Assembly: GCA_002633005.1 (NCBI GenBank) | Contig: NMRA01000302.1 | Location: forward strand, 257,760-321,759 | Direction: 5' to 3' | Source of the DNA: Phoronis australis | Taxonomy: Eukaryota; Animalia; Phoronida | Length of the DNA: 64,000 nucleotides | In this document: positions 1 to 64,000 of the stretch, piece after piece | Numbering within the stretch: position 1 is the stretch's first letter | How the letters are laid out: each line of letters opens with the position of its first letter | The notes under the pieces: model-generated | The model's database searches: none | The model's input: the letters and a program-made list of their open reading frames with translations, nothing else | Told to the model about the DNA's origin: nothing | Program-made: the position numbers and the translations under genes

Positions 1-481
1 AAAAAATCTGTATTAAATTCAGTTCACTATAAAAAAATTCGGTGCCATGGCAAAGGCTATTATTTGGGCTTAGGTTTCGAATAAAAGTGTTTGCGTAAAG
101 ATCCGTTTCATGAAGTTTTTAACAAAAATGAAGCGGAAATAGTGCCTTTAATCCTGGCATCGGACTGACTAAAGAAATATTACTGGAATGAATCAGGAAT
201 TATCACAGCAATGCATCGTACTTATGTTGCCCTCGACTACGATAGACGAGCTGTCAATTCTTAGAAATCCCAGAAATCATCACTGCTTATCTGAGTAAAG
301 AACATGTTGAGACCATTTATACTCCATTATGTGGTCTAGATCGAAAGTTCTCATCTTGGACGGAACATGGGTTAATACTCGTTTTACTGAGAACAGAAGA
401 GAACACATTTTAACTTAGTTTAAAAATGATGGCGCTCGTCAGAAATCACATTTAATGCCACGAGTTTTTGCAAGAACTCAC

Positions 482-3400
482 AATAACCTCCCTTCTGAAC
501 TGGCTGGTTTCTATCTTCCTCAGTAGGTTGTCGTGTGGCTCGAGGTGGGCTTGTGTTTCCGGTGCCTACCATCACTTCACCGGATCGAACACCCGACAGG
601 GTCCTGCGCAGCACGAATCCGTGGCCTCCCTTTAAGCGTTGTTCAGCTACACATCTACTTAGAAAATATATTTATGACAAAGAAGGTGATGAAATATCGC
701 ATATCAATTCAAATTTTCTGAGTAAATTAAGAGTCATATTGACTAAAGACATCGACCTTGATGTTTTGGGATCCGTAACAGAAGGCTAAAATAGATGTGT
801 GATAAACAAAATGGTTCAATAGCGGGATAGCCGCAGTAAAAGTTACAGTTACATGAATTATTGCTTCTTTTTGAGTGAATTTTATCTCTCACAAAATCAT
901 GGTATTTGCATTAATTAAATGGTTACAGTACTAAGCTCAGAATTCTTCCCTGTGTATGTCAGCCAAAACCGATGTTCTTCCAGACTATAAATCAGTTCGC
1001 GCTCCTTTACCGCAATTTTTCAAAAAGAGATGGACTGAAAACTGCGCAAGTTCATCCATGAAAGTAAATAAACTGAGTATGTTTGATATGCATTGAAAGG
1101 ACGGTTATGGGCAAGATAACTTATTTTTTGAGATCAGCCATCAGGTTATGCGTGGTCACAGTTAGTAATAACAGCATAAAAACCCGACAGGTGTCGCAGT
1201 TTTACAGCTCTGTGAAAGCTAATAAATTAAAGAAATGTATCCTATCAAAATGCGTTTTTCTTTTTTAACCCTGGGTGTCTACTGTCGTTATTACACAAAT
1301 CGGCAACCCAATCCCAAGTCTTGAATTCGAAGAATTTCCCCTTTTATAATTTCTATTCCATGTGAGGACAAATTTAAGGTGAATTCCTTTTTATTTTGTG
1401 TTTTTGAGTTGAGTATTCTATGACATTCGCGGACGAGTAGCTGATTTCAGTTCTTACTTGATGATATCAAAAGAAGACGTACATATATGGGGTAAGAGTG
1501 ACGTAATACCTGTAGGATAATATCTCTTTAGTGTGATTGAAACGTAGTAGAAATTGAATAACACGGTTTGTTGTTATGCCCGCAATGTAACGATCGAGGG
1601 CGACCACATTAATTCAAACAAGTTTACGCTAAATATTTGAGTTTGGAAGTCTACCAAGTACCGGCAACTTCAGCGTTTTAAGTCGTCCAGTCCAAAAGTC
1701 AACTTTTGCTAAAGATCTGATATGAACACGTGAGCATTTTCTTAATTGCGCTGACAATTACAATGTCGTAAAATGCCGTTAGTTGGAGGTTTGTTAACGT
1801 CAATAAAACAAATACAATACATATACAAAAAAATAAAACAAAAACAGTACCTATAATCGTTTTCCACTTTTTGTGGTGTTTCTTTGGATATAATGACGGT
1901 CCAGCCCTGGGTGTAGATCGTCACGTTGTTAAGAGCCTTCACAATTTCTGATCGCCTGTCAATTTCATACAGTTTCACGGTATGATGTCCTGAAAAGAAA
2001 CGTTCAAGCAGTCGCCAGGTATCGACTGAAGCAGCGTCACGAAGCAATTTGACGAAAGAGTGTGAACAGGTGAAGTAAACAATGGCTAATCGACGTTTTC
2101 CTTAGACGTTTTCCTTTTAATAAGAGATATTGTCCTTTTTCCGCTAAAACGTTTTTTGAGATAATTGCTGATTGTGATAGACATGTTGAAATTATTAGCT
2201 TTGACAAAAAGTATGAAAGAATAAGGCTCGTCTCTTGGCCATTTTATTACAAATCGCAAAATTTCGCAGTTGTTCAGATGTTTGGCGTACCCACTTGATA
2301 TTTGCCCATTTGGCAGTTTGCTCCCATTGGTACCTGGTATTAAATTTGCTATTTTGCTCTACCCAGTTGGTAGGCAATCGACCAATATCCATGGTGCCTT
2401 CTATCAAATAATTATTTTTAGAGCCGTGACTCTGTACTTCCCAATACAACCTAAAATATACATCATAGTTGTGTTGTTTTTTGTCCCCAATAAATACGCT
2501 TAAATACCCTAAGGAACATGTATTGCAAGTGGTGTTTACTTCGACCAGCAGAGAGGGTGGCTGCCACATTTTTCAGCTCTCTTGCGCGCTGAGGCTGATC
2601 TCAGAAAAATCTTTTTTCTCCTTTTAAGGCGATTTGACATGTTTTTAACCACTTAAAAGATGCTATAAGTTATTGCATCAATCAGACTGCTCTATATTAT
2701 GATAGTTTTACTGTAAGAATAGATTTTTTCATTATCAAACCGGTAAATCCAAGGAAACATCGCCGGAACTGCTTCCGGTGGATTTGACCTCGCTGGTAGC
2801 AATTACATGTATTTATGAGACTGCGTTCACCCATGTCTCATCCTTTCAACCTATTAGAAAGCAACTACTTCCGGTCTTGTTGGGGCACTGCCAGATGAAA
2901 GAGAGGGAGCGAAGGAGGGATGGTGGGAAGGGGGGAGGCCCAGTGAGAGGAAGTGGAAGTGCGAGAGAGAGGGGGGGGTTATATACCAAGTGTGTCCATT
3001 TTTCCTACCTGGACCGGAGTCAGCCTGGCCTGGCATAAAATGAACTTTACACACAATCGTCAACTTTTTGCAGTCCTCCCTTGTGTCCCAGCCTTTCGAC
3101 ACTAACTGTGAAATACGGGGTGCCACTGAAACAGGTCCTTGAATGAATACGTTGTCTACTGGATTTAATATCTCTATACCATGTGTTCCATTAGCAAAAT
3201 CATAGCGGGATTTTCTCTAGATAAGCACATGGGCATGTTTCAGACTATTAAATTTTCAGGCGTGTTTTCGGAATAGGGGGGCGTCTAAATGGAAAGTCAT
3301 TGAAAGCTTTGCTGACATTTTTTTCTTAAAACTGTGCTTAAATTGTTATGTTAATAAGTGCATGGTTCGCTAACACCTTGTTCGTTTTCATAAATCTGAA

Positions 3401-6400
3401 TGCTCCATAAAACTGAATTTGCGAGAAAGATATGCCCCTGAGTGGGATTTTTGAGAAAATTTTCCGAATAAAGGCTCCACTATCTGGACACTTGGCACCA
3501 TCAGTTGTAACACCATATGATTTTCCGAAAAAACGGACATGGGCATTTCATTGGATGGGGTTATCCCGGTAACAATAATAAAAAGAAAAAAGAACAACTG
3601 TATTTTACGTTTGTACGCGCAGAGTAAGAAAACTAGAAACAACAATACTCTGCGCTTGCACACGTTTGCATAGGTTTGGATGAGAATACCACGTGACCAT
3701 AGTCCCCACATGATTAGACAAGGAAAACGTGATGGACGGCAGCAGGATGCAACGCACTCGGTGGCAAAACTATCTCGTAGTGAGAAAACTCGTCAAAATC
3801 ACCTGCTGTTATTGGGCATATACGGTGATGTCTCGTAGAATCTCACAAGATGTTGCTCTTCCAGCGATATATTACAGTAGCGTTATTGAACTTGACAGCG
3901 ATTTTCTGTGGTTACGAAAACAGACATGATCGGGAACAGGCTCAACAGGTTTACGCGCCTGTGGCCTGTTTCACTTCAGTGTACGGCAGTCGCAAGATTT
4001 TTGGCGTAATAGCGAATTTCGAACTTTGTAATGTACGATGCAGCTGAGATATAACTAAAGCGTATTTTAGTTTGACCGTACACTGTATTTGATCCGGTGA
4101 CACGAAGACGTGTAAAGGAAGACAAAAGAACGTCAAATTATTTTTAATTACGATTCGGTTGCACTGAAATCTGGCAACAAATTTTTTCCGTGAATAATGT
4201 GATTACTCTGGTAGTCCTCTTCGGTCGGTCTTCCATGTTGTTTTATCGAAAAAGAGCTCTCTGTTCTATTTATACATGGTCATCTAACTACTTTTCAAAT
4301 AAACATGTGAAAATAGACTCATAGTTTCAAACCACTGTATACACAAACTGAAGGCAGCAAAGAATTTAAATGTCGCTATCTTTACAGACCTTTTCTAAAT
4401 GAAAACTGTTTAAACCAACTTTCAAAATCACTGTTTACTGAACAACCCGATGTTCACGTACGTAGGCATTTGTGTATGTCCTTGTCAAATTTGTCCCACT
4501 TGTTGTTTCCAAGACAAGTGGCTTTGATGGCCTGTTTGTTCATAACATCGCCGTTTATTGCGAAGCCAGTTGCGCAATTGTGCGTTACCTTGATACCCTT
4601 GGCGACCTTTCCCGAGCGAGACGCCTTGTAACCAAAGTAACTATCGATTTCACACATGTCCAAACTCGAACTGACTTCTGCGAGAAAAATGAGACTGTCA
4701 TATCAAATAAAAAAACATAACATTTTCAAAATATTTCATCAGAGTGTCAGAATTCAGACCAAATTTCCACTTTACTCTGTAACTAAAAAGGTCTAAAACT
4801 TGATAACATCTTTATATTTGCTTCATCGACATGTCATTTGTTCAATGCACTGTTTGAAATACTTTAAAAGAAAAAATATTGAAAAGGGAACCTGCGCCCG
4901 AGGTTTAATCTCCAAACTTTAAATTGAACTCGAAATTATGTTTACTGTTTTAGTCAGACTTTCACCCAAATTAAGATTCTGTTAGCCAGTGCTCGAGCAT
5001 ATTGTGGTATACACAAAATGAGTTTTTAGTTCAACTTTTAACTGAGTTTTCCAAAGAGAAATATAATTGAGAAATGATGAAAAGTGACATTATTTGGTAA
5101 AACGGGGCAAATATCTTCAGAATGAGTTCATCCCCAAATGTGTATTGAAGAAAGCGTAAATAATCTCTGGTGTGTCAGTCAAATCATAATTCATGGAGGT
5201 TTATCCTTGACCCTACTCCTTTAAGATTCAGTCTAGTTCCGGGATTGACGTTTAAAAATCAAAATTTGGAAATTTTAGGGTTGATGGCTAAGTTTAACAT
5301 GTGGGTTAATCCGGACGCTTGCAATAACTCCCAAAATAAAACATTTCAAAACTCCTTTTAGCAATAACAACATTGTATTGAAGACCAGAAACAAAACATG
5401 GTGTTCAACAGGGGGCACCTGTACAGTTTTGTGTCAGGACGTGTGGTATGACGATAGTTCACTCACCAGCAGGCCGAGTTTTCCCGAAAACTGAAGACAG
5501 CGCACTCCAGTAGGGATTGGTGTTCATGTTTATTTTACCACGGACCGCCATCAAGTATTCGGTGTCAGGGACGAGATTTGCAATAACATGCGATATTGTC
5601 TTAGAGCCCGTGACGGAAGTATCGGTGAAATTAACTAGCTGCAATGTGAGAGTTCATAGTCAGATTTTGACAGTCTTCGTAAAAATATTTCAACTTCAGA
5701 AGAACTAACTTGTCCATTTTCAATCTTAAAAGTAGCAAACAGAGGAAATGAATGAGTGTTAAAATTTATGATGAAAAAGTTTGCATCTTTGTTGGTAATA
5801 AGTTTGCTGTGGCCAAGAACAGGTCTCATCCATCTTAACATTGATATTAAGTTCTGTCATTATAAATTTCTCTCGTTTGTTAGAGCCTTTAAAAAAGCAT
5901 AATCCATTTACCACACTCTTTGGTCAACAAATAGAAATGGTTACATTTTTTTCAAAAACGACACCAAAATAATTTTTCATAACGTATTCAATTTCAGAAA
6001 AGAAACCGATCGAAAAATCACCGGTTTTTGTCCACGATAGTTAAACTCAGTGTTTTATTGCCCTGACGTCATCGATAATGCGGTAATTTTCCTGCTCCAT
6101 ACCAAAGAAGCTGAAAACCTAAAATCCTGCCTCCCGTTCAGTACCGCTATGACCTCGCTAAAAAGCAAGACTTCGCGAGATTACGTGATAAATTGCCGTG
6201 TAGTTTAAATGAGAACACGTGACTTTGACTAGGATTTAGCTAGGTCCTAGCGTAGGTCCTGGCGTCTACTGAACGCACGCCTGATATGGAATGATTACGG
6301 CAACTGCGATCTATGTACAAATCTATTGAGGAAGAGAGTTTGCACGGCCGCTTGGCCAATTAACAAGTGATGATTGAAATCCTTGAAAGCAGATAATGCC

Positions 6401-9400
6401 CTTTAACCTACATGTAACCTAGCCAACACGTGAAAGTTTAAAACAAAAACTCTTAAGCCAGCAAACCTCATTAACAATCTAGGCAAATTCATCAACGTCT
6501 GAGCGGCCGACCTCCCACGTCAAAACAGAATCCATGTTTCGACACACCTAGACAGGGTTTGCCTTGCGAGCATTTCGAAGTGCAAGTTTCTTGCGAGAAA
6601 ATCTAGATCCCGCAAGGCAATTTAAAACGACGCAAGTATAATTAATCTGTTTACTCCAAAAGTGGAGACTAAGAAAAACAAAGATGTTTTCACTGAAAAT
6701 CATGATATCTACGACCTTTTAAACTTGCGTCAATGCCTGTACTGAGGAAAGTTAAGACAGTGCAACGTTTATGTTTAGAACTGTGATCAAAAGTCATTAA
6801 AAGACCTTCGAGGAAAGGAGTGTCAGTGACAGTCAATCAAAGACCCATTTCGTGATAGTGTGACAGGGGCTTTAAATACAATCCAGACATGGTGAGCTCA
6901 GATATATTATATCCGGTTGTCTGGTAAAGCACAACATTTCGTACCTTTTCATCAGTGCGCAACTTGGTAAAGTAGATGATCTCAAACACCATTCCGCAAG
7001 ATAATTTAAAATGACGCAAGTGTTCTTTTAACAGCAGCCACTATACAGATACCACTCAAGAAGATCCAAGTCTGTCAAAAATATACCAGTCCTCAAGTAG
7101 TACCATTTTCCCAGGTCTTACATGCATAACTACTCAGTGTCCACCAAAAGTAATTCGTGTGGAGAAGAAGAAAAACAACGGAGTTGTTCCACTAAAATCG
7201 TGATACAACCTTTTAAACTTGCGTCAAATGTTGAAGAATTTACGACCCTGCAACGTTTATATCAAAAACTGTCGTCAAAAAGTCATTAAAAGACCTTCGG
7301 TGAAAGGACTGTCAGTGACTGTCAGTGTGACAGAGCTTTAAAGGAGAATGCCAACCGATTTAATTAGTTTTTTTACCGTCTTAAAGGTCTATATCCATAT
7401 CTCCTGTTATACAGTCGACCTCACCTTGCCGAGAGGTGTCACGTTGACTTGTGAGGAAGGTGAGAAATGACGTAGCGACGTCAGTGGTTCGTCTGCAGAG
7501 TGAATGCCGCTATACTGCAGTACATTGTTCCCGCTTGTCCGAACTATGAAGCAGAGAAGAAAGCGGGTATGTCGTTTTTTCAACTTCCTCGAGAGGCCGA
7601 AATGCTTAGGAAGTGGCTCGCCGTAGTGAAGAATGGAAGGTTCGCTGTTAATGAGGCCGTGAAACATCTCCGTGTCTGTGGCCGGCTTTTCGTCGACAAT
7701 GATTTCTCTGCCAAATTCCGGCTTACCAAAGAACTATCCATACGTTCCGTTGCCTGTGCATGTTCACGGCGCCTCTCTTGTATTTCTTGATCATTGTATC
7801 CTGGTTCGAACTGATAGTCTGTGAAACCTAACGATCCGACCCGTGAAGTCTTCGACGATGAGTTCTTGACTAAGTCAGGATTGCTATGTAGACGTTTATT
7901 ATTCTGCGTTCTGCTTCGAAATAAATTATTCTCACCCTAACCAATGCTTATACAAAACTGAAACAAAGTCTGCCTCATTAGATACAATTTGTAATGCCTT
8001 TGCAGTATTCTTTAGTGCAAATGTTGAGAAGCCAGCAATGGCCACTGCGTTACCGGCTTTTGATGCCGGCAATAAAGGTAATTGACCCGGCACCGACGCC
8101 GTGTGAGCCCATGCTAATTCAGTGTTTGCTAACAGAAAGCTGATTTGAAACAATACTCGATTTTATATGCTATGGTCGCATGTTAGGGGAATCTTTATAC
8201 AGAAATACCAATACATTATTCAAATCATTGTTACGGAACAATCTTTGCCCTTACAGTCTGTGGGAGGGGAACCCCGACAAGTAAGTAGGTTTTCAGTTTC
8301 GTGGCTAATTCACATAAATAATTACGTGCACATTATTTCCTTGGCTGACTATTATAGCCTTTTCGTGACTGGAGGTTTAGTTTCCGGCAACTCAAGCTGG
8401 TATATGATTGTGCCAGTCTCGGCGGCCGCGACGGGCCTGATCGGGTTCCGAGCCACTGGCCGGGATAACGAGTCAGTCCCGCCGCTACAGGCCTGATCGG
8501 GGTCCGAACCACTGGCCGGGATAAGTGTTCTGTGTGTGTTTAGAACTAAAAAATCACAAGTCTAAACAACACAGATCTAAGTTCTCCTGTCTGTATTTCA
8601 CGGAAGAATACTTCGAATTTATCTCCGAACAAACCCCAAGCTTCTGCTACGGACCTTGGTAAATTGGCCTGCCGAACTTTGTAGGCTACGGTGTGTCCAA
8701 ATACCAATAAATCCGTAACAGCGGAATAAAACAACACGTTTTTATAAGAACTAGATGTGTTTTAAGGGTTTTACATCGAAGTTTGATGGTTTATTGGTGT
8801 TAAACGATGAATTCAAGCGATAAGCTGACACCAGTAACCCATGTTGTGAACTGCTGAACAGACTGCTCGTGAAACCAATGACGTCATTGGATAATTTCAA
8901 CACCTCCGTCTGCCGTGAGGTGTCAGGTAACGCAACCGAACGAGTAGAACTATAGATCTACTCGATCTAAATTGATGCAAAATAGGTTGTTTTGGGGTGC
9001 CATTCTCCTTTAAATACAATCGAGACATGATCAAATCCGGTTGTAAAGTAAAACACAACTTTTCGTACCTCAACATCAGCGCTCAACTTGCTACGGTAGG
9101 AGACCTCAAACACCATTCCGTTGGCTACTTTTAAAGTTACGTCCATGCCATGCGGGGGCCTCCACGTCACGTTCAACTTTGTGCTTGGGTCACCGATAGC
9201 GGGACTTGCACTTAGTTTTTGAACTCGGTCGGGCTTGACTGGAATAAAATTGTACATCAGGACTTTGCTAAGCAGTGCTGTCAGTGGTAAAATAAGTGGT
9301 AAGTTGGCGCTCAAAGACCACCGTATTACCTTGAGCACTGAACGTAACTTACAATATACGTTGCATAGGCGCTACGTTCAAAGGCCAAAAACTGGTTGGC

Positions 9401-12400
9401 TGCGCCTACATGCGCCTACGCCCCACTGCAGCACTGCTGTTACGAAAAGTAAAGGCAAGACTTTATGCAATTTCTCCGATGTATACAACACACCAAACAG
9501 TGTCAACGTCAGCGAAAGGATAAAGCATCGAATGCTGGGAAGAAACTAAAGAGCTGCTGAGAAAAGTGGTCGGAGGGAGGTATCGGCACAGATGCACGTT
9601 GGAAAGTGAATAATTCTTCCCTAAGCAGAAATGTAAAGTTTGATTACGACTCAAGTTTTAAGTAACGTCATCGGCAAGACTGCAATTAACCAAGAATTTA
9701 GAATTTCGTAATTATACGGCTAAACTCAGTAAAGAAAATATTTTCTGGCGGAAATAAAGACTTAAGAATGTATTTGTTGATATCAGTCTTATAACCATCT
9801 TTTTTGAAAGATTTGGTGTTTTAAAAACAAGTTCAGACCACTTTATGTACTCATGCACTGTACCATATACTGGGCTTCTGGTTATTGGAAATGGGGTGCT
9901 CCAACCTTATTCAAAAAATTGTCCATTTTTACGATGTTACATTTGTGTCTAGCAAATTTTAAATATCTTATCCCCATTCTCGGGGAACTTCAAGTACAAA
10001 ATATATACCGCGTAGCGAGAAAAAAAAATTATCAGAACCCCCTTAGAACCGCGCATCCGCGTAGATATTTGTTTACTACTTATCCAAGGTCAAAGGTTAA
10101 AGGGCTTTCAAATAAATCGAATCTTCCGCCAGGTACAGAACAGCTTCGTATACCCTTAGTCCTTTCATTCACAAAGTCTCCATGAGAACCAACGAGGTGT
10201 TTTTATGATAGAATGGTGCCGGGGAAAACGAAGTCAAAACGTAGTTTTGATCCTAAGGGAGTTGTCCGTCTACGTGCATACTACCGTTGGCGTTGAAAAC
10301 GAATGCTACGAGTCGCCTCAGGCCTCTGTGGTCATGAACACAGAAAGTTGTGGAAAGAGATAAATCCTTACCCCAATTCCTTAATTCAATTAATAAGTTG
10401 ACATTTCGATGATCTCATGCTAACGACATACTTTAACCACCGATTCGATTTTTGTAATCCATTTCTTACCTGGTTTCGTATTAGTCTCCCAGCACGTGAC
10501 CTGTGCAGGCTATGAACTGTGACCTACTTAGAAAGTAGGGCGTGAACAACAGTAAAAGTTGGCTGGGAACAATACGTCTAACTGAGGTTCTAATGATACT
10601 TAAGTTGGTTTCGCATTGCAAAATCAGTTGACATTGCGGGTGAACGTTGAAATAGTTAACATAGTTAAAGATTGTATGTGTTATGTGTACCGAAAACAAG
10701 TTTTCACCGAGTAATTAACCGAAGACTTTGAGATTTTTACTTGTCCCAGTTTAATCGTTTTTTCTCGGCTTCGGAAAATCGACTTTATTTGAACTTAGTT
10801 CTCAAAAACGGCTGAATGGATTTCGCTGAAACTTTTCAAACTTAATATTTAGCCATCAGTCTCAAAAATGCTATTAGGATTTTTGATATAAAGGACTAGT
10901 TTTTGCGTAATGTGACAAAGACGAATACGGCTTCAATTTTTTTACAAAAAACCTTACCTTTTGCGAGTTGATATAAACCTAACGAACAGACTAATCGAAA
11001 ATTCCTAACAGATTTTTGAGTTAACTGGTGAAGTTTTCATTTAAAAAAGGTTTCATTAAAATCGACCGAGGGGTTATTTTGCTATGAATGTACCTTTCTT
11101 AAAAATGAAATTTTGACTTAAAAAAGATTTTACGTAAAATAGTAATGGCACATGAATACAAAAAGTACATTTACATTTCCTGGTCTGCGTTCTTTCAGAA
11201 ACTACCACTTTTACTAGTTGACAAAGCTTAGTTTTTTGATATACGAATGAGAATGGAGGCCACTAAATAAGGTTGGAGATAACCCTAAACGAGTTCGTTC
11301 CAGTGAAAGGCGTACGTGCACAGTTAAGTTTGCGTCACCATAAAATTGCACAAATGTCGCAAAATTGCACTCACATTTCAACTCTGGATCTACCTAAGGG
11401 ATAAACGATAAATGGGCCTTACTTATCTCCGGGTTGGCTTTAACCTCATACATTTGGGGTCCAACCGAGTCTTGTCCTCGCGTGACCTCGACTATGAAGC
11501 AGTAGGTGCGATATTTTTGGAACAAGTGTGGATATCTATAGCTGGAGAATTTGGAGAAATATATCCTGAAGACCGTGAATTGTCCAGTGATCTCCTTCTC
11601 TGGTATGATCTCCTTAGAGTCGTCCACGAGGCCAGGCGTGTTTGTCGGACAGCTGTTACTGCAAGCAGATGCAGTGGGTGACATATCATGTTTAGTTATA
11701 CCGGTGCTTCCAGAAAGGACGGAAGTAAAAGAATCGTCGTATTTTTTGGAAAACCTCGAATGGCTTCGCCAACACACTTTCACGACATTGTTTTTTTTTT
11801 GAAAAATTAGACAGCTGCACTGGCCATTTGGTTTGTGATTCTTAAGGTCTCCAGATAGAATTTAAATGTCGTTTCAAAACAATTAATTCATTGCCAAACA
11901 CGACGCTTTGCTTTTCAGTTTCACAATTTATTTTTAGTTGTTTTTAATTTTTGTTGGAATTGTTAATAGAAAGAATGTAGGTGGTCTGATGTAATTTGCG
12001 GTGCATCAGACGTGCGCAGGTCTCATGATTGGCCCATTGCATCAATCACTTGTGCTAAAAACACAAAGGGTTTTCTTGGACGAGGTTGTAAAAAGCATTG
12101 CCTTGATTTTCTGGAGATCCTCGAATGAGTTCGCAAAGAAATTAATTCTAATACAATTTCAAAACATTGTCTTTTTGAAATATTTGACAGCTGCACTGGT
12201 CATTTGGCTTGAGATTATTAAGGTCACCTGGTAGAATTTAAAAGTCAGATCAATGTACATGTAAAATAAATGACCTGTTCATCCTACATAAAAAAGGGCG
12301 ACAGACTGGGCATGTACCCAGTTGCGTACACCCATCCTGCAGCATCCGTGGGATACCCATTAATAGGTTCAAGTACAATGTATATAATACAGAACGCTGG

Positions 12401-15400
12401 CTTCTATATTTACGAGTTCGTCTGCATTTTCATTGCCGTCAATTCCCACATGGGTTCTGACCGAGTGTATATTGACGATTATTGCAATTGCAAGCTTGTT
12501 AAGCTCATTATGCAAACATGAACAAAACGAGAATTTACCCTTGTTTTCTTTAGGGCTTTTATTGCTGCTGAGAAGTTTCAAGAAGTGTAGCTCACGTTTT
12601 AGTCTGATGAAGCATGATAATTTCTATTAGGGCAAACATTCTGACTCGTGTAATTCGTAATTTACAGAACTTTCAATAGTAATCCTTTTTTAAAATCACA
12701 TCTTATCACGTAACACCACACCATGAATTCATTAATGTTGTGCTACAAGTACTGTAATTACACCAAAAACCCGCGACCGTAAACTGCCGTTGGATGTCAA
12801 CCAAACATACCCCGGCTTGAGTCGAGTGACGCCACTTACATGGTTTTGGTGAAATTGACTTGGACTTTCAGGCCGGAGACACCAGAGATGTAAGGATAGG
12901 GTAAAACCCACTTACACTCCATGTCGTAGAAGTTCTGGGACATACAAGTTGGTTGGCTGGGTAACACAAGCGGGTCTGGAAAACATTATAAAACATTCCG
13001 TTTTAGTGAATCCGCACCACAATGATTCTCAAACGAAAGGACCTATATGGTCTAATGTTAAGCGTTTCATGCAATCTTATATCCAACCTTAAACTATTTT
13101 TTTTTGCTTTTTGTGTCCACTAATGATACGCCTCGTTCTCAAAGAAATGTTTTAAGCCCAAAAACATCGAATGATTTTATCTCATTCAATAGTCCGTCGT
13201 CCGCCAGTACATTATTTCGGCAGTGAAATGCAGATTGCTACTGATACTGCGTGACGTCACCCTAGCGAATTATTTATGTACTGCTATCAACAATGGGCGC
13301 CATCAAGCCTTCGATGTGCCGAGGACTTCGCTGGATACTCTGGGGTAAACAATGCCGGCTTTCTCGTGCACTTGCGTGCAACTGCTGTTACCGTAAGTCT
13401 TGTCAAACACCCCGAGACATCATGACGACGTTGATGATGATGACAATGACGATGACGATGATGATGATGACGTTACAGTTTCCCGGATTGAAAAGAACTG
13501 GCAGTTCGTTTGTGCGTTAGTGTTTGAGAAGGCAGTTCTAGAATTTGCATTTTACCGCAAGTCATTTTGTGCGCCGAGCAGGGTCTCAATCAAAACTGAA
13601 CTGTTACTTCGTTCCAAGCTCAGCAACCATTTCACAGTTGAATAAGGAAAAGTCGATTTTCTTAGTGGCGAGTGGTCGAAGTCACATTTCCTTTGGTAAA
13701 AAGCAGTCGTGCGTTCAGTAACGGTAGGACCTAACTAAGTCTAGTCAAAGTCACATGTTCTCACTTAAAATACACGGTAATATCTCATGCAATATCGCGA
13801 AGTCATGGTCTTTAGCGACGCCCTAGTAACTCAACACACGGCCAGGTTTATAACGTTAGCTGACATCGTAGGCTTGTACCGGTTGTCTGGGAATGACGTG
13901 ACAACACATGCCGAGCGCGTCTATTTGCAGAATTCTTTATTATTTCTGAGGATAGATTTCAGTAGCTGTCTCACAGCTAGAAAAATCTAGTCCAAATAAT
14001 CTGTTCTCCTTCATAATATGCAGCAACATTTTGCGTCTTTTTAGCGAGGTCCTAGCGTTATTGAACTCCACCTAGATGTTGTAGTGTTTTAGCCAGACCG
14101 CTCACATAGACAGTCAACCAACGCAATTTTAAGTATTTTAATTTAAGTTAATCATGCAATTTTAAAAAAGTGCATTTCTAATTATTCGGCATGAAATCCA
14201 AACTTGTCCATTTATCGTCTCAAAATTGCTCTCAAAAGGCAGTCTCTTACCAACATATGTAGGACACTAGCAAAGCTGTCACAAAGAAAGAAATGATCAC
14301 TCACCAGAAAATGTTTTTCAAAATTTGACTGTTTCAAAGCAGTGGCAACCGAATGTTGAAATAGACACTATCATTGTATGTCAAGGTCGATAAAACAACC
14401 GTTCGTCAAAGAAACTAATCACTTTCAGAAATGGTCTCAACAACTCGTTATTTTTTGTCAGATAAGGAAGTTTTCTGAGGTAGCAAAGAATTTTCAATTT
14501 AGTCGTGCTTGGGACCAGGCTCGCCACGTGAAGTAACCCGGTGCAGCAAAAGGCCAAATTGTTGAGCTTTATCTCAAGTAACTGAAAAATTGTCAGTTCT
14601 TTCCTTGCCCCTAAATCACGTCTCATCTGAAAAAGTTTACCTCCGTTTTAAAACGGGGACTGGTCTAAACCAAATGCTGCTTCTTTAGCACCAGGCGGGT
14701 TAAGCTATGACATGTTTAACCTGGACGTGCACAAGATCTGACAGTGCACCGTTCACCTTGAGAGTATTACCTTTAACGAACAATCAGCATAACAGCAGGA
14801 TAGTAAAATCTCACAAATGTAAGACAGATGTGGCGGACAATTGAAGTCTCTATTTTATTTTTAATAAAAGAAAAGTCACCAAAATGAATGCTTTGCAACT
14901 TCTGAGTTCAAGATCATACCTGTCACTAAACACCGCTTTGAGAATTTTAGACAACCACGAATCTTATAAGAAGGAAAGAGATCAATTTCCCAAATACTTT
15001 TTGACAAAAATCGGTGAGGTTTTTGTAATATAAGGTGTAACTTACAATCAACTGTCAGTTGCTGTGCAGGGTCCCAAGGTCTTGGATCGCTATGACAGTT
15101 ATAGCAACAACGAACATATTGCAGGTGTTCAGCCACGGACAGTTTGCGGAGAGTGATGTGCGCTATGGATGAGTTTTGCCAGACAGACTGTAGTGAAACC
15201 AGTGAATACAATAATTAGATAGAAAGAATGATTGAGTAAATAAAAGAGTACCTGGGAGCTACAGCAAAAATTTAAAATAGGCCTTTCTCAAGTTAAAAGG
15301 GCCTTAGTATTGTTGGTTTCACTGAAAAGGACCAATACGTACCCCCGCAGGAAGCTGTGTGTTTTTAAAAGTGATATGAAATGGCTTGTCTGACTTCGGT

Positions 15401-17975
15401 TGGCAGCTATTCATCTCGCTCACTTTGATATTGACCGCACATGTCAGCCGTAGGTCCTGTCCCACATCTATTACAGGGTCATTTGGCAACAAAGTCACTG
15501 GAATGAATAATAAATGCAAACAAATCAGATTTTTATACAAGATTCATTTCTTTACGTTGAACACCAGATCCACATGTGGGTTCAGCGGGTGCTCTTGGGC
15601 TTGAATCGTTTCCATCAAAATAAAATACCATACCGAAATACATGGCACAAAGCACTTGAAAGTATTCATTTTTCTACGCCTGAGTTTACTTACGAGACTC
15701 TTACTAAGTTAAGTTAAAAGAACCTTCATACAGATGGCTTTTAAAGCAGTGACGTCATCAGCCTTTCTCTTTTGAAGATGAATAGAGTAACATCTATCAA
15801 GGACATAAAAGCTCATAATAGCAATTACGGTGCATCACAATAAAAATACTTTAAAAAGAGAAATTCCTTCCCGCACTGAAAATTGAATTATACCATTCTT
15901 AACATACATGTATATACCAGCAAGCCTGTGCTTTTGAAGCGGGTCAAAATTAAACCATTTTATGACACGTTTCAGTGCCTAAAATTATAAAATGTCCACA
16001 TCGCCGGAGTTGTGACGGATAACTTGGAAATGGTGACGCAAATAAACAGGGCACTATATGTACTTTTATGAACAAGATATTCCATTTGTCCTCTCTACTG
16101 CATCCTATACTGGTGAGATTTCCCATGGAAACTGGCTATCTGGGCCAGACGCAAGACACTCGAGAATTTGGCAAGGTCAGTGGTGATCAGGCGAGTAGAA
16201 AACGGCAAGCGAAGAGGTGATTGGTCAACGAGGCTGGAAAGTTGAGTTACGGGATAGAATTCCCGATTCTGTTTAATGACCTAAGATATCTCGCCACATG
16301 TGTCTCGTGAGTGTCGTGCGCTTGTAGAATGCACCCCCTGGGAACTCGGCAGTGCAAACGCAACCAAATTCCCAAAAACTTACAGCCACAGCGCCTGAAA
16401 GTGGCGTCGATAGGTGTCGCTGCACAAGTCAGGAGTAGCGTTAAAGTGAACGTTTTCACAGATGACGGACGCGCGGCAGCTGCAAAGACGCATAATTACA
16501 AAAGTCATTGCAAAATGTAATTCAGTGACAAGAATTCAACAAGCAAGTAATGGGATTGAAATTTAACTATGTTGCTGTAAATAAAAATAGCCGTTCCTTA
16601 TACTACACCGGGTATTTGGAAATGTTTCACACATGGAGAATTGAATGAAGTCGATTATTTCGTCAATAAAGGGCAAACTCCAAAGCAAACCAATGTGCTC
16701 ACTGATTGGTTAAGACTGGCTCAATTTTGAATCTCTAGTTAACTCACGAACGTACACGGAGACTGTAGACACTGCTAAGCCTGCACCTGAAAGAAGCAAC
16801 CATGCGATACCTACTGTATATTGAGATTCCAATCTACCTGAAGTGCTGCGGTCTGCAGTGTTTGAAATGCAGATTTTAAAACATCTGGCTGGATTACGGC
16901 TGTTATTTGGGCGAAATATAATTCGGCGTTTTCATAGTCTTTGTCGGAATTAGATGAAAGTAGATTGTTACCGTGTGAAACAATCTTAGAAAATGTTATG
17001 CTGTTATGGGATGATGGAAATTAAGCTAAATATTTGTTAGCATCTGGTAACTGACTAGAAGATGTAGACATTTTAGTTTTTGTAATGTACTGTACACTTG
17101 AGCATGTGGGCTGGAGCATTTTGTATAAAAAGAAATAAACAAATCCACATTTTGATTGCTTTGTTAAGGAGTGAAAGTATAATTAAGTTTTTCCTTTCCT
17201 ACGATCGATAGTACATTACATGCGTGACTCGGCACAAAATGTCCTAATAAGACGTCATGCAATTTACTTTTTGTAAGCATAAGCATTTCGGACACGATTC
17301 ACAGCGCACAGCACTGTTTTTGTGTGCAAAATAACAAGTGGAAGGGTAGCGTATCACTTAGTTCTCTAGACACTATTTCAAAGTCATGTATTCACCGAGA
17401 GATTTTGGGTAGATTGACATGTGCTTTGAGGTAGACTATTAAAACTAGACCTCGCCTTATGTAATTTCATTTATATACTATTATCAATGGGTAGCCAACT
17501 TCGTCTACTACCATAGCAAAAGAGTTGCAATCTGTGTCTAGTCACTAGCGGCGCCTCCCGAGTTATTTTTAGGGTACACTGCACGCGCTTTGATTGTATT
17601 GTACATGTACGTCTGCTGACTTTTTTTGTTCTTCTGTAAAACGTGACGTTTTCAGTGGCATTGCTTGAGCCATTGTCGACTGCTCATGTGATGTGGAACG
17701 GCTTTTTTCAATGTCTCAAAAACTTTCGTAGTGCTAAGCAATAAAATACGTATTAGAATTTACCGCCCTAATACACTGTACAATTATCGGGTACTGTGAT
17801 CTAGGTAAGAAGTGAATGGCGCCTCCGCATGGAATTCATAGGCGAAATATGGAATCTGTTGTTTTGAATATGGTCATGCATGACTTCCTCTCTGGGGATT
17901 TCCAACAGAGTAGATACATATAACGAGTTTCTAACCGTTTGCTGCTTTTCAATACCTACCTTTGATGTAGCACAT
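482..17975 (-). CDS. Gene A (3' end off-window): class I cytokine receptor-like surface protein, SP + Ig + CHR (2x FN3) + sushi/CCP + Ig + Pro/Thr stalk; 589 aa in window
   Basis: Hand-spliced coding exons, all GT-AG with an open frame: 17975-17960 (MCYIK), 16479-16384 (signal peptide), 15497-15343 and 15187-15046 (Ig, LLPNDPVIDVGQDLRLTC...VRCCYNC), 12975-12840 (TCMSQNFYDMECKW, the C-x9-C-x-W CHR hallmark; absent from ORF track), 11658-11423, 9238-9069 (KPDRVQKL...LNVTWRPP), 5638-5467 (LVPDTEY...PYWSALS), 4677-4462 (sushi, 4 Cys plus KWD), 3125-3009, 1989-1851, 654-482 (second Ig ending NDYRCVA, then stalk; phase-1 donor GTGAGT). Exon lengths match paralogs B and C. First micro-exon is the least certain. 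Confidence 0.85.
2280..2400 (+). mobile_element. Ngaro terminal-repeat fragment
   Basis: TTGCTCTACCCAGTTGGTAGGCAATCG is shared with about 39113-39140 and nearly with 48968-48995. Confidence 0.55.
6135..6282. mobile_element. Short MITE (Harbinger-like), family with at least 4 copies in the window
   Basis: Inverted ends CGTTCAGTA.CGCTA.GACCT / AGGTCCT.GCG..TACTGAACG; absent in B at about 21210. Related copies at about 13708-14070, 28550-28915 and 38830-38988. Confidence 0.65.
6945..6996 (-). pseudogene. Orphan 3' remnant of the FN3 exon (GMVFEIIYFTKLRTDEK plus donor) inside gene A intron 7
   Basis: Homologous to the 3' ends of exons 9238-9069 and 22131-21962. Keeps the GTACGA donor but lacks the 5' part and acceptor; lies in a duplicated intron segment. 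Confidence 0.75.
7342..9009 (+). mobile_element. Kolobok-type DNA transposon, non-autonomous, with degenerate THAP ORF (about 7504-7740)
   Basis: TTAA|AGGAGAATG...CATTCTCCT|TTAA termini. Empty site gagctTTAAatacaatc in gene B (about 21884-21900). THAP-like VPACPNY..FFQLP..WLAVVK..LRVCGRLF with a frameshifted start. Confidence 0.8.
9893..11285. mobile_element. Non-autonomous TIR element, gene A-specific insertion
   Basis: CTCCAACCTTATT (9899) is inverted as AATAAGGTTGGAG (11266-11278). Flanks are nearly contiguous in gene B at about 22860-22880. Confidence 0.65.
12400..12480 (-). mobile_element. RNase H fragment of a non-LTR retrotransposon
   Basis: HSVRTHVGIDGNENADEL matches the RNase H motif W(V/I)PxHVGIxGNExAD; segment not present in B. 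Confidence 0.5.
13421..13470. repeat. (GAT/GAC)n microsatellite; equivalent copy at 28272-28325
   Basis: Direct reading; same intron position in A and B. Confidence 0.9.
13708..14070. mobile_element. Same MITE family, inverted; shared with gene B (28550-28915), so it predates the A/B duplication
   Basis: GTGCGTTCAGTAACGGTAGGACCTA...AGGTCCTAGCGTTATTGAAC at the equivalent intron position in both genes. Confidence 0.55.
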
Positions 17976-18242
17976 TGCATTGGGTTTTCAGAATGCTCGC
18001 CGCTCTTGATATTAACATCCAATCGAAAGTACTTAAGAAACGCAGTTTTTTATTTGAGATAATTACGTGATCATAAAAACATGATTCGTCATTTGCAATT
18101 GTTACTAATAAGGGTCCGTGTCGCTAAAAGTGCATGGCTTAAGAGACAGAACATTAATTTTTTTAGGGATACCTTATAAATTCATTCTTCAACAGTATAC
18201 AATTCTAATTGTTAAAGGGTGAACAAGGAAAACAGATAAGGA

Positions 18243-18273
<31 letters not shown>

Positions 18274-18286
18274 CCTCCCTCCCTCN
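18243..18286. repeat. (CT)n/(CCCT)n microsatellite between the gene B 3' flank and the gene A upstream region
   Basis: Direct reading; includes the ambiguous base n at 18286. Confidence 0.9.
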
Positions 18287-18962
18287 TCAGTGTGACGCCA
18301 AAAGGACATTGCGTGGGTACTCACTTCCGTCCCTAACCACCAAACGCTCCTCCAACCTTAAACAGAGCAGGTTCTTACCAGCATGTCAGCAAAAAGCGTA
18401 TGCGCACAGCCTTTGCACTATAAACTACGAAAATAATTTTCTAACAACAATTTCCTTGAATACGAAAGTCAAATCTTTGATTTATCTACATGTACCTAGT
18501 TTTGTTTCATCCACATCGGTGTTAGTTTTCTGGAAAATCAAACGTGCTCCCTTCTTCACATTTGAAATCAAGGGACCGTCATGGAAAGGGGAGGGTGACA
18601 CGTGTAGGCCCAGATAACTACACTACAGTGGTATGCATCTACATTTTTCGAAGCGTGAAATTTTCGACTCGTTTACAGAATTTGCGGAGATTTGTGTGAA
18701 GAACGACATTCTCCAGAAGAAACTGTCATCAGAGATATTGACTTAAAAAATTTGTTAGATGAGTGTAGTGTCACAAGATGTCGGCTCAAGCAAATTGAAA
18801 CTGTTTATTTTCTATTTTGTGTTACACGTTCACTTGGTTCTAGACTAGAAAATTCGAGTAAACCTTCGAATTTCACGAGATGTGAATGGCCAGTTTGGTG
18901 ATCACGTGACTTGATTGGTAAGTTACATGTACTTGCACTTCGTGATTCTACTGATATGTGCA

Positions 18963-21900
18963 TCAATGGGAAAGTGTCGCTGCGGCCAAAATCAAAGTAA
19001 GCATGGGTGGTTCGGTCATCTTTGCCTTGGTCCCTGTGTTCTCTATACTTGCGTCCATTTGTTGGTTAGCGGGGTAGTGTTCCACAGTCTTTCCTTGAAA
19101 TTGCACTGAAAACAATTATTGTACGAGACATTTGTTTCGACAAAATGGTAAAACTGAATGCTGTTCATATCAATGGGAGCTAAATATCATTTGTATGAGT
19201 AATAGTGAAGCTAGTGGGTACCATGTTTCTGCAAGAAAGGCCAGTTCGTGATTTGTACAAGTTCCAGTTGGAAGACTAACCAAAGTTAAAAGCAGCCCCA
19301 GAGCAGGCACTTTTTCGGGATCGTTTGGAATGTCTGGTATTATGGAAATGTATGCAAGAAATCAATGTTTTCTCTTCTATATTGGTGACCACTAAAATAC
19401 TTTAAACTTGTCCTTTACTACCAGTAGCGTCACGATATTTCATTTACAGCAGGCAAATTGGCTGTCGACAAATCGCGATCGAAAACACGGCAAGTGATCT
19501 CAGATGAAATTTGTCGTCGTCACTAGAGAGATCGTGCGAGTGGTTTAGGAGCTCACCTGTAGTCGCAAAATTAATGTCTTATAGGTTTGCTTGTCCCAGT
19601 GAGAACACATCTGTCAGTTACCGTGATTGTGGCTATTAGTAAACTCATTAGCGAATCCATGCGAAAACGGAAATGTATCGTCATTTTCCTAATATGTACC
19701 AATATGCCAAATTTCGTGGAAATGCATAAAAATTTGAGTGTGCAGAGGCAAACGTAAAAAATAGATTTGCCACCGGGGTACAGCGATAGGCAGATGTGTC
19801 CAAAAATCGTCGTCGACTGTCTTCGTTCAACGAAATAATTGCCAAATTTAACAAAGATCCCGTAAGGGGCTTAGTAGAAACAGACACGGACTCAAAAAGG
19901 CACTAGGGGGACCGCAGTATTCGAATAAAAAATTAGTGTCGATCCTACTTTTTTTAGTTTGAACAAATCTGCCAATTTCCATGATTCTTCAGCGGTGGGT
20001 TTCGCGGAATAGATGGTAAAATGGCCGGATGGAGGACGGGGAGACTGATGAAATTCCACTGGGCGGCTAGTGGCGGACATTGCTGTTTCTAGGACGGTGA
20101 CGACAGTTAGCAAGCATGGGCTTACAAGAAATCAAGAACGTCCGCCATTGAATGAATACTCTATGCTTTTTTGCTTCCTCGACTAGACGCCCGCTAGGTA
20201 TCGCTGCCGTCCATGAAACAATAACGACTGCGACCAGTGAAATAACATGCAATCTTCCTATTGTCTATCCATCCAAAAATACATGTAAAAAGACGTTGTC
20301 ATGAAAATCCGTCAACTATTCCGAAGATACAGAGGCCAACGTGAAAACTCACCCTTGCGTTCCCTTTTATAAAATAAGATTACATGAAATCTTCAGAATT
20401 GCGCGTAGGCCTACATACGTGAAAGGGTTTTGAATATATATGTACAGCAGGGTACGCCTGGCGGACAGCCAGACAGACGGACAGACGGAGGGACAGACGG
20501 AGGGACGGGCATCACAGTTTTGTGTCAGCACGTATGGCACGACAATAGTTCACTCACCAACAGGCCGAGTTTTCCCGAAAACGGAAGACGTCTCACTCCA
20601 GTAGGGATTGGTGTTCATGTTTATTTTACCACGGACCACGATCACGTATTCGGTGTCAGGGAAGAGCTTTGCAATAACATACCATATTGTCTTAGAGCCC
20701 TTGGGCGAAGTGTCAGTGACATTAACTGTCTGCAACGTGAGAGTTTGTAGTCATATTTTTAACAATCTTCGGAAAAACACTTCAACCTCAGAAAAACCAA
20801 CTTGTCCATTTCCAGCTTAACAGTTGTAAACAGAGGAAATGAAAGAGTGTAGACATCTTTTTATGAAAGTGTTTGCATCTTCGCTGGGAATCAGTTTACG
20901 ACTAATTATATATATGGCCAAGAACAGGTGGCTTTAATCTTAAAATGGAAATTAAGTCCCGCCATTTTAAATTTCCGAGATCAGAAAACAGCCTAGAGAA
21001 ACGTTCTCTCGTTTTTTAGAGCTCAGAATGAATGATAAGGCATTTACCACATCCCTTGGTCAACAAAACAGAAATAATTACATTTTCCAAAAACAATTCC
21101 ATCATAATATTTCTTAGTGAATTCAATTTCAAACTGATCTTCCAGCATTTTAAAGCCCTGAAGTCATCGCTAATGTAGTAATTGCCCTGCTCCACATAAA
21201 AAGAGACTAAATCCTGATATCGAATGATTATGGAAACCGCGATCTACGTGCATGTACAAATCAGTTAGGGAAGACAGTGTGCACGGCCACTTGGCCAATT
21301 AACAGGTAATGATTAAAACCTTTAAAAACAGATAATGCCCTGTAACCTAGCCAACACGTGAAAGTTTAAAAAAACCTTAAGCCGCAAACCTCATTAAAAC
21401 TCTAGGTAAATTTGGTCTGGAAAGACCGCCTGCCCCAGAAAAGAACCCATGTTGTGACACAGCAAGACAGGGTTTTACCTCTCAAGCATTTTGAAATACA
21501 AGTTTCTTGCGAGAAAAACTAGATCCCGCAAGACAATTTTTAAAAAATGACGCAAGTGTTCTATTAGCAGCAGCCACTATACTGATACTACTCAAGGAGG
21601 TCCACGTGCGTAACACATCTACCTTTCTCATGTAGCCCCGTTTTCCCAGGTCTTACATGCATAACTAACCTGTGTACACCAACAGTTACTCGTAAAAAGA
21701 GACGAAGAAAACAAAGATGTTTCATTAAAAACCATGATAGTTATACAACCTTTTAAGTTTGAGCCAAATCTTCAGGAAAGTTGATGACCCGGCAACGTTT
21801 ATGTCAAGAACTGTGACTAAGAAGTCATAAAAGACCTTCGGCGAAAGGACTGTCAGTGACAGTCAATCAAAGACCTGTGACAGGAGCTTTAAATACAATC

Positions 21901-24900
21901 CAAACATGATATGCTCAGACTTTTTAAATCCAGTTGTATAGCAAAACACGACATTTCGTACCTTACCAACAGTGCACCACTTGGTTCTGTAGGAGACCTC
22001 AAACACCATTCCGTTAGCTACCCTTAAAGTTCCGTCCATGCCATGCGGGGGCGCCCACGTCACGTTCAATTTAGTGCTCGGGTCACTGATAGCGGGGCTT
22101 GCACTTAGTTTTTGAACAGGGTGGGGCTTGACTGGAATAAAATTGTACAGTAGGTCTTTGTTAAGATGAATGAACTGTATACGATTTCTCTGATTTAAAA
22201 AACACGCCAAACAGTGTCAACGTTAGCGAAGAAACTAAAGACCTGCTAAGAATTTTCAACAAAAAAGTGGTTGGAGAGAGGTATCGGAAAATTGGAAAGT
22301 TAACGATTCTTCCCTAAACAGATTGGTTGCTACTCAAATTTTGAGTAACCTTATCGGCAAGACTGCAATTAACGAAGAATCTAGAATATTATAACTACAC
22401 TAAACTCAGTAAAGAACATATTTTCTGGCAGAGTGTATTTGTTGAAATTAGTCATATTTTCCACCAATTAAATCATATGACCATGTTTTTGTTGATAGTG
22501 ATGGATGAAAAATGGTATAAATAATATCAGAGAATATTTTGATATAAATATTCAAAATTTAATATCAAAAACGAGGTAAAAGTTTAGGTTTCGACAGTAC
22601 TTTAATTAAGATAGGAATACTTTATTAATTTCCGTCTGCGCTTTGGAGAACAGAACACACAAGATGATATCTGAAAGTTAAGGTTTACTTCGATCAGTCA
22701 TTACTGAAATATGACAATATAAATTGACAGAATTAACTCATACCCTTAAAAGTATAACCAACTTTTTAGAAACATATGGTGTTTTAAAAACAATATCAGC
22801 CTACTTTATGTACTCATACACTATACCATACACTGGGGTTCTGGTTATTGGAAATGGGGTGCATATTAATATTAAACGATTTCGTTGCCTGTGAAACGCG
22901 CACGTGCACAGACAGCTACGTTTGCGTCATCGTAAACTGTACCGGTGTCGCAATATTGCACTCACACTTGAACTCTTGATCTACCAGAACGATAAATGGG
23001 CCTTACTTATCTCCGGGTTGGCTTTAACCTCATACAGTTGGGGTCCAACAGAGTATTGACCTCGTGTGACCTCGACTATGAAGCAGTAGGTGCTATATTT
23101 GTGGAACAAGTGCGGATACTTAGGGCTGGAGAACTTGGAAAAGTATATCCTGAAGACCGTGAATTCTCCAGTGATCTTCTTTTCGGCTTCGATCGCCTTA
23201 GATTTGTCCACGAGGCCAGGCGTGTATCTTGGACAGCTACTACTGCAAGCAGACGCAGTGGGTGACATATCATGATGTCATGTTTAGTAGTACCGGTGCT
23301 TCCAGAAAGGACGAACATCTCCCTCTGAGACATCATGAGGAGTGTAAAGAGAATTGCCTTGATATTCTGGAGATCCTCGAATGAGTTCGCAAAGAAATTA
23401 ATGCTAAAACACTTTCAAGACATTGTCTTTTTGAAATATTTGACAGCTGCACTGGTCATTTGGCTTGAGATTATTAAGGTCACCTGGTAGAATTTAAAAG
23501 TCGGATCAAAACAAATAATTCATTTTAAAACATGACGTTGTACTGTTTGGTTTCACAATTTATTTTTTAGTTATTCTGTTTTTTAATTTTTGTTGGTATT
23601 GTTTATACAAGGGAGTTCAGGTGGTCTGATGTCATTTACGGTGCATCAGACGCGGCTCGTGATTGGGCCCATTGCACCAAACACCTGAGCTAAAAACAAT
23701 ATCAAATATTGTCGTTGTTTAACTATTTTCAAGAGATGTTACTCGTTCAATGAAAAGTTGCCCTTGTTTTCATCTTTGCTGTCTCTTTTCGAGTAATAAA
23801 TCGTCACATTAAAACTGTTTCTTTTACTAGATAAAACTTGCAACCTAACGCGCAAGTACATACATATAGGATGTGATCCGCCACGTGAACAGTCTGGGTG
23901 AAGTATTTAAAAAATCTGCGCAAAAATGAAAGAAACTTAGAAATTCGAAGCGTATGGGATAAATACAAAACGTACCCCGATTGGATTACATGAAGTAATA
24001 CATGTATCTCACTCGACACTATTCGGCGTAATGTCTCGTGAGATATTACTTCATGTGCGCCACTCTCGGTACGTTTTGTGTACATGTATTTATTCCATTC
24101 CGTTGAATGCTCAGTTGAATTCCAAACTCTGTTCAGATGATATTAACGGAATTGAATAAAGATAGTTAACAACGACAAGTGTCGTGTACTTAACCAATGT
24201 CGCTTTGACGAAAACACGTTACATAAATCGCCAAGGAACTTCAAAGGAAACAGACTGAAATCTCAAAATTGTCCCAGTGGAGCTGAGTGGTAGTCCGATC
24301 TGCCTGAAAGTCGCCTGTCTATCGTCAAAGGAATACTCTCGCCAAATTTCACAAAGATACAATTAGTTATTTAGGATATCTGTACAACCGAGGGCGCCAC
24401 TAGGGTGCGCCACAAAAGTCGGATCATTTTAACAATAGTGCTTTAGAAACTCTTCTTGATAAGGACGGTGTGTGTCTCAAAAAGAATGAGGCAGAATACG
24501 AAAAATTAAAAGGTCTTTTTACATATGAAATAGTTACACATTGCTTGACAAAATGAAACACAACAAGAGCTCAGGTTCTGATGGTTTTTTAATGGAATTT
24601 CTGATTTTTTTCTGTGCTGAAAATAGGCATTTCGTTGTTCACTCACGTAATACTGGTTTTGTTGTTGGTCAGTTATCATAAACATCCCTAAGCGAACAAA
24701 TAAAAGTGCAAATTTAAACAAAAAATTCTTCGGCTGTGTCTTAAGGGTTAAAATTTATCTTGGGAAAACTATTCAGTATGGACCCGAGAGGTTTTTTTGC
24801 TGGAAGAAATATGAAAGAAAATATCCCCGTACTATTTGATCTAATGTTTTATATCCAGTCAGCTATCAAAACAGGATTGCTCGATTTTGAGAAAGCATTT

Positions 24901-27900
24901 GATTCTTTGTCGAGGAATGTCATTCAAAAATTTACCTTTTCTTAATTTTGGTTGGTCGATCAGAAGGTGGGTAATTTTTTTATAGTAATATTAAGTCGTG
25001 TGTTGTCGTAGATGGTCACCTATCTTCCTGGTTCAATATTTCGCGTGGCTGAAGACAAAGTGACTCTTTGTCTCGTTACACTTTATATTGTGCGCGGAGA
25101 TTTTGTCGTCTTTACAGTAATCAAGAGTAATAAAAATATTGCAGATGTAGTTGCAGGACGACACATCAATTACATTGGATGGGTTGAATTTCTCATTGAC
25201 TAGGACACTGAATGTATTACATTGGTTCCAAGTGAATGTGGATATAACAAAAGCCACATGGTTTGGAAGTTAAACTGGTAGCGATGACTGATTCTCATAC
25301 AAAAGAAAGTCTATGTTGAACAAAAACAAATTTTTGGGGTTCGATATTGACACTCAATTGGACAGTGCGACGCATAAGAACTTCACTGCAGGAATGACTG
25401 AGATTAAGTCTTTATTAAAACGTTGGAGTCGGCGAAATTTAACGCCGTTTGAAAGAGTAAATCTAATTAAAAAGATAGCTATGTCTAAACTTAATTTTTT
25501 GAGCTGTCAAGTTTACCAAATCCAACAGTAAAATTGTTGGAAGAATTAAATACGGTATTCTTTTGATCTGTATGGCAGGCTCATACCGATAAAATTAAAC
25601 GAACTACGGCCTGTTGAGGACTTGATCAAGGGATACTTCAAATGGTTAATACAGAATAAATACTTTTAGCAAAGCTTTAAAACTCGCCATGACCTGCACA
25701 TATCTTGAAAGGCTTGCGTCTAAAAGTGGTGAGTTACTATACTCACAGTACCTGTTCTTAAAGAATTTTCCTTCATTTGGAGAAGACTTTATTAAGTAGA
25801 AGATAACTCTTATTGACAATTCCCACTGGCGCGACGTATTTGGAAGTCTGAGATCTTTATATCAGAACATAATTGTTGCGAGTAAAAATACTTTTTTAAT
25901 CAACCTTTGTGGTTTAATAGTAACTTGGGGACGGGAGGCAGAGGTGCTTTTTACTAGTCATGGTTTGTAAAAGGCTTAATATTTTTCAGAAACATGTATA
26001 CCCCTGATAGTGATTTCTTCAGTTTAGACCAAATGATAAATTTGTTCCATGTAAAAACAATATAATGGTATTGTTTCTCTTCTAAGAAGGTTTCAAAAAG
26101 TCTATTTTAAAGTAATTTTAAAAGTGTTAATTTCTATTCCCCTTGCATGCGATTAGCAAGTACTCACTTACGTGAGATGTGAAGGTTGTATACATATTGT
26201 TTCTATCTTTAACGACATTAAGAAACTTTCTTAGTTAGAGCGTAAATGGGAAATAGTTATTGAATGTTCTGAACCCCCCTCGACCCACAACCCCTTGACC
26301 CACGACCCACGAACCAATCGACCCATGACCTGTGGCAATAGAGGTATCTTTGCGCTTTTTACATATTTTCTAATCTTATTACGTCACTGGGTGATTTCCC
26401 AAAAGACAAACCTACATGCGAGTCTGCTTTGGCTGAAGTCTGGTGATTAAAAACAGAAAGTGACGTAAGAACTGTGGTGGTCTTGAATACCGCATTATGA
26501 CCGCGCTATCGTTGTCACGGAAATAGTTTCACGAGCGGCTATCAATGGCCCAGTTCTAATAAACTTAGGGAAAGAGTATGTTAACGTGAATGTAAATAAT
26601 TTCATATTTTTATTATTTGGTTTATATTGTATACTCTTTTACAATATCCTCCATATAACGTTGAAATCTTTTAGTTAACAGTTTGTTTTTTAAACTGTAT
26701 TTACTGCTGAATTTACAGCTTTGTCGGTTCCTCGCACTCTGCAATTCACTGAAGAGCAGGAAACAGGTGCCAGAAAACAAAATTTGGAGATAACAGATAC
26801 TAGCCACGTAGGTAGAACAGAATACGTCAAATCCATCAGAAAATGGGAAGGAGTCCTCAGATACCTAATTATCAAATTTCATGAAAACTCTTCAAAGAAT
26901 TGTGAAGATACAGAGCCAAACGTAAATAACTAAAACTGCCACTAAGGGTGCAGTCGGAACTACCCTAACTTCGTGATCATCACTTGCCATGTTTGCGCAA
27001 AATATCTTGCCAGTTTTCAATAACATCCCCAACGGAAGGTGGTCGCAAGGCGCCAAATAGATAAGACTGGACTATGCAACCACAGATACAAAATGTTGGA
27101 GCAATGAATTGGTATAGTATATACATGTACATGTATATGCTAACACCGGTGCCCACTATCTATAACTGAAAACAGTGTAGTAGTCAAAATTGGCGTGGTG
27201 ATCAATCAACAATTAAGCACAGAAACTCAAAAATTGATGGCGATAGTCAAATTTGAGGATGGGTGCTCAAAATTTGATCGTGGTTAGCCGCCAATACAGT
27301 ACTTCAATATTGTCACAGTTTATAGCGTTTGAACGCCATAAACTCTAAACAACAAACACAAAATATAATTTGAGCATTTAAGAGTGCGATGAGTGTTCAA
27401 ATATAAAAAATGACAGTTCTAACTATTGGAAAAAGATATCACAACTGATGAGAGTTTCAAAAAATACAGCTAAAATTTCATGAAACTTCATCATTTCTAT
27501 GGGAGCAAACGTTCTGACTCGTGTAATTCCCACTTTCAGTTGTAATCAGTTCAAAACTCCCATTTTATCACGTAACACCATCATATTACTTCAGTGCAAT
27601 GTGCTGCAACTAATTACACTAAAAACCAGCGACCCAAGACTGCCGTTGGATGTCAATCAAGTATACCCCCGGCATGTGTCGAAGGACGCCACTTACATGG
27701 TTCTGGTGAAATTGACTTCAACCGACAGGCCAGTGATGTAAGGATAGGGTAAAACCCACTCACACTCCATATCGTAGAAGTTCTGGGACACACAGTTTGG
27801 TTGGCTGGGTAAAACAAGTGGATCTGAAAAACATTACAAAACATTCCCTTTAGTGACTCCGCGCTATAATGACTGTCAAACGAAAGGAGCTATATGATAT

Positions 27901-30900
27901 ATTGTTAAGGGATTTCTTTTAATCTTTTGTCAAACCTGCAAGTGATTTCTACTTTTTGTACGCCTTGATCTCGAAGAAATGTTTTAAGCCCAAGAACATC
28001 GAATAAATTTATCTTATTCAATAATCCGTCGTCTGCCAGTACACTATTTCCGCAGTGAAGTGCAAAATACTACCCGTACTGCTTTGCGTGACGCTACCCT
28101 AGCGAATGATTTATGAACTGCTATTAACAATACATGTAGGACGTGACGGCGCCATCAAGTCTTTGATATGCCGAGGACTTCCCTGGATACTCTGGGGTTA
28201 ATAGTCCAAGCTTTCTCGTCCTTTTTTGTGCAACTGCTGTTAGCTTAAGACTTGTGCAATGTCCTCAGACATGATGAAAATGATGACAATGACGATTGCG
28301 ATGATGATGATGATGATGATGAGGATATAGTTTCCTGGGTTGAAAAGAACTGGCAGTTCATTTGTGCGTTAGTGTTTGAGAACGCGGTTCTAAAATTTGC
28401 ATTTCATTTTGTAAGCCGAGCAGGGTGTCAATCACAACTGAATTGTTACTTCTTCCCAAGCTCAGCAACCATTTCACATTTGAATAAGGAAAAAGTTTAT
28501 TTTCTTAGTGGCGATTGGTCGAAGTCACATTTCCTTTGAGGAAAGGCAGTCGTGCGTTCAGTAAAGCTAGGACCTAACTAAATCTAGCCAAACTCACGTG
28601 TTTTCACTTCAAATACACAGTAATATCTCATGTAATATCGCAAATAGTCATGCTTGTTAGCAACGCTTTAGTAACTCGACACATGGCCAGGTTTATAACC
28701 TTAGCTGACAACGTAGGCTTGTAACGGTTGTCTGGGAATGACGTCACGAAACATGTCAAAAGCGTCTGTTCGCAGAGCACTTTATTTCTCAGGCTAGATT
28801 TCAGTAGCCGTCTCGCGACTAGAAAAATCTACCTAAAATCCTTTGTTCTCATTTAAAATACGCGGCAACATTTCGAGCCTTACTCTTTAGCGAGATCGTA
28901 GCGTTATTCAAATCTTCCTAGATGTTGAACTGTTTTCGACAGACCACTCACGTAGACAATCAACTAACTCAATTTTAAGTTTTCTAAGTTAAATTATTCA
29001 TGCAGTTTTAAAAAGCTGTATTTTTATATATTCGGCATAAAATCAAACCTTGTCCATTTATCCTCTAAAATTTGTTCTCAAAATGTTTGTGGCTAACATA
29101 CATGTACTACTCTAATACAGCTGCCACAAAGGACGAACAAAGCACTAGCCATAGACAAATGCTTAAAAGTGCCATCGTTTGTAAACTTTTGACTGCTTCA
29201 AAGTAATGGCAAATAATCTGTCAATTCCAACCGAATATTGAAACATTGCCATCATACTAAGTCAAGGTCGATGTCTTCGTTGGTAAATTTGCTCGATAAA
29301 CCCGCCCTTCGCCAAAGGAACTAATCACTCACTGCTATAAAATTGGTCTCAATTTGTTATTTGTTAGTCAGATGAGGATGTTTTCTGAGCTAGGAAAGAA
29401 TTATCAGTCCAGTCGTGCTTGAAAGGCGGGTTGAATTGAAACGTGTTTAACGTGAACGTGCACAAGATGTGACAGTGCACCGTTGACCTTGAGAGTATAC
29501 CTTTAACGAATACACAGCATAACAGCAGGATGGTAAAATCTCACAAATTTAGGACAGATATGGCGGACAACTGAAGTCTCGATTTTATGTTTTATAAAAT
29601 AAAAGTCACCACAACAAATGGTTTGCAATTTCTCAGTTCTTTATCATATAGTGTACCTGTTACTTAACATCGCTTTGAGAATTTTTGAACATTCACAAGC
29701 CGTATAAGATCGAAAGATATCAATTTTCACAAATACTTTTTGACAAAAACTGGTGAGTTTTGTTGTAATATAATGCATAACTTACAAACAACTGTCAGTT
29801 GCTGGGCAGGGTCAAAAGGTCCTGTATTGCCATTACAGTTGTAGCAACAACGAACATATTTCAGGTGTTCAGCCATGGACAGGTTGCGAAGAGTGATGTA
29901 CGCTACGGATGAGTTCTGCGAGACAGCCTGTAGTGAAACCGTCGAATACAATAATTAAATAAAGCAGCACCCATCGTTCACCTCACCCCTAGAAGTCAAT
30001 CCATCGACTGTAGAGAACACCGTCCTAAAGACGCAGCAACGACAATTCCGTGATTAACCTTTGTGTACTGCAAAATTGCCCTCTAATTTCATCAACTCGC
30101 TAACGAACTCCGGTAAGGTCTTCTCCGCGCTGTCTCCGTCTCTTTCTCACAGCTACAACGACTGCGGGTTGGGAACATTCTTGATAATCAACTCGCTCAC
30201 GATCTCCGGTAAGTCCTTATGTAAATTGAGTCTGCATCCACGTGTTGTGATCCCCTTCGATGTTGTATCTCCAAGTCGTATATATCAAATGTAGCGATCC
30301 ACTCGGATGCCATGTCGACTGGTTCTTCAAACTGCGAAGCCATTTCGACGAACTGTGATCACAAGGAACTTTCTTCCCCAAAGATAATGGAGGAAGTGTT
30401 TAGCAAATGCAACCACAGCCAGCAGTTCTCGATTTGTGGGGTAGTAATGACCTTGCGTTTTGGATAGTGCACTGCTGGTGAACGCGAATGATCCGCTCTT
30501 TTCGGATTTCAATGTGAGACAAAACACCAAATGATCCGTTGGTGGATGCATCGATATCCAGCAGCAACTGACAATTCCTTTCAGGAAACCACAATACCGG
30601 TGATTCTGTAAAAGTTTTAGACATTCAAGGCGTGTTGACAGTCGGCGCCTCACACAAAACGATGATTCTTCCTGGTTACAGAGGTAAGGGAAGCCACAAA
30701 AGCAGTGAAGTCTTGAATAAAACGCCAATAATGAGACACCAACCACAGGAAACTTCGCATCTCCCTGAGAGTGCTCGGACAAGGCCAAGACAGGAGTGAT
30801 TCCACCTTGGCTGGGTCACACGAGATACCCTCAAATGACACCACGTGACCAAATTGATTTGAAGACCAAGAAAGGTGCACTTTTTGGACTTCAGCTTCAA

Positions 30901-33900
30901 GCCAGCTTGTTGGAAACGTTGTAGGATCTATTGCAATTTGTATATACACTCGTAAAAGGACTTTGCATGGCAGATCACATCGTCCACGTACACAAGGCAT
31001 GACTTCCACTGAAGGTCTTTTATCACTTTTTCCGTAAGTCGCTGGAAGGTAGCACAGGTATTGCGGAAGACCATAAGCATTGTGTTGAACTCCCAAAGTC
31101 CACATTATGGGGGTAGCAAAGCTGTCTTAGCCTTATTTTTGTGTGCTATGGGGACTTGCCAATACCCACTGGCAAGATAAAATGGAGAAAAAAGACACCA
31201 AGTCAAGCAGATGGTCCAGACATGTGTCCGTGCGTGGCAGAGGGAATTCGTCTTTTCTTTTAATGGAATTCAGTTTTCAGTAGTCCTCAGTAGTCCGGAC
31301 AGACCCTCCAACTGTCAGAGTCTTTTTTCGGTACTAGCACAACTGGTAAAGTCCACGGACCGTCGCTAGGCTCGATAACGCCAGACGTTATCATCTTGTC
31401 CATATCTCTTTGACCAGTATCTCGCGTTGCGCTACAGGCAACCGTCTTGGAGGCTGCTTGATGGGGCGATGAGTACCAGTGTCAATGAAGTGTTCAACCA
31501 AGACCGTCCGACCTAGCTCGACACCTGAACTACAAATTACTACATTATTTTTAAAGTTCCACAATTAGTTTTCCAACATCTGCCACTCGTGACTCGTATG
31601 ACCTTCTATCGAATGGTTGTGCATGAATTGCACATGAATGGGGACGTGTTCGCCGCCATCACAACCCACAGATTTCAACGCCGAGTGAGCTAGGAACAAT
31701 TGCATCACAACGAGTGACCCCTTCAGACCAAAATGATAACACTGTGTCGTGCGTTTCCAAAAATTGCCATTCAATTAAGTTGATAGAAAACCGACAAAGC
31801 TTACAACAATCTCATTGGCAGATTATTGTCACGGCATAGCTTGTCGGTCTGCTACATGTATTTAAACGGTTAGCGTTTCAACGAGTTCTTCGGCTAACCA
31901 ACGCTACGTCACATAGCCTTATCTGTAAAATAATTGGATTTTTGATTTTTACTCGCAAAACTTTCAACAACTTCATTGGTTCCTATAACGTCACAAGTTT
32001 GTCAGACAAATAACTGGGCTCAATAACCATCATAATCGCGCTCACACCCTGTCTGCAAAACAGTCACGTTTCTGCAATTCAGTCAGCAAACCTTCAACAC
32101 ATAGAAATTGACTGGAAAACATCGTTCTCACACCATATCAGCCAAATAATCAGATTTTTGCAATCCCTGAGAAACATTCATGGGTCATAACTCGAGAATT
32201 AAGTGTACAATTTATATCCAAACTTTTCCGTTTTCAAAGGAAGAAAAGGGGAGGTTTTGGCAGCTACTGGGATTGGATAATTATGCTTAAGTTCTTCTGG
32301 GTACTAAAACATGTGCCAAACTGGTGTTTTGAGAACGGTCATGAACTAGGTAAACGGATATTCGAAATGAAGCCCATCGTATTCGTCCCTTAAGTACATG
32401 ATTTCTACTGATTATTCATCAGCTCCAATAAATAGCCTTACCATCAGAGTGACCCTACATTCCCTTTTAAAAAGTCACTTTGCTTTTTTACAAAAATTTT
32501 TCAAGTTCTATTTTCGATAGCTCATTACACAAAAAGGGAACGATTTAAAATCATTTCCAAATACTGTTTTGGAGAAGTTTCAAATGAATCCATTTGTCCA
32601 TCTCCGAGATATTGTGTTCAAAATTTGGCCAAAATTGTCCATTTTCTATGGTATTACACGGTCTCTTAATAGGTCATGCCATGCTATTCTCTGCTGATGA
32701 CATTGAAAACAACAGTTTCTTTATGAAATGTGGGTCTTGTCTTGCAAAGATGTTATGTAAAGCAAAATCGCTATGGTATTGAAGTTGCGGGGAGCGAGTG
32801 CGGTCTTCCGAATTGTATTAAATTCGTAAACATATCCATGTAAGATTCATTTACGAGAAACTTAAGTTTGCAGAAAACACATTTTTAAGCATTTATTACT
32901 AGAGCGTTGTTGACTAGAGTTTTGAGCTAAGGAGCGAAAAATGATGAATTAATTTCACTGTTCCTCATGTCACATAAAACTGTTAGAGACCGCTAAACAA
33001 TCCCGAATCAGGTAGCAGGCGACCAACGCATACCAAAACAACTTTCAGTGTCGCGTAGTGGCTTGAAGTACTTGTTTGTACTCCGGCCTTCCTTCGAAGC
33101 AAACTGAGGCTCACACTTCAAATTCTATGGAGTAGGATGGAATGTAACGAAAGAGTAGTAAAAGAAGAGGACACAACCGAAGAGGACACGTGGTTTGGCC
33201 GTCGGTTTGCCCTGACTCATCGATAAAACGAAATGCTGCATCAGATTATATTTTACAGATTTTATTAATGCGAAGAGAGCTATGTTCTAGCACTAGCAAC
33301 TAATGTTTTAAAACATACGAGTTACAATTTTTGACAACTGAAGGTGCCCGCAGTCGTGTTAAAGCTGTTAAGTATACTAACCTTGATGTTATTTCAAGCC
33401 AAGCAATTCTCTTGGCGCTTTGTGTGACCAAGTTGGAAATTTTCGATAACAGAATAATATGATTGTATTCGGTCACACCAGCAACCAAGCGAGACAGCTC
33501 CCCTGATGAAAAGTTCGGCTTTCCCTTTTCCATATTATCATCTGCTGCGAAAGTGTTTTTTTCTCAACCTCCAAGCTTTGGAACTTCCACATCCGGTAAT
33601 TTACGTCAAACCAAGACAAAACTTCAGTCACATTTTTAGACGAACTTAAGATCACTGTCTTGAGAAGGACTTAACATAAACTTAAGTTTTTGTCACAAAT
33701 CTGGGTTGTAATAGCTGAGAAAGGTTTACTTGGAACGGGTCCTAGTATTGTTGGTTTAAATGAAAAGGACCAAAACGTACCTCCGGAGGAAGCTGTATGT
33801 TTTTAAACGTTATGTGAAATGGCTTGTCTGACTTCGGTTGGCAGCTATTCATCTCGCTCACTTTGATATTGACCGCACAGGTCAGCCTTAGGTCCTGTCC

Positions 33901-36900
33901 TACAACTGCTACAGGGTCACGTGGTAACAAAGTCACTGGAATGAATAATGAATGCATACAAATCCCCTTTTTAATCAAGATTCATTTCTTTACGTTGAAC
34001 ATCAAACCCACATCATGTGGGTTTTGGGGGCGCTCGTGTGCTCGAACCGTCCCCAACAAAATAAAATACCATACCCAAATTACAAGACAAACAGCACTTG
34101 AGCCTCCACATGTTTCTACCCCTGGGTTCACTTACAAGACCTTTAAAGGCGAAGGCAACCTTTTTCCATGTCATTTTGAGCTAAAATAAGGTTGGTTGGT
34201 TATCCTAGACATATTTTCCACTTAATTACAGCTTTTCGTAATTTTATAAATTACTCGTCCGCTACTCCGGAAGTGACGTTTTAGGAGGCAAGCGTTTCCC
34301 GCCACTTGGTTTTGCGTTGACTTTACCGTGCGAATCTGTTCTATTCTACTTTTGTTTTGTGCTGTTTTTCAACAATTGTCGCCACCACTTTCCATCGGCG
34401 AGTATTCTGCGGCAAGATAGGTTAGTAGAGAACTCAACTACGTTGGATTTAGGGATTGTTTAGTGTGTTGTAAGCTGAAAATGGCTGGAGTCGGTGACCC
34501 GTATCACAGTGACAGTAGTGTGAGTGACGGAGACCTTGTTCACAGCAGTGGTGACGAGGAATTTTTTCACGGACATTCAGTGGGTGGGTACATGTTTGAG
34601 CCCGAGTATAGCGAGGCAGAGTACGCACAGGCACAGGCAGCTGTTGAGAGAAACGAGGCAGCTACTGAGGACAGACGTTGTGAAACATCTTAGTGCAAAT
34701 GCACTGTGTGCGTTGTTATGCCTACCTCAATGGAATGCTTGTGCTGTTCAGAGTTCGACGAGGCCAAGCCACTACTGGACATGGTTAAGTGGACCTCCGG
34801 CATACCACGGACAGAGGAACAACAGTCCCACTTGCCAGAGTGTCCTGCGACACACTCCCACTGGATGGTGACCTGAGCACCCAAACTGCTTACATCGTGT
34901 CGTGTGACTCCCTCGCCTCACACCTTGCACCTTCTAAATAGCTCCAATACTTTAGACAAGTCCACAATAAACTTATCAAAGTTTGGCTCGCCGATCTGTT
35001 CACTGGACGACGAACTGTCCTCTTCACTGGGTGTCAAACTGAGCCTGTAATCACTCCCACAACTCAATATCGCTGCAGGGGGGCTGCTTAGAGGCTCTGG
35101 GCTGGAGAAAACAGCACAGGGCGAATCACTACTGGTTCCAGGAATTGCACGCTCTGGGGTACGTTCGGAGGCACGGGTGACAGTAGATGAAGTGCCTCCA
35201 CTGGCTCCAGTCACTGTACTGGCCACAGCTCGCGAGGCTTCTCGCTTCAAAAACGCACTTCTCGCGGGTGGTGACGGGGCACTGCCGGGAATCATCACAG
35301 ACGGAATGGCATCCTTCTTCAGACGTGGTTTCGCAGGGACCTTCATCAGTTCAGCGTACAAATCCCTTTCGTAATCGGACGTCAGAAAGTGCTTGCCACA
35401 CACACGGTAATTCTCCACTGCTTTGTACGTTGCGTGGACGGGTAACTCTGCGTTCTTCACACGAATGAGCCAAGTACGGCGAAGTGTGTCATCCATCGGA
35501 AAGCGATGCAAAGATACTCCCAAAGCGCGCGTGAGCCGATAATTAGTACATCCTGGTACGCAGCAACAGTGTGGCATGTGACTGACTAGTATATGAAAGC
35601 AAACGACGACGGAACTTAACACAACCGAGGTAGAACAATGATTGACTCGGCAGCTCTCACAGTCAGACTATATGAAAAAAAAATTGGCGCGAAATGCTTG
35701 CCTCCTAAAACGTCACTTCCGGAGTAGCGGACGAGTAATTAATAAAATTACGAAAAGCTGTAATTAAGTGGAAAATATGTCTAGGATAACCAACCAACCT
35801 TATTTTAGCTCAAAATGACATGGAAAAAGGTTGCCTTCACCTTTAACTTAACAAGTACAGATAAAAGAACCTTCCTAGAGATAGCGTTTAGAACAGTGAC
35901 GTCTTTAGCCTTTGTCTCTTGAAAATGAATAGAGCAATCTCTATCACGGTCACATTAGCTCATATTAGCATTCACAACAAAAATAACTTAAAAAGAGAAA
36001 TTCTTTGCCGCACTGAAAATTGATATATGCCATTCTTAATACATACACATTCAACTCTGTGTTTTTGAAACGGTCAAAGTTGAACCATTTCTGACAAGCT
36101 TCAGTGCCTCAAAGTATAAATTGTCCGCATGGTCGGGGTTACGAGGCATAAGTTTGAAACCGTGACGCAAATAAACAGGACACTACACGTACTTTAACGA
36201 ACATGATATTACATTTGTCCTCTCTGTTGTACCCTACACTGGTGATATTTTCTATCGAAACTGGCAATCTGGGGCAGACGCAAGACACTTGTGAAATTGG
36301 CAAGGTCATTCGTGACCTGGGCGAGAGAAAAACGGGACTTTACTTGCGTGTAATTAAAAACGGTGAGCGGAGAGGTAATTGGTAAACGAAGCAGGAATTT
36401 TGAGTCACGGGATAGAAGTCCTGGACTCTGTGTAATGAACAAATATGTCTTGCCACATGTATCTCGAGAGTGTCTTGCGCTCGCGGAACGCACCCCCTGG
36501 GAATTTGGTATTGCAAAGGCAACAAAATTTCCAAAAACTTAACTTACAGCCACAGCTACCAAATAAGGCGCCGATAGGTGTCGCTGTACAAGTCAGAAGT
36601 AACGTGACAGTGAAAGTTTTCACTAACGACCACGAAACAGTCAGTGAACACGCGGCAGCTGCAAAGACATATAATTACATGTACAAAAGTCATTGCATAA
36701 GATGGACTCCAGTGACAAGGATTCAACAAGCAAGTAATGCGATTGAAATTTAACTATGTTGCAGTAAATAAAAATAGCCTTTCCTTCTACTATTCCGGGT
36801 ATTTGGAAATGTTTCAAAAATGGAGAATTGAATGAAGCCGATTGTATCATCAATAAAGGGCAAACTTCAAAACTAGCGATTGTGTTGACTGATTCGTAAA

Positions 36901-39900
36901 GATTGGCTCAATTTTGAATCTCCAGTTAACCCACTGGAATAACGTACACGAAGACTGAAGACACTGCGGGCTGCATGCGATAACTACATTAAGATTTCAA
37001 TCTACCTGGGACGCTGCGGCGTGCAGTGCTTTAGCAGAGTTAAACAAAAACAAGTGACTGGATGACGAATGTTATTTGAGCGATATTGAACTCGGTGTTT
37101 TCACCTACCGCAAACGCTTCTCAATTACCGGCGCTGGTGTCCTTTTTCAACTGTGTTGTGACGGTTGTAGGCTGGTAAGCATGCTGACGTCATAACACGG
37201 ATAGTATTCAGATATTCATGGATGACTCGGTCGGACGTGCCATGGCTGTATATGGTGCAATTTGGACCAGGAAATAAGAATGGACCTGCCGTCACACCGA
37301 GTCCAAAAATGACGTTAAAATGACGGCATGCTAACTAAACATTCCTACAGGCAATATGTCGGAAAACAACACTTTCACTCGAGCGCGCTACTACAATTAA
37401 ACACATCTTTGATGGCTGTATGACTAAGCAACAATAATAAAAAATAAGAAGAATAACAGACAGCTTCAAATTGCGCCGGTGTACATTAGTAAATACCTTG
37501 CACGAAAGATTCATCATTTGATTACGTCGAAGTCAAATCTCACTCAAATATTATCTACATGTAGAAACGACAACAGCACAACATAGCGGATAAGTTAAAC
37601 ATTCCAGGAGAAAATCGAAAGAAATATAAAAATCACTCTAGGGTCATCTCTTTGGCTCCGATACAAAAGTCACCAATTTTGTACTTATTGACCTCTAAGT
37701 TTGTTTTCCTATACGCCTTCAAAGGTTCAGGAAGAAAAAGACACGTTCTTGCACATCGAAGACAGTAATTGTCCGATATCAAATCATATAGGTTGCATGC
37801 AATGAGCAAAAAACATTACGGAATTAGGAAGTGAGACATAACAACTCCCGAATTAAATTGATAATAATGATTTTGTTTCATTCATCACGTGACAGGGGAG
37901 GCATGTTTGTGGTTGAAAGTCACTCAAGCGAATGTTTTTTTTTTGTAACTTCATTTCATTAAAATGATAAACCGCCTTGAACACCAGCCGTCGTACATGT
38001 ACGTCATCCTGCACTGCGCTGACAACGACATCGGTCACACCAATTTACATGAGCTAGGCACCACTCTCAAGGCCGATATTTCCTGAGAATCCACAACAAA
38101 TTTTCACACAGCACAATTGTTTGGTTCGAAATACTACCACACTAACAATGCCGAATAATTGTAGGTACCATACAAGTCATGAACATCGCCATGGCCACAA
38201 CCAACTCCATGGGGGTGAAACTGTTCTCAATCATTCCGGGTACTACATCCGGCCCCCTAACATTACAGTGAACGTCAGGTTGTTGTTCCATTCAGATCGA
38301 GCCCACCTGTCCCCTTTAGGGAACGATATTCTCGCAGTGCCATAAAGGGTACCTTAGAACATTTCACTGTTGAAGGCCCTCGGGTGTATGGGCCAAAGCT
38401 CTATCCTTTCTGCCAACATGTACATTGTAAATAACAGACGTGTATATAGTACTATGATTTGGGGTACACATGTATATCGCCATATTATATTACATTGTTA
38501 AGCTGCCCTATTCTTTTCTCATATCCCTCAGCACTTAATGTACTCTTCCACAAGCTATCCCATGAGCCTTCGCGCAGGAAGTAACTCGCACATGCGCAAT
38601 GCGTAGTTCGCTTGCGCTGCAAATCCGCTATTAGTCACAAAGCAGAACACCACACAAGAAACCAGTCAACAGGTTCACCTCTCCCCACGCGGGATGTGGC
38701 GGTGAGCAAGTGTGCTCATTCATGAACAACCCTGTCCTTCTGGCACAAAGTGAGCCAAAACACCACGCTCCTTTCATTATCTCTATTATCACTCCTCTTG
38801 GCCTGCTCATTCAGCTTGAATGGAACCTGCCTCTCGTTCAGTAACGCTAGGACCTCGCTTAAAAGCAAGACCCTTTACGAGATTACGTGAGATATTGCTG
38901 TGTATGAGATCGCGTGACTTTGGCTGAAATTTAGCAAGATCTTAGCGTAGGTCCTAGTGTAGGTCCTAGCGGTAATGAACGCACGTCAGCTTTGCCAGAT
39001 TGTTATAGCCCAGTTGGCTGTTTGATGTACCCACTTGGACATTTATAGGCCTATGATATTTGCATACTTGGCAGTTTGTACCCCTTTGATGCTTAGTAAT
39101 AAACCTGCCGTGTTGCTCTACCCAGTTGGTAGGCAATCGGACAATGCATATTGGGAATTCTGTACCTAGTTGGTATTACTTACAAACCTGTGTGACTTAT
39201 CGGATACTCAATTACACATTGAATACCGTAAATATATATTTTACCTCTTGTAATTAAGAAAGACAAAGATTGTGAAGAGCGAAGAATCCAGTTTTGTTAG
39301 GAGTTCATTGAATCAAAGCTTTTAACACATGGAGATGACATTTGCATTTCAAAACTAAAGCAAGACTTTGAAGCTTCACTTCAGAAACCAGGTGTACAGG
39401 CAATCTTAAGAAACGACTGTTGAAGCTGCAGTTTGGGTCCATTAAGAGTTACGAAAGTGAATTGAGGCTGGTGTTCAATAATTCACTTGCTGACACACTA
39501 ATGAACATGGCCCATAATAACATATTTTGAATCAAACACGTGTTCAAATCATGCCTGCATCCAAACAAGGATTCAATGGTTCAACCTTCATTGCATGCGG
39601 GACAGTTACCATTGTGCAGTGCTACCCTCTCTAAACTCCTATAAGTGGCTACTTTCCGGGGGAGCTTTTCAGTTTTAAGAAATGGATGGCAATGCCCACA
39701 GCTCCATTGACTATATTAAACGATGTTGGCTGCAAGTGCACAAAGAACATGTGTGCAGGGAAACTGAGTTTGTGCTGCAATGCTGGATCAAACTTTACAG
39801 AAATGCGCAGTTGTGTCAGCTGTAGTAGTATCAGGAACACTGACTGTATAACTTTGGATAGTTCTTTGATAAGTCAATCAAATACAATCACGTTTATTTG

Positions 39901-42900
39901 TATGAAAGGCGTCTAGCCCAAAGTACAATAAACAAAAAACTAATCAGGCACATTTGCACGCGCAGTCAACCCACTTAAGAGCTGTTCTCGTCTTTTAAGG
40001 GCAAAATACACATATTTAACAACAGACATGTCTGAATGCCTCTATTGAACTTCCTTCATAAAACGTGACCTAAGTTCACAATGTCCCTTGCAAATCAACA
40101 AGAAGTGGTATTCATCCTCTACAAGACCATCATTGCAAATCAAACATAATCTATTATAACATTCCACTTTCTTGTATCTACCCACTTCCACTTGCAGTCT
40201 ATGGTTGGAGTAACGTCACCGAGTAAACGCTTGAATAACACTATTATGTAGCGGTAACTTAAGATATGTTCAAAACAGTACAGAGTCTTTAAGATACAGT
40301 AGTATTTGAGTTTTGCATTATGCTCAATTCCTGAAAGCCAACCTTGCTCATAGCAGTCATTAATTCTTTGTGCGAAGATACTTAAAAACGAGACTTCGTA
40401 CATGACACCTTGATTAAACCAAATTTCATAAAACCATATTTTGATAGCAATTGAACAGAAGATACCCAAGTATTTCTCCCATTCCGATCTCAATCAGCTA
40501 ACATGTCATAAGCCGCTTTAGCGTATCTAGAAGGTGGCATTTTAAATAACTTTAGCCAATATTTTACACATGTGACATAGTACTTTGCATAGAGCGGATA
40601 AATTTCACATTCACCCAAAACAGCTGCATTTGAGCAAGAGTTTCCAACTCCAAGAGCAATTCAAGCCATTCATATTCTTTGAATCCCCAGATTCCCACAC
40701 CGTAGCATATACAGTACAATAGTTGGTACAGCAATTTTATCAAACAGTTCAAGTGATAGGCTCAATGAGTGATTTTTAGGGGTTTTTTTTGCAGTTTGTA
40801 GTTCTTTGTTCCACCAAGGGGGTTGTTTGCTCCGCCGTTTACCATAAACACGTTTATTCTTAAACATTTCCATCGATGTAGCAGTTTGTTTATACAGATT
40901 TGAGACACCATCTGTTGCACTTTCTATGTCGCCACTAGCTATCTGTTCAACTATTCGATCTAGACTTTCTGATAGGCAATTTGAGAACACTTCATGGAAT
41001 TCAGCTACACGGCCACTATCCCACTCCAGACGAGTGTGCGATTGTGATGTTGATTGGCTAACGCAACAATGCCTGTCATACACACAATTACCCGCAACAT
41101 TAAAAACAATAGGAAAATGATCAGACTCGTCAAATGTGTAGTGTCTACACTAAAATCTGAAATATATTGAAATAGACTCGTTGATACGATTAAATGGTCT
41201 ACAGTGCTACAACTACCTGATGCGTGAAATGTAAACTCGACATATTTATCACTCTGACTCTTACCGTTGACAACATGCATGCTTAAGTCACAACATAATT
41301 AATAGTTTTGCCAAAATTATTTACAGTTTCATCCTTAGATTGCCTGGGCGAACAAAATGTTTCACTATCGTACCAATATTGACACGGTAAGAAATCTGCA
41401 CTGTCATCCAGAATATAGTCTTCAAGTTTCCTGCTCTAGCATTTTGGTCACCCATGACAACAAAATGACAATCACAAAACTTCCGAGACAAATTCAACAA
41501 CTCTTAGGCAAGCAGGGTAACCCCATTTTTCTCTGCGGAGTCTCCATACACTGGCGACCCTTCTGTGGCTACATACATTAAATAAAGCAAATAATAACAT
41601 CGTCCGTCTTAAACAACCTTTTGTCGCCCTTTAAGACCGTGAATATGATCAACCTTCAAAAGTCTAAAATATTTTCCTAATTCATGTTTCATAAGTATAC
41701 TCACTCCACCGGAGTTTCTTCCAAATTTTCTTCTCTTATATGTGGTACACTAAACTGGTTTGATTTATTTGCCCATGTTTCACTGACTGCTACTACATGA
41801 TACATGTACCTAAATATAAAGTAAAGAACCTCAGATTGTCCAATCTTTTTTCGCGAGACCATGTGCGTTCAAGCTCATCAAGGACATGCCGGTTGTATAC
41901 ACAGGTGGGCCTTGGCCTCCATCCTATCTGTTGTATTTAAACACTCTCTTGTTGTCGTCGTCGTACATATAAGTTTTCTTGTCGTGAATGAGTTTGTCTC
42001 ATCGTATGCTTACATTTTCCATGTCGTCTTCCTTAGCGAATTTATACAGTTCCTTTCTGGCATTGCGTACTCTAACTGAGAAATCTTCGGTTTTAAGAAT
42101 GGCTGGGTTTTCTAGGTGTTTGCGTTTCTTCAAAATGTTGGTCTTGTCTTTAGAAGACACCTTAGCAATGATCGGACACGTCTTACCACTTATTTTCTTT
42201 CCCAGTCTGTGTGCCCTCTCGACATGGATATCGATGCTCTTTGGCAAGATTCACTACGAGAGTTTCAGATATTTCCCACGATTCATTATTTTCTTCTTAG
42301 TTTCAAGCCATGGACGATTATGTTATGACGCCTGGACCGATTTTATAGGTCATCACTTTTCGCGCTCAGATCTTTAATAAACGTTTTCAATTTTTCGTTC
42401 TCTCTTTTCGTGTCTTCATATTCGGTTCTGAGTTTGTTGAATTCTTTTTCCATATTATCGAATCGCTTATTTAATGATTCCAAAAGATCTTTGTTTGAGA
42501 TATCTTGACTGGGGCTCATATAATCAGCAATGGAGCTGCGAGTACAATGTATTAGCGCGTCCCCTGTCTTTGTTTCTTGGCATAATGACGGATTACGTAA
42601 CAAAAATGCAGAGAGGACGGATAGGCGTTGCAGCAAATACCGTTTTGACCTGTAGACTATGGGCTGTCCGTAAAACTTACATTTGTGATAATTCCTCTGT
42701 CTCTAGGTTTTAATACAGCTGCCCACTAATTCATGAGGCTTGGTTGTCCATGTATTCCGAGATATCGGAGATATTATGTGGAGCACAATCACTGAGTCGA
42801 CATGCTTATGCAGCAGCGCCCTCAACCGTAAATAGACCACCAAATTCTCCAACCCCGTTATTTCGTTATATTTTTGTGTTAAAAATGTGAGTTTTGATTT

Positions 42901-45900
42901 TTATTTGTTGATTTAGTCATAGAAAGTAATACTTTTTTCATTATCATGTATTTGTCTTGCTACACAGTTTCAAAATAACCGAATATTTTCATATAGTCGA
43001 TGTGAACATTCACAGAGATAATTCAGCTTTGTTGTGTGTTGTTCAACATATTTCCAGTATACTATGTAAACATATTCAATTTTATTCCATTAATCAATGG
43101 TGCAGTCACTGACACACATATTTTAACAATATTTGAGTGCACTGTGTAATTTTGCTTGTCAGACAATGTCATTTTAACCTCGTTGTTGATGCCGTGCATC
43201 AATTTTTGTCATTGGTTGTTGTATTTCATTTCCTTGTTACGCTATCTATTTTCTTTAAAGGTAGCAGTACATCTTTCACCGCTGTGATTTGGTTTCTTTT
43301 ACTAAGCCGGTTCTTTCCAGTGGCTACAATAACATTTGCATAGTCTAATAGTAGCTTGACCGGCCGGCTATTATTACGTATTAGCCTCTGTATGTTACGC
43401 TGGTTTTGGTGACTAGCGTTTCAAGAGTTTACCGGCATTCGTAGACAATATCTGTAAGGCGAATCATGTGTTTTCCTCGGATGCTGGAACTTTTATATTA
43501 AGCACAGACTGTTAGCCAAACTGTAGTACTGAGTATTATTGCGTAGCATGTTGTACACATGTGTATCTACTAGCTAAGTTTAGAGCGTATATAGTTGTTG
43601 TTTGACGTACATTGGCCTTCAGCTGTGGGTTGGCGTATATAGACCCTATTCACGCCGACAGGAGGCGCGTTCCAAAACAAGGCTCGCTACGATAGCTCTG
43701 GTGGCTTATCCGCGTCGTTGTACTCCGCGTTGCTCGAACAGCTAGAAAAAATATGGACACTCTGTTTTACAATCCCTAAGGACGTTGGGATTCGGAAGCG
43801 TTGGGTCCTTGCCATACGCCGCGACGAAGGAAAACATGTCCGTGTAAAATTTATAACTGTTTTCGAATCATAATTTGTCGCATCTCGGACTGGATGCCGC
43901 CACAGCAACGAGGACCGGAGAATCTTCGGCCAGCCAGGCTGTTTTCATGACTACATGTATGGGTTGAAGCGCGATGCATTTTTCTTTATAAAAAGGACAG
44001 GGCCCTAAATCCCTCAATTTTGGGGCCAAATATTGGCCCTATTCCCCTCTCAAAAATATTGAAAAATCACGCGAAATTCCCAGCCACGAGGCCTAAAAAT
44101 CCCTTATGATTGAAAATTCCTCGCCAACGGTTCAAATCGCCAGTGACCACAGAGGTGACAATTTGAAAAAGTACAAAATCATAGGCGGATTAAGGGGGGG
44201 GGACAGGGGCCCGCCCCCCCCCCCTTGACTGTCGCAAGCAAAATAAACCAACAAAACGTGGAGCGGGAGGAAACTTGTACTGAGTTCGAGCTAGGAACGG
44301 TAGCGGACGAGGGGGGAAAACACGTTCCGTTTTATTTTTTTTAGTCCAACGACAGATTTCCTGAGCAGAATGTATACATCCTCGGCGCCCGCAACTTCCG
44401 GGCCGCCTGCGTGCATACAATCGCGCTTTGCCCGCTTCTCCGAGGATGTCGGCCCCCCTCACTAGGCCTATATGATATCCTAGATCAACCACTGAAAATG
44501 CTACTTGAGACAGAGCTATGAGAGCTTGCAAAAGGGCGGGGTGTTATTGATGGTGATCGGGAGGTCAGCAGAGTTTTCACTGACCCGTCACTCGGCGAAA
44601 CGTTCCCCTCTCAGAAGGCCGCACACACATCATTGATGCACCTTTCCCCTCGGATATGAACGAGGCCTCTGAAGAAACATGATAACTATGCTTGTTCCAG
44701 GGGGGATCCAGGACTTTGAGTTGGGGGGGAGCAAGGCAGAGTATTAGCCAGGATTTTGCCCGTCAGAAATTCGCGCTCCTGAAATGCCAAATGGAATCTG
44801 GGCGAATTTTAGGGGGGCTGGGGCATAGCCCCTTGGCTCCCTTCTAAATCCGCCACTGTGTTCTGTCCAGTTAACTGAAATTGAGCTCTATAACGAGGTT
44901 ATGCTTTGGAAGAAAGAATTAGGTGTTTTAATTTTAAAATTCAACTTGGTCGAGATCGATATTTGGAAAATATAACACATGAAATAGACGTAATTATTAA
45001 AACCAAGAAAACAGAACTGATATCACATAATTTTTATTTTCAAAGACCGGCCATTTAACTCACGCAATGTAAATTTCCGCTTTGTTTATCGCAGTGAGCC
45101 TCGCTTTGGATTTTAATGTCCGCCGCGTGAATAGAGTCTATGTTGCGCGGTACCCGGTTCATAGAATAAATACTTACGGGTCGCAGTTAAGCAGTTGTTT
45201 GTGTATGGTAATGGTTCCCAGCTATAGAATAGATAGTATGGGTTCCAGTTAATTGTGTATTGTTAGCGAGGTAGTATTTGTTAGGCCTGTAATACAGTCA
45301 TTGTCGCTAGTCTTTCTAACTCTCTGATATATAGTGCTTGTTAATTAATTACGCTTGCTTGCCGAGTACTCAGACTGTTTTTCTTTATTGCAGATAACCG
45401 CTTGTTCGGTTTCTCCTTTTCATCGCTTGTTCGATTTCACTTCTTCAACGCCTTTTTGTTTTCAATTTTTCAACGCTTCTTTGTACATGTATTCACAGAG
45501 AAATTTTAAGTACGAAACATCAAAACTATCCGCTGAGATAAATTTGATTGTTACATGACGTCAGTTGCATTGTTCAACAATAACGACGTGACGTGCGATA
45601 ATGTACGTCATTGTTGCTATACGGCGATAACTTTTATGCAACTGTGCCCAGGGGTAGATTCCAATGTGCTTTACTTGGAGTAGAGTATTAAAATTAGACC
45701 TTGCGTTCAGAAATTCGCCTTGTGTAGGGTTCATTTATATACTATTATGAAAGGGGCCGCCAACTCCGTCTACTACCACAGCTTAAGAGCTGTAATCTGT
45801 GTCTACTCAATGGTGGCGCCAAACAAGTTTGTTTTTCAGGTTACACTTTACGTGCTGTGATTGTACACATGTATGGTGCGTCTGCTGACTGTGGTTTTTT

Positions 45901-46233
45901 CTATGTCGTAAAACGTGACATTTTCAATGGCATTTTTTAAACTATTGTCGAATACTCATGTGATGTGGAACGGCTTTTTTAATACCGAAAAAGCTTTCGT
46001 AGTGCTAAGCAATTAAATACGTATCAGAATTTACCTCCTTAATACAATGATCGGGTACTGAGGTCTGAGAAGACGTGAATGCGCCTCCCATTTGAATTCA
46101 TAAGGAAATGTCAAATCATGTATTGAATATATGGTCATGCAGGTTGCCTGGTGATTCCTACGGAGCAGGCACATATTATAACGAGTTTCTACCAGTCTGC
46201 TGCTTTTCAATACCTACCTTTGATGTAGCACAT
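18963..46233 (-). CDS. Gene B: CNTFR-alpha/CRLF1-like class I cytokine receptor, SP + Ig + CHR + putative GPI-anchor signal, 423 aa
   Basis: Exons 46233-46218, 36658-36548, 33935-33781, 29927-29786, 27823-27697 (NCVSQNFYDMECEW), 23242-23007, 22131-21962, 20729-20558 (PYWSETS), 19105-18963 (...ENTGTKAKMTEPPMLTLILAAATLSH*). Total 1272 nt, no internal stops, all GT-AG. Length differences versus A are multiples of 3. No sushi or second-Ig exons seen between 20558 and 19105. Confidence 0.85.
24480..26270 (+). mobile_element. Degraded L1/Tx1-clade LINE ORF2 (RT and downstream)
   Basis: KSSGSDGF, LLDFEKAFDSL, SSWFNISRG*RQ, KFLGF, WSRRNLTPFERVNLIK, PLWFNSN motifs with many stops and frameshifts. Confidence 0.8.
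29970..31560 (-). mobile_element. Degraded Ty3/Gypsy pol fragment (RT and RNase H)
   Basis: IDTGTHRPIKQPPRRLP, LASGYWQV, CLVYVDDVI, LKLKSKKC, GHVVSFEGISCDPAKV, RELLAVVAFAKHF; frameshifted. Confidence 0.9.
33300..33742 (-). mobile_element. Harbinger-type element end with Myb/SANT-like DNA-binding ORF fragment
   Basis: KPNFSSGELSRLVAGV...AKRIAWLEITSRL resembles the Harbinger Myb/trihelix partner protein. A GGACCCGTTCC-type end lies at the B-specific insertion boundary. Confidence 0.6.
34481..34780 (+). pseudogene. KolX-like accessory ORF fragment (Cys-rich, resembling the P2X7 C-terminal domain)
   Basis: GYMFEPEY...ETS*CKCTVCVVMPTSMECLCCSE; the TAG at 34691 sits where the W of the W-C-x-C motif is expected. 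Confidence 0.75.
34780..35577 (-). pseudogene. Truncated Kolobok THAP-domain transposase
   Basis: MPHCCCVPGC...LHRFP...WL...RVCGKHF...LKKDAIPS is a THAP domain. It is followed by KFIVDLSKVLELFRRCKV* (probable Cys-to-stop) and CVAGHSGKW; the DDE core is deleted. Confidence 0.85.
38000..39221 (+). mobile_element. Ngaro (tyrosine-recombinase retrotransposon) 3' fragment, older copy
   Basis: SGNH-like NDIG...HLSPLGND remnant and terminal sequence ending GATACTCAATTACACATTGA, as in 48180-49080; interrupted by a MITE at about 38830. Confidence 0.75.
39600..39845 (+). mobile_element. Academ-like transposase C-terminal Cys-rich fragment
   Basis: KWMAMPTAPLTILNDVGCKCTKNMCAGKLSLCCNAGSNFTEMRSCVSC fits the W..P.AP..L...C-x-C Cys-cluster tail recalled for AcademX proteins. 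Confidence 0.5.
39870..42700 (-). mobile_element. Degraded non-LTR retrotransposon (ORF1 + APE + C-terminus; RT deleted)
   Basis: ORF1 coiled coil plus VERAHRLG...TEDFS; APE motifs VSETW, STVDHL, SDHFP; C-terminal GIWG and C-x2-C..VEDEYHFLLIC; AATAAA with an ATTG-type tail near 39870-39900. Clade uncertain. Confidence 0.85.
43641..45139 (+). mobile_element. ISL2EU/Harbinger-related non-autonomous element with THAP remnant and nested MITE pieces
   Basis: AT|AGACCCTATTCACGC...GCGTGAATAGAGTCT|AT (TIR with AT duplication). IPKDVGIRKRWVLAIRRDEGKH at about 43770-43836. G/C-tract MITE ends at 44180-44250 and 44698-44858, with a related inverted copy at about 50140-50218. Confidence 0.7.
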
Positions 46234-46447
46234 TGCATTGGGTTTTCAGAATGTTCGTCGATCTTGATCTTAACATCCAATCAAAAATGCTTATGAAACG
46301 CAGTTCTATGTTTGAGATAACTACGTGATCATAAAAACATGATTCGTCATTTGCAGTTGCTACTAAGAAGGGTCCGTGTCCCTAAGACGTAAGATCATTT
46401 TCTTAAGGATGCATTAAACATTTATTCTTCCACAACATACACTTACA

Positions 46448-46471
46448 AGGGTTAGGGTTAGGGTTAGGGTT
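46448..46471 (+). repeat. Short interstitial telomeric repeat, (TTAGGG) x4
   Basis: AGGGTTAGGGTTAGGGTTAGGGTT. Confidence 0.85.
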
Positions 46472-49080
46472 TCTCTAAGGCCATTCCAGACTCGCGAGCT
46501 TTCATTCGAAGATTCTGCGATGCTCTGACCAGGGCCCATAAACCCCACCATCACATATCAGTGTCTAACGGCATGAAGGTGACATGCCGTTCTGGTTGTT
46601 GTTTCTGGACTCATTCAATGGGGTCACATTCTTCCCTGAGTCAGAATGGACCACAAACGACGTTCTCTCTCTGTACACTGACAGCGTAGGTGCACTAAAC
46701 TTAGGAACTGGGGCCATCTTCAACAGTGGCCATTCTACCCCTGGCCAACCGACTGAACTGCCCTCATGGCGGATATGAAATTCTTAGAATTGTTTCCCGT
46801 GGTCTTAGCATCTTGTATCTGGGGGTCTTCCTTCTCCAATAAGAAAATCATCTTATGTATAGACAATGAAGTTTTGGTCTACGTCATGAACCGTCAATCG
46901 TCGAAATCTAATTCCATGCAACTCATTCGGCCCCTGTTGTTACTAGCCCTACAGTACGTCAAAATGTTTCCTTAAGACTCAAACACGTGAGAGGTGTTGA
47001 TAATACTGTTGCTGATATTATCTCTCGCAAATAGGTGGAAAGATGTCGCACGTTAGCACCAGAGGCAATACCCACCAAGTTCTACAATTGGTCCCCACGA
47101 TGAGGCAGCTAGACTAATTCAAGCATCCATCTCCAACAACACCCATAAAGTGCATGACCGAGGCCTCCAGCCATTTGATTCGTTTAGACAACAGCATAAC
47201 CTGTCACTGTGCTGACCCCCTAGAATTGGTCATTTGTTAATTCGTACATGTTTCCCTGTGGTTTTGTGGTTCGTACCGTCGAGTTATACCTGGCAGGAGT
47301 GCACTTTAAATGCATGGTCACCCAGATGTTACCACCAACTTCATCGTGTCCAAGACACTGGAGGGCCTACGACGTTTTGCGAAAACTGATGACACAAGAC
47401 TACCGAGTACTCCCGAGATACATGTACTGTACCGGTTGGTCAACAGTCTCCATCTAGTCTGCTCCTCTACATATGAGACGCAGCTTTTCAAGATAGCTGA
47501 TGTTTTGGCGTTTTTTTTTCCAAATATTAGATTTGGTTGGCTCAAACAATGGAGGTCTTCAACAGGGTCTACGTTAAAATCACACCATCCAAGACCAACC
47601 AGCGTGGCAAAACATCGACACTCGTTCTACATCTCTTTTCGCACCACCCACTTACTGTATATGCCCGGTGGACAACATGCTTTAATTTCACAAACTCAGA
47701 CCACCAAGCGCTCACCAGCTCCTCTGTCATTTTGGAGCAAATCCCCTCACTTGCTATCGGTTTAGCGCTATCCTGCAATTGGCAATGATGGAACACGGCA
47801 GATACCGGTCACATTCATTCCACATCGATGCTGCCACAGCGGCACGCACAGCTGGCTGGACACCAGAACAAAACACACTCACACGCATATAGAACGTATG
47901 GTCGTAGTAATTCCGAAAAAATATTTGTCCACAATGTGGACTGTTATTTTTTTAAAGAAAGTTTCAACTTAAGTCTTTCAATGGCTTATACCGCTTGGAT
48001 TTTGGGATCGTCGAGCATCAAACGGGTTTGTTCATGCCAGGACAAGCCCCGGTGGCACGAACTTGGGGTTCAAATCAGTGGGGATACGGAGCATCTTTTG
48101 GCAAAGCTTCGACGGGTTCAAGTGGAATCAGTTCATCCCCAAACTGTGGACGATGAACCGACTTGAAGACCATCATCCTGTACTGCTCTGGCAACGACAT
48201 TGGTCACACCAAAATACATGAGCTACCCACCACTCTCAAAGCAGATATTTCCAGAATCCACACCAAATTTCCACACAGCACGCTTGTTTGGTCCACAATA
48301 CTACCACGGTTACAATGGAAAAGGGTACCATGGAAGTCATGAACTCTGCCAGGGCCAGCATCGACTCCATGGCGGCTAAGACTGTTCTCACTCATTCTGG
48401 GTGCTACATCAGGAACCCTGACATTACGAAGGACGCCAGGTGGTTGTTCTATCCAGATGGAGTCCACCTGTCCCCGTTAGGAAACGATATTTTTCTCAAT
48501 GCTATAAAGGATGCCTTAGCGCAATTAACTGCTGACTGACTTCGGGTGTATGATCAATACATCTATCAGTTATGCTTAGGTAAAGTCTCTAGATGGTAGT
48601 TTGTTTGGGTATATCACCATATCATCTTTTATTATACTGACTACACTTCCCCCCATCCCATCCCCTGCCAATCCTATTCGTCTTTTGAGTACCATGATCA
48701 CGTCCCCCCACGTCGGTTGTGGCGGTGGACAGGATTGTTCATCCATGAACAACCCTGCCCCTGTGGCACATAGTGAGCCACAACGCCACGTTCCTTACAA
48801 TATCTTTTTATCACTCCGGCTGGTCTGCTCACTCAGCTTGTCCGGAACTTGCTTTGCAGGTTGTTATATCCCAGTTGGTTGTTTGGTGTAAGTATTTGGT
48901 ACTTTATATGATATTTAACCATTTAGCAGTTTGTACCCATTTGGTACTTGTTGTTGAATTTGCCGGTTTGCTCGACCCACTTGGTAGGCAATCGGACAAT
49001 ACCCATCTGGGATTAAGTACCCATTTGGTAGGCTATGCTAACCTGTGCCACTTAGTATCCGATACTCAATTACACATTGA
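46472..49080 (+). mobile_element. 5'-truncated Ngaro/DIRS-order retrotransposon: RNase H, tyrosine recombinase, SGNH hydrolase, terminal repeat
   Basis: FWLLFLDSFNG, LYTDS, FLELFPVV, DNEVLV, HVRGVDNTVADIISR (RNase H); SKTNQRG, GHSFHIDAAT (YR); WILGSSSIKR, GNDIG, DGVHLSPLGNDIFL (SGNH). All disrupted. Confidence 0.9.
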
Positions 49081-49774
49081 CTTAGACTTATGATTTTGTT
49101 ATTGTTCGATTCCTCGTAATGTTATCTCTTCAAATATACACAGAAATTTCTCCTACCCCGTTCCCTTAGTATTTTATCGTGAAATTTCTTCTAGCACTAT
49201 TTCCTGCTACGCGGTAGTAATACCGCCATGTTGAATGGAAGGAGTCGCCTGTGGGTCAAAAACTGAACTAATCTACAGACTTACAGATCGTCGCTTTTCA
49301 TAAGTTCAAGTTGACCGAGACCCGTCAATCCGATGGCCGAGTTACAGAACCAAGGATTCGAATTCGATCCTATGGTGACCCTGATATACGCATCTGCTAG
49401 CAAGAATTCGCCAAAACAGCGGAGGTTGTTTTTGAGGTCCAAATGTGTGAAAAGAGTATCACTTCAGATATTTTCGTGGAAAAATAGTCAAATGGTCACA
49501 ATTCTAAAAAAATGGAAAAGGTAAAATACTTCTACTTGTTTATCAATATTATGTCAGGCAAACACCATTCAGAATCAATGATGCTGTTTCATTCATTAAC
49601 AGTAGGTGTCGCTGTAATCTTGAGTTGAGCTAACATGGCGGTGTCCACCGGGAAATAGTGCCAACTGAAATTCGACGATAAAATATGGAGGAAACGTGGT
49701 AGGGGATCAATTCATATATTTTTGGAAAGATGATGGTGCGAGGAATCGAACGATACCAAAATCATATATCTAAG
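49081..49774. mobile_element. MITE with about 150-bp imperfect TIRs
   Basis: CTTAGA..TATGATTTTG.TAT.GTTCGATTCCTCG...ACCGCCATGTT is mirrored at about 49632-49774. Confidence 0.75.
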
Positions 49775-51140
49775 TTATTGTCGTCATACTGTAAACAATT
49801 ACCCTGACATCTTACCAGCAGTTTCTGTTTTTTCATCGTCACTCAGGTTCCATTTTCTTTAAAAAATGAAGTAATTTTTCTTCATTACACAGTGAAGCAG
49901 ACGACGGAAACGGAGTCGTAGTGCGCAGCGCCACTGTCGGTCGCCTGGGATATCGCGGGAGAGCTTATACTTAGCCATAGTTCCGTTACGAATGCGCCGT
50001 GTTCCGAATTTGACAATTGAAATTGGATCTGAGCCCCTCCCCCCCCACCAAACACTAAAACTGCACACATTTAAATCTTGTTTCATCCGTATAATTTTAA
50101 TTACCGGGGTTAATTAATAAACTCAACATTTCCCTACGCTCTTGCTGTTTTATTTTTTGCGGCAGCCAAGGGGGGGCCAGGCCCCCTGCCCCCCCCCCCC
50201 CCCTAAATCCGGCTATGCGTACAAGACTCAAATTTTGAGAAAAGCACTGCGTCTACGCCATGTATGCCCCCCCCCCCCTCTAGGGACGGGTAAACTAGTC
50301 CTTCTTCTGTTTGTTTCTCCTGTAAACAGTAGTATCATACATGTAAAATGAAAATTTTTAAATTGTTAGACAAGACAGGAGAACACTCCTTATCTTATTC
50401 TCAAGTTGCTAGACGAAGAACACGTTGTTAGTGTGACGCCAAAAGAACATTCCGTGGAATTCGCTTCCTTCCCCAACCACCAAACGCTCCCTAAACTCTA
50501 GAACAGAGCAGCTTCTCATCAAGATGGCAGCAAAACAGCGCATGCGCACAGTCTTCGTACTAAAAACTCTACCAAAATAATTTATTAACAACAATTTCGT
50601 TGAATACGAAAGTCATATCTTTGAAGAATTCAGACTGTGTACAGTACATTGTATATCTACCAAATTAGTTTAGTTTTGTATCATTCATGTCGGTGTTTGT
50701 TTTCTGGGAAATCAAATGTGCTCGTTTCTTTACACTTGAAATCAAGGAATCCCCATCGAAGAGAGAGGGAGCACATGGGCCCAGATAACTACAGGTAGTC
50801 TACTGCTCCATTTTTAGGGCACCTGAAATTTTCGCCTCGTTTGCAGCATTTATGGAATTCTGTGTGAAGGACGACATGCAGGAAAAACTTTCACAAGAAA
50901 TATTGACTTCAAAAGTCTTGCTCGATGAGTGTAGTAACACAAGAGGTCACTAAAGCAAATTGAAACTGTTTTATTTAGTGTTACATGGTTTTGTTACGCA
51001 CTTTTTGTTCACTTGATTATAGTCAATGACCACACAACTTTTCTTGTATTAAGATTCGACAAGCTGTGAATGGTCAGTTTGGTGGTCAACGAACGTGGTT
51101 AAGGAGGTACTTGCGCTTGGTGATTTTAAGGAAATGTGCA

Positions 51141-54100
51141 TTAATGAGAAATTATCGCTGCCACAAAAATCAAAGCAACGATTGCTGGTCTGGTCATCTT
51201 TGCCTTGGACCCTGCGTTCTCTGTACTCGCGTCCATTTGTTGGAAGTGGGCGTAGGGTTCTACGACATCCTCTCCTTGAGTTTTCGCTGAAAACAATTGA
51301 ACGAGACTTTCGTTTCTACAAAATGTTACAAATAAATGTTGTTCATGTCGATGAACACTAAATGTCATTTTTGCCTGACCGTGAGGCTACTGCGAACCAT
51401 GTTTCTGCCAAAAAGTCCAGCTCTTGATTTGTACTACTTCCCGTCGTAAAGCTAATCTGAGTCAGGGTGCTAATCATATTGATTTCTGGACTCGGCCGGG
51501 AAGCAATGACGATTCCGTATTGCTTTTGGCCACATTCAATCGTCGGCCACAGTATTGCCGTGCCTTTAGGAACACGAAGCTATATTCAAAATATGGCTTT
51601 TTCTCGGGGCCTCGTTTTTACCCTAGAGTTTCGCGTATTGGAACCCCCGCCTAAGTTTCGCACTTAATCTTAAAGTGAAGTCCTTTGCATAGGACCGTAC
51701 ATTAATTCATACTTAGGAGCAGCCGTTTCTTCTCAAAAAGTTGTCTTGCTTTTCATGAACAAATTTGTAGCTTACTGCCGCCCATTTAGGCCCATGAGCT
51801 TGCATCAGAAATGAAGTCTTTTTCCACGGCCTTACTTTACCGAAGTGGTTCCTATATTAGCGCATTCGCCAAACCGCACAGCAGCGTTGTTCATCAGACG
51901 CGCATAGACCTCATGGCGCGGCAATACGGTAAAACGACTGCTGAGTCAAGTCGATGTCAAATGGGCCTTGACTCGAGCTCAGCCCAGGACAAGATAGTGT
52001 TACGGACTCGGATCTGCACTGCTGACCTGTCTGGTGCATTTATACTCTTGAGCAGGGCGACTACAATGCATTGCAACAATCTACTCGGTTACATTATGAC
52101 ACATTTCGATGGCTGAATATTGAATATGCAAAAGTAAATATGAAGACTTGCTTCCTGTCGGAACCCATCAAATGAGAATGACATTCCCGTTTGAGGTCAG
52201 AAATCGCATTTAAGGGCCTGGTTGCTTTCTTCACAAACTCACAATAACGTCTCTTCATGACAACAGGGGGCGATGGGTTCTTCCTATCGTCCTTGGGTTT
52301 AGAAGGTGGAGGTGTCTTTATTTCGGGTGTCTCCACTACGCCCTGTCTAACACCCAACAAGGTTCCGCGCACTTTGAATCCGTAGCCTCCCTTTAAGTGT
52401 TGCTCGGCTACACATCTACAGGCAAAATATATCAATGATTAAAAGTTGAATAAATCACCGACCCAAAAAAGTGGATCAGAAGAAAAAAGCAAATCTGTGA
52501 CAAACAAAATGAAGAGCAAAATATTAGTTCACGGCAATGTTGATAGCGGGGAAGCTACATGTATGATGAAACGTGCAGGAACAGATATTTATTGCATCTC
52601 TGCTCTCTTGAATACTTTCTCATACACTCGCTCGCATTTTCTGTACAGTTTTCCAGCAACAGGTGTACAGTTAGGAAGTAAATCACCAATAGGCATGACA
52701 AACAAATGAAGTATTTTTCGAAAGCACGTGTCTCGTCATCAGTCTCGTATTGAAACGAACATGCTAGAAGCAAAATGAACAGTGAATTCAGGCAGATAAG
52801 CGTACGGACAGTAAGTGCGAATACCACACACGGTGGGAAGCCTACAACTCTGGGAGTGATTAACAGAACAGCCAGCGTGTTCTAAACCGCTGGGAGGCGC
52901 TCATTCATCAAAATGTTGTTATAACTGATCAGACTCCAAAATCGTCAAGAGAAATGTGTCATTTTCAGCATAAAAGCGACCCTTTACTGTTTCTTTCTTA
53001 GTCATTTTCCGAACAGTGATGTAAAAATGGTCTTTAGTGAACACATCCTGCAAATATATGGACAACTGTCGAGAAAGTAGGTATTCCGTGTGCTCAATAT
53101 AACGCTGCTCACGATAGTGAGGACGAAGACATGCACTGTACGCCAATATTGCAAATGAATTCTTAAAGAACGTTCTGTCTGCCCACTTGGGTCGCAATCG
53201 GGGTTGCTTTTCCTAACAGTGTTTGAAGACTTTATGTTCTGATAGTAAATAATGGCACCTAGTTTGCCACCTGGTTTGACGACTTATACATTGTCCCTTA
53301 CACGCTTCTTAACCACTCGTTCGTCACTAAGATATTCATTAAATATAAATGTACAGTTCTCATAGCACAATAGCGTCCACACAAAGACTTATCTTAGAGT
53401 AAGTTACTCTTAGAACGTACTGTTGCTACTAGGATTGAGGACTCTGAACGCTACTGGGCTATTTCTGAAACTTGCCGCACGTGACAACTCCACCATATGG
53501 AGTTGGAGTAACTTATTCTAGGGTAACCGCATTAGTGTAAGGTTTAGTGTCAATCCTAGAGAGAAAGGACCTAATGTGGTTATTAACAAATAATGACTTA
53601 ATAATAGCCATTTTTATTTTTTGTTTTTGTTTTTGTTAAATATGCTTGGCGTGGAATACTTTCTAATCATATGACCTGCTGCGCCCTCCTTAGGTAACTG
53701 GTCGAAACCGTAGAATAGAGGAGTTCGGGACAATTATTGTTCAGGCTTGCAAACGCCTTTCCCGGGTTTTAATATTTCTACTAGAAATGGAACTCGAAAT
53801 CATATTTGGTATTTTCTACTCTACCTTTTAGCAAACTCAAGTTAAGTGACTATTATTCTATGCTCGAGTACACAGTGACATACGTGGATAATTTTTAGTC
53901 ACTTGATAAAACCAAAATTAATACCAGCTGCGTTATTTGAAATTATGGGGCCATTATTTAGAGGCTACTGAATATTTTGCCCATTTTTTGGTTAAAAGGT
54001 GAAGTAGTTTTGAAGAAAATTTTTTTTTAATCTTTATCTAATCAATGAAATTCTCTATCAGAGGACAATCTTTGAATGTCCAAAGGGGGGCCCGTTAACT

Positions 54101-57100
54101 TTCACTGGAGTGCCAAAATTCAGTAAACTTTGCTCAATTTTGATCTTAGTCATTTTTTGTATGCTTCGGGTGCCAGTTTGCGTTTTGTTTGTAAAAATAA
54201 GACGCCAATAAGTGCAAAATTGGTGATTTTTGTATCAGAGGCACATCATGATTACTTAAATAAAATTTAAGCTATATCTGGAAGATTATCCCTAGAGTGA
54301 TTTTTTTATTTCTTTTGATTTTCTCGTGGAATGACCATTAACACTTCTTAAGAGAGGACACGTGACGTTAGAGTGTGGCAATAGGCTACGTCTTTCTAAA
54401 AAAATACAAAGCCATACCTATAATTGTTTCCTTGTGTGTACGTGGCTTCCTTGGATACAATCACTGTCCTATCTTCACGGAGGAGCTTGACATCGTGAAT
54501 AAGCTTAATGTTTTTAAAGTCGCGGTCCGTTTCATACAGGCTCACTGAGTTTGGCCCTGAAAAAAAACTGTCAGTCACTTGCATTGGCTGTGTTCCAGAA
54601 ACGCAAGAATCTCATGAAGCAAATCACTGTGGTCACTGGCTTCGCTTGTTACGCATAGAGTCGCTCGAATTTTCGGATGACTCATAACCATATAGCTATA
54701 AGAAAAATAAAGGTTCGACACTAAAACTTTGCGGAGCCGAGGCTCCCAACTTCCACTGTCCAAAATCCAAATGAAATCTGCGTGCACCTCCCTCAGCCTG
54801 GTATTGCATAAACATTCGAAGCCTTATCTTTACTTGATCCCATTAATTGTCCTCGAGAGTAGTGAATTGGCGATGGAATTTCCAAAACAATCTCAAAACT
54901 CAGAATTCAAGGACCTAACATAGAAAACATGGCGGATTTCAGTTGTTCTTCAACTAGTACGCCTGTCGTAAGTGAAACTTCAAGTTTGAGCAAGCAACCT
55001 ACATTTCAAATTCAATAATTCTAATGCAGAAGTTACACACACACACACACACATACTCACACACAAAGTAGATAAACAAACAAGTAAATAAATTAAACAT
55101 AAATATATATGTATGTGAGTGTGCGTGTGCGTGTGCGTGTGCGTGTGTCAAGTGTTCATTTTCTTACCTGCACTGAAGTCAGCCTGGCCATCCATAAAAT
55201 GGGCTTTACAGAAGATCGTCAATTGTTCACCGTTCTTTTTATTTTTCCAGCCCGGTGATGCTAACGTCGAAATGCTGGGTGTCCCTGAAATAAGTGCTCG
55301 TCTACTGAACCAAACCTCTAGAGACCAACCGAATAATATGTTTGATTATCCACACCACAACGACAATTGTGCTATCGACATGCTGAAGTTTGTCGGAGTT
55401 TATGACCCCTGTAAACTAAGATCGTCATTTCCAAGTCATATCTCGCACAAATTAAAATAATCTTTGTTACTGTTTTTTATTGATATTTTTGAACAATTTT
55501 TGTTTAATCTTCGCTTAAGTTAGGCAAACAGTCATCGAAAAAGACAAGTGGAAATGACTCTATTGAGGCACGTGTCCTAACAGCTTTGCCAATGCTCAAC
55601 CAACCTCTAAAAGGTACACTTTATGTCATAATATAGTCTGACAATATTTTTAGTTGTATTGTTTTGTTTTGTTATTCTGTTCGATTGGCATGACCCCTGA
55701 ATTAAGAACAGTGATGATGTAATTTGTTTACTATAAAATAGTGTAGAACTTTCTAGAAGACTGAGGTCAGAACAGTGATGATGTAATTTGTTTACTGCAG
55801 TATAGTGTGGAACTTTCTAAAAGACTTTAGCATGACAGTGATTAATGCAGTCTGGAATATTCTAGAGAATAGTATATGTTTGTAAAATGGATGGGTAGAT
55901 TCGGGAAAGTTCTAGAATGTGCTTGAAAGTTCCAGAACAATGCATTAGGCTATAAATACACAAGCACGTGTTTGTGATGGTGAGATCAAGTCAAAAGATC
56001 AAGTCAGTTCAAGAGGAGATCAAGTAAGTTCAAGAAAGTTAGTCAGGAGAAATACAGTTGAGTTGCAGTGAAGAGAATCAGCAATTACAACGATAGTCAA
56101 TAGAAAGCCAGCTATAGAGACAGCAGGTTATTGAATCGACGAGTGTAACAGTTGTTCATCACAAGTCGAGGCTTCGCAGCACTGGCTGGAGCATAACCAG
56201 ACATTACGTCGGACGTTTTGTTTGAGTAGGCTTGTGAACGTACGTTCGGGATTAACAAAGGATTAACTCGAACCAGTCTTCAGTCAATCGTTGCACCGAA
56301 AGCTATTAGCACCGGTCTGTAACAACCTGCGCCCACCCACAAACGGGGAAAAACGTTAAACTTAGTAACTAGAGCATTATTGGTTGAAAGCACTAATTAT
56401 TCTGTTTACTTTTCCGAAAAGGTTGAAATTAATGGTACACAGATTGAATTGAATTAAATGACAATTTAATTAAATTACAAATTTAACTAGGATATATGGG
56501 ATGGTGTCCCGCCTGGAGTTTCATAACAAAGAGCACTCTTAAAGGAAATTTGGAATTTATTTTGAAACATTTCGATAATTCATTACTCTATTTTCACAAA
56601 CATTTCTAATTATGGTCTGCACGTCACCTCTTTAATATTTTCACATTCATATGAACTTACTTTATCGAATAATTAATATAAATCACTTTAAAGTCGTTGT
56701 TCTGTTACATTTTACGTATATTTGAGTGAGATAGTTTTGCAAAAATTGTCTTCCTAAGAAATATGAGGGGAAGTGCTGAGTTGATACTGTAGCCCGCGAA
56801 ACTGTGCTGTAGATCATCAGTTGGGAACTCGTTGAAGAATTTTTATTGAACATCAAGCGGGAAGCGCGTTTACATTTTTATCCAAAACTTGCATCTGGAA
56901 CCAAAATATCGAATGAGGTATTATTTTATAAATATGGCAGAATGTAATTTAATTTAAAATGTCTAGCTTATGAAGGTTTTGTACTTCTGTAACTTTTGGG
57001 TTGGACATGTTGTGTGGTGGCTTAAAAACACGACTTCAATAAGAATACATGTATAGTTTTTGAATCACAAACATTTCAAGGGGTTTGAAGATTTTTATTG

Positions 57101-60045
57101 AACTAGAGTTTGTCTTCAATTTTGAAATTTGAGAGCTTGAAAAGCTTAGAGTTACGTTACACTTTCGTGTAGGCGTCAGAATTTTTTTTTTAAATAAGGG
57201 TAAAATAAGAAAAAAGAACCTGCAATGTTCCCTCTATGTTCAAATCAGGCAGTTCGATGCGTGATCCGACCGCTTTCTCCGGTGGCCCACGCGTCTTGTT
57301 TTTTGTAGAATTAAGGCGTTCTCAACAATTGTCAATACATGGTCATTCAATCATTTTCCAATAAACCACCCACAGAATTTCAATGCGGTGTATCGAATTA
57401 AAGTGAGTGAACCTTTTTCTAGTTGAAAAAACGTGTATACCACCTTCCAAAATTACTGGTAATCGAACGACCGGATGTGCACGTACATTTGCACTTGTGT
57501 TTGTCGTTGTCAAATTTGTCCCACTTGTTGTTGCCCATGCACGTCGATTCGATTGCATTATCTTTGCGTTCCTCATCACCGTTGAATTTGTGGCCACGCG
57601 TACAATCGTGCGTTACCTTCACACCCCTCGCGACCTGTCCCGTGCGAGACGGTTTGTAGCCAACGTACTCTTCGATTTTACACGTCTCTGCAATCGAATT
57701 GCGTTTTACAAATGACTTAATTCGACTGCTCATTATTGTCTGAGGCCCGTTGGGCTACCACACCATTATTTCAACTGGAAGTAATAAATTGAAATCAATG
57801 AAATGTTTTTGTTTACACAAATGTCTAGTGTTTAATCATGAAAACAGGCGAGCTCTCCGCGGAGAGGAAAGTTCCGAAAGTAGTTACCGGTAATTAGTTT
57901 CTTCACTAGCTGAGTCGCTCCTAAGGCAACTGCGAACCTTCGTTACAAAGTGTATTTTTGTGCAAATATCTTAAATTCTGTTAGCTCTCACCCCTTTAAA
58001 AAATTTTAGTGTACGGCCGTTTTTGCACAAAATACCCCCAAAACATCGATAATTAAAAATATAAGGCCTATTTTAAAAATCTGAGAGAAACTGTTCCCTC
58101 GAAGATGTCATTATCAACATGTTGACAAAAGAACAATTTGATTGGAGGAGCGATATTTTTAAAATTTTTAGTAAAAGTTAAAGAAATTTTACTGAAAACG
58201 AACCTCTCGTAAAATAAGAATAATAAATTATGAAGAAAACTTATTCACCTTTCAGAAAATCATATTTCATAGGAGTTTGAGCAAACAGAGTTTAAGATAT
58301 TTGCACATAAGTGCAAACTGGTAAACAAGGTTCACAGCTACCGTAAGCGAAATTATAAGTCAAACTGACACTTTCGCCCTGCCATAAATTGAATAAGGTG
58401 TTGACAGAGCAAACGCCACTTACCCGCGCGCATGGAGTCATCGGTCTGGATGGAACAACGCTAGCGAAAACGCATGTAGTTTAGGAGTAACTCAAACCTC
58501 CAACAAAGCGCCAGCAGACTTTACTCCTCTGATCGTTGACATTGTTGGCGTTTTGGTGCTAGCGACGGTACCAAAACGCTAGCGTTTTAGCGAGCATGTG
58601 AACCCGTTGAGAATGTGGCAAGGCAATGTTAGACTATTTTTAGGAATTAAGTGTATACACGTCAACGCTGCACTTCCTCTGATGTCAATGATAACCCAGT
58701 GACACTTTAAATTTTGCACGTGACACACGATATTCTTACCTCCAGTGGCCTGAGAAATGAGGATGCAGATGGCAATGTGTACCGAAAACACAACTGAAAC
58801 AAAATGTGAAATAACGTGCATAAGTCTCGCCTCAACATTCCATGATCCGCAGATATCATAAAGTGTTTTGAATCATCAGGGTTGGTTGACCCGCTATGCC
58901 GCTGTATGCCCGATATTTCTTTCCTTTACCCTTCCTTGAACTTCTAGTATTCCCAAGTTAGTAGCCAACATTCCGTCGTTCTTCGATTATAAACAACGTT
59001 ATTTTAAAAACTGACACTAAATTATGTGAAGGGCACTCAAATAACATTCGTGGGCGCGCAAAAACAGAGCTTTGGAATTGCTTCGGGAGCGTCCGTGAAA
59101 ACCTGGATGTATGCCACAAAATAACGTCCTCGATTTTGGGGTTTTGAATTTTTTGTCAGATAGTGTTTGATTTTACTTTATTTCTGTTTCTGTTGACAAA
59201 GGACGTTATTACATCCGAAAATTTTAGTTGATCCATTCTTGTTGTTTTATTTACCTACGCCAGAAGGCAATTCATGCAGAACGAACAACTGTGGACGAAA
59301 CACAAAGGTTTATTTAGAGCTAAATAGAATGAACGACACCAGCACAAAATGGCAGACGGCAGAGAGAGGACGCTGACTACAGCGAAAAGACATCTGGCGG
59401 ACTGGCGCTATTTATATTTTTTTGACATTCTTGTCGTCAAATCGCCACTCAAAGGCAATTTTATCAAGGTATTCAAAGATTTGTTGCTGATTTCGTAGAG
59501 ATCCATCAACAATTGAGTGGAAAACTCTGAGCAGATGTGTTAGTAGTAGTGAGCGACATCAGTGGTAATCGAGGAACAGATAAATTCAAGCGTCTGTGGA
59601 TTTTGCATGTACCCCGTCAGGTCGTTAGCTCATCAGGTTTACAAAAAGTCATGATCAGATGTTAGAACCTTCGTAGCAACAACCTTGCACAATGTCGCAT
59701 TCGGCAGCTATTGTTGCCAACCATTTGGGAAGAACAGCGCCAAAATACAGCTAGTGGGCGGTGGCAGAAAATGATGTTAATGTTAAATAGATTTCGAAAT
59801 TTCACATAATGTCGACCGGGAGACAATAAATACCCATTTCGACAACTAAGGTCACACCAATTCCTCGCGCTTCTTACGGCCCTGGTGCCATGATGTGATG
59901 GTATGGAAGTTCCGTGGTCAGCATCTCGCCATGAGTTCCGATATTCAGGCACATACAGCTTGTTTCTATCTGATCGGATTTTTGTAACTGGTTGCAAACG
60001 TGCACTAAACGCCTAATACCTACTTTTGATGTAATCCGCGAACAT
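51141..60045 (-). CDS. Gene C: SP + sushi/CCP + Ig + Pro-rich stalk + putative GPI-anchor signal, 283 aa; paralog of the 3' half of gene A
   Basis: Exons 60045-60024 (MFADYIK), 58793-58740 (IVFSVHIAICILISQATG), 57687-57487 (sushi, TCKIEEY...CMGNNKWDKFDNDKHKC), 55284-55168 (117 nt as in A), 54556-54418 (139 nt as in A), 52415-52243 (173 nt as in A), 51286-51141 (...ENAGSKAKMTRPAIVALIFVAAIISH*). Total 852 nt, open frame. Confidence 0.85.
53385..53530. repeat. Small palindromic element
   Basis: TTATCTTAGAGTAAGTTACTC versus GAGTAACTTATTCTAGGGTAA, inverted. Confidence 0.45.
55035..55148. repeat. (CA)n and (GTGTGC)n microsatellites
   Basis: Direct reading. Confidence 0.85.
55624..56370 (+). mobile_element. 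Putative solo LTR
   Basis: Starts TGTCATAAT; has TTCTAGAA repeats, an internal duplication of about 63 bp (55706/55769), TATAAATA and GATCAAGT repeats. No clean CA end or TSD found. Confidence 0.4.
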
Positions 60046-61779
60046 TGCACACCGGTCGAAAACTTGCATGAAACGCACAATGTTACCTTTCGAAATTAAC
60101 ACGTGGCCATACAATCATGATCTGTCATTTGCAGTTTGCTACTTATCAAGCATGATCGTGAAGCGAGAAGCACGGGCCTTGGATAAGCAACATTGGTCTT
60201 TTTCACGTGTTGAGTGGGTGATAACATACATGTACGCACGATTATTGTTTCGCTGCAAATAGGATGAATACAATTTCAGTCAACAGCTGACGAGAACTAA
60301 GAGAAATGATATCCCAAATTAAATAAGAACAGGGATACTTTACTATTCATTTAATTAAACCCAATTGTTTCAGGTAAGGTTGCCGAAAGCTTTGCAGTAT
60401 TACTTTTGAAGCCCCCAGGACCGTACGACAGATGTCACAATTCGTGAACGAAATTGTCAGAAACAATAAACGATGATCATGCATGCAAAAAGGTGTCTAG
60501 AGAACCAAACCTTTGCAGTTTCTAATATTAGTCTTCTGCATTTAAGAGTCTGATAGCGCTTGACCTCGTCTTCTAAATCAGTCATATTTTCGTGTCTATA
60601 GTTGATGTTGAGAAAGCAAAGGGCTCCAAATCACGCATCCACGTTTATTTGTTCAATTTATCAAACTTTCTCAAGTCGGACTTGCGGCCCACAGAACAAC
60701 AGTAATGCTTAGTTGCCACTGGAAGGACGAATGTGACCGCAAAGACTTCTAAATAATCAGACAACAGCAAATAACGTGTAAAACTCCAATGGCACGAAAA
60801 CGAGGCAGGAAATGTGCCTGACGAATGTTCACGCATTGTTTGTAAATACGGTGAGATGCGAATGTTACTGTGTAATTCGGGACGGCCCTATCACATAAAA
60901 GTTGTAAACATGGATTTTCGGTGTTATAGACATCTAAAAGTGCGTTAGGATTCGCCGTTTGAAAGTTTGTGAAATGGATAGTGTCACATTTGAGATGCAC
61001 ACTAAAGTTGACTGGGGAAGGTTTGGAGTGTTTTACAGGGGTGCAGGAAAGCTGGCCGAACTTTTTGCAAGAGGGCAGGTTGACATTATCAGGAACGATT
61101 ATCTCAGGAGCTAACGGAATTAGGAAACATGTTTATCGTACGAAGATACATAGTGAACTTTGTCACTAGTCAGCTCCGATTATGCACAATTTCGGTTGAC
61201 ATGCTGCTCCGTCCAGCAGCCCCGTGTCTACAGCACTGTCTGTCGATACACGCTAGGAACCTCACAAAATTTAAAAGGACAACAAACCACGTTTTGGCCT
61301 CTCAGATATTTAAGCGACATTCACATCCAATTTTGTAATAAAAATAGTGCTTTGTAACCCTGGACAGTTCTCAAAAGTTAGTGAAGGAAAATTTGAAAAC
61401 TCCTTTCGATGTCTACTAAACGGGTGACTGAACGAAGATTGGTGAAATCATCGAAATCGGGTTTAGTATCCTTTAAACACCATTAGTACACTATGAGCTT
61501 GTGCCTTAAAATTGAACTGTATTTTAATCGAATAATTGTGCATAGTTTTCTATGGGTTGTTGATTGATTTCACTAATGCGTCAGTAGCAAAATGTAAACT
61601 CATACGCAAAATAATATCCACTCTTCGTGATCGTCAGACGGAAAGTATGCCGGTGCAACCAGTCCGTATCAACAATTAACACTTGCGTGCCTGTGCCACA
61701 GTCTGTGTGCCTTGCGAACTCTAGCCAGCCAGCTAGCTGCAGCCAATGCTTAGTTCTCTAAATCATTCAAGGGTTAGTT

Positions 61780-62190
61780 TTTTTTTACCCAATAGATGTA
61801 TGAAGACTATCATCAAAATTCACCTATAGGTACCACTGTGCGCTTGAGCTTCATTAGACACCAAAATTTCACACAGGTCGGGACTGCCCGGGTAGTTCTG
61901 CTCGTCACCTCGCTGTGAAAATTCCGTCAACATGTAGATGTCCGCCATGTCGATGATATCTTTGTATATTGTTCACGTGGTGAACTGTTATACCTTCAGA
62001 CCTTCCTTGAGACCAGTTCTATATTAAAGTTCAAGTATGAATTGCCTGTCTGTGAAAAGTTGCCTTTTTTCGATGTCCTTGTACACTGTTGTGACTATGG
62101 GTCTCGCACTTAAGTTTATCATAAGCCTACATATATTGGTACCCATTTACATGCCAAAAGTGATTGCCCTGAACGCTTCAAGCAAATCCA
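61780..62190 (+). mobile_element. Penelope-like element RT fragment
   Basis: From 61940: RHVDDIFV...SSILKFKYE...KLPFFDVLV...T*VYHKPTYIG...SDCPERFK; not in the ORF track. Confidence 0.8.
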
Positions 62191-62732
62191 CTGGCCCGAA
62201 ACAACGGGTCAGGGTGTGCTTCGAGCGCTGGCCGTCTACGCCGTGTATGCAACCCTCTCCCCTCTAGGGATGTGCAAAATAGCCCCTCTTCTTCTCATTG
62301 CTTCTCCCGTAATCTATGATAAAATGGAAATGTTTAAGTACTTCGACAAGACAGGAGAACACTCCCTCTCATACCCCTGGGTTGCTAGACGAAGAGCACG
62401 TTGTTAGTGTGACGTCAAAAGAGCATTGTGTGAGTACTCGCTTCCCTTTGCAACCACCATTCGCTCCCTACACCCTTGAACGTAGCAGCTTCTTATCGGC
62501 ATGGCAGCAAAAAAGTACATGCGTATAACATTTGTACAACAAACTATCAAAAAATTTTCTAACAACAACTACGTTGAATACGAAAGTGTTCTGCCAAATC
62601 TTTCCAAAATTTAAGCTGTGTGCCATATATTGTCCTAAGTCTTGTTAGTTTTGTTTCATCCATTCCAGTATTTGGTTCCTGGAAAATCAAAATTACTCGT
62701 TGCTTTACATTTGAATTTAAGAAATCCCCATC

Positions 62733-62914
62733 GAGGGGTAAGGGTGACACAGGTTCCAGATACTAGTCTGTTACTTCATTTTGATGCACCTGAGGGGTAA
62801 AGGGGACAAAGGTTCCCATACAACTAGTCTGCTACTTCATTTTGGTGCACCTGAGGGGTAAAGGGGAAACAGGTTCCCATACAACTATTCTGCTACTTCA
62901 TTTTTGGTGCACCT
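62733..62914. repeat. Tandem triplication of an approximately 60-bp unit downstream of the gene D stop
   Basis: GAGGGGTAA..GG..AC.AGGTTCC.ATAC..CTA.TCTG.TACTTCATTTT..TGCACCT units of 59, 61 and 62 bp. Single copy in the B and C flanks. Confidence 0.9.
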
Positions 62915-63253
62915 GAAATTTTCGACTCGTTTGCATATTTTACGGAGTTGTGTGAAGAACGACATTCTCCAGAAGAAACTTTCAAGAGAAAAATTTACTT
63001 CAAAAGTTTTGCTAGATGAGTGTAGTGTCACAAGAGGTCGACTCAATCAAACTGAAATTGTTTATTGTCTATTTTGTGTTGCACGTTCACTTGGTTCCAG
63101 CTAATGATCGTAAGAATTTACTTTTTTATTCGGACCCCACTAGAAAATTCGAGTAAACCATCGAGTTTCACTAGATGTGAATGGTCAGTTTGGTGGTAAA
63201 GCGACACTTGATTAATGAGTTTCCTGCGCTTCTTGATTTTACTGATATGTGCA

Positions 63254-63417
63254 TTAATTGGAAAGTGTCGCTGCGGCCAAAATCAAAGTAAGCATTGCTG
63301 GTTCGGTCATCTTTGCCTTGGTCCCTGCGTTCTCTATGCTTGCGTCCATTTGTTGGTTGTCGGCGTAGTGTTCCGCCTCCTTGTTTGCATCTACCACAAA
63401 CGTCCCTTGAATTTGAG
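63254..63417 (-). CDS. Gene D terminal exon (GPI-signal-like) of a fourth paralog lying right of the window
   Basis: ttttcag acceptor, phase 1, QIQGTFVVDANKEAEHYADNQQMDASIENAGTKAKMTEPAMLTLILAAATLSN*. Flanking intron 63420-64000 aligns with the last intron of gene C (about 51290-51860). Confidence 0.8.
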
Positions 63418-64000
63418 CTGAAAACAATTGAAAGAGACTTTTGTTTAGACAAAATGGTACAATTGGATGTTGTTTATATCAACGGGAGCTAAATACATGT
63501 ATCATTTGTATGCGTAATTGCGAAGCTACTGAGAATCACGTTTCTGCAAGAAAGGCCAGCTCGTGATTTGTACAAGTTCTGCTTGCAAAGATACTTTGAG
63601 CCCGGATGTTAATCTTATTGGTTTCTGGGCTCGGACGGGAAGCAGTAGCGGTACTTTATTGCGTTTAGCAATACTTGACCGTCACCCACCGTATTACCAC
63701 ACCTTTAGGAACAAGAGTATCCATCAGGAATAATGCTTCTTTCGCAGCCTCCTTTTCACCCAGTTGGTTCGTATACTGGCCCGTCCGAATAGGTTTTGCA
63801 TATAAGTCCAGTTGATGTCCCTTGTATAGGCCCAAACAATAATTCCCATATAGGCGCAGTAGCTTTCTTTTTGCAAAATTGTCTTGCTTTTCATGAACAA
63901 CTTTCTGGCGTATTGCCGCCCCTTTAGGTACATGGGCTTATATCCGAAGTGATGCCTTTTTTCAAGGACTTGCTTTACCGAAGGGGTTCGTATAAGTTCG

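Follow-up and report, generated by a model that had tools for sequence, protein, structure and literature searches.

An expressed, exon-shuffled gene cluster of Phoronis australis with cytokine-receptor-like and sushi blocks and predicted lipid anchors

The window, that is, the whole 64-kb stretch of DNA analysed here (GC 40%, CpG o/e 0.90), carries four paralogs, A to D, all on the minus strand and with open frames, as the earlier note had proposed. The 29 exons modelled in these genes have canonical GT-AG ends and no internal stop. Gene A has the architecture signal-Ig-CHR-sushi-Ig-stalk and extends beyond the window edge, gene B reads signal-Ig-CHR-tail, and gene C reads signal-sushi-Ig-stalk-tail; of gene D, the tail exon lies inside the window and the remainder outside. 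A THAP transposon protein used as a query matched one record. The features are as follows.

17960..17975, minus strand: gene A exon 1 (start codon, MCYIK); gene model, reads across its outgoing junction all carry B-type letters for exon 2
16384..16479, minus strand: gene A exon 2, predicted signal peptide core; gene model
15046..15497, minus strand: first Ig-like domain of gene A, split over two exons (15497-15343, 15187-15046); gene model, Pfam LIF-R_Ig-like E 0.098, under cut-off, junction in 194/163 reads
5467..12975, minus strand: CHR-like block of gene A, in four exons (12975-12840, 11658-11423, 9238-9069, 5638-5467); phases 1-2-1-0-1, C-x9-C-x-W, WSALS, Pfam fn3 E 0.063, junction reads
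4462..4677, minus strand: exon of gene A that encodes the sushi (CCP); Pfam Sushi at E 0.0081 (17 bits, cut-off 20.7), ESM Atlas 0.96, CHR-to-sushi junction in 224/226 reads
482..3125, minus strand: three exons of gene A (3125-3009, 1989-1851, 654-482) for the likely second Ig domain and the stalk; junctions in 326/297, 267/249 and 281/230 reads, loose read end at 482
36548..46233, minus strand: gene B exon 1 and signal exon (46233-46218, 36658-36548); gene model, B-type junction letters in 45/24 reads
29786..33935, minus strand: gene B Ig-like domain 1 (33935-33781, 29927-29786); gene model, 87-90% nucleotide identity to A
20558..27823, minus strand: gene B CHR-like block, four exons (27823-27697, 23242-23007, 22131-21962, 20729-20558); gene model, WSETS
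18963..19105, minus strand: gene B terminal exon, predicted GPI signal; CHR-to-tail junction in 161/148 reads, loose end of 118 reads
51141..60045, minus strand: gene C, 7 exons, 283 aa (60045-60024; 58793-58740, signal; 57687-57487, sushi; 55284-55168, 54556-54418 and 52415-52243, likely Ig and stalk; 51286-51141, predicted GPI signal); 6/6 junctions in reads
63254..63417, minus strand: gene D terminal exon, predicted GPI signal; expressed, spliced to an upstream exon outside the window in 375/365 reads
18286, no strand: single N beside a CT microsatellite in the B-A interval, likely a collapsed assembly gap; homology break of B downstream DNA

Much of the gene structure in the earlier note holds. 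The first micro-exons, MCYIK (17975 and 46233) and MFADYIK (60045), each have a GTAGGT donor, the terminal exon is common to the models of B, C and D, and every block boundary is a phase-1 intron. The earlier exon list for A, B and C had, however, omitted exon 2, the predicted signal peptide.

The note had further proposed mapping the junctions to RNA, and this was done with three raw-read runs (X1, X2 and X3) of the same species label and one contig run (X4). Spliced transcripts exist, which rules out that the exons are chance open reading frames. The diagnostic junctions, A-type CHR-to-sushi, B CHR-to-tail and C signal-to-sushi (444/418 reads), are present in two of the three raw-read runs; no exon junctions were seen in the contig run. 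All six introns of gene C are exact in the reads. For gene A, at least eight of the 11 appear among the matches listed (two with two variant letters, one imprecise), and for gene B two of eight were recovered via cross-mapped letters, the direct comparison having covered the last exon of B only.

The block that we call CHR-like deserves the closest look. Both A and B encode it in four exons with phases 1-2-1-0-1, a cytokine receptor gene structure that is found in class I receptors as well. The pattern has been stated for class II receptors in the sources at hand (PMC8863823; 10.64898/2026.05.30.728932). As defined in the cited part of PMC1963337, the class I CHD has C-x(9-10)-C-x-W followed by x(26-32)-C-x(10-15)-C, with a slightly variable WSxWS ending the second FN3. 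The earlier note's claim of a class I signature stands for the first of these elements, since C-x9-C-x-W is present in the first FN3-like part of A and B, but not for the second cysteine pair, which is spaced x25-C-x49-C in A and x22-C-x49-C in B; at the end of the second FN3-like part, WSALS (A) and WSETS (B) lie in the right place for WSxWS with the second Trp lost. The sub-threshold Pfam matches come in the expected order, a LIF-R Ig model on exon 3 (the sole Pfam match of the upstream Ig) and fn3 on the single exon 8.

When exons were searched one at a time, one CHR exon alignment gave PDB matches to FN3 domains at E 0.05-1.1, including IL-2R-beta at E 1.1 over the WS region, and the other three of the four gave none at E 10. 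One exon of the first Ig matched PDB entries at chance level only, and the Atlas was blank for a CHR exon. The second CHR exon of B found no homolog among 12 candidates from proteins of 138-2000 aa, and that of A, searched against 1.84 billion representatives, matched one repetitive, unrelated protein; with queries of 66-78 aa, these are weak evidence of absence. AlphaFold2 models of single exons from 2-sequence alignments reached pLDDT 44.7 for CHR and an unusable 42.7 for sushi. These profile and database searches support the sushi domain and leave the CHR and Ig matches sub-threshold. Taken together, gene structure, motifs and RNA junctions support an expressed, exon-shuffled family with a divergent class I cytokine-receptor-like block, a sushi and a GPI-type tail.

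A sushi identity is supported by the exon itself, which is of phase 1-1, encodes the whole domain of about 60 aa and holds four Cys besides a Trp; the Atlas score came with recognition 2426, and CR2 was matched in the PDB at E 0.012. The homolog search with the sushi alignment returned none among 229 candidates, which is likewise weak evidence of absence with so short a query. What follows the sushi is likely an Ig domain: the B-strand Cys and F-strand Y-x-C are present and the C-strand Trp is absent by eye, PDB antibody matches are sub-threshold at E 0.2-0.7, and Pfam gave no match.

The tails of B, C and D have, on a hand scan of hydropathy and omega geometry, an Asn at the candidate omega site, small residues at omega+1/+2 and then 24 residues. 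Together with the predicted N-terminal signal peptide and the spacer, the short, uncharged hydrophobic end, which has no cytoplasmic part, fits a GPI signal; a membrane span with a Box 1 tail is absent from B, from C and from the last exon of D. We therefore predict from tail geometry that B, C and D are GPI-anchored. The earlier note had described the whole family in this way, and A may differ: its next exon is off the window and the reads leaving its last exon differ from the B/C/D exon.

The earlier note had read A as equal to B plus C, which is right as architecture and not as descent: dS is 0.23 for A-B and 0.71 for A-C, and A did not arise by direct fusion of the present B and C, the A-C split being much older than the A-B split. 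Homology between A and B ends 44 bp into intron 8, and the last intron and exon of B are closest to those of D (91% for the exon, 83% over 165 bp of intron), so that B appears to combine exons 1-8 of A type with a tail exon of D type. A and B are not alleles, as their introns are 76-80% alike and their 3' halves differ. The DNA downstream of B is homologous to that downstream of C and D up to base 18286; because the homology ends at an N, some sequence of the B-A interval may be missing at this N. The cluster records ongoing exon shuffling, with breakpoints that can be located within single introns.

Among known systems, CNTFR-alpha is GPI-anchored, and the predicted layout of gene B would match its Ig-CHR-GPI order, the Ig match being sub-threshold and the anchor predicted. 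More broadly, B has the signal-Ig-CHR order without a signalling tail of vertebrate group 3 class I chains (CNTFR-alpha, IL-6R-alpha, IL-11R-alpha), as these are described in part of PMC1963337; it differs in its degenerate CHR motifs and in sitting in a tandem, block-swapping set, and no sequence link to them emerged. CNTFR is placed only from cyclostomes on in the cited account (PMC13203501). The likeness of B to CNTFR-alpha is thus likely convergent. CD55 combines sushi domains, a Pro-rich stalk and a GPI anchor, and gene C resembles it with its sushi, Pro-rich stalk and predicted GPI signal. IL-2R-alpha and IL-15R-alpha share the sushi as ligand-binding ectodomain and have no CHR in the cited description (PMC1963337). 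Unlike these and CD55-type proteins, which have neither CHR nor Ig, gene A joins CHR and sushi in one chain.

Two invertebrate cases are also known. Latran of Drosophila is a membrane-spanning protein and is not known to carry a sushi domain. This short Dome paralog, as reported in part of PMC2914635, is a non-signalling tandem duplicate that antagonises Dome; as in the present cluster, tandem duplication yielded a short non-signalling receptor, in that case a single gene. The Dome CHD is encoded by a single exon in the cited description (PMC1963337), against four in A and B. The amphioxus GHR-like protein (GHRl/PRLRL), with an Ig and a class I ectodomain, is like B an invertebrate protein that lacks both membrane span and tail, and it is reported to bind GH; it differs in being a single, possibly split-annotated gene, with no mention of GPI or sushi in the cited portions (PMC9010856, PMC12284397). 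The earlier note took invertebrate chains to be typically transmembrane; non-signalling invertebrate CHR chains are already on record (GHRl, PMC9010856; Latran, PMC2914635), GHRl among them lacking a membrane span, so far as these sources describe them. No paper describing the present architectures, or CHR and sushi in one chain, was found in our literature search, and the note likewise knew of none.

We put at roughly 0.45 the probability of the following reading: these expressed, spliced paralogs of exchangeable exon blocks likely encode non-signalling surface proteins, B, C and D with predicted GPI anchors, that would capture or display a protein ligand from outside the cell; where a CHR is present, this ligand is likely a helical cytokine. 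With the predicted lipid anchor, B, C and D would likely be ligand traps that do not signal, a type met mainly in vertebrates so far. The family may go back to a gp130/Domeless-type receptor from which the FN3 stem was lost together with the membrane span and tail, after which tandem duplication and recombination inside phase-1 introns would have swapped the blocks. In a B-type chain the CHR elbow would be the ligand site; having no cytoplasmic part, the chain would hand the ligand over or withhold it. CNTFR-alpha hands its ligand to a separate transmembrane signalling chain, and a B-type chain could do likewise; it could also withhold the ligand, as Latran antagonises Dome. The sushi-Ig blocks might add a second binding surface or a spacer, and the anchor would permit shedding. 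Cytokine binding cannot be the function of the whole family, since C has no CHR and the penultimate exon of D, known from the reads, is unlike the preceding exons of A, B and C.

The note's proposal of lineage-specific non-signalling co-receptors, decoys or recognition molecules, diversified by domain gain and loss, is borne out as to an expressed, exon-shuffled family; the co-receptor or trap role is our interpretation, and recognition is a close rival. The family could be a fast-diversifying set of surface recognition or adhesion proteins (self/non-self, microbe or partner-cell) in which a co-opted CHR serves alongside sushi and Ig as a binding module and has no cytokine function. This we hold to be possible though somewhat doubtful. 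The CHR-less gene C and the degenerate CHR motifs agree with it, and the reads carry a third CHR variant, further C-type variants and A-type sequences that depart from the window near junctions, which hint at further paralogs or alleles; the reads, however, do not separate the two. Exon depth is 30-900 in X1/X2 and at most 2 in X3. Two A-B exons show dN/dS of 1.15 and 1.39, but on about 50 codons each, and overall values are 0.5-0.6 (A-B 0.50 over 330 codons). Expression that is high but confined to some samples, the many variants and, in some exons, a dN/dS close to 1 suit recognition proteins no less than ligand traps, though the CHR proteins in the cited literature, as far as it was available, all bind or modulate cytokine signalling.

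A paired-receptor arrangement, with A as a transmembrane receptor for signalling or adhesion and B, C and D as its truncated, GPI-anchored decoys, is unlikely. B is indeed a truncated sister of A with a D-like tail, and 177 reads exiting the last exon of A enter sequence unlike the B/C/D terminal exon; yet the 30 letters beyond it, hand-translated as S-YPTDMRLDG, loosely align with YPANQQMDA of the B terminal exon (3/9 identical), so the next exon of A may be a diverged GPI exon, and, as in C, it follows a low-complexity stalk. A generic FN3 pair from ordinary Ig/FN3/sushi shuffling, outside cytokine-receptor descent, would explain the missing second cysteine pair, the low-confidence model and the lack of a significant family, PDB or Atlas match for any CHR exon, and is improbable given the co-occurrence of a well-placed C-x9-C-x-W, the four-exon phase layout, an upstream Ig whose sole, sub-threshold Pfam match is to the LIF-receptor Ig model, and WSxxS ending domain 2.

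In the parts cited, surveys count one or two class I receptors in invertebrates and assign both the family expansion and chains of CNTFR type to vertebrates (PMC1963337, PMC13203501). A tandem, well-expressed, tail-less CHR-like set that includes sushi cassettes would reveal an expansion of independent origin, along with a fusion of CHR and sushi. Only tentatively do we suggest that an invertebrate lineage independently built a GPI-anchored cytokine-receptor alpha-type repertoire by exon-cassette swapping, one chain of which has a class I CHR fused to sushi, two modules that vertebrates keep on separate IL-2/IL-15 receptor chains. Most invertebrate class I receptors have no known ligand, and short, sheddable ectodomains like that of B are ready baits. 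If the suggestion is true, the cluster would provide bait for the helical cytokines of invertebrates, or it would represent a new, polymorphic system of recognition based on the cytokine-receptor fold.

All four paralogs lie on one strand, as the earlier note had it, every motif it named mapping to the minus strand. Twenty-nine exons were modelled (12 in A, 9 in B, 7 in C and 1 in D), all with AG/GT ends, and the joined open frames encode 589 (A, incomplete), 423 (B) and 283 (C) amino acids. In A, B and C the hydrophobic core of a predicted signal peptide sits on the second exon, directly after the micro-exon. The proposal that cassette boundaries are phase 1 was borne out by the exon models at every boundary between signal and Ig, Ig and CHR (the putative two-FN3 block resembling class I cytokine receptors), CHR and sushi, sushi and Ig, and stalk and tail; the intron phases of the CHR block are 1-2-1-0-1 in A and B alike.

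The suggested mapping of RNA reads to the junctions did find spliced transcripts. Three raw-read runs of one study (X1, X2 and X3; about 18-19% of each sampled) and one contig run were used, all under the same species label, with junctions mapped in regions 400-20399 and 50600-64000. Among the junctions listed, X1 and X2 cover at least 8 of the 11 introns of A, all six introns of C are exact, two joints are seen for B, and the D exon is spliced to an upstream exon beyond the window (375/365 reads).

Splice junctions with reads in X1/X2
654 to 1851, minus, A: 281/230
1988 to 3008, minus, A: 267/249
3125 to 4462, minus, A: 326/297
CHR-to-sushi, minus, A: 224/226, two variant letters at the joint
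5636 to 9069, minus, A exon 7-8: 69/60, two variant letters at the joint
9238 to 11423, minus, A: 114/97
15186 to 15342, minus, A: 194/163
Exon 5-6, minus, A: 55/36, position imprecise
Exon 1-2, minus, B: 45/24, cross-mapped onto 400-20399, letters B's own
CHR-to-tail, minus, B: 161/148, cross-mapped onto 400-20399, letters B's own
Signal-to-sushi, minus, C: 444/418

Read orientation is consistent with minus-strand RNA in a stranded library, and binned exon depth is about 30-900 in X1/X2 vs at most 2 in X3. Given the variant letters, the CHR-to-sushi and exon 7-8 reads derive from a close paralog of A or from another allele of it; the 5' junction counts of A may be partly B-derived. At 52415-55168, 24/13 reads skip exon 5 of C (139 nt), which would shift the frame; these may be loosely mapped paralog reads. 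A minus-strand 127-aa open frame between D and C (60752-61132) has zero RNA depth and is probably not a gene.

Loose read ends, 30 letters each and translated by hand, hint at further members. The next exon of A starts S-YPTDMRLDG, loosely like the YPANQQMDA stretch of the B, C and D terminal exon and different from that exon, while the exon preceding D ends TVTSNNFELS, with no counterpart among the exons of A, B and C. The reads also show a third variant of the CHR at 11539, two or more further sushi starts of the C type, and a mixture of 5' UTRs, so the family likely has more than four members and more than three architectures, though the reads may combine alleles with paralogs.

A and B have exons 1-8 in common; their six Ig/CHR exons are 87-90% identical (dS 0.23), long intron stretches are 76-80% alike, and the likeness ends 44 bp into intron 8. 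The terminal exon of B and the last 165 bp of the intron before it match D best (91% exon, 83% intron; dS 0.17), and C at a lower level (77% and 75%). The sushi-Ig half of A matches C at 58-75% (dS 0.71), with only 72 bp of matching intron sequence, and the splice acceptor of A lies some 18 nt upstream of C's. The earlier equation of A with B plus C applies to their architecture alone. We infer one of two histories: B is a chimera, its 5' half A-like and its tail D-like, or A acquired a sushi-Ig block that came from some other C-like copy. The dN/dS values, 0.50 (A-B) and 0.59 (A-C), suggest coding constraint with fast change. A single N at 18286, beside a CT microsatellite, is likely a collapsed gap; it falls exactly at the point where the DNA downstream of B ceases to be homologous to that of C and D, so additional genes may lie between B and A.

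A 1.7-kb element in intron 2 of B (34143-35846), missing from A, holds a THAP ORF (Pfam E 9e-16) flanked by 171-bp inverted repeats with TTAA ends; THAP together with TTAA points to a transposon of the Kolobok type. Intron 3 of B has fragments of a broken LTR retroelement (about 30200-31600; RT_RNaseH matches), and intron 1 a frameshifted LINE-like element with a coiled-coil ORF1-like piece, classed by eye (about 40000-42700). Intron 7 of A has internal duplications (6870-7040 and 6280-7342) that include a decayed partial copy of the 3' end of exon 7 and its donor region.

The sushi assignment is supported by an Atlas score of 0.96, with 10 of 10 best family matches in one clan, together with a Pfam match (E 0.0081) below the cut-off and a CR2 match (E 0.012). 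The second Ig is a putative one, assigned from its residue pattern. For the CHR, single-exon queries gave sub-threshold matches whose order is the expected one (E 0.098 for LIF-R Ig, E 0.063 for fn3, E 1.1 for IL-2R-beta); Pfam at E 1 gave no match for 18 of 23 exons, a PDB search none for three CHR alignments, and structure models of single exons were too poor for use. Measured against the class I definition in the available part of PMC1963337, the claimed C-x9-C-x-W is present, but the canonical second Cys pair is absent and WSxWS is reduced to WSALS/WSETS, so "cytokine-receptor-like" is the proper label, not canonical membership. That the block is a generic FN3 pair is improbable. In the tails of B, C and D an Asn is the candidate omega site, 24 residues follow it, and the chain terminates in a hydrophobic, uncharged end, a geometry that predicts GPI signals by established rules.

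With no cytoplasmic part, such chains would be unable to bind JAK. We favor a ligand trap or co-receptor role, at a probability of roughly 45%. Two working models come closest: a co-receptor that would hand ligand on to a separate signalling chain, and an antagonist in the manner of Latran, the short tandem paralog in Drosophila that blocks Dome (PMC2914635, available part). A close but less probable rival is a family of recognition proteins into which the CHR was co-opted; C without any CHR, the strong, sample-limited expression and the numerous variants speak for it. It is doubtful that A is a signalling receptor with paired decoys.

In the accessible parts of the sources, Ciona has two class I receptors (PMC1963337), CNTFR and the other IL-6-family receptors except IL6R are confined to vertebrates (PMC13203501), amphioxus has a single Ig-bearing, ectodomain-only receptor (PMC12284397, PMC9010856), and neither sushi nor GPI comes up in 10.64898/2026.08.17.745176. 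Queries with two types of exon (CHR and sushi) retrieved no homologs, and a literature survey judged from listings, with few subscription journals covered and supplements excluded, turned up no account of a tandem family that is GPI-anchored and combines CHR with sushi. The family is real and apparently undescribed, assembled from known parts, with a function that is predicted.

Follow-up and report, generated by a model that had tools for sequence, protein, structure and literature searches.

Gene A joins an Ig-like and CHR-like half to a sushi and second Ig-like half in one transcript of a tandem, probably modular family

Within the window, the 64,000-nucleotide stretch of DNA analysed here, gene A has a single transcript and reading frame that encode an Ig-like domain, an FN3 pair resembling a cytokine-receptor homology region (CHR), a sushi domain, a second Ig-like domain and, last, a stalk. 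It belongs to a tandem family that appears to be modular: the Ig-CHR-like half makes up gene B, the sushi-Ig half makes up gene C as modelled in silico, and in gene A both halves are joined.

Gene A is one transcript with one open reading frame

Stranded RNA-seq of the same species defined 12 exons of gene A on the minus strand, from the ATG at 17975 to the donor at 482. Three runs (X1-X3) were aligned to positions 1-18500 of the window at a likeness of at least 95%. All 11 introns were supported by RNA, bounded by GT..AG and located on the strand of gene A. The features are given below; exon borders follow from the RNA joints, and reads across each joint are listed as X1/X2/X3.

Exon 1, coding part, 17960..17975 (-): MCYIK, in-frame ATG at 17975-17973, phase 1; joint 17960/16479 (-), reads 10/14/0
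Exon 2, 16384..16479 (-): predicted signal peptide with hydrophobic core VKTFTLTLLLTCAATPIDA; phase 1-1, from RNA joints, translation and hydropathy; joint 16384/15497 (-), reads 17/14/0
Exon 3, 15343..15497 (-): N-terminal half of Ig-like domain 1, with LRLTC; joint 15343/15187 (-), reads 21/26/0
Exon 4, 15046..15187 (-): C-terminal half of Ig-like domain 1, with YVRCC, ending in phase 1; joint 15046/12975 (-), reads 23/15/0
Exon 5, 12840..12975 (-): start of putative FN3 domain D1 with C-x9-C-x-W (CMSQNFYDMECKW), phase 1 to 2; joint 12840/11658 (-), reads 28/13/0
Exon 6, 11423..11658 (-): remainder of D1 with two further Cys, phase 2 to 1; joint 11423/9238 (-), reads 33/12/0
Exon 7, 9069..9238 (-): first half of putative FN3 domain D2 (KPDRVQKL...KLNVTWRPP), phase 1 to 0; joint 9069/5638 (-), reads 25/12/0
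Exon 8, 5467..5638 (-): second half of D2 (YLMAVRGK...YWSALS), phase 0 to 1; joint 5467/4677 (-), reads 27/11/0, plus 8/13/0 with one base changed at 5469
Intron 8, between the two halves, 4678..5466 (-): first 44 bp homologous to gene B intron 8, remainder without a match in the window
Exon 9, 4462..4677 (-): a single sushi/CCP domain (four Cys and a Trp), phase 1-1; joint 4462/3125 (-), reads 177/157/0
Exon 10, 3009..3125 (-): start of Ig-like domain 2 (LTIVC); joint 3009/1989 (-), reads 31/35/0
Exon 11, 1851..1989 (-): middle part of Ig-like domain 2; joint 1851/654 (-), reads 243/198/1
Exon 12, 482..654 (-): C-terminal part of Ig-like domain 2 (DYRCVAEQ), then a Pro/Thr/charged stalk; donor 481, phase 1

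Spliced gene A has 589 open codons without a stop, read from the in-frame ATG at 17975, and the frame runs through a predicted signal peptide, an Ig-like domain, two putative FN3 domains (C-x9-C-x-W; WSALS), sushi, a second Ig-like domain and stalk. Hydropathy analysis revealed no hydrophobic or transmembrane stretch after the signal peptide in these 589 residues. An out-of-frame ATG at 17980 hits a stop within exon 2.

The sequence-only reading had placed a phase 1-1 sushi exon (4677-4462) directly after the FN3 exon that carries WSALS (5638-5467), and the RNA joint together with one open frame bears this out. Reference-exact reads across 5467/4677 numbered 27-28 in X1 and 11 in X2, while adjoining joints of gene A gave 25/12 and 33/12. 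Reference-type depth in the sushi exon (position 4517; 50/497 in X1, 17/508 in X2) was similar to that in exon 8 (position 5500; 38/550 and 13/461). The same reading had named, as the result that would speak against it, transcripts ending after 5638-5467 with the sushi exons in a separate gene. Such an arrangement was not found: RNA depth in intron 8 was 0-4, compared with 270-690 in the exons on either side, and a search of the RNA reads for an alternative first exon within this intron revealed none. A signal-peptide-like ORF in intron 8 (MLLLLKGVLKCFILGVIAS, approximately 5370-5275) was considered and dropped; it has no phase-1 donor, and RNA from the intron is almost absent. A diverged copy located outside the window is expressed at an approximately 10-fold higher level and uses the same joint between the CHR-like and sushi exons (316/291 reads in X1/X2, at a likeness of at least 90%). 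Its exon 8 and sushi exon form an open frame in which 17/129 residues are changed and every Cys and Trp is kept.

Identity of the sushi, Ig and CHR-like modules

Assignment of exon 9 to the sushi family is well supported by sequence comparison. Four cysteines and a tryptophan (C8, C34, C54, C70 and W60) are common to the sushi exons of genes A and C. When compared with the PDB, all 12 matches of the exon were CCP proteins (CR2, factor H), a CR2 CCP being the best (E 3.5e-5). Sushi appeared in 21/30 matches in the Atlas (score 0.96), and in Pfam the exon hit Sushi with an E of 0.012 and 16.4 bits, under the cut-off of 20.7. A profile built from genes A and C was run with HMMER over 1.84 billion representative proteins and retrieved 11 proteins at E<=0.001 (best E 4.5e-18). 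These matches were generic repeat proteins, and 7/11 were Sushi-repeat proteins, a point in common with complement-control-type and Ig-plus-sushi surface proteins; an fn3 or cytokine-receptor family occurred in 0/11. AlphaFold2 models of the exon had a pLDDT of 38.4 with two sequences and 48.9 with nine, too low for a structural conclusion, and a Foldseek search with the nine-sequence model yielded no match at E<=0.001, only meaningless rows.

Downstream of the sushi exon, three exons (3125-3009, 1989-1851 and 654-482; LTIVC...NDYRCVA) followed by a stalk had been proposed, and their borders were confirmed by the RNA joints. The cysteines of LTIVC and ENDYRCVA (C472 and C533) lie 61 residues apart and are kept in gene C. 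Compared with Pfam as three single pieces, the exons of Ig-like domain 2 gave no family match.

In the upstream half, exon 3 gave nothing beyond faint leads, to LIF-R_Ig-like in Pfam (E 0.098) and to an antibody light chain (E 0.13). Exon 8 alone approached fn3 in Pfam (E 0.052; 14.2 bits, with the cut-off at 25) and fibronectin in the PDB (E 0.055), and in the Atlas fn3 was present in 24/30 matches (score 0.91). Exons 5, 6 and 7, which are half-domains, had no match when searched singly against Pfam and the PDB. Across 32 single-exon pieces searched in Pfam, 0 were above cut-off, and PDB phmmer searches with exons 3 and 5-8 singly returned no cytokine receptor among their matches.

The motifs and exon phases of the FN3 pair suggest that it is CHR-like. 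The first Cys pair of D1 follows the canonical pattern (CMSQNFYDMECKW). The second pair, residues 185 and 235, is 50 residues apart, a non-canonical spacing; in known class I receptors this pair lies about 10-16 residues apart. At the WSxWS position, after YLMAVRGK, gene A has WSALS, gene B WSETS and the diverged copy WSEMS, the second Trp being replaced; gene A does not have a strict WSxWS motif before the last strand of D2. Some accepted class I receptors also deviate from WSxWS. The combination of C-x9-10-C-x-W and WS..S at the right spacing arose in 1/20,000 protein shuffles, the motifs having been chosen after seeing the sequence. According to the RNA joints, the FN3 pair of gene A is spread over four exons with phases 1-2-1-0-1, which is the canonical exon pattern of class I receptors. 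Splice structure is largely conserved among these receptors, as stated in the available text of a review (PMC1963337).

The one-chain architecture could be real and the protein still be something else, namely a fast-evolving, lineage-specific Ig/FN3/CCP surface molecule for recognition or adhesion, or a complement-regulator-like protein, with motifs that merely resemble a CHR. We regard this as rather unlikely. Single-exon queries found no significant cytokine-receptor similarity in Pfam or the PDB, and the sushi exon matches best to complement CCP modules rather than to IL-15R-alpha or IL-2R-alpha. Among adhesion molecules, GPI-anchored Ig-FN3 proteins are common. Several diverged, expressed copies with a dN/dS of approximately 0.5 (0.47 for A vs B, 0.55 for A vs C) would also fit an expanded family of the immune type. 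Arguing the other way, both CHR hallmark motifs stand at the expected place and spacing, as rated by the shuffles for these post hoc motifs, and the strand pattern of D2 (...LNVTWRPP..., YLMAVRGK...YWSALS) and the phase series agree with class I receptors.

Paralogs B, C and D and the 3' end of gene A

Genes B and C each present one of the two halves, in the following features:

Gene B last exon, 18963..19105 (-): GPI-signal-like tail (...NTGTKAKMTEPPMLTLILAAATLSH*), spliced to B exon 8 (20729-20558)
Gene C, 51141..60045 (-): in silico model of 283 aa with signal peptide, sushi, Ig, stalk and GPI-like tail
Gene C exons, 60045-60024, 58793-58740, 57687-57487, 55284-55168, 54556-54418, 52415-52243 and 51286-51141 (-): in silico, 5' exons modelled without RNA

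The junction from gene B exon 8 to 19105 was recognised in the RNA by loose ends at 5470 (188/161 reads, exact 27/27 match). The RNA trace of gene C consists only of C-like sushi reads, found among reads aligned to the gene-A region. Genes B, C and D end alike, in ...N[TA]G[TS]KAKMT.P followed by 13-15 hydrophobic residues and a stop; these tails were judged GPI-signal-like by eye. The last exon and its flank are present three times, with 73-78% identity over 610-1054 bp. The duplication that relates A and B spans introns too, and homology ends at 5423/20514, 44 bp into intron 8. A THAP transposon ORF was also observed (single match, 93%), and an Rfam search gave 0 matches.

As had been anticipated, gene A continues with another exon left of position 1, where the sequence-only reading had predicted a GPI exon. 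Loose read ends at 482 (56/53 reads) carry sequence that is absent from the window, and a search of the window with the first 30 bases of this next exon, allowing up to 3 mismatches, gave 0 matches. Its first 10 codons, read from the RNA, differ from the GPI-type last exons that B, C and D share. This difference, and a C-terminus located outside the window, would accommodate a signalling receptor with its transmembrane helix and Box1 tail on one or more exons beyond the left edge of the window. We consider such a receptor improbable: 3/3 family members that end inside the window share the GPI-signal-like exon, and the last donor and intron start of gene A are homologous to those of gene C, a match that had been claimed earlier and with which our sequence comparison agrees.

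Splitting the locus into two genes, with the Ig-CHR one stopping after 5638-5467, the sushi-Ig one separate and the joint as rare read-through noise, would be in keeping with paralogs that carry single halves (B, C) and with sushi-Ig exons approximately 5-fold deeper than the CHR-like exons at a likeness of at least 95%, but this is hardly credible and is contradicted because the reference-exact joint is as deep as its neighbours, intron 8 is almost without reads and has no first exon, and the extra depth stems from the diverged copy with its same joint; moreover, the sushi exon begins in phase 1, without a start codon or signal peptide of its own.

Proposed function and relation to known receptors

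On balance, we think it probable that gene A is a constitutively spliced gene for a signal peptide, Ig domain, CHR-like FN3 pair, sushi, Ig and stalk in one frame, and that its predicted product is a ligand-binding chain, either secreted or lipid-anchored, that does not itself signal. The family would be modular: a shared exon 1 at the 5' end and a shared GPI-type exon at the 3' end would bracket one half in B and C and both halves in A. Phase-1 introns at each module border would permit halves to be joined or deleted, and the breakpoint between the halves would fall 44 bp inside intron 8. By analogy with the Ig-CHR chains CNTFR-alpha and IL-6R-alpha and with the sushi and stalk of IL-15R-alpha, the gene A chain may capture or present a ligand and rely on a separate signalling partner. 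The sequence-only reading had gone further and proposed a dual ligand-binding receptor; one or both of the halves may bind ligand. A more specific reading is possible, and we offer it tentatively: one natural chain would unite both private cytokine-binding modules, the Ig-CHR known from CNTFR-alpha/IL-6R-alpha and the sushi known from IL-15R-alpha, within a tandem family in which either half also persists by itself as a GPI-anchored gene.

CNTFR-alpha, IL-6R-alpha and IL-11R-alpha are non-signalling alpha chains with Ig, CHR and a stalk with a GPI anchor or transmembrane segment. Like them, gene A has an N-terminal Ig-like domain, then two putative FN3 domains with C-x9-C-x-W and a WSxWS-like motif, and the 589 residues encoded in the window contain no transmembrane segment. 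The layout of gene B is exactly that of CNTFR-alpha, with Ig, CHR-like pair, short stalk and a GPI-signal-like tail in its last exon. Unlike these alpha chains, gene A has a sushi and a second Ig-like domain between the CHR-like pair and the stalk; WSALS stands for the motif, as WSETS does in B, the second Cys pair of D1 is spaced non-canonically, and exon-level searches found no similarity.

Akin to IL-15R-alpha and IL-2R-alpha, gene A has its sushi on a phase 1-1 exon and a Pro/Thr-rich stalk farther downstream, and gene C resembles a small sushi-first surface protein. In contrast to both, an Ig-like domain comes after the sushi here, and gene A has the Ig-CHR-like half in front of the sushi. 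The sushi of gene A also differs from IL-15R-alpha in being closest in sequence to CCPs of complement receptor 2 and factor H. The multi-CCP proteins retrieved with the sushi profile are long arrays of 5-26 CCPs, whereas gene A has a single CCP between the CHR-like pair and an Ig-like domain.

According to the sequence-only reading, Ig-CHR-sushi-Ig is not known to occur in one chain, and no counter-example emerged from the protein databases and literature searched. Homologous-protein searches with the sushi exon (12 candidates, none of them scoring) and exon 6 (10 candidates) found no relative among longer proteins, and the literature search, covering papers in part, found none in which the same natural chain has both a CHR and a sushi domain. 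Sushi chains and Ig/Fn3 chains are separate classes in the available portions of two reviews (PMC1963337, PMC7378365); this locus expresses a chain with both of the module kinds kept apart there, next to paralogs that carry single halves.

Should the FN3 pair prove to be a true CHR, both module types can work in one polypeptide. Gene A would then be a naturally occurring test case of whether sushi and CHR cooperate on one ligand or bind two, and it would show receptor halves rearranged by exon shuffling at a mapped breakpoint. The available text of PMC13203501 places the first CNTFR in cyclostomes; if the organism is an invertebrate, the CNTFR-alpha-like Ig-CHR-GPI gene B would date alpha-type receptors before that origin. 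Should the chain indeed unite both modules, the locus would be a snapshot of alpha-receptor chains being assembled or disassembled by phase-1 exon shuffling, in a lineage without relatives in the databases searched.

A single transcript carries both halves of gene A

RNA-seq reads from three runs labelled as the same species (X1, X2 and X3) were mapped on positions 1-18500 at a likeness of at least 95%. In X1 and X2, reads on gene A came from one strand only, with the first mate on the plus strand, as expected for minus-strand RNA in usual stranded libraries; X3 gave essentially no reads on gene A. Eleven CT..AC joints (minus-strand GT..AG) divide the gene into 12 exons.

Joints of gene A supported by RNA reads, all on the minus strand (read counts X1/X2 where given)
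17960/16479
16384/15497
15343/15187
15046/12975
12840/11658
11423/9238, 33/12 reads
9069/5638, 25/12 reads
5467/4677, exon 8 to sushi exon, 27/11 reads at a likeness of at least 95%
4462/3125, 177/157 reads
3009/1989
1851/654, 243/198 reads

Spliced accordingly, gene A has an open frame of 589 codons without a stop, from the ATG at 17975 to the donor at 482, and intron phases of 1,1,0,1,2,1,0,1,1,1,2,1. No hydrophobic segment was found in this frame beyond the signal peptide. The start codon is preceded, at a distance of 5 bases, by an out-of-frame ATG (17978-17980), an arrangement kept in gene B; the short frame that it opens ends within exon 2 and might serve as a regulatory upstream ORF.

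Modules of the gene A product
1, predicted signal peptide, exons 1-2
2, Ig-like domain 1, LRLTC...YVRCC
3, FN3 D1, CMSQNFYDMECKW
4, FN3 D2, KLNVTWRPP, YLMAVRGK, YWSALS
5, sushi, one copy
6, Ig-like domain 2, LTIVC...DYRCVAEQ
7, stalk, Pro/Thr/charged

The sequence-only reading had placed Ig and the cytokine-receptor homology region (CHR), sushi and a second Ig in one chain, and the RNA bears this out, the 5467/4677 joint being as deep (27/11) as its neighbours in the Ig-CHR half (25/12 and 33/12). DNA comparison revealed that gene A (5423-18204) and its relative gene B (20514-46444) are duplicates including introns. Their homology ends at 5423/20514, 44 bp beyond the donor site of exon 8 (the WSALS exon), and a second comparison agrees. 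The position of this end near the donor raised the scenario of a separate sushi-Ig gene, with transcripts stopping after exon 8 (5638-5467). Joints in the sushi-Ig half showed about 5-fold greater depth (177/157 and 243/198), with non-reference bases in 80-90% of their reads. Consequently, 4250-5700 was remapped at a likeness of at least 90%. The reference-exact 5467/4677 joint was then supported by 28/11 reads, and support for its variant with a single altered base at 5469 rose to 316/291. Exon 8 depth climbed to the sushi level (~570 vs 690 in X1), while the intron between the two exons had a depth of 0-4. Reference-type reads were equally frequent in the sushi exon at 4517 (50/497 in X1, 17/508 in X2) and in exon 8 at 5500 (38/550 and 13/461).

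Reads over 4462-5638 revealed a second gene A copy outside the window with the same CHR-sushi joint, diverged by ~10% in exon 8 and ~4% in the sushi exon and expressed ~10-30x as strongly as gene A in X1 and X2. The excess sushi-Ig depth arises because this diverged copy contributes reads. When the read-derived changes were applied, the frame through both exons remained open; 17 of 129 residues differed, none of them a Cys or Trp. The motif of this copy, which is either an allele or a paralog, reads WSEMS. Matching joint counts and reference-type read frequencies, a near-empty intron and the same joint in the second copy thus contradict a separate sushi-Ig gene. The 5467/4677 joint is constitutive and shared by at least two gene copies, and gene A is a single gene for Ig, CHR-like pair, sushi, Ig and stalk.

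Identity of the sushi and CHR-like domains

On sequence grounds the sushi assignment is well supported. Four Cys and the Trp are kept between genes A and C, all 12 matches of the exon in the PDB were complement CCP proteins (best E 3.5e-5), and Atlas gave a score of 0.96, with 21 of 30 matches to Sushi. Searched against 1.84 billion representatives, a profile of the two sushi exons of the window retrieved 11 proteins (E<=0.001); in Pfam, seven were Sushi-repeat proteins, two CBM_14 arrays and two other repetitive proteins, and fn3 or a cytokine-receptor family was present in none of the 11. Pfam alone placed the exon under its cut-off (E 0.012), and two AlphaFold models of it were of low confidence, a fold search being uninformative.

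The CHR identity of the FN3 pair is less well supported than that of the sushi domain. In single-exon searches, exon 8 gave FN3 signals, all sub-threshold, and exons 5-7 gave no matches; no cytokine receptor was among the matches in any search, the queries being contiguous exon translations rather than spliced domains. Support comes from the hallmark motif pair, D2 strand patterns and exon phases. The two motifs, picked post hoc, recurred in the right places and spacing in 1 of 20,000 shuffles. Phases run 1-2-1-0-1 across the four CHR exons, the canonical CHR exon pattern, and 1-1 for the sushi exon. D1 has a non-canonical second Cys pair, and another residue stands in place of the second Trp of WSxWS.

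Relatives of gene A and their last exons

The window is eukaryotic, with a GC content of ~40% and one N, at 18286. A stop-to-stop ORF list and self-tblastn gave, for every putative gene A exon, one paralogous counterpart at another place in the window: for Ig1, D1 and D2 in gene B, at 33.9-20.5 kb (56-85% amino-acid identity for individual pieces), and for sushi, Ig2 and stalk in gene C, at 57.7-52.2 kb (39-57%).

Genes and last exons related to gene A, all on the minus strand
18963-46233, gene B, near duplicate of gene A exons 1-8, 79% amino-acid identity
19105-18963, gene B last exon, ends ...QQMDASIENTGTKAKMTEPPMLTLILAAATLSH, then stop
51141-60045, gene C, in silico model of 283 aa: signal peptide, sushi, Ig, stalk, GPI-like tail
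51286-51141, gene C last exon, homologous to that of gene B, ends ...QQMDASTENAGSKAKMTRPAIVALIFVAAIISH, stop
~63417-63254, gene D last exon, third copy of the GPI-type last exon with 3' flank (62406-63579)

Gene B exon 8 (20729-20558) is spliced to the exon starting at 19105 (188/161 loose-end reads, consensus an exact window match). With its hydrophobic end and no cytoplasmic residues, this last exon looks like a GPI signal. Gene B thus comprises signal peptide, Ig, CHR and GPI-like tail (423 aa), the same layout as CNTFR-alpha.

Exon 1 of gene C (MFADYIK) shows homology to exon 1 of genes A and B (MCYIK); in the in silico model a short, hydrophobic exon 2 follows, then sushi, Ig and stalk. 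Exon 1 and the last exon are common to B and C. Reads of a C-like sushi exon are plentiful (583/399 loose ends, 29/30 bases as in gene C), and the read-derived next exon differs from window gene C at 5/30 bases, hence a further copy or allele of C type is expressed. The last exon with flanks occurs in three window copies (18289-19279, 50430-51455 and 62406-63579; 73-78% identity). Gene D is a further family member at the right edge, its remainder lying past the window end; the gene cluster thus extends past both window ends. With dS of 0.24 (A vs B) and 0.68 (A vs C) and dN/dS of 0.47 and 0.55, the three genes are constrained yet fast-evolving.

A GPI exon had also been predicted for gene A left of position 1. 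Loose ends at 482 (56/53 reads) lead into one more exon, the first 30 bases of which have no match within the window and the first 10 in-frame codons of which read S-N-P-T-D-M-R-L-D-G. The CHR-sushi-Ig joining is confirmed and its interpretation borne out in part: RNA establishes one gene and one chain, and a further exon exists outside the window. By analogy with the three paralogs, a GPI end would be plausible. The chain may, as the sequence-only reading proposed, be a dual ligand-binding receptor.

Several repeats accompany these genes. A (GA)n/(GGGA)n microsatellite (18235-18330, including the N at 18286) lies ~250 bp upstream of gene A exon 1, and a CAT/GAT-type triplet repeat with His- or Asp-rich frames in intron 4 (13397-13520). 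Repeat- or transposon-like sequence in intron 7 (6100-8950) is transcribed from both strands in each of the three runs, even in X3, in which gene A is silent, and shows numerous loose ends as well as rearranged joints (8469/8548, 8469/8423); the intron also holds a THAP-like ORF (7476-7790, plus strand). Gene B intron 2 contains an intact ORF of 249 aa that begins with a THAP zinc finger (34918-35667, minus strand) and whose one database match is unnamed, 93% identical and carries Pfam PF05485. Frameshifted reverse-transcriptase/RNase H-like ORF pieces in intron 3 of gene B (30327-31126, minus strand) resemble, by eye, an LTR-retrotransposon relic.

A proposed modular family

PMC1963337 and PMC7378365 treat the sushi chains IL-2R-alpha and IL-15R-alpha as an exception that stands outside the Ig/Fn3 receptors. 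The first CNTFR is placed in cyclostomes in PMC13203501, the available text of which makes no mention of sushi. The literature passages searched described no natural chain that combines CHR and sushi, nor was any counter-example found to the statement that Ig-CHR-sushi-Ig is not known in one chain.

We infer that the family is modular, its phase-1 borders permitting fusion or deletion of halves. A B-type and a C-type gene may have fused into an A-type gene; alternatively, the A-type gene may be ancestral, B and C being deletion derivatives. The breakpoint between the halves would lie in intron 8, 44 bp from its start. Gene A would, by analogy with alpha-type chains, encode a binding subunit that does not itself signal.

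Follow-up and report, generated by a model that had tools for sequence, protein, structure and literature searches.

The locus examined here raises the question of whether an invertebrate can carry a cytokine receptor that is held at the cell surface by a lipid anchor and is unable to signal by itself. Non-signalling alpha chains are usually regarded as something that vertebrates added to the gp130 system, and CNTFR alpha is the vertebrate GPI-linked class I receptor alpha chain, built from a leader, an Ig domain, a two-domain module, a stalk and a GPI signal. Gene B of Phoronis australis lies in a window of 64,000 nucleotides (contig NMRA01000302.1, positions 257,760 to 321,759 of the forward strand, assembly GCA_002633005.1) and presents the same order of leader, Ig-like domain, two-domain module, short stalk and GPI-type signal; both proteins are without a transmembrane or cytoplasmic part, and signalling would need other chains. 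We propose, tentatively and with a probability of about 0.45, that the gene B product belongs to the cytokine-receptor superfamily as a member that is held by a GPI anchor and does not signal; on the cell surface it would bind a ligand and either work through a separate transmembrane chain or compete with it.

Stranded RNA reads define gene B as a minus-strand transcription unit from 46274 to about 18500, with nine exons and eight GT..AG introns (Table 1). Three raw-read runs of the same species were used, X5, X6 and X7, with junction counts given as X5/X6; the introns are supported in two of the three runs (X5 and X6, 58-156 reads per run across the eight introns), and none is supported in X7. 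On the plus strand they read CT..AC, thus GT..AG on the minus strand, and all reads share one strand orientation. For the first intron, the consensus of the loose ends at 36660 maps to 46220-46249, and that of the loose ends at 46218 maps to 36629-36658. RNA molecule ends place the transcript start at 46274, while the 3'UTR continues below 18963 and past 18501 (depth 49/43 in the bin 18501-19167, X5/X6). Joined from the ATG at 46233, the exons add up to 1272 nt: 423 codons, then a stop at 18963-18965. This is exactly the open spliced frame of 423 residues that the sequence-only reading had drawn, and its C-terminus, ...LTLILAAATLSH, is reproduced as well. This C-terminal peptide is encoded once in the window (19002-19043, minus strand) and had 0 matches in 100 shuffles. 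The sole alternative splice form seen skips exon 8 (19105–21962, 4/2 reads) and shifts the frame. An Rfam scan of the window returned 0 families.

Table 1. Positions of gene B, its paralogue and the neighbouring genes in the window (introns are given as joints; reads as X5/X6 unless stated otherwise)
Feature	Position	Strand	Evidence
Exon 1: 5'UTR and ATG 46233-46231	46218..46274	-	molecule ends 46274, loose ends 46218, donor GTAGGT
Exon 2: hydrophobic signal-peptide-like leader, residues 6-42	36548..36658	-	joint 33935–36548, loose end 36660
Exon 3: Ig-like domain, first half, first Cys C62	33781..33935	-	RNA joints, translation
Exon 4: Ig-like domain, second half, C121/C122, two N-x-S/T sites	29786..29927	-	joints 27823–29786, 29926–33780
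Exon 5: start of module domain 1, CVSQNFYDMECEW (C-x9-C-x-W), phase 1 before, 2 after	27697..27823	-	RNA joints, motif statistics
Exon 6: remainder of domain 1, C187 and C237, phase 2 before, 1 after	23007..23242	-	RNA joints
Exon 7: proline-rich hinge; domain 2, first half; phase 1 before, 0 after	21962..22131	-	RNA joints
Exon 8: domain 2, second half (FN3 E-F-G strands), YWSETS at WSXWS position, phase 0 before, 1 after	20558..20729	-	joints
Exon 9, coding: short stalk, candidate omega N399 or G401, spacer, 13-residue hydrophobic tail, stop	18963..19105	-	joint 19105–20558
First intron	46218–36658	-	reciprocal loose read ends, 96/72 at 36660, 84/68 at 46218
Intron	33935–36548	-	74/69 junction reads
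Intron	29926–33780	-	86/112 junction reads
Intron	27823–29786	-	109/104 junction reads
Intron	23242–27697	-	102/109 junction reads
Intron	22131–23007	-	99/106 junction reads
Intron	20729–21962	-	81/58 junction reads
Intron	19105–20558	-	156/145 junction reads
Paralogue B': homologues of exons 1-8, splice sites intact, open frame 374 aa	5467..18016	-	blastn and alignment mapping
Sushi and Ig exons of gene C type, immediately downstream of B' exon 8	501..4677	-	sequence only
Gene C, 7 exons, 283 aa	50990..60067	-	six joints, 103-212 reads each in X5 and X6
Third gene, last exon with GPI-type tail; remaining exons beyond window end	63067..63418	-	tblastn

The absence of a transmembrane-plus-cytoplasmic region and of a Box1 motif, which had been proposed from the letters, now stands on RNA joints, the reading frame and a Kyte-Doolittle scan. 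The last intron, 19106-20557, was searched for further exons, and no hidden transmembrane or cytoplasmic exon is present there, because 156/145 junction reads cross it and it has almost no coverage (mean RNA depth <=0.67 across 19168-20501, versus 34-49 in the bins with the flanking exons). As there is no transmembrane-plus-cytoplasmic part, gene B is also without a Box1. The scan of the 423-residue protein finds only two hydrophobic stretches, at residues ~17-40 and 411-423, and no internal hydrophobic segment. The first one has its 19-residue maximum of 1.56 at residues 21-39, ends with S-C-G at the border of exons 2 and 3, and probably acts as a signal peptide; the protein contains five N-x-S/T sites. 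The second is the C-terminal tail of 13 residues, which has no D, E, K, R or P and a mean Kyte-Doolittle value of 1.66. A transmembrane reading of this tail was rejected because 13 residues are too short.

The tail is consistent with the four regions by which a GPI signal is described, with small residues around omega, a spacer from omega+3 to omega+9 and a hydrophobic tail to the C-terminus (as set out in excerpts of PMC2571997), in agreement with the GPI-type ending that had been claimed. If omega is G401, the spacer covers omega+3 to omega+9 and the tail starts exactly at omega+10, but a K occupies omega+2; placing omega at N399 (N-T-G) suits the small residues but puts the start of the tail at omega+12. 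The last 23-25 residues would be swapped for a GPI anchor at one of these two candidates. Neither omega-1 nor omega+2 is ideal by the rules in the same excerpts (PMC2571997), and the tail has a short hydrophobic core of 11 residues plus S-H; both features would suit a soluble product, secreted as a cytokine-receptor-like subunit in the manner of IL-12 p40, EBI3 or CRLF1, and with a C-terminus that does not serve for GPI attachment. We consider such a secreted product very unlikely. Two other copies of the last exon retain N-[TA]-G and the hydrophobic character with different tail residues; in three genes, a terminal hydrophobic tail with small residues and a polar spacer ahead of it is preserved with varying residues. 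No transcript stopping before exon 9 was seen, the depth being ~0 downstream of exon 8. For the anchored product, the leader would send the protein into the secretory route, the tail would be cleaved at N399 or G401 and a GPI anchor attached, and the anchored Ig and receptor module would bind its ligand on the cell surface. A partner chain would be needed for signalling, since the predicted GPI signal replaces the membrane-spanning and signalling part; the signal would pass through this separate transmembrane chain, or the gene B protein would compete with it.

The same last exon is present in at least two neighbouring genes. Gene C, whose RNA molecules end at 60067 and 50980-50997, runs from a leader through a Sushi/CCP-like exon (57487-57687) and Ig-like exons to a Pro-rich stalk and a GPI-type last exon. 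The coding part of this last exon, 51144-51286, is homologous to exon 9 of gene B, and the two last exons are 76% identical over 268 nt, as expected from the earlier claim that the GPI exon is shared with a gene that carries no receptor module. The Sushi-like exon of gene C is exon 3, with four Cys and one Trp; it resembles complement-control Sushi surface proteins weakly, seven of its eight weak PDB matches being CCP proteins, and gene C-type Sushi sequences remain below the Pfam cut-off for PF00084 (E 0.12 and 0.0063; 13.2 and 17.3 bits versus 20.7). At the other end, the start position of gene C corresponds to the second AUG of gene B. A homologue of gene B exon 1 was sought in gene C, and only a 19-nt match at the donor was obtained; a shared leader exon is not claimed. 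The tail exon of the third gene is 70% identical to that of gene B at the protein level, with RNA molecules beginning at 63067/63069 and loose ends at 63418 (375/363 reads).

A local, independent origin of the anchor is the simpler reading because the GPI-type last exon recurs in gene C and the third gene. Gene B and CNTFR alpha differ in this respect, for the gene B anchor exon is common to neighbouring Sushi and Ig genes, which points to independent gain, and the two show no detectable sequence similarity at the exon level. Judged by the exon arrangement, the anchor was most likely gained within the cluster through reuse of a phase-1 terminal exon, and not inherited from a CNTFR-like ancestor. 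The preference for convergence over CNTFR orthology voiced in the sequence-only reading is therefore retained, on the ground that the same GPI-type exon is found in both neighbours. According to excerpts of a 2026 survey, CNTFR first appears in cyclostomes (PMC13203501).

The assignment to the cytokine receptors depends on the ectodomain. From motifs and gene structure, residues ~142-376 behind the Ig-like domain probably form a two-domain cytokine-receptor-homology module. Domain 1 starts with the C-x9-C-x-W motif CVSQNFYDMECEW at residues 152-164, for which the tandem paralogue B' has CMSQNFYDMECKW. The pattern C-x(9-10)-C-x-W alone occurred in 237 of 20000 shuffles of the gene B protein. 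W-S-x-x-S follows 211 residues after the C-x9-C-x-W, and the two patterns occurred together in 8 of 20000 shuffles, the WSXWS pattern having been loosened to W-S-x-x-S after the sequence had been seen; both are kept in the paralogue. The full WSXWS is absent: at the expected place gene B reads WSETS and the paralogue WSALS, both without the second Trp. The usual close second Cys pair of domain 1 is also lacking: in class I cytokine receptors this pair has a much closer spacing than the 49 residues between C187 and C237. Gene B is thus unlike CNTFR alpha in both its WSETS and its non-canonical second Cys pair. The RNA-defined junctions around the four module exons have the phases 1-2-1-0-1, a pattern that class I receptors also share. 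Excerpts of PMC8863823 and bioRxiv 10.64898/2026.05.30.728932 give these phases as the characteristic pattern of class II cytokine receptors in their two FNIII domains.

Exon 8 has the clearest similarity to an FN3 fold. Its PDB profile search gave eight matches at E<=10, every one an FN3 protein (the best, a generic FN3, at E 0.049), the single-sequence PDB search gave IL-2R beta alone (E 0.38), aligned across its WSXWS, and 26 of the 30 named matches in the ESM Atlas are fn3; the exon 8 homologue of the paralogue reaches Pfam fn3 at E 0.063, below the cut-off. The queries in the Pfam, PDB, library and fold searches were contiguous single-exon translations, not the spliced 423-residue protein, and at this level no known cytokine receptor was matched significantly by any gene B exon, nor did any single exon exceed the Pfam cut-off. 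In PDB, exon 5 had no match, exon 6 had one chance-level match, CD1b3, and exon 7 alone had five, all ribosomal protein L4, which disappeared when it was used as a profile. HMMER searches with exon 6 and its paralogue found no relative in a library of 1.84 billion proteins; two HMMER library matches to exon 6 were discarded as spurious, both being translated tandem repeats. With exons 6, 8 and 9 as queries, word-based searches of proteins gave no match and no annotated copy of gene B, metagenome scans with exons 6 and 8 gave 261 and 593 pattern matches with 0 confirmed, and the ESM Atlas did not recognize exon 6. AlphaFold2 models of single exons (gene B exon 6 and the gene C Sushi exon) had a mean pLDDT of 45.4 each and were unusable for a fold search. 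The cytokine-receptor-homology label of the sequence-only reading is thus upheld in part: it is carried by C-x9-C-x-W, the degenerate WSETS, the intron phases and the weak FN3 matches, and none of the single exons has a significant receptor match.

Considering that generic FN3 similarity alone is demonstrated, that domain 1 matches nothing recognisable and that the WSXWS is degenerate, gene B could also encode a GPI-anchored Ig/FN3 recognition or adhesion protein from a fast-evolving, lineage-specific modular cluster, unrelated to helical cytokines or JAK/STAT, in which the motifs would be remnants or chance. Such a role is in line with the Sushi and Ig GPI-type neighbours, which share both the last exon and the expression pattern of gene B, with the tandem duplication and an overall dN/dS of 0.48 between gene B and its paralogue, and with the finding that, of the eight coding differences listed for the RNA individuals against the reference, four alter the protein. 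We nevertheless regard it as somewhat unlikely, since the C-x9-C-x-W falls precisely where the first FN3-like domain starts, the W-S-x-x-S is placed before the last strand of the second, and these two motifs together with the 1-2-1-0-1 phases jointly point to the cytokine-receptor superfamily; in addition, IL-2R beta is the only PDB match aligned through the WS motif.

The comparison with the paralogue also bears on whether gene B is a young, decaying duplicate that is transcribed without a maintained function. The start codon is the second AUG, preceded at 46238 by an out-of-frame ATG 5 nt upstream, dN/dS rises to 0.79 in domain 2, and relatives are absent from the protein and metagenome collections searched, all of which would accord with decay. 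This explanation appears highly improbable, because the nine-exon frame stays open both in the reference and with all eight of the coding differences listed, every splice site is canonical and well covered in both runs, dN/dS is 0.27 in domain 1, and the second-AUG start has its counterpart in gene C.

IL-6R alpha and IL-11R alpha combine an Ig domain with the receptor module and are non-signalling, ligand-binding subunits that recruit gp130; they have a transmembrane helix with a short tail, and gene B has neither. IL-15R alpha and IL-2R alpha are Sushi-type cytokine alpha chains, to which gene C could be linked by analogy only. The Drosophila protein Eye transformer/Latran is a short, signalling-incapable family member that modulates the long receptor Domeless (excerpts of PMC4751595), and gene B would resemble it as a short member without signalling capacity. 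By the same excerpts, Eye transformer/Latran belongs among the transmembrane receptors, binds intracellular components and cannot bind ligand, whereas gene B has no intracellular part (PMC4751595). The long receptors gp130, Domeless and the molluscan 'IL6R' consist of a signal peptide, Ig, an IL6R domain, FN3 domains, a membrane-spanning segment as well as a tail (excerpts of PMC13203501). Gene B shares with them the order of an Ig-like domain and a putative receptor module but ends after it, without their extra FN3 domains, transmembrane region and tail. A Ciona gp130-like gene retains the class I receptors' complex splice structure, as excerpted from PMC1963337. On the model of CNTFR alpha, IL-6R alpha and Eye transformer/Latran, the gene B protein could conceivably present ligand in the way of an alpha-type subunit, or be a decoy.

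The text excerpted from the 2026 survey names only long transmembrane 'IL6R'-type receptors in molluscs and never mentions GPI (PMC13203501), and our literature search, judged by titles and the starts of abstracts, found no description of a GPI-anchored invertebrate cytokine-receptor gene. If the cytokine-receptor reading is true, gene B would be a second, independent invention of the GPI-anchored Ig and receptor-module design, and it would give a concrete handle on invertebrate cytokine-like ligands and their signalling chains. A wider proposal, which we consider unlikely, is that the window is part of an exon-shuffled cluster of genes for lipid-anchored, non-signalling alpha chains, in which Ig and receptor modules, like those of IL-6R alpha and CNTFR alpha, or Sushi and Ig modules, like those of IL-15R alpha and IL-2R alpha, sit between phase-1 introns ahead of one shared GPI exon, and that anchor-only ligand presentation to a gp130/Dome-type receptor evolved here independently of vertebrates; this would imply undiscovered helical-cytokine-like ligands in the lineage. 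The cluster plainly shows phase-1 exons joining different ectodomains to one anchor exon. A related arrangement is seen at the paralogue: the 5466 nt downstream of B' within the window contain no exon 9 homologue, and no leader exons were found for the Sushi and Ig exons located there. From the letters of this region, the frame of B' exon 8 continues open through a phase-1 acceptor at ~4677, and B' and the downstream Sushi and Ig modules may be fused in one gene.

Raw-read RNA runs of the same species (X5, X6 and X7), mapped onto 18501-38500 and 44001-64000, define a complete, strand-specific model of gene B, the nine-exon gene with a GPI-type tail; the supporting reads come from X5 and X6, with X7 contributing none. 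All introns are GT..AG on the minus strand (see table). Two bases match on either side of intron 1, which places its true borders at 46218 and 36658. The RNA molecule ends at 46274 and the depth is 0 over 46669-48669; thus, exon 1 is the first exon of the gene. The nine exons joined give 1272 nt, that is, 423 codons and a stop, and the C-terminal peptide has a single encoding site in the window, whose base composition is AT-rich (36-47% G+C in 2-kb steps, one N in all). The 423-residue spliced frame and the C-terminus proposed by the sequence-only reading are both reproduced exactly by these exons, and its observation of gene B is confirmed in full by the RNA-defined joints and the open frame.

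Positions of the features discussed, with RNA reads where counted
Feature	Position (strand)	Reads X5/X6
Gene B start codon	46233 (-)	
Gene B stop	18963 (-)	
Gene B C-terminal peptide	19002-19043 (-)	
Joint, exons 8-9	19105|20558 (-)	156/145
Joint, exons 7-8	20729|21962 (-)	81/58
Joint, exons 6-7	22131|23007 (-)	99/106
Joint, exons 5-6	23242|27697 (-)	102/109
Joint, exons 4-5	27823|29786 (-)	109/104
Joint, exons 3-4	29926|33780 (-)	86/112
Joint, exons 2-3	33935|36548 (-)	74/69
Intron 1, exon-2 side	leave at 36660, continue as 46220-46249	96/72
Intron 1, exon-1 side	leave at 46218, continue as 36629-36658	84/68
Joint skipping exon 8	19105|21962	4/2
Overlapping ATG pair, gene B	46238-46231	
Same ATG pair, exon 1 of B'	17960-18016	
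Gene C	60067 to about 50990 (-)	
Gene C Sushi exon	57486-57687	242/191 (continuing at 57486)
Third gene, end	63067-63418	375/363 (running on at 63418)
Sushi and Ig exon copies	4677-501	
THAP ORF, gene B intron 2	34918-35667 (-)	
46-nt stretch, gene B intron 5	23838-23883	
Region between genes B and C	48670-50003	

At the start of gene B, two ATGs overlap at a distance of 5 nt. Translation from the first would give an out-of-frame reading of 12 codons, which stops inside exon 2; the second, with a purine at its -3 position, begins the 423-codon frame and is aligned to the only ATG of gene C, a neighbouring gene. The same pair occurs in the tandem paralogue B'. Eight near-fixed coding differences from the reference are listed for the RNA individuals, in exons 2, 3 and 6 (23109-36571), and two of the four that change the protein adjoin Cys187 in domain 1.

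Mean RNA depth between exons 8 and 9 is 0.67, 0.04 and 0 (bin 19168-19834) and 0.23, 0 and 0 (bin 19835-20501), and it is 34-49 in the bins containing the two exons. The joint between them carries the most reads of all gene B joints, and the only other splice form, far rarer than this main joint, skips exon 8 and alters the frame. The near-nil intron depth, the top-ranking joint and the minor skip together mean that no exon here supplies a transmembrane or cytoplasmic part, so the statement that gene B has no such region stands after a negative search for extra exons between 19105 and 20558. The hydropathy scan shows two hydrophobic segments and no others: the leader, at residues about 17-40, and the 13 C-terminal residues. 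The exon-8-skipping transcript would cut the protein short through its frame shift.

A GPI signal consists of four parts: first a linker, then small residues at omega-1 to omega+2, next a spacer covering omega+3 to omega+9, and last a hydrophobic tail that begins at omega+10 and runs to the C-terminus; typical omega residues are C, D, G, N and S (PredGPI; available text of PMC2571997). The gene B tail, M411-H423, is 13 residues long, contains neither charged residues nor proline, and averages 1.66 on the Kyte-Doolittle scale. With G401 as omega, the spacing is exact, yet omega+2 is K; with N399 (N-T-G), the small residues fit, yet the tail begins at omega+12. In the other two copies of this anchor exon, N-A-G, the K-A-K-M-T spacer and the hydrophobic end are retained and the tail residues vary, which is the pattern expected of a functional signal and not of a specific structure. 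From these sequence features, the product is quite probably GPI-anchored. A membrane-spanning helix formed by the tail is ruled out, as 13 residues are too few.

The two other anchor exons belong to neighbours, the window being a portion of a same-strand gene cluster. Gene C is RNA-confirmed, with seven exons, 283 residues, six joints that each carry 103-212 reads in X5 and in X6, and molecules ending on either side. Its protein runs from a leader through a four-Cys exon, an Ig-like part and a proline-rich stalk to a GPI-type last exon; the four-Cys exon matches Sushi weakly (Pfam E 0.12; its copy, E 0.0063), and 7 of its 8 PDB matches are CCP proteins. The last exons of genes B and C share 76% DNA identity over 268 nt and are both entered in phase 1, and the tail of a third gene, whose last exon lies in the window, is 70% identical to that of gene B. 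Gene B, gene C and the third gene are all expressed in X5 and X6 and silent in X7 (three runs, one study). Because the same anchor exon sits on unrelated ectodomains within the cluster, the likeness of gene B to CNTFR alpha is better read as convergent, and this supports the convergence already favoured from the sequence alone.

Exon 2 encodes a hydrophobic leader with S-C-G at its exon-border end. About 100 residues, including two glycosylation sequons, come from exons 3 and 4, and the spacing from Cys 62 to Cys 121/122 is typical for Ig-like domains. The putative two-domain module follows in exons 5-8: CVSQNFYDMECEW at the start of exon 5 reads C-x9-C-x-W, the class I cytokine receptor signature; two more cysteines lie in exon 6, with 49 residues between them; a proline-rich hinge opens exon 7; and YWSETS lies at the end of exon 8 in the expected WSXWS place, 211 residues from the first Cys. 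In 20000 shuffles of the protein, C-x9-C-x-W occurred in 237, W-S-x-x-S in 706 and both in 8, a figure that flatters the receptor case, since the W-S-x-x-S pattern was loosened after sequence inspection. The phase series of the introns flanking the module's four exons is 1, 2, 1, 0, 1, an array that class I receptor genes have as well. In class II cytokine receptors, this array typifies the pair of FNIII domains (available text of PMC8863823; bioRxiv 10.64898/2026.05.30.728932), and for class I receptors the available part of PMC1963337 states nothing more specific than a complex, largely conserved splice structure.

Profile and library searches and fold predictions used single exons, each as a contiguous translation. 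For exon 8, a profile built from two sequences (gene B and B') and compared with PDB sequences gave 8 matches at E<=10, all FN3 proteins (best E 0.049), including fibronectin, tenascin, pikachurin and IL-2R beta; the single sequence matched only IL-2R beta (E 0.38), in an alignment passing through its WSXWS. Pfam gave two sub-cut-off matches, fn3 (E 0.063, B') and the FN3-like purple-acid-phosphatase N domain (E 0.033, gene B), and fn3 was named in 26 of 30 named ESM Atlas neighbours (score 0.92). Among PDB sequences, exon 5 had no match, singly or as a profile; exon 6 had one chance-level match, CD1b3, and no recognition in the ESM Atlas; exon 7 had five matches, each of them to ribosomal protein L4 (E about 1), and none as a profile. 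An exhaustive HMMER search of exon 6 against 1.84 billion representatives returned only two matches, both translated repeats. Word-based searches for longer proteins, with exons 6, 8 and 9 as queries, gave no match, metagenome scans gave none either, and folds predicted from single exons had a pLDDT of 45. This lack of relatives in the protein collections would fit the invertebrate host supposed by the sequence-only reading.

The main rival takes gene B as an Ig/FN3 protein for recognition or adhesion that is specific to its lineage. This reading fits several observations: no similarity reaches significance, the motifs are degenerate, gene B has a tandem duplicate, and its amino-acid sequence is polymorphic. 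Four of the eight listed coding differences are non-synonymous (G35D, N65K, R189T and G193A), with 136 further differences outside these eight. The module is FN3-like in its last part and cytokine-receptor-like by motif position and gene structure, without a significant alignment. The CNTFR-alpha architecture first proposed is partly supported: the missing transmembrane and cytoplasmic exon is backed by RNA, and the receptor module lacks significant alignment to cytokine receptors.

As the simplest account, we infer that gene B encodes a surface protein on a lipid anchor, whose ectodomain would descend from the cytokine-receptor superfamily and which would be incapable of signalling alone. Its function can only be inferred by analogy, and we consider two possibilities: First, like CNTFR alpha and IL-6R alpha, the product may capture a ligand and pass it on to a transmembrane chain. 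Second, it may block a transmembrane chain; the short fly receptor Et/Lat binds Domeless and is a negative regulator (available text of PMC4751595). According to the available part of PMC13203501, in which the term GPI is absent, molluscan 'IL6R' genes have a transmembrane region and tail, and CNTFR is first present in cyclostomes; for Ciona, only a gp130-like and a CLF-3-like receptor are reported (available part of PMC1963337). In the literature searched on CNTFR, GPI-anchored and invertebrate cytokine receptors, supplements aside, we found no lipid-anchored short receptor described outside vertebrates.

The paralogue B', downstream of gene B at 18016-5467 on the minus strand, has homologues of exons 1-8 at 73-91% DNA identity; every splice site is retained, and the reading frame stays open for 374 residues. 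Comparison with gene B gives dS 0.24 and dN/dS 0.48 (0.27 in domain 1, 0.79 in domain 2). The remaining 5466 nt of the window hold no exon 9 homologue; instead, copies of the Sushi and Ig exons of gene C start 790 nt past B' exon 8, and no leader exons belonging to them were found. With a phase-1 acceptor, no stop interrupts the frame where B' exon 8 is joined to the Sushi exon, and the two may form one fused gene with the order Ig, receptor module, Sushi, Ig.

Reads of the third gene run on into an exon outside the window, reads of the gene C Sushi exon continue into sequence without a match in the window, and the Sushi-exon bin has about twice the depth of bins with the other gene C exons; together, these suggest at least one further close paralogue elsewhere. 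The 249-residue ORF in intron 2 carries a THAP domain (Pfam E 1.9e-15). Reads in both orientations cover it in X5-X7 and show many variants and loose ends; the ORF is probably a transposon-derived element present in multiple copies. The 46-nt stretch has about 100 reads per run, and as these run at both ends into sequence absent from the window, they probably derive from a transcript elsewhere with the same short element. Between genes B and C, opposite-orientation reads reach a depth of about 39 (X5, X6) and 7 (X7), and loose ends lie at 48803, 49079 and 49807; the region holds only short, broken ORFs.
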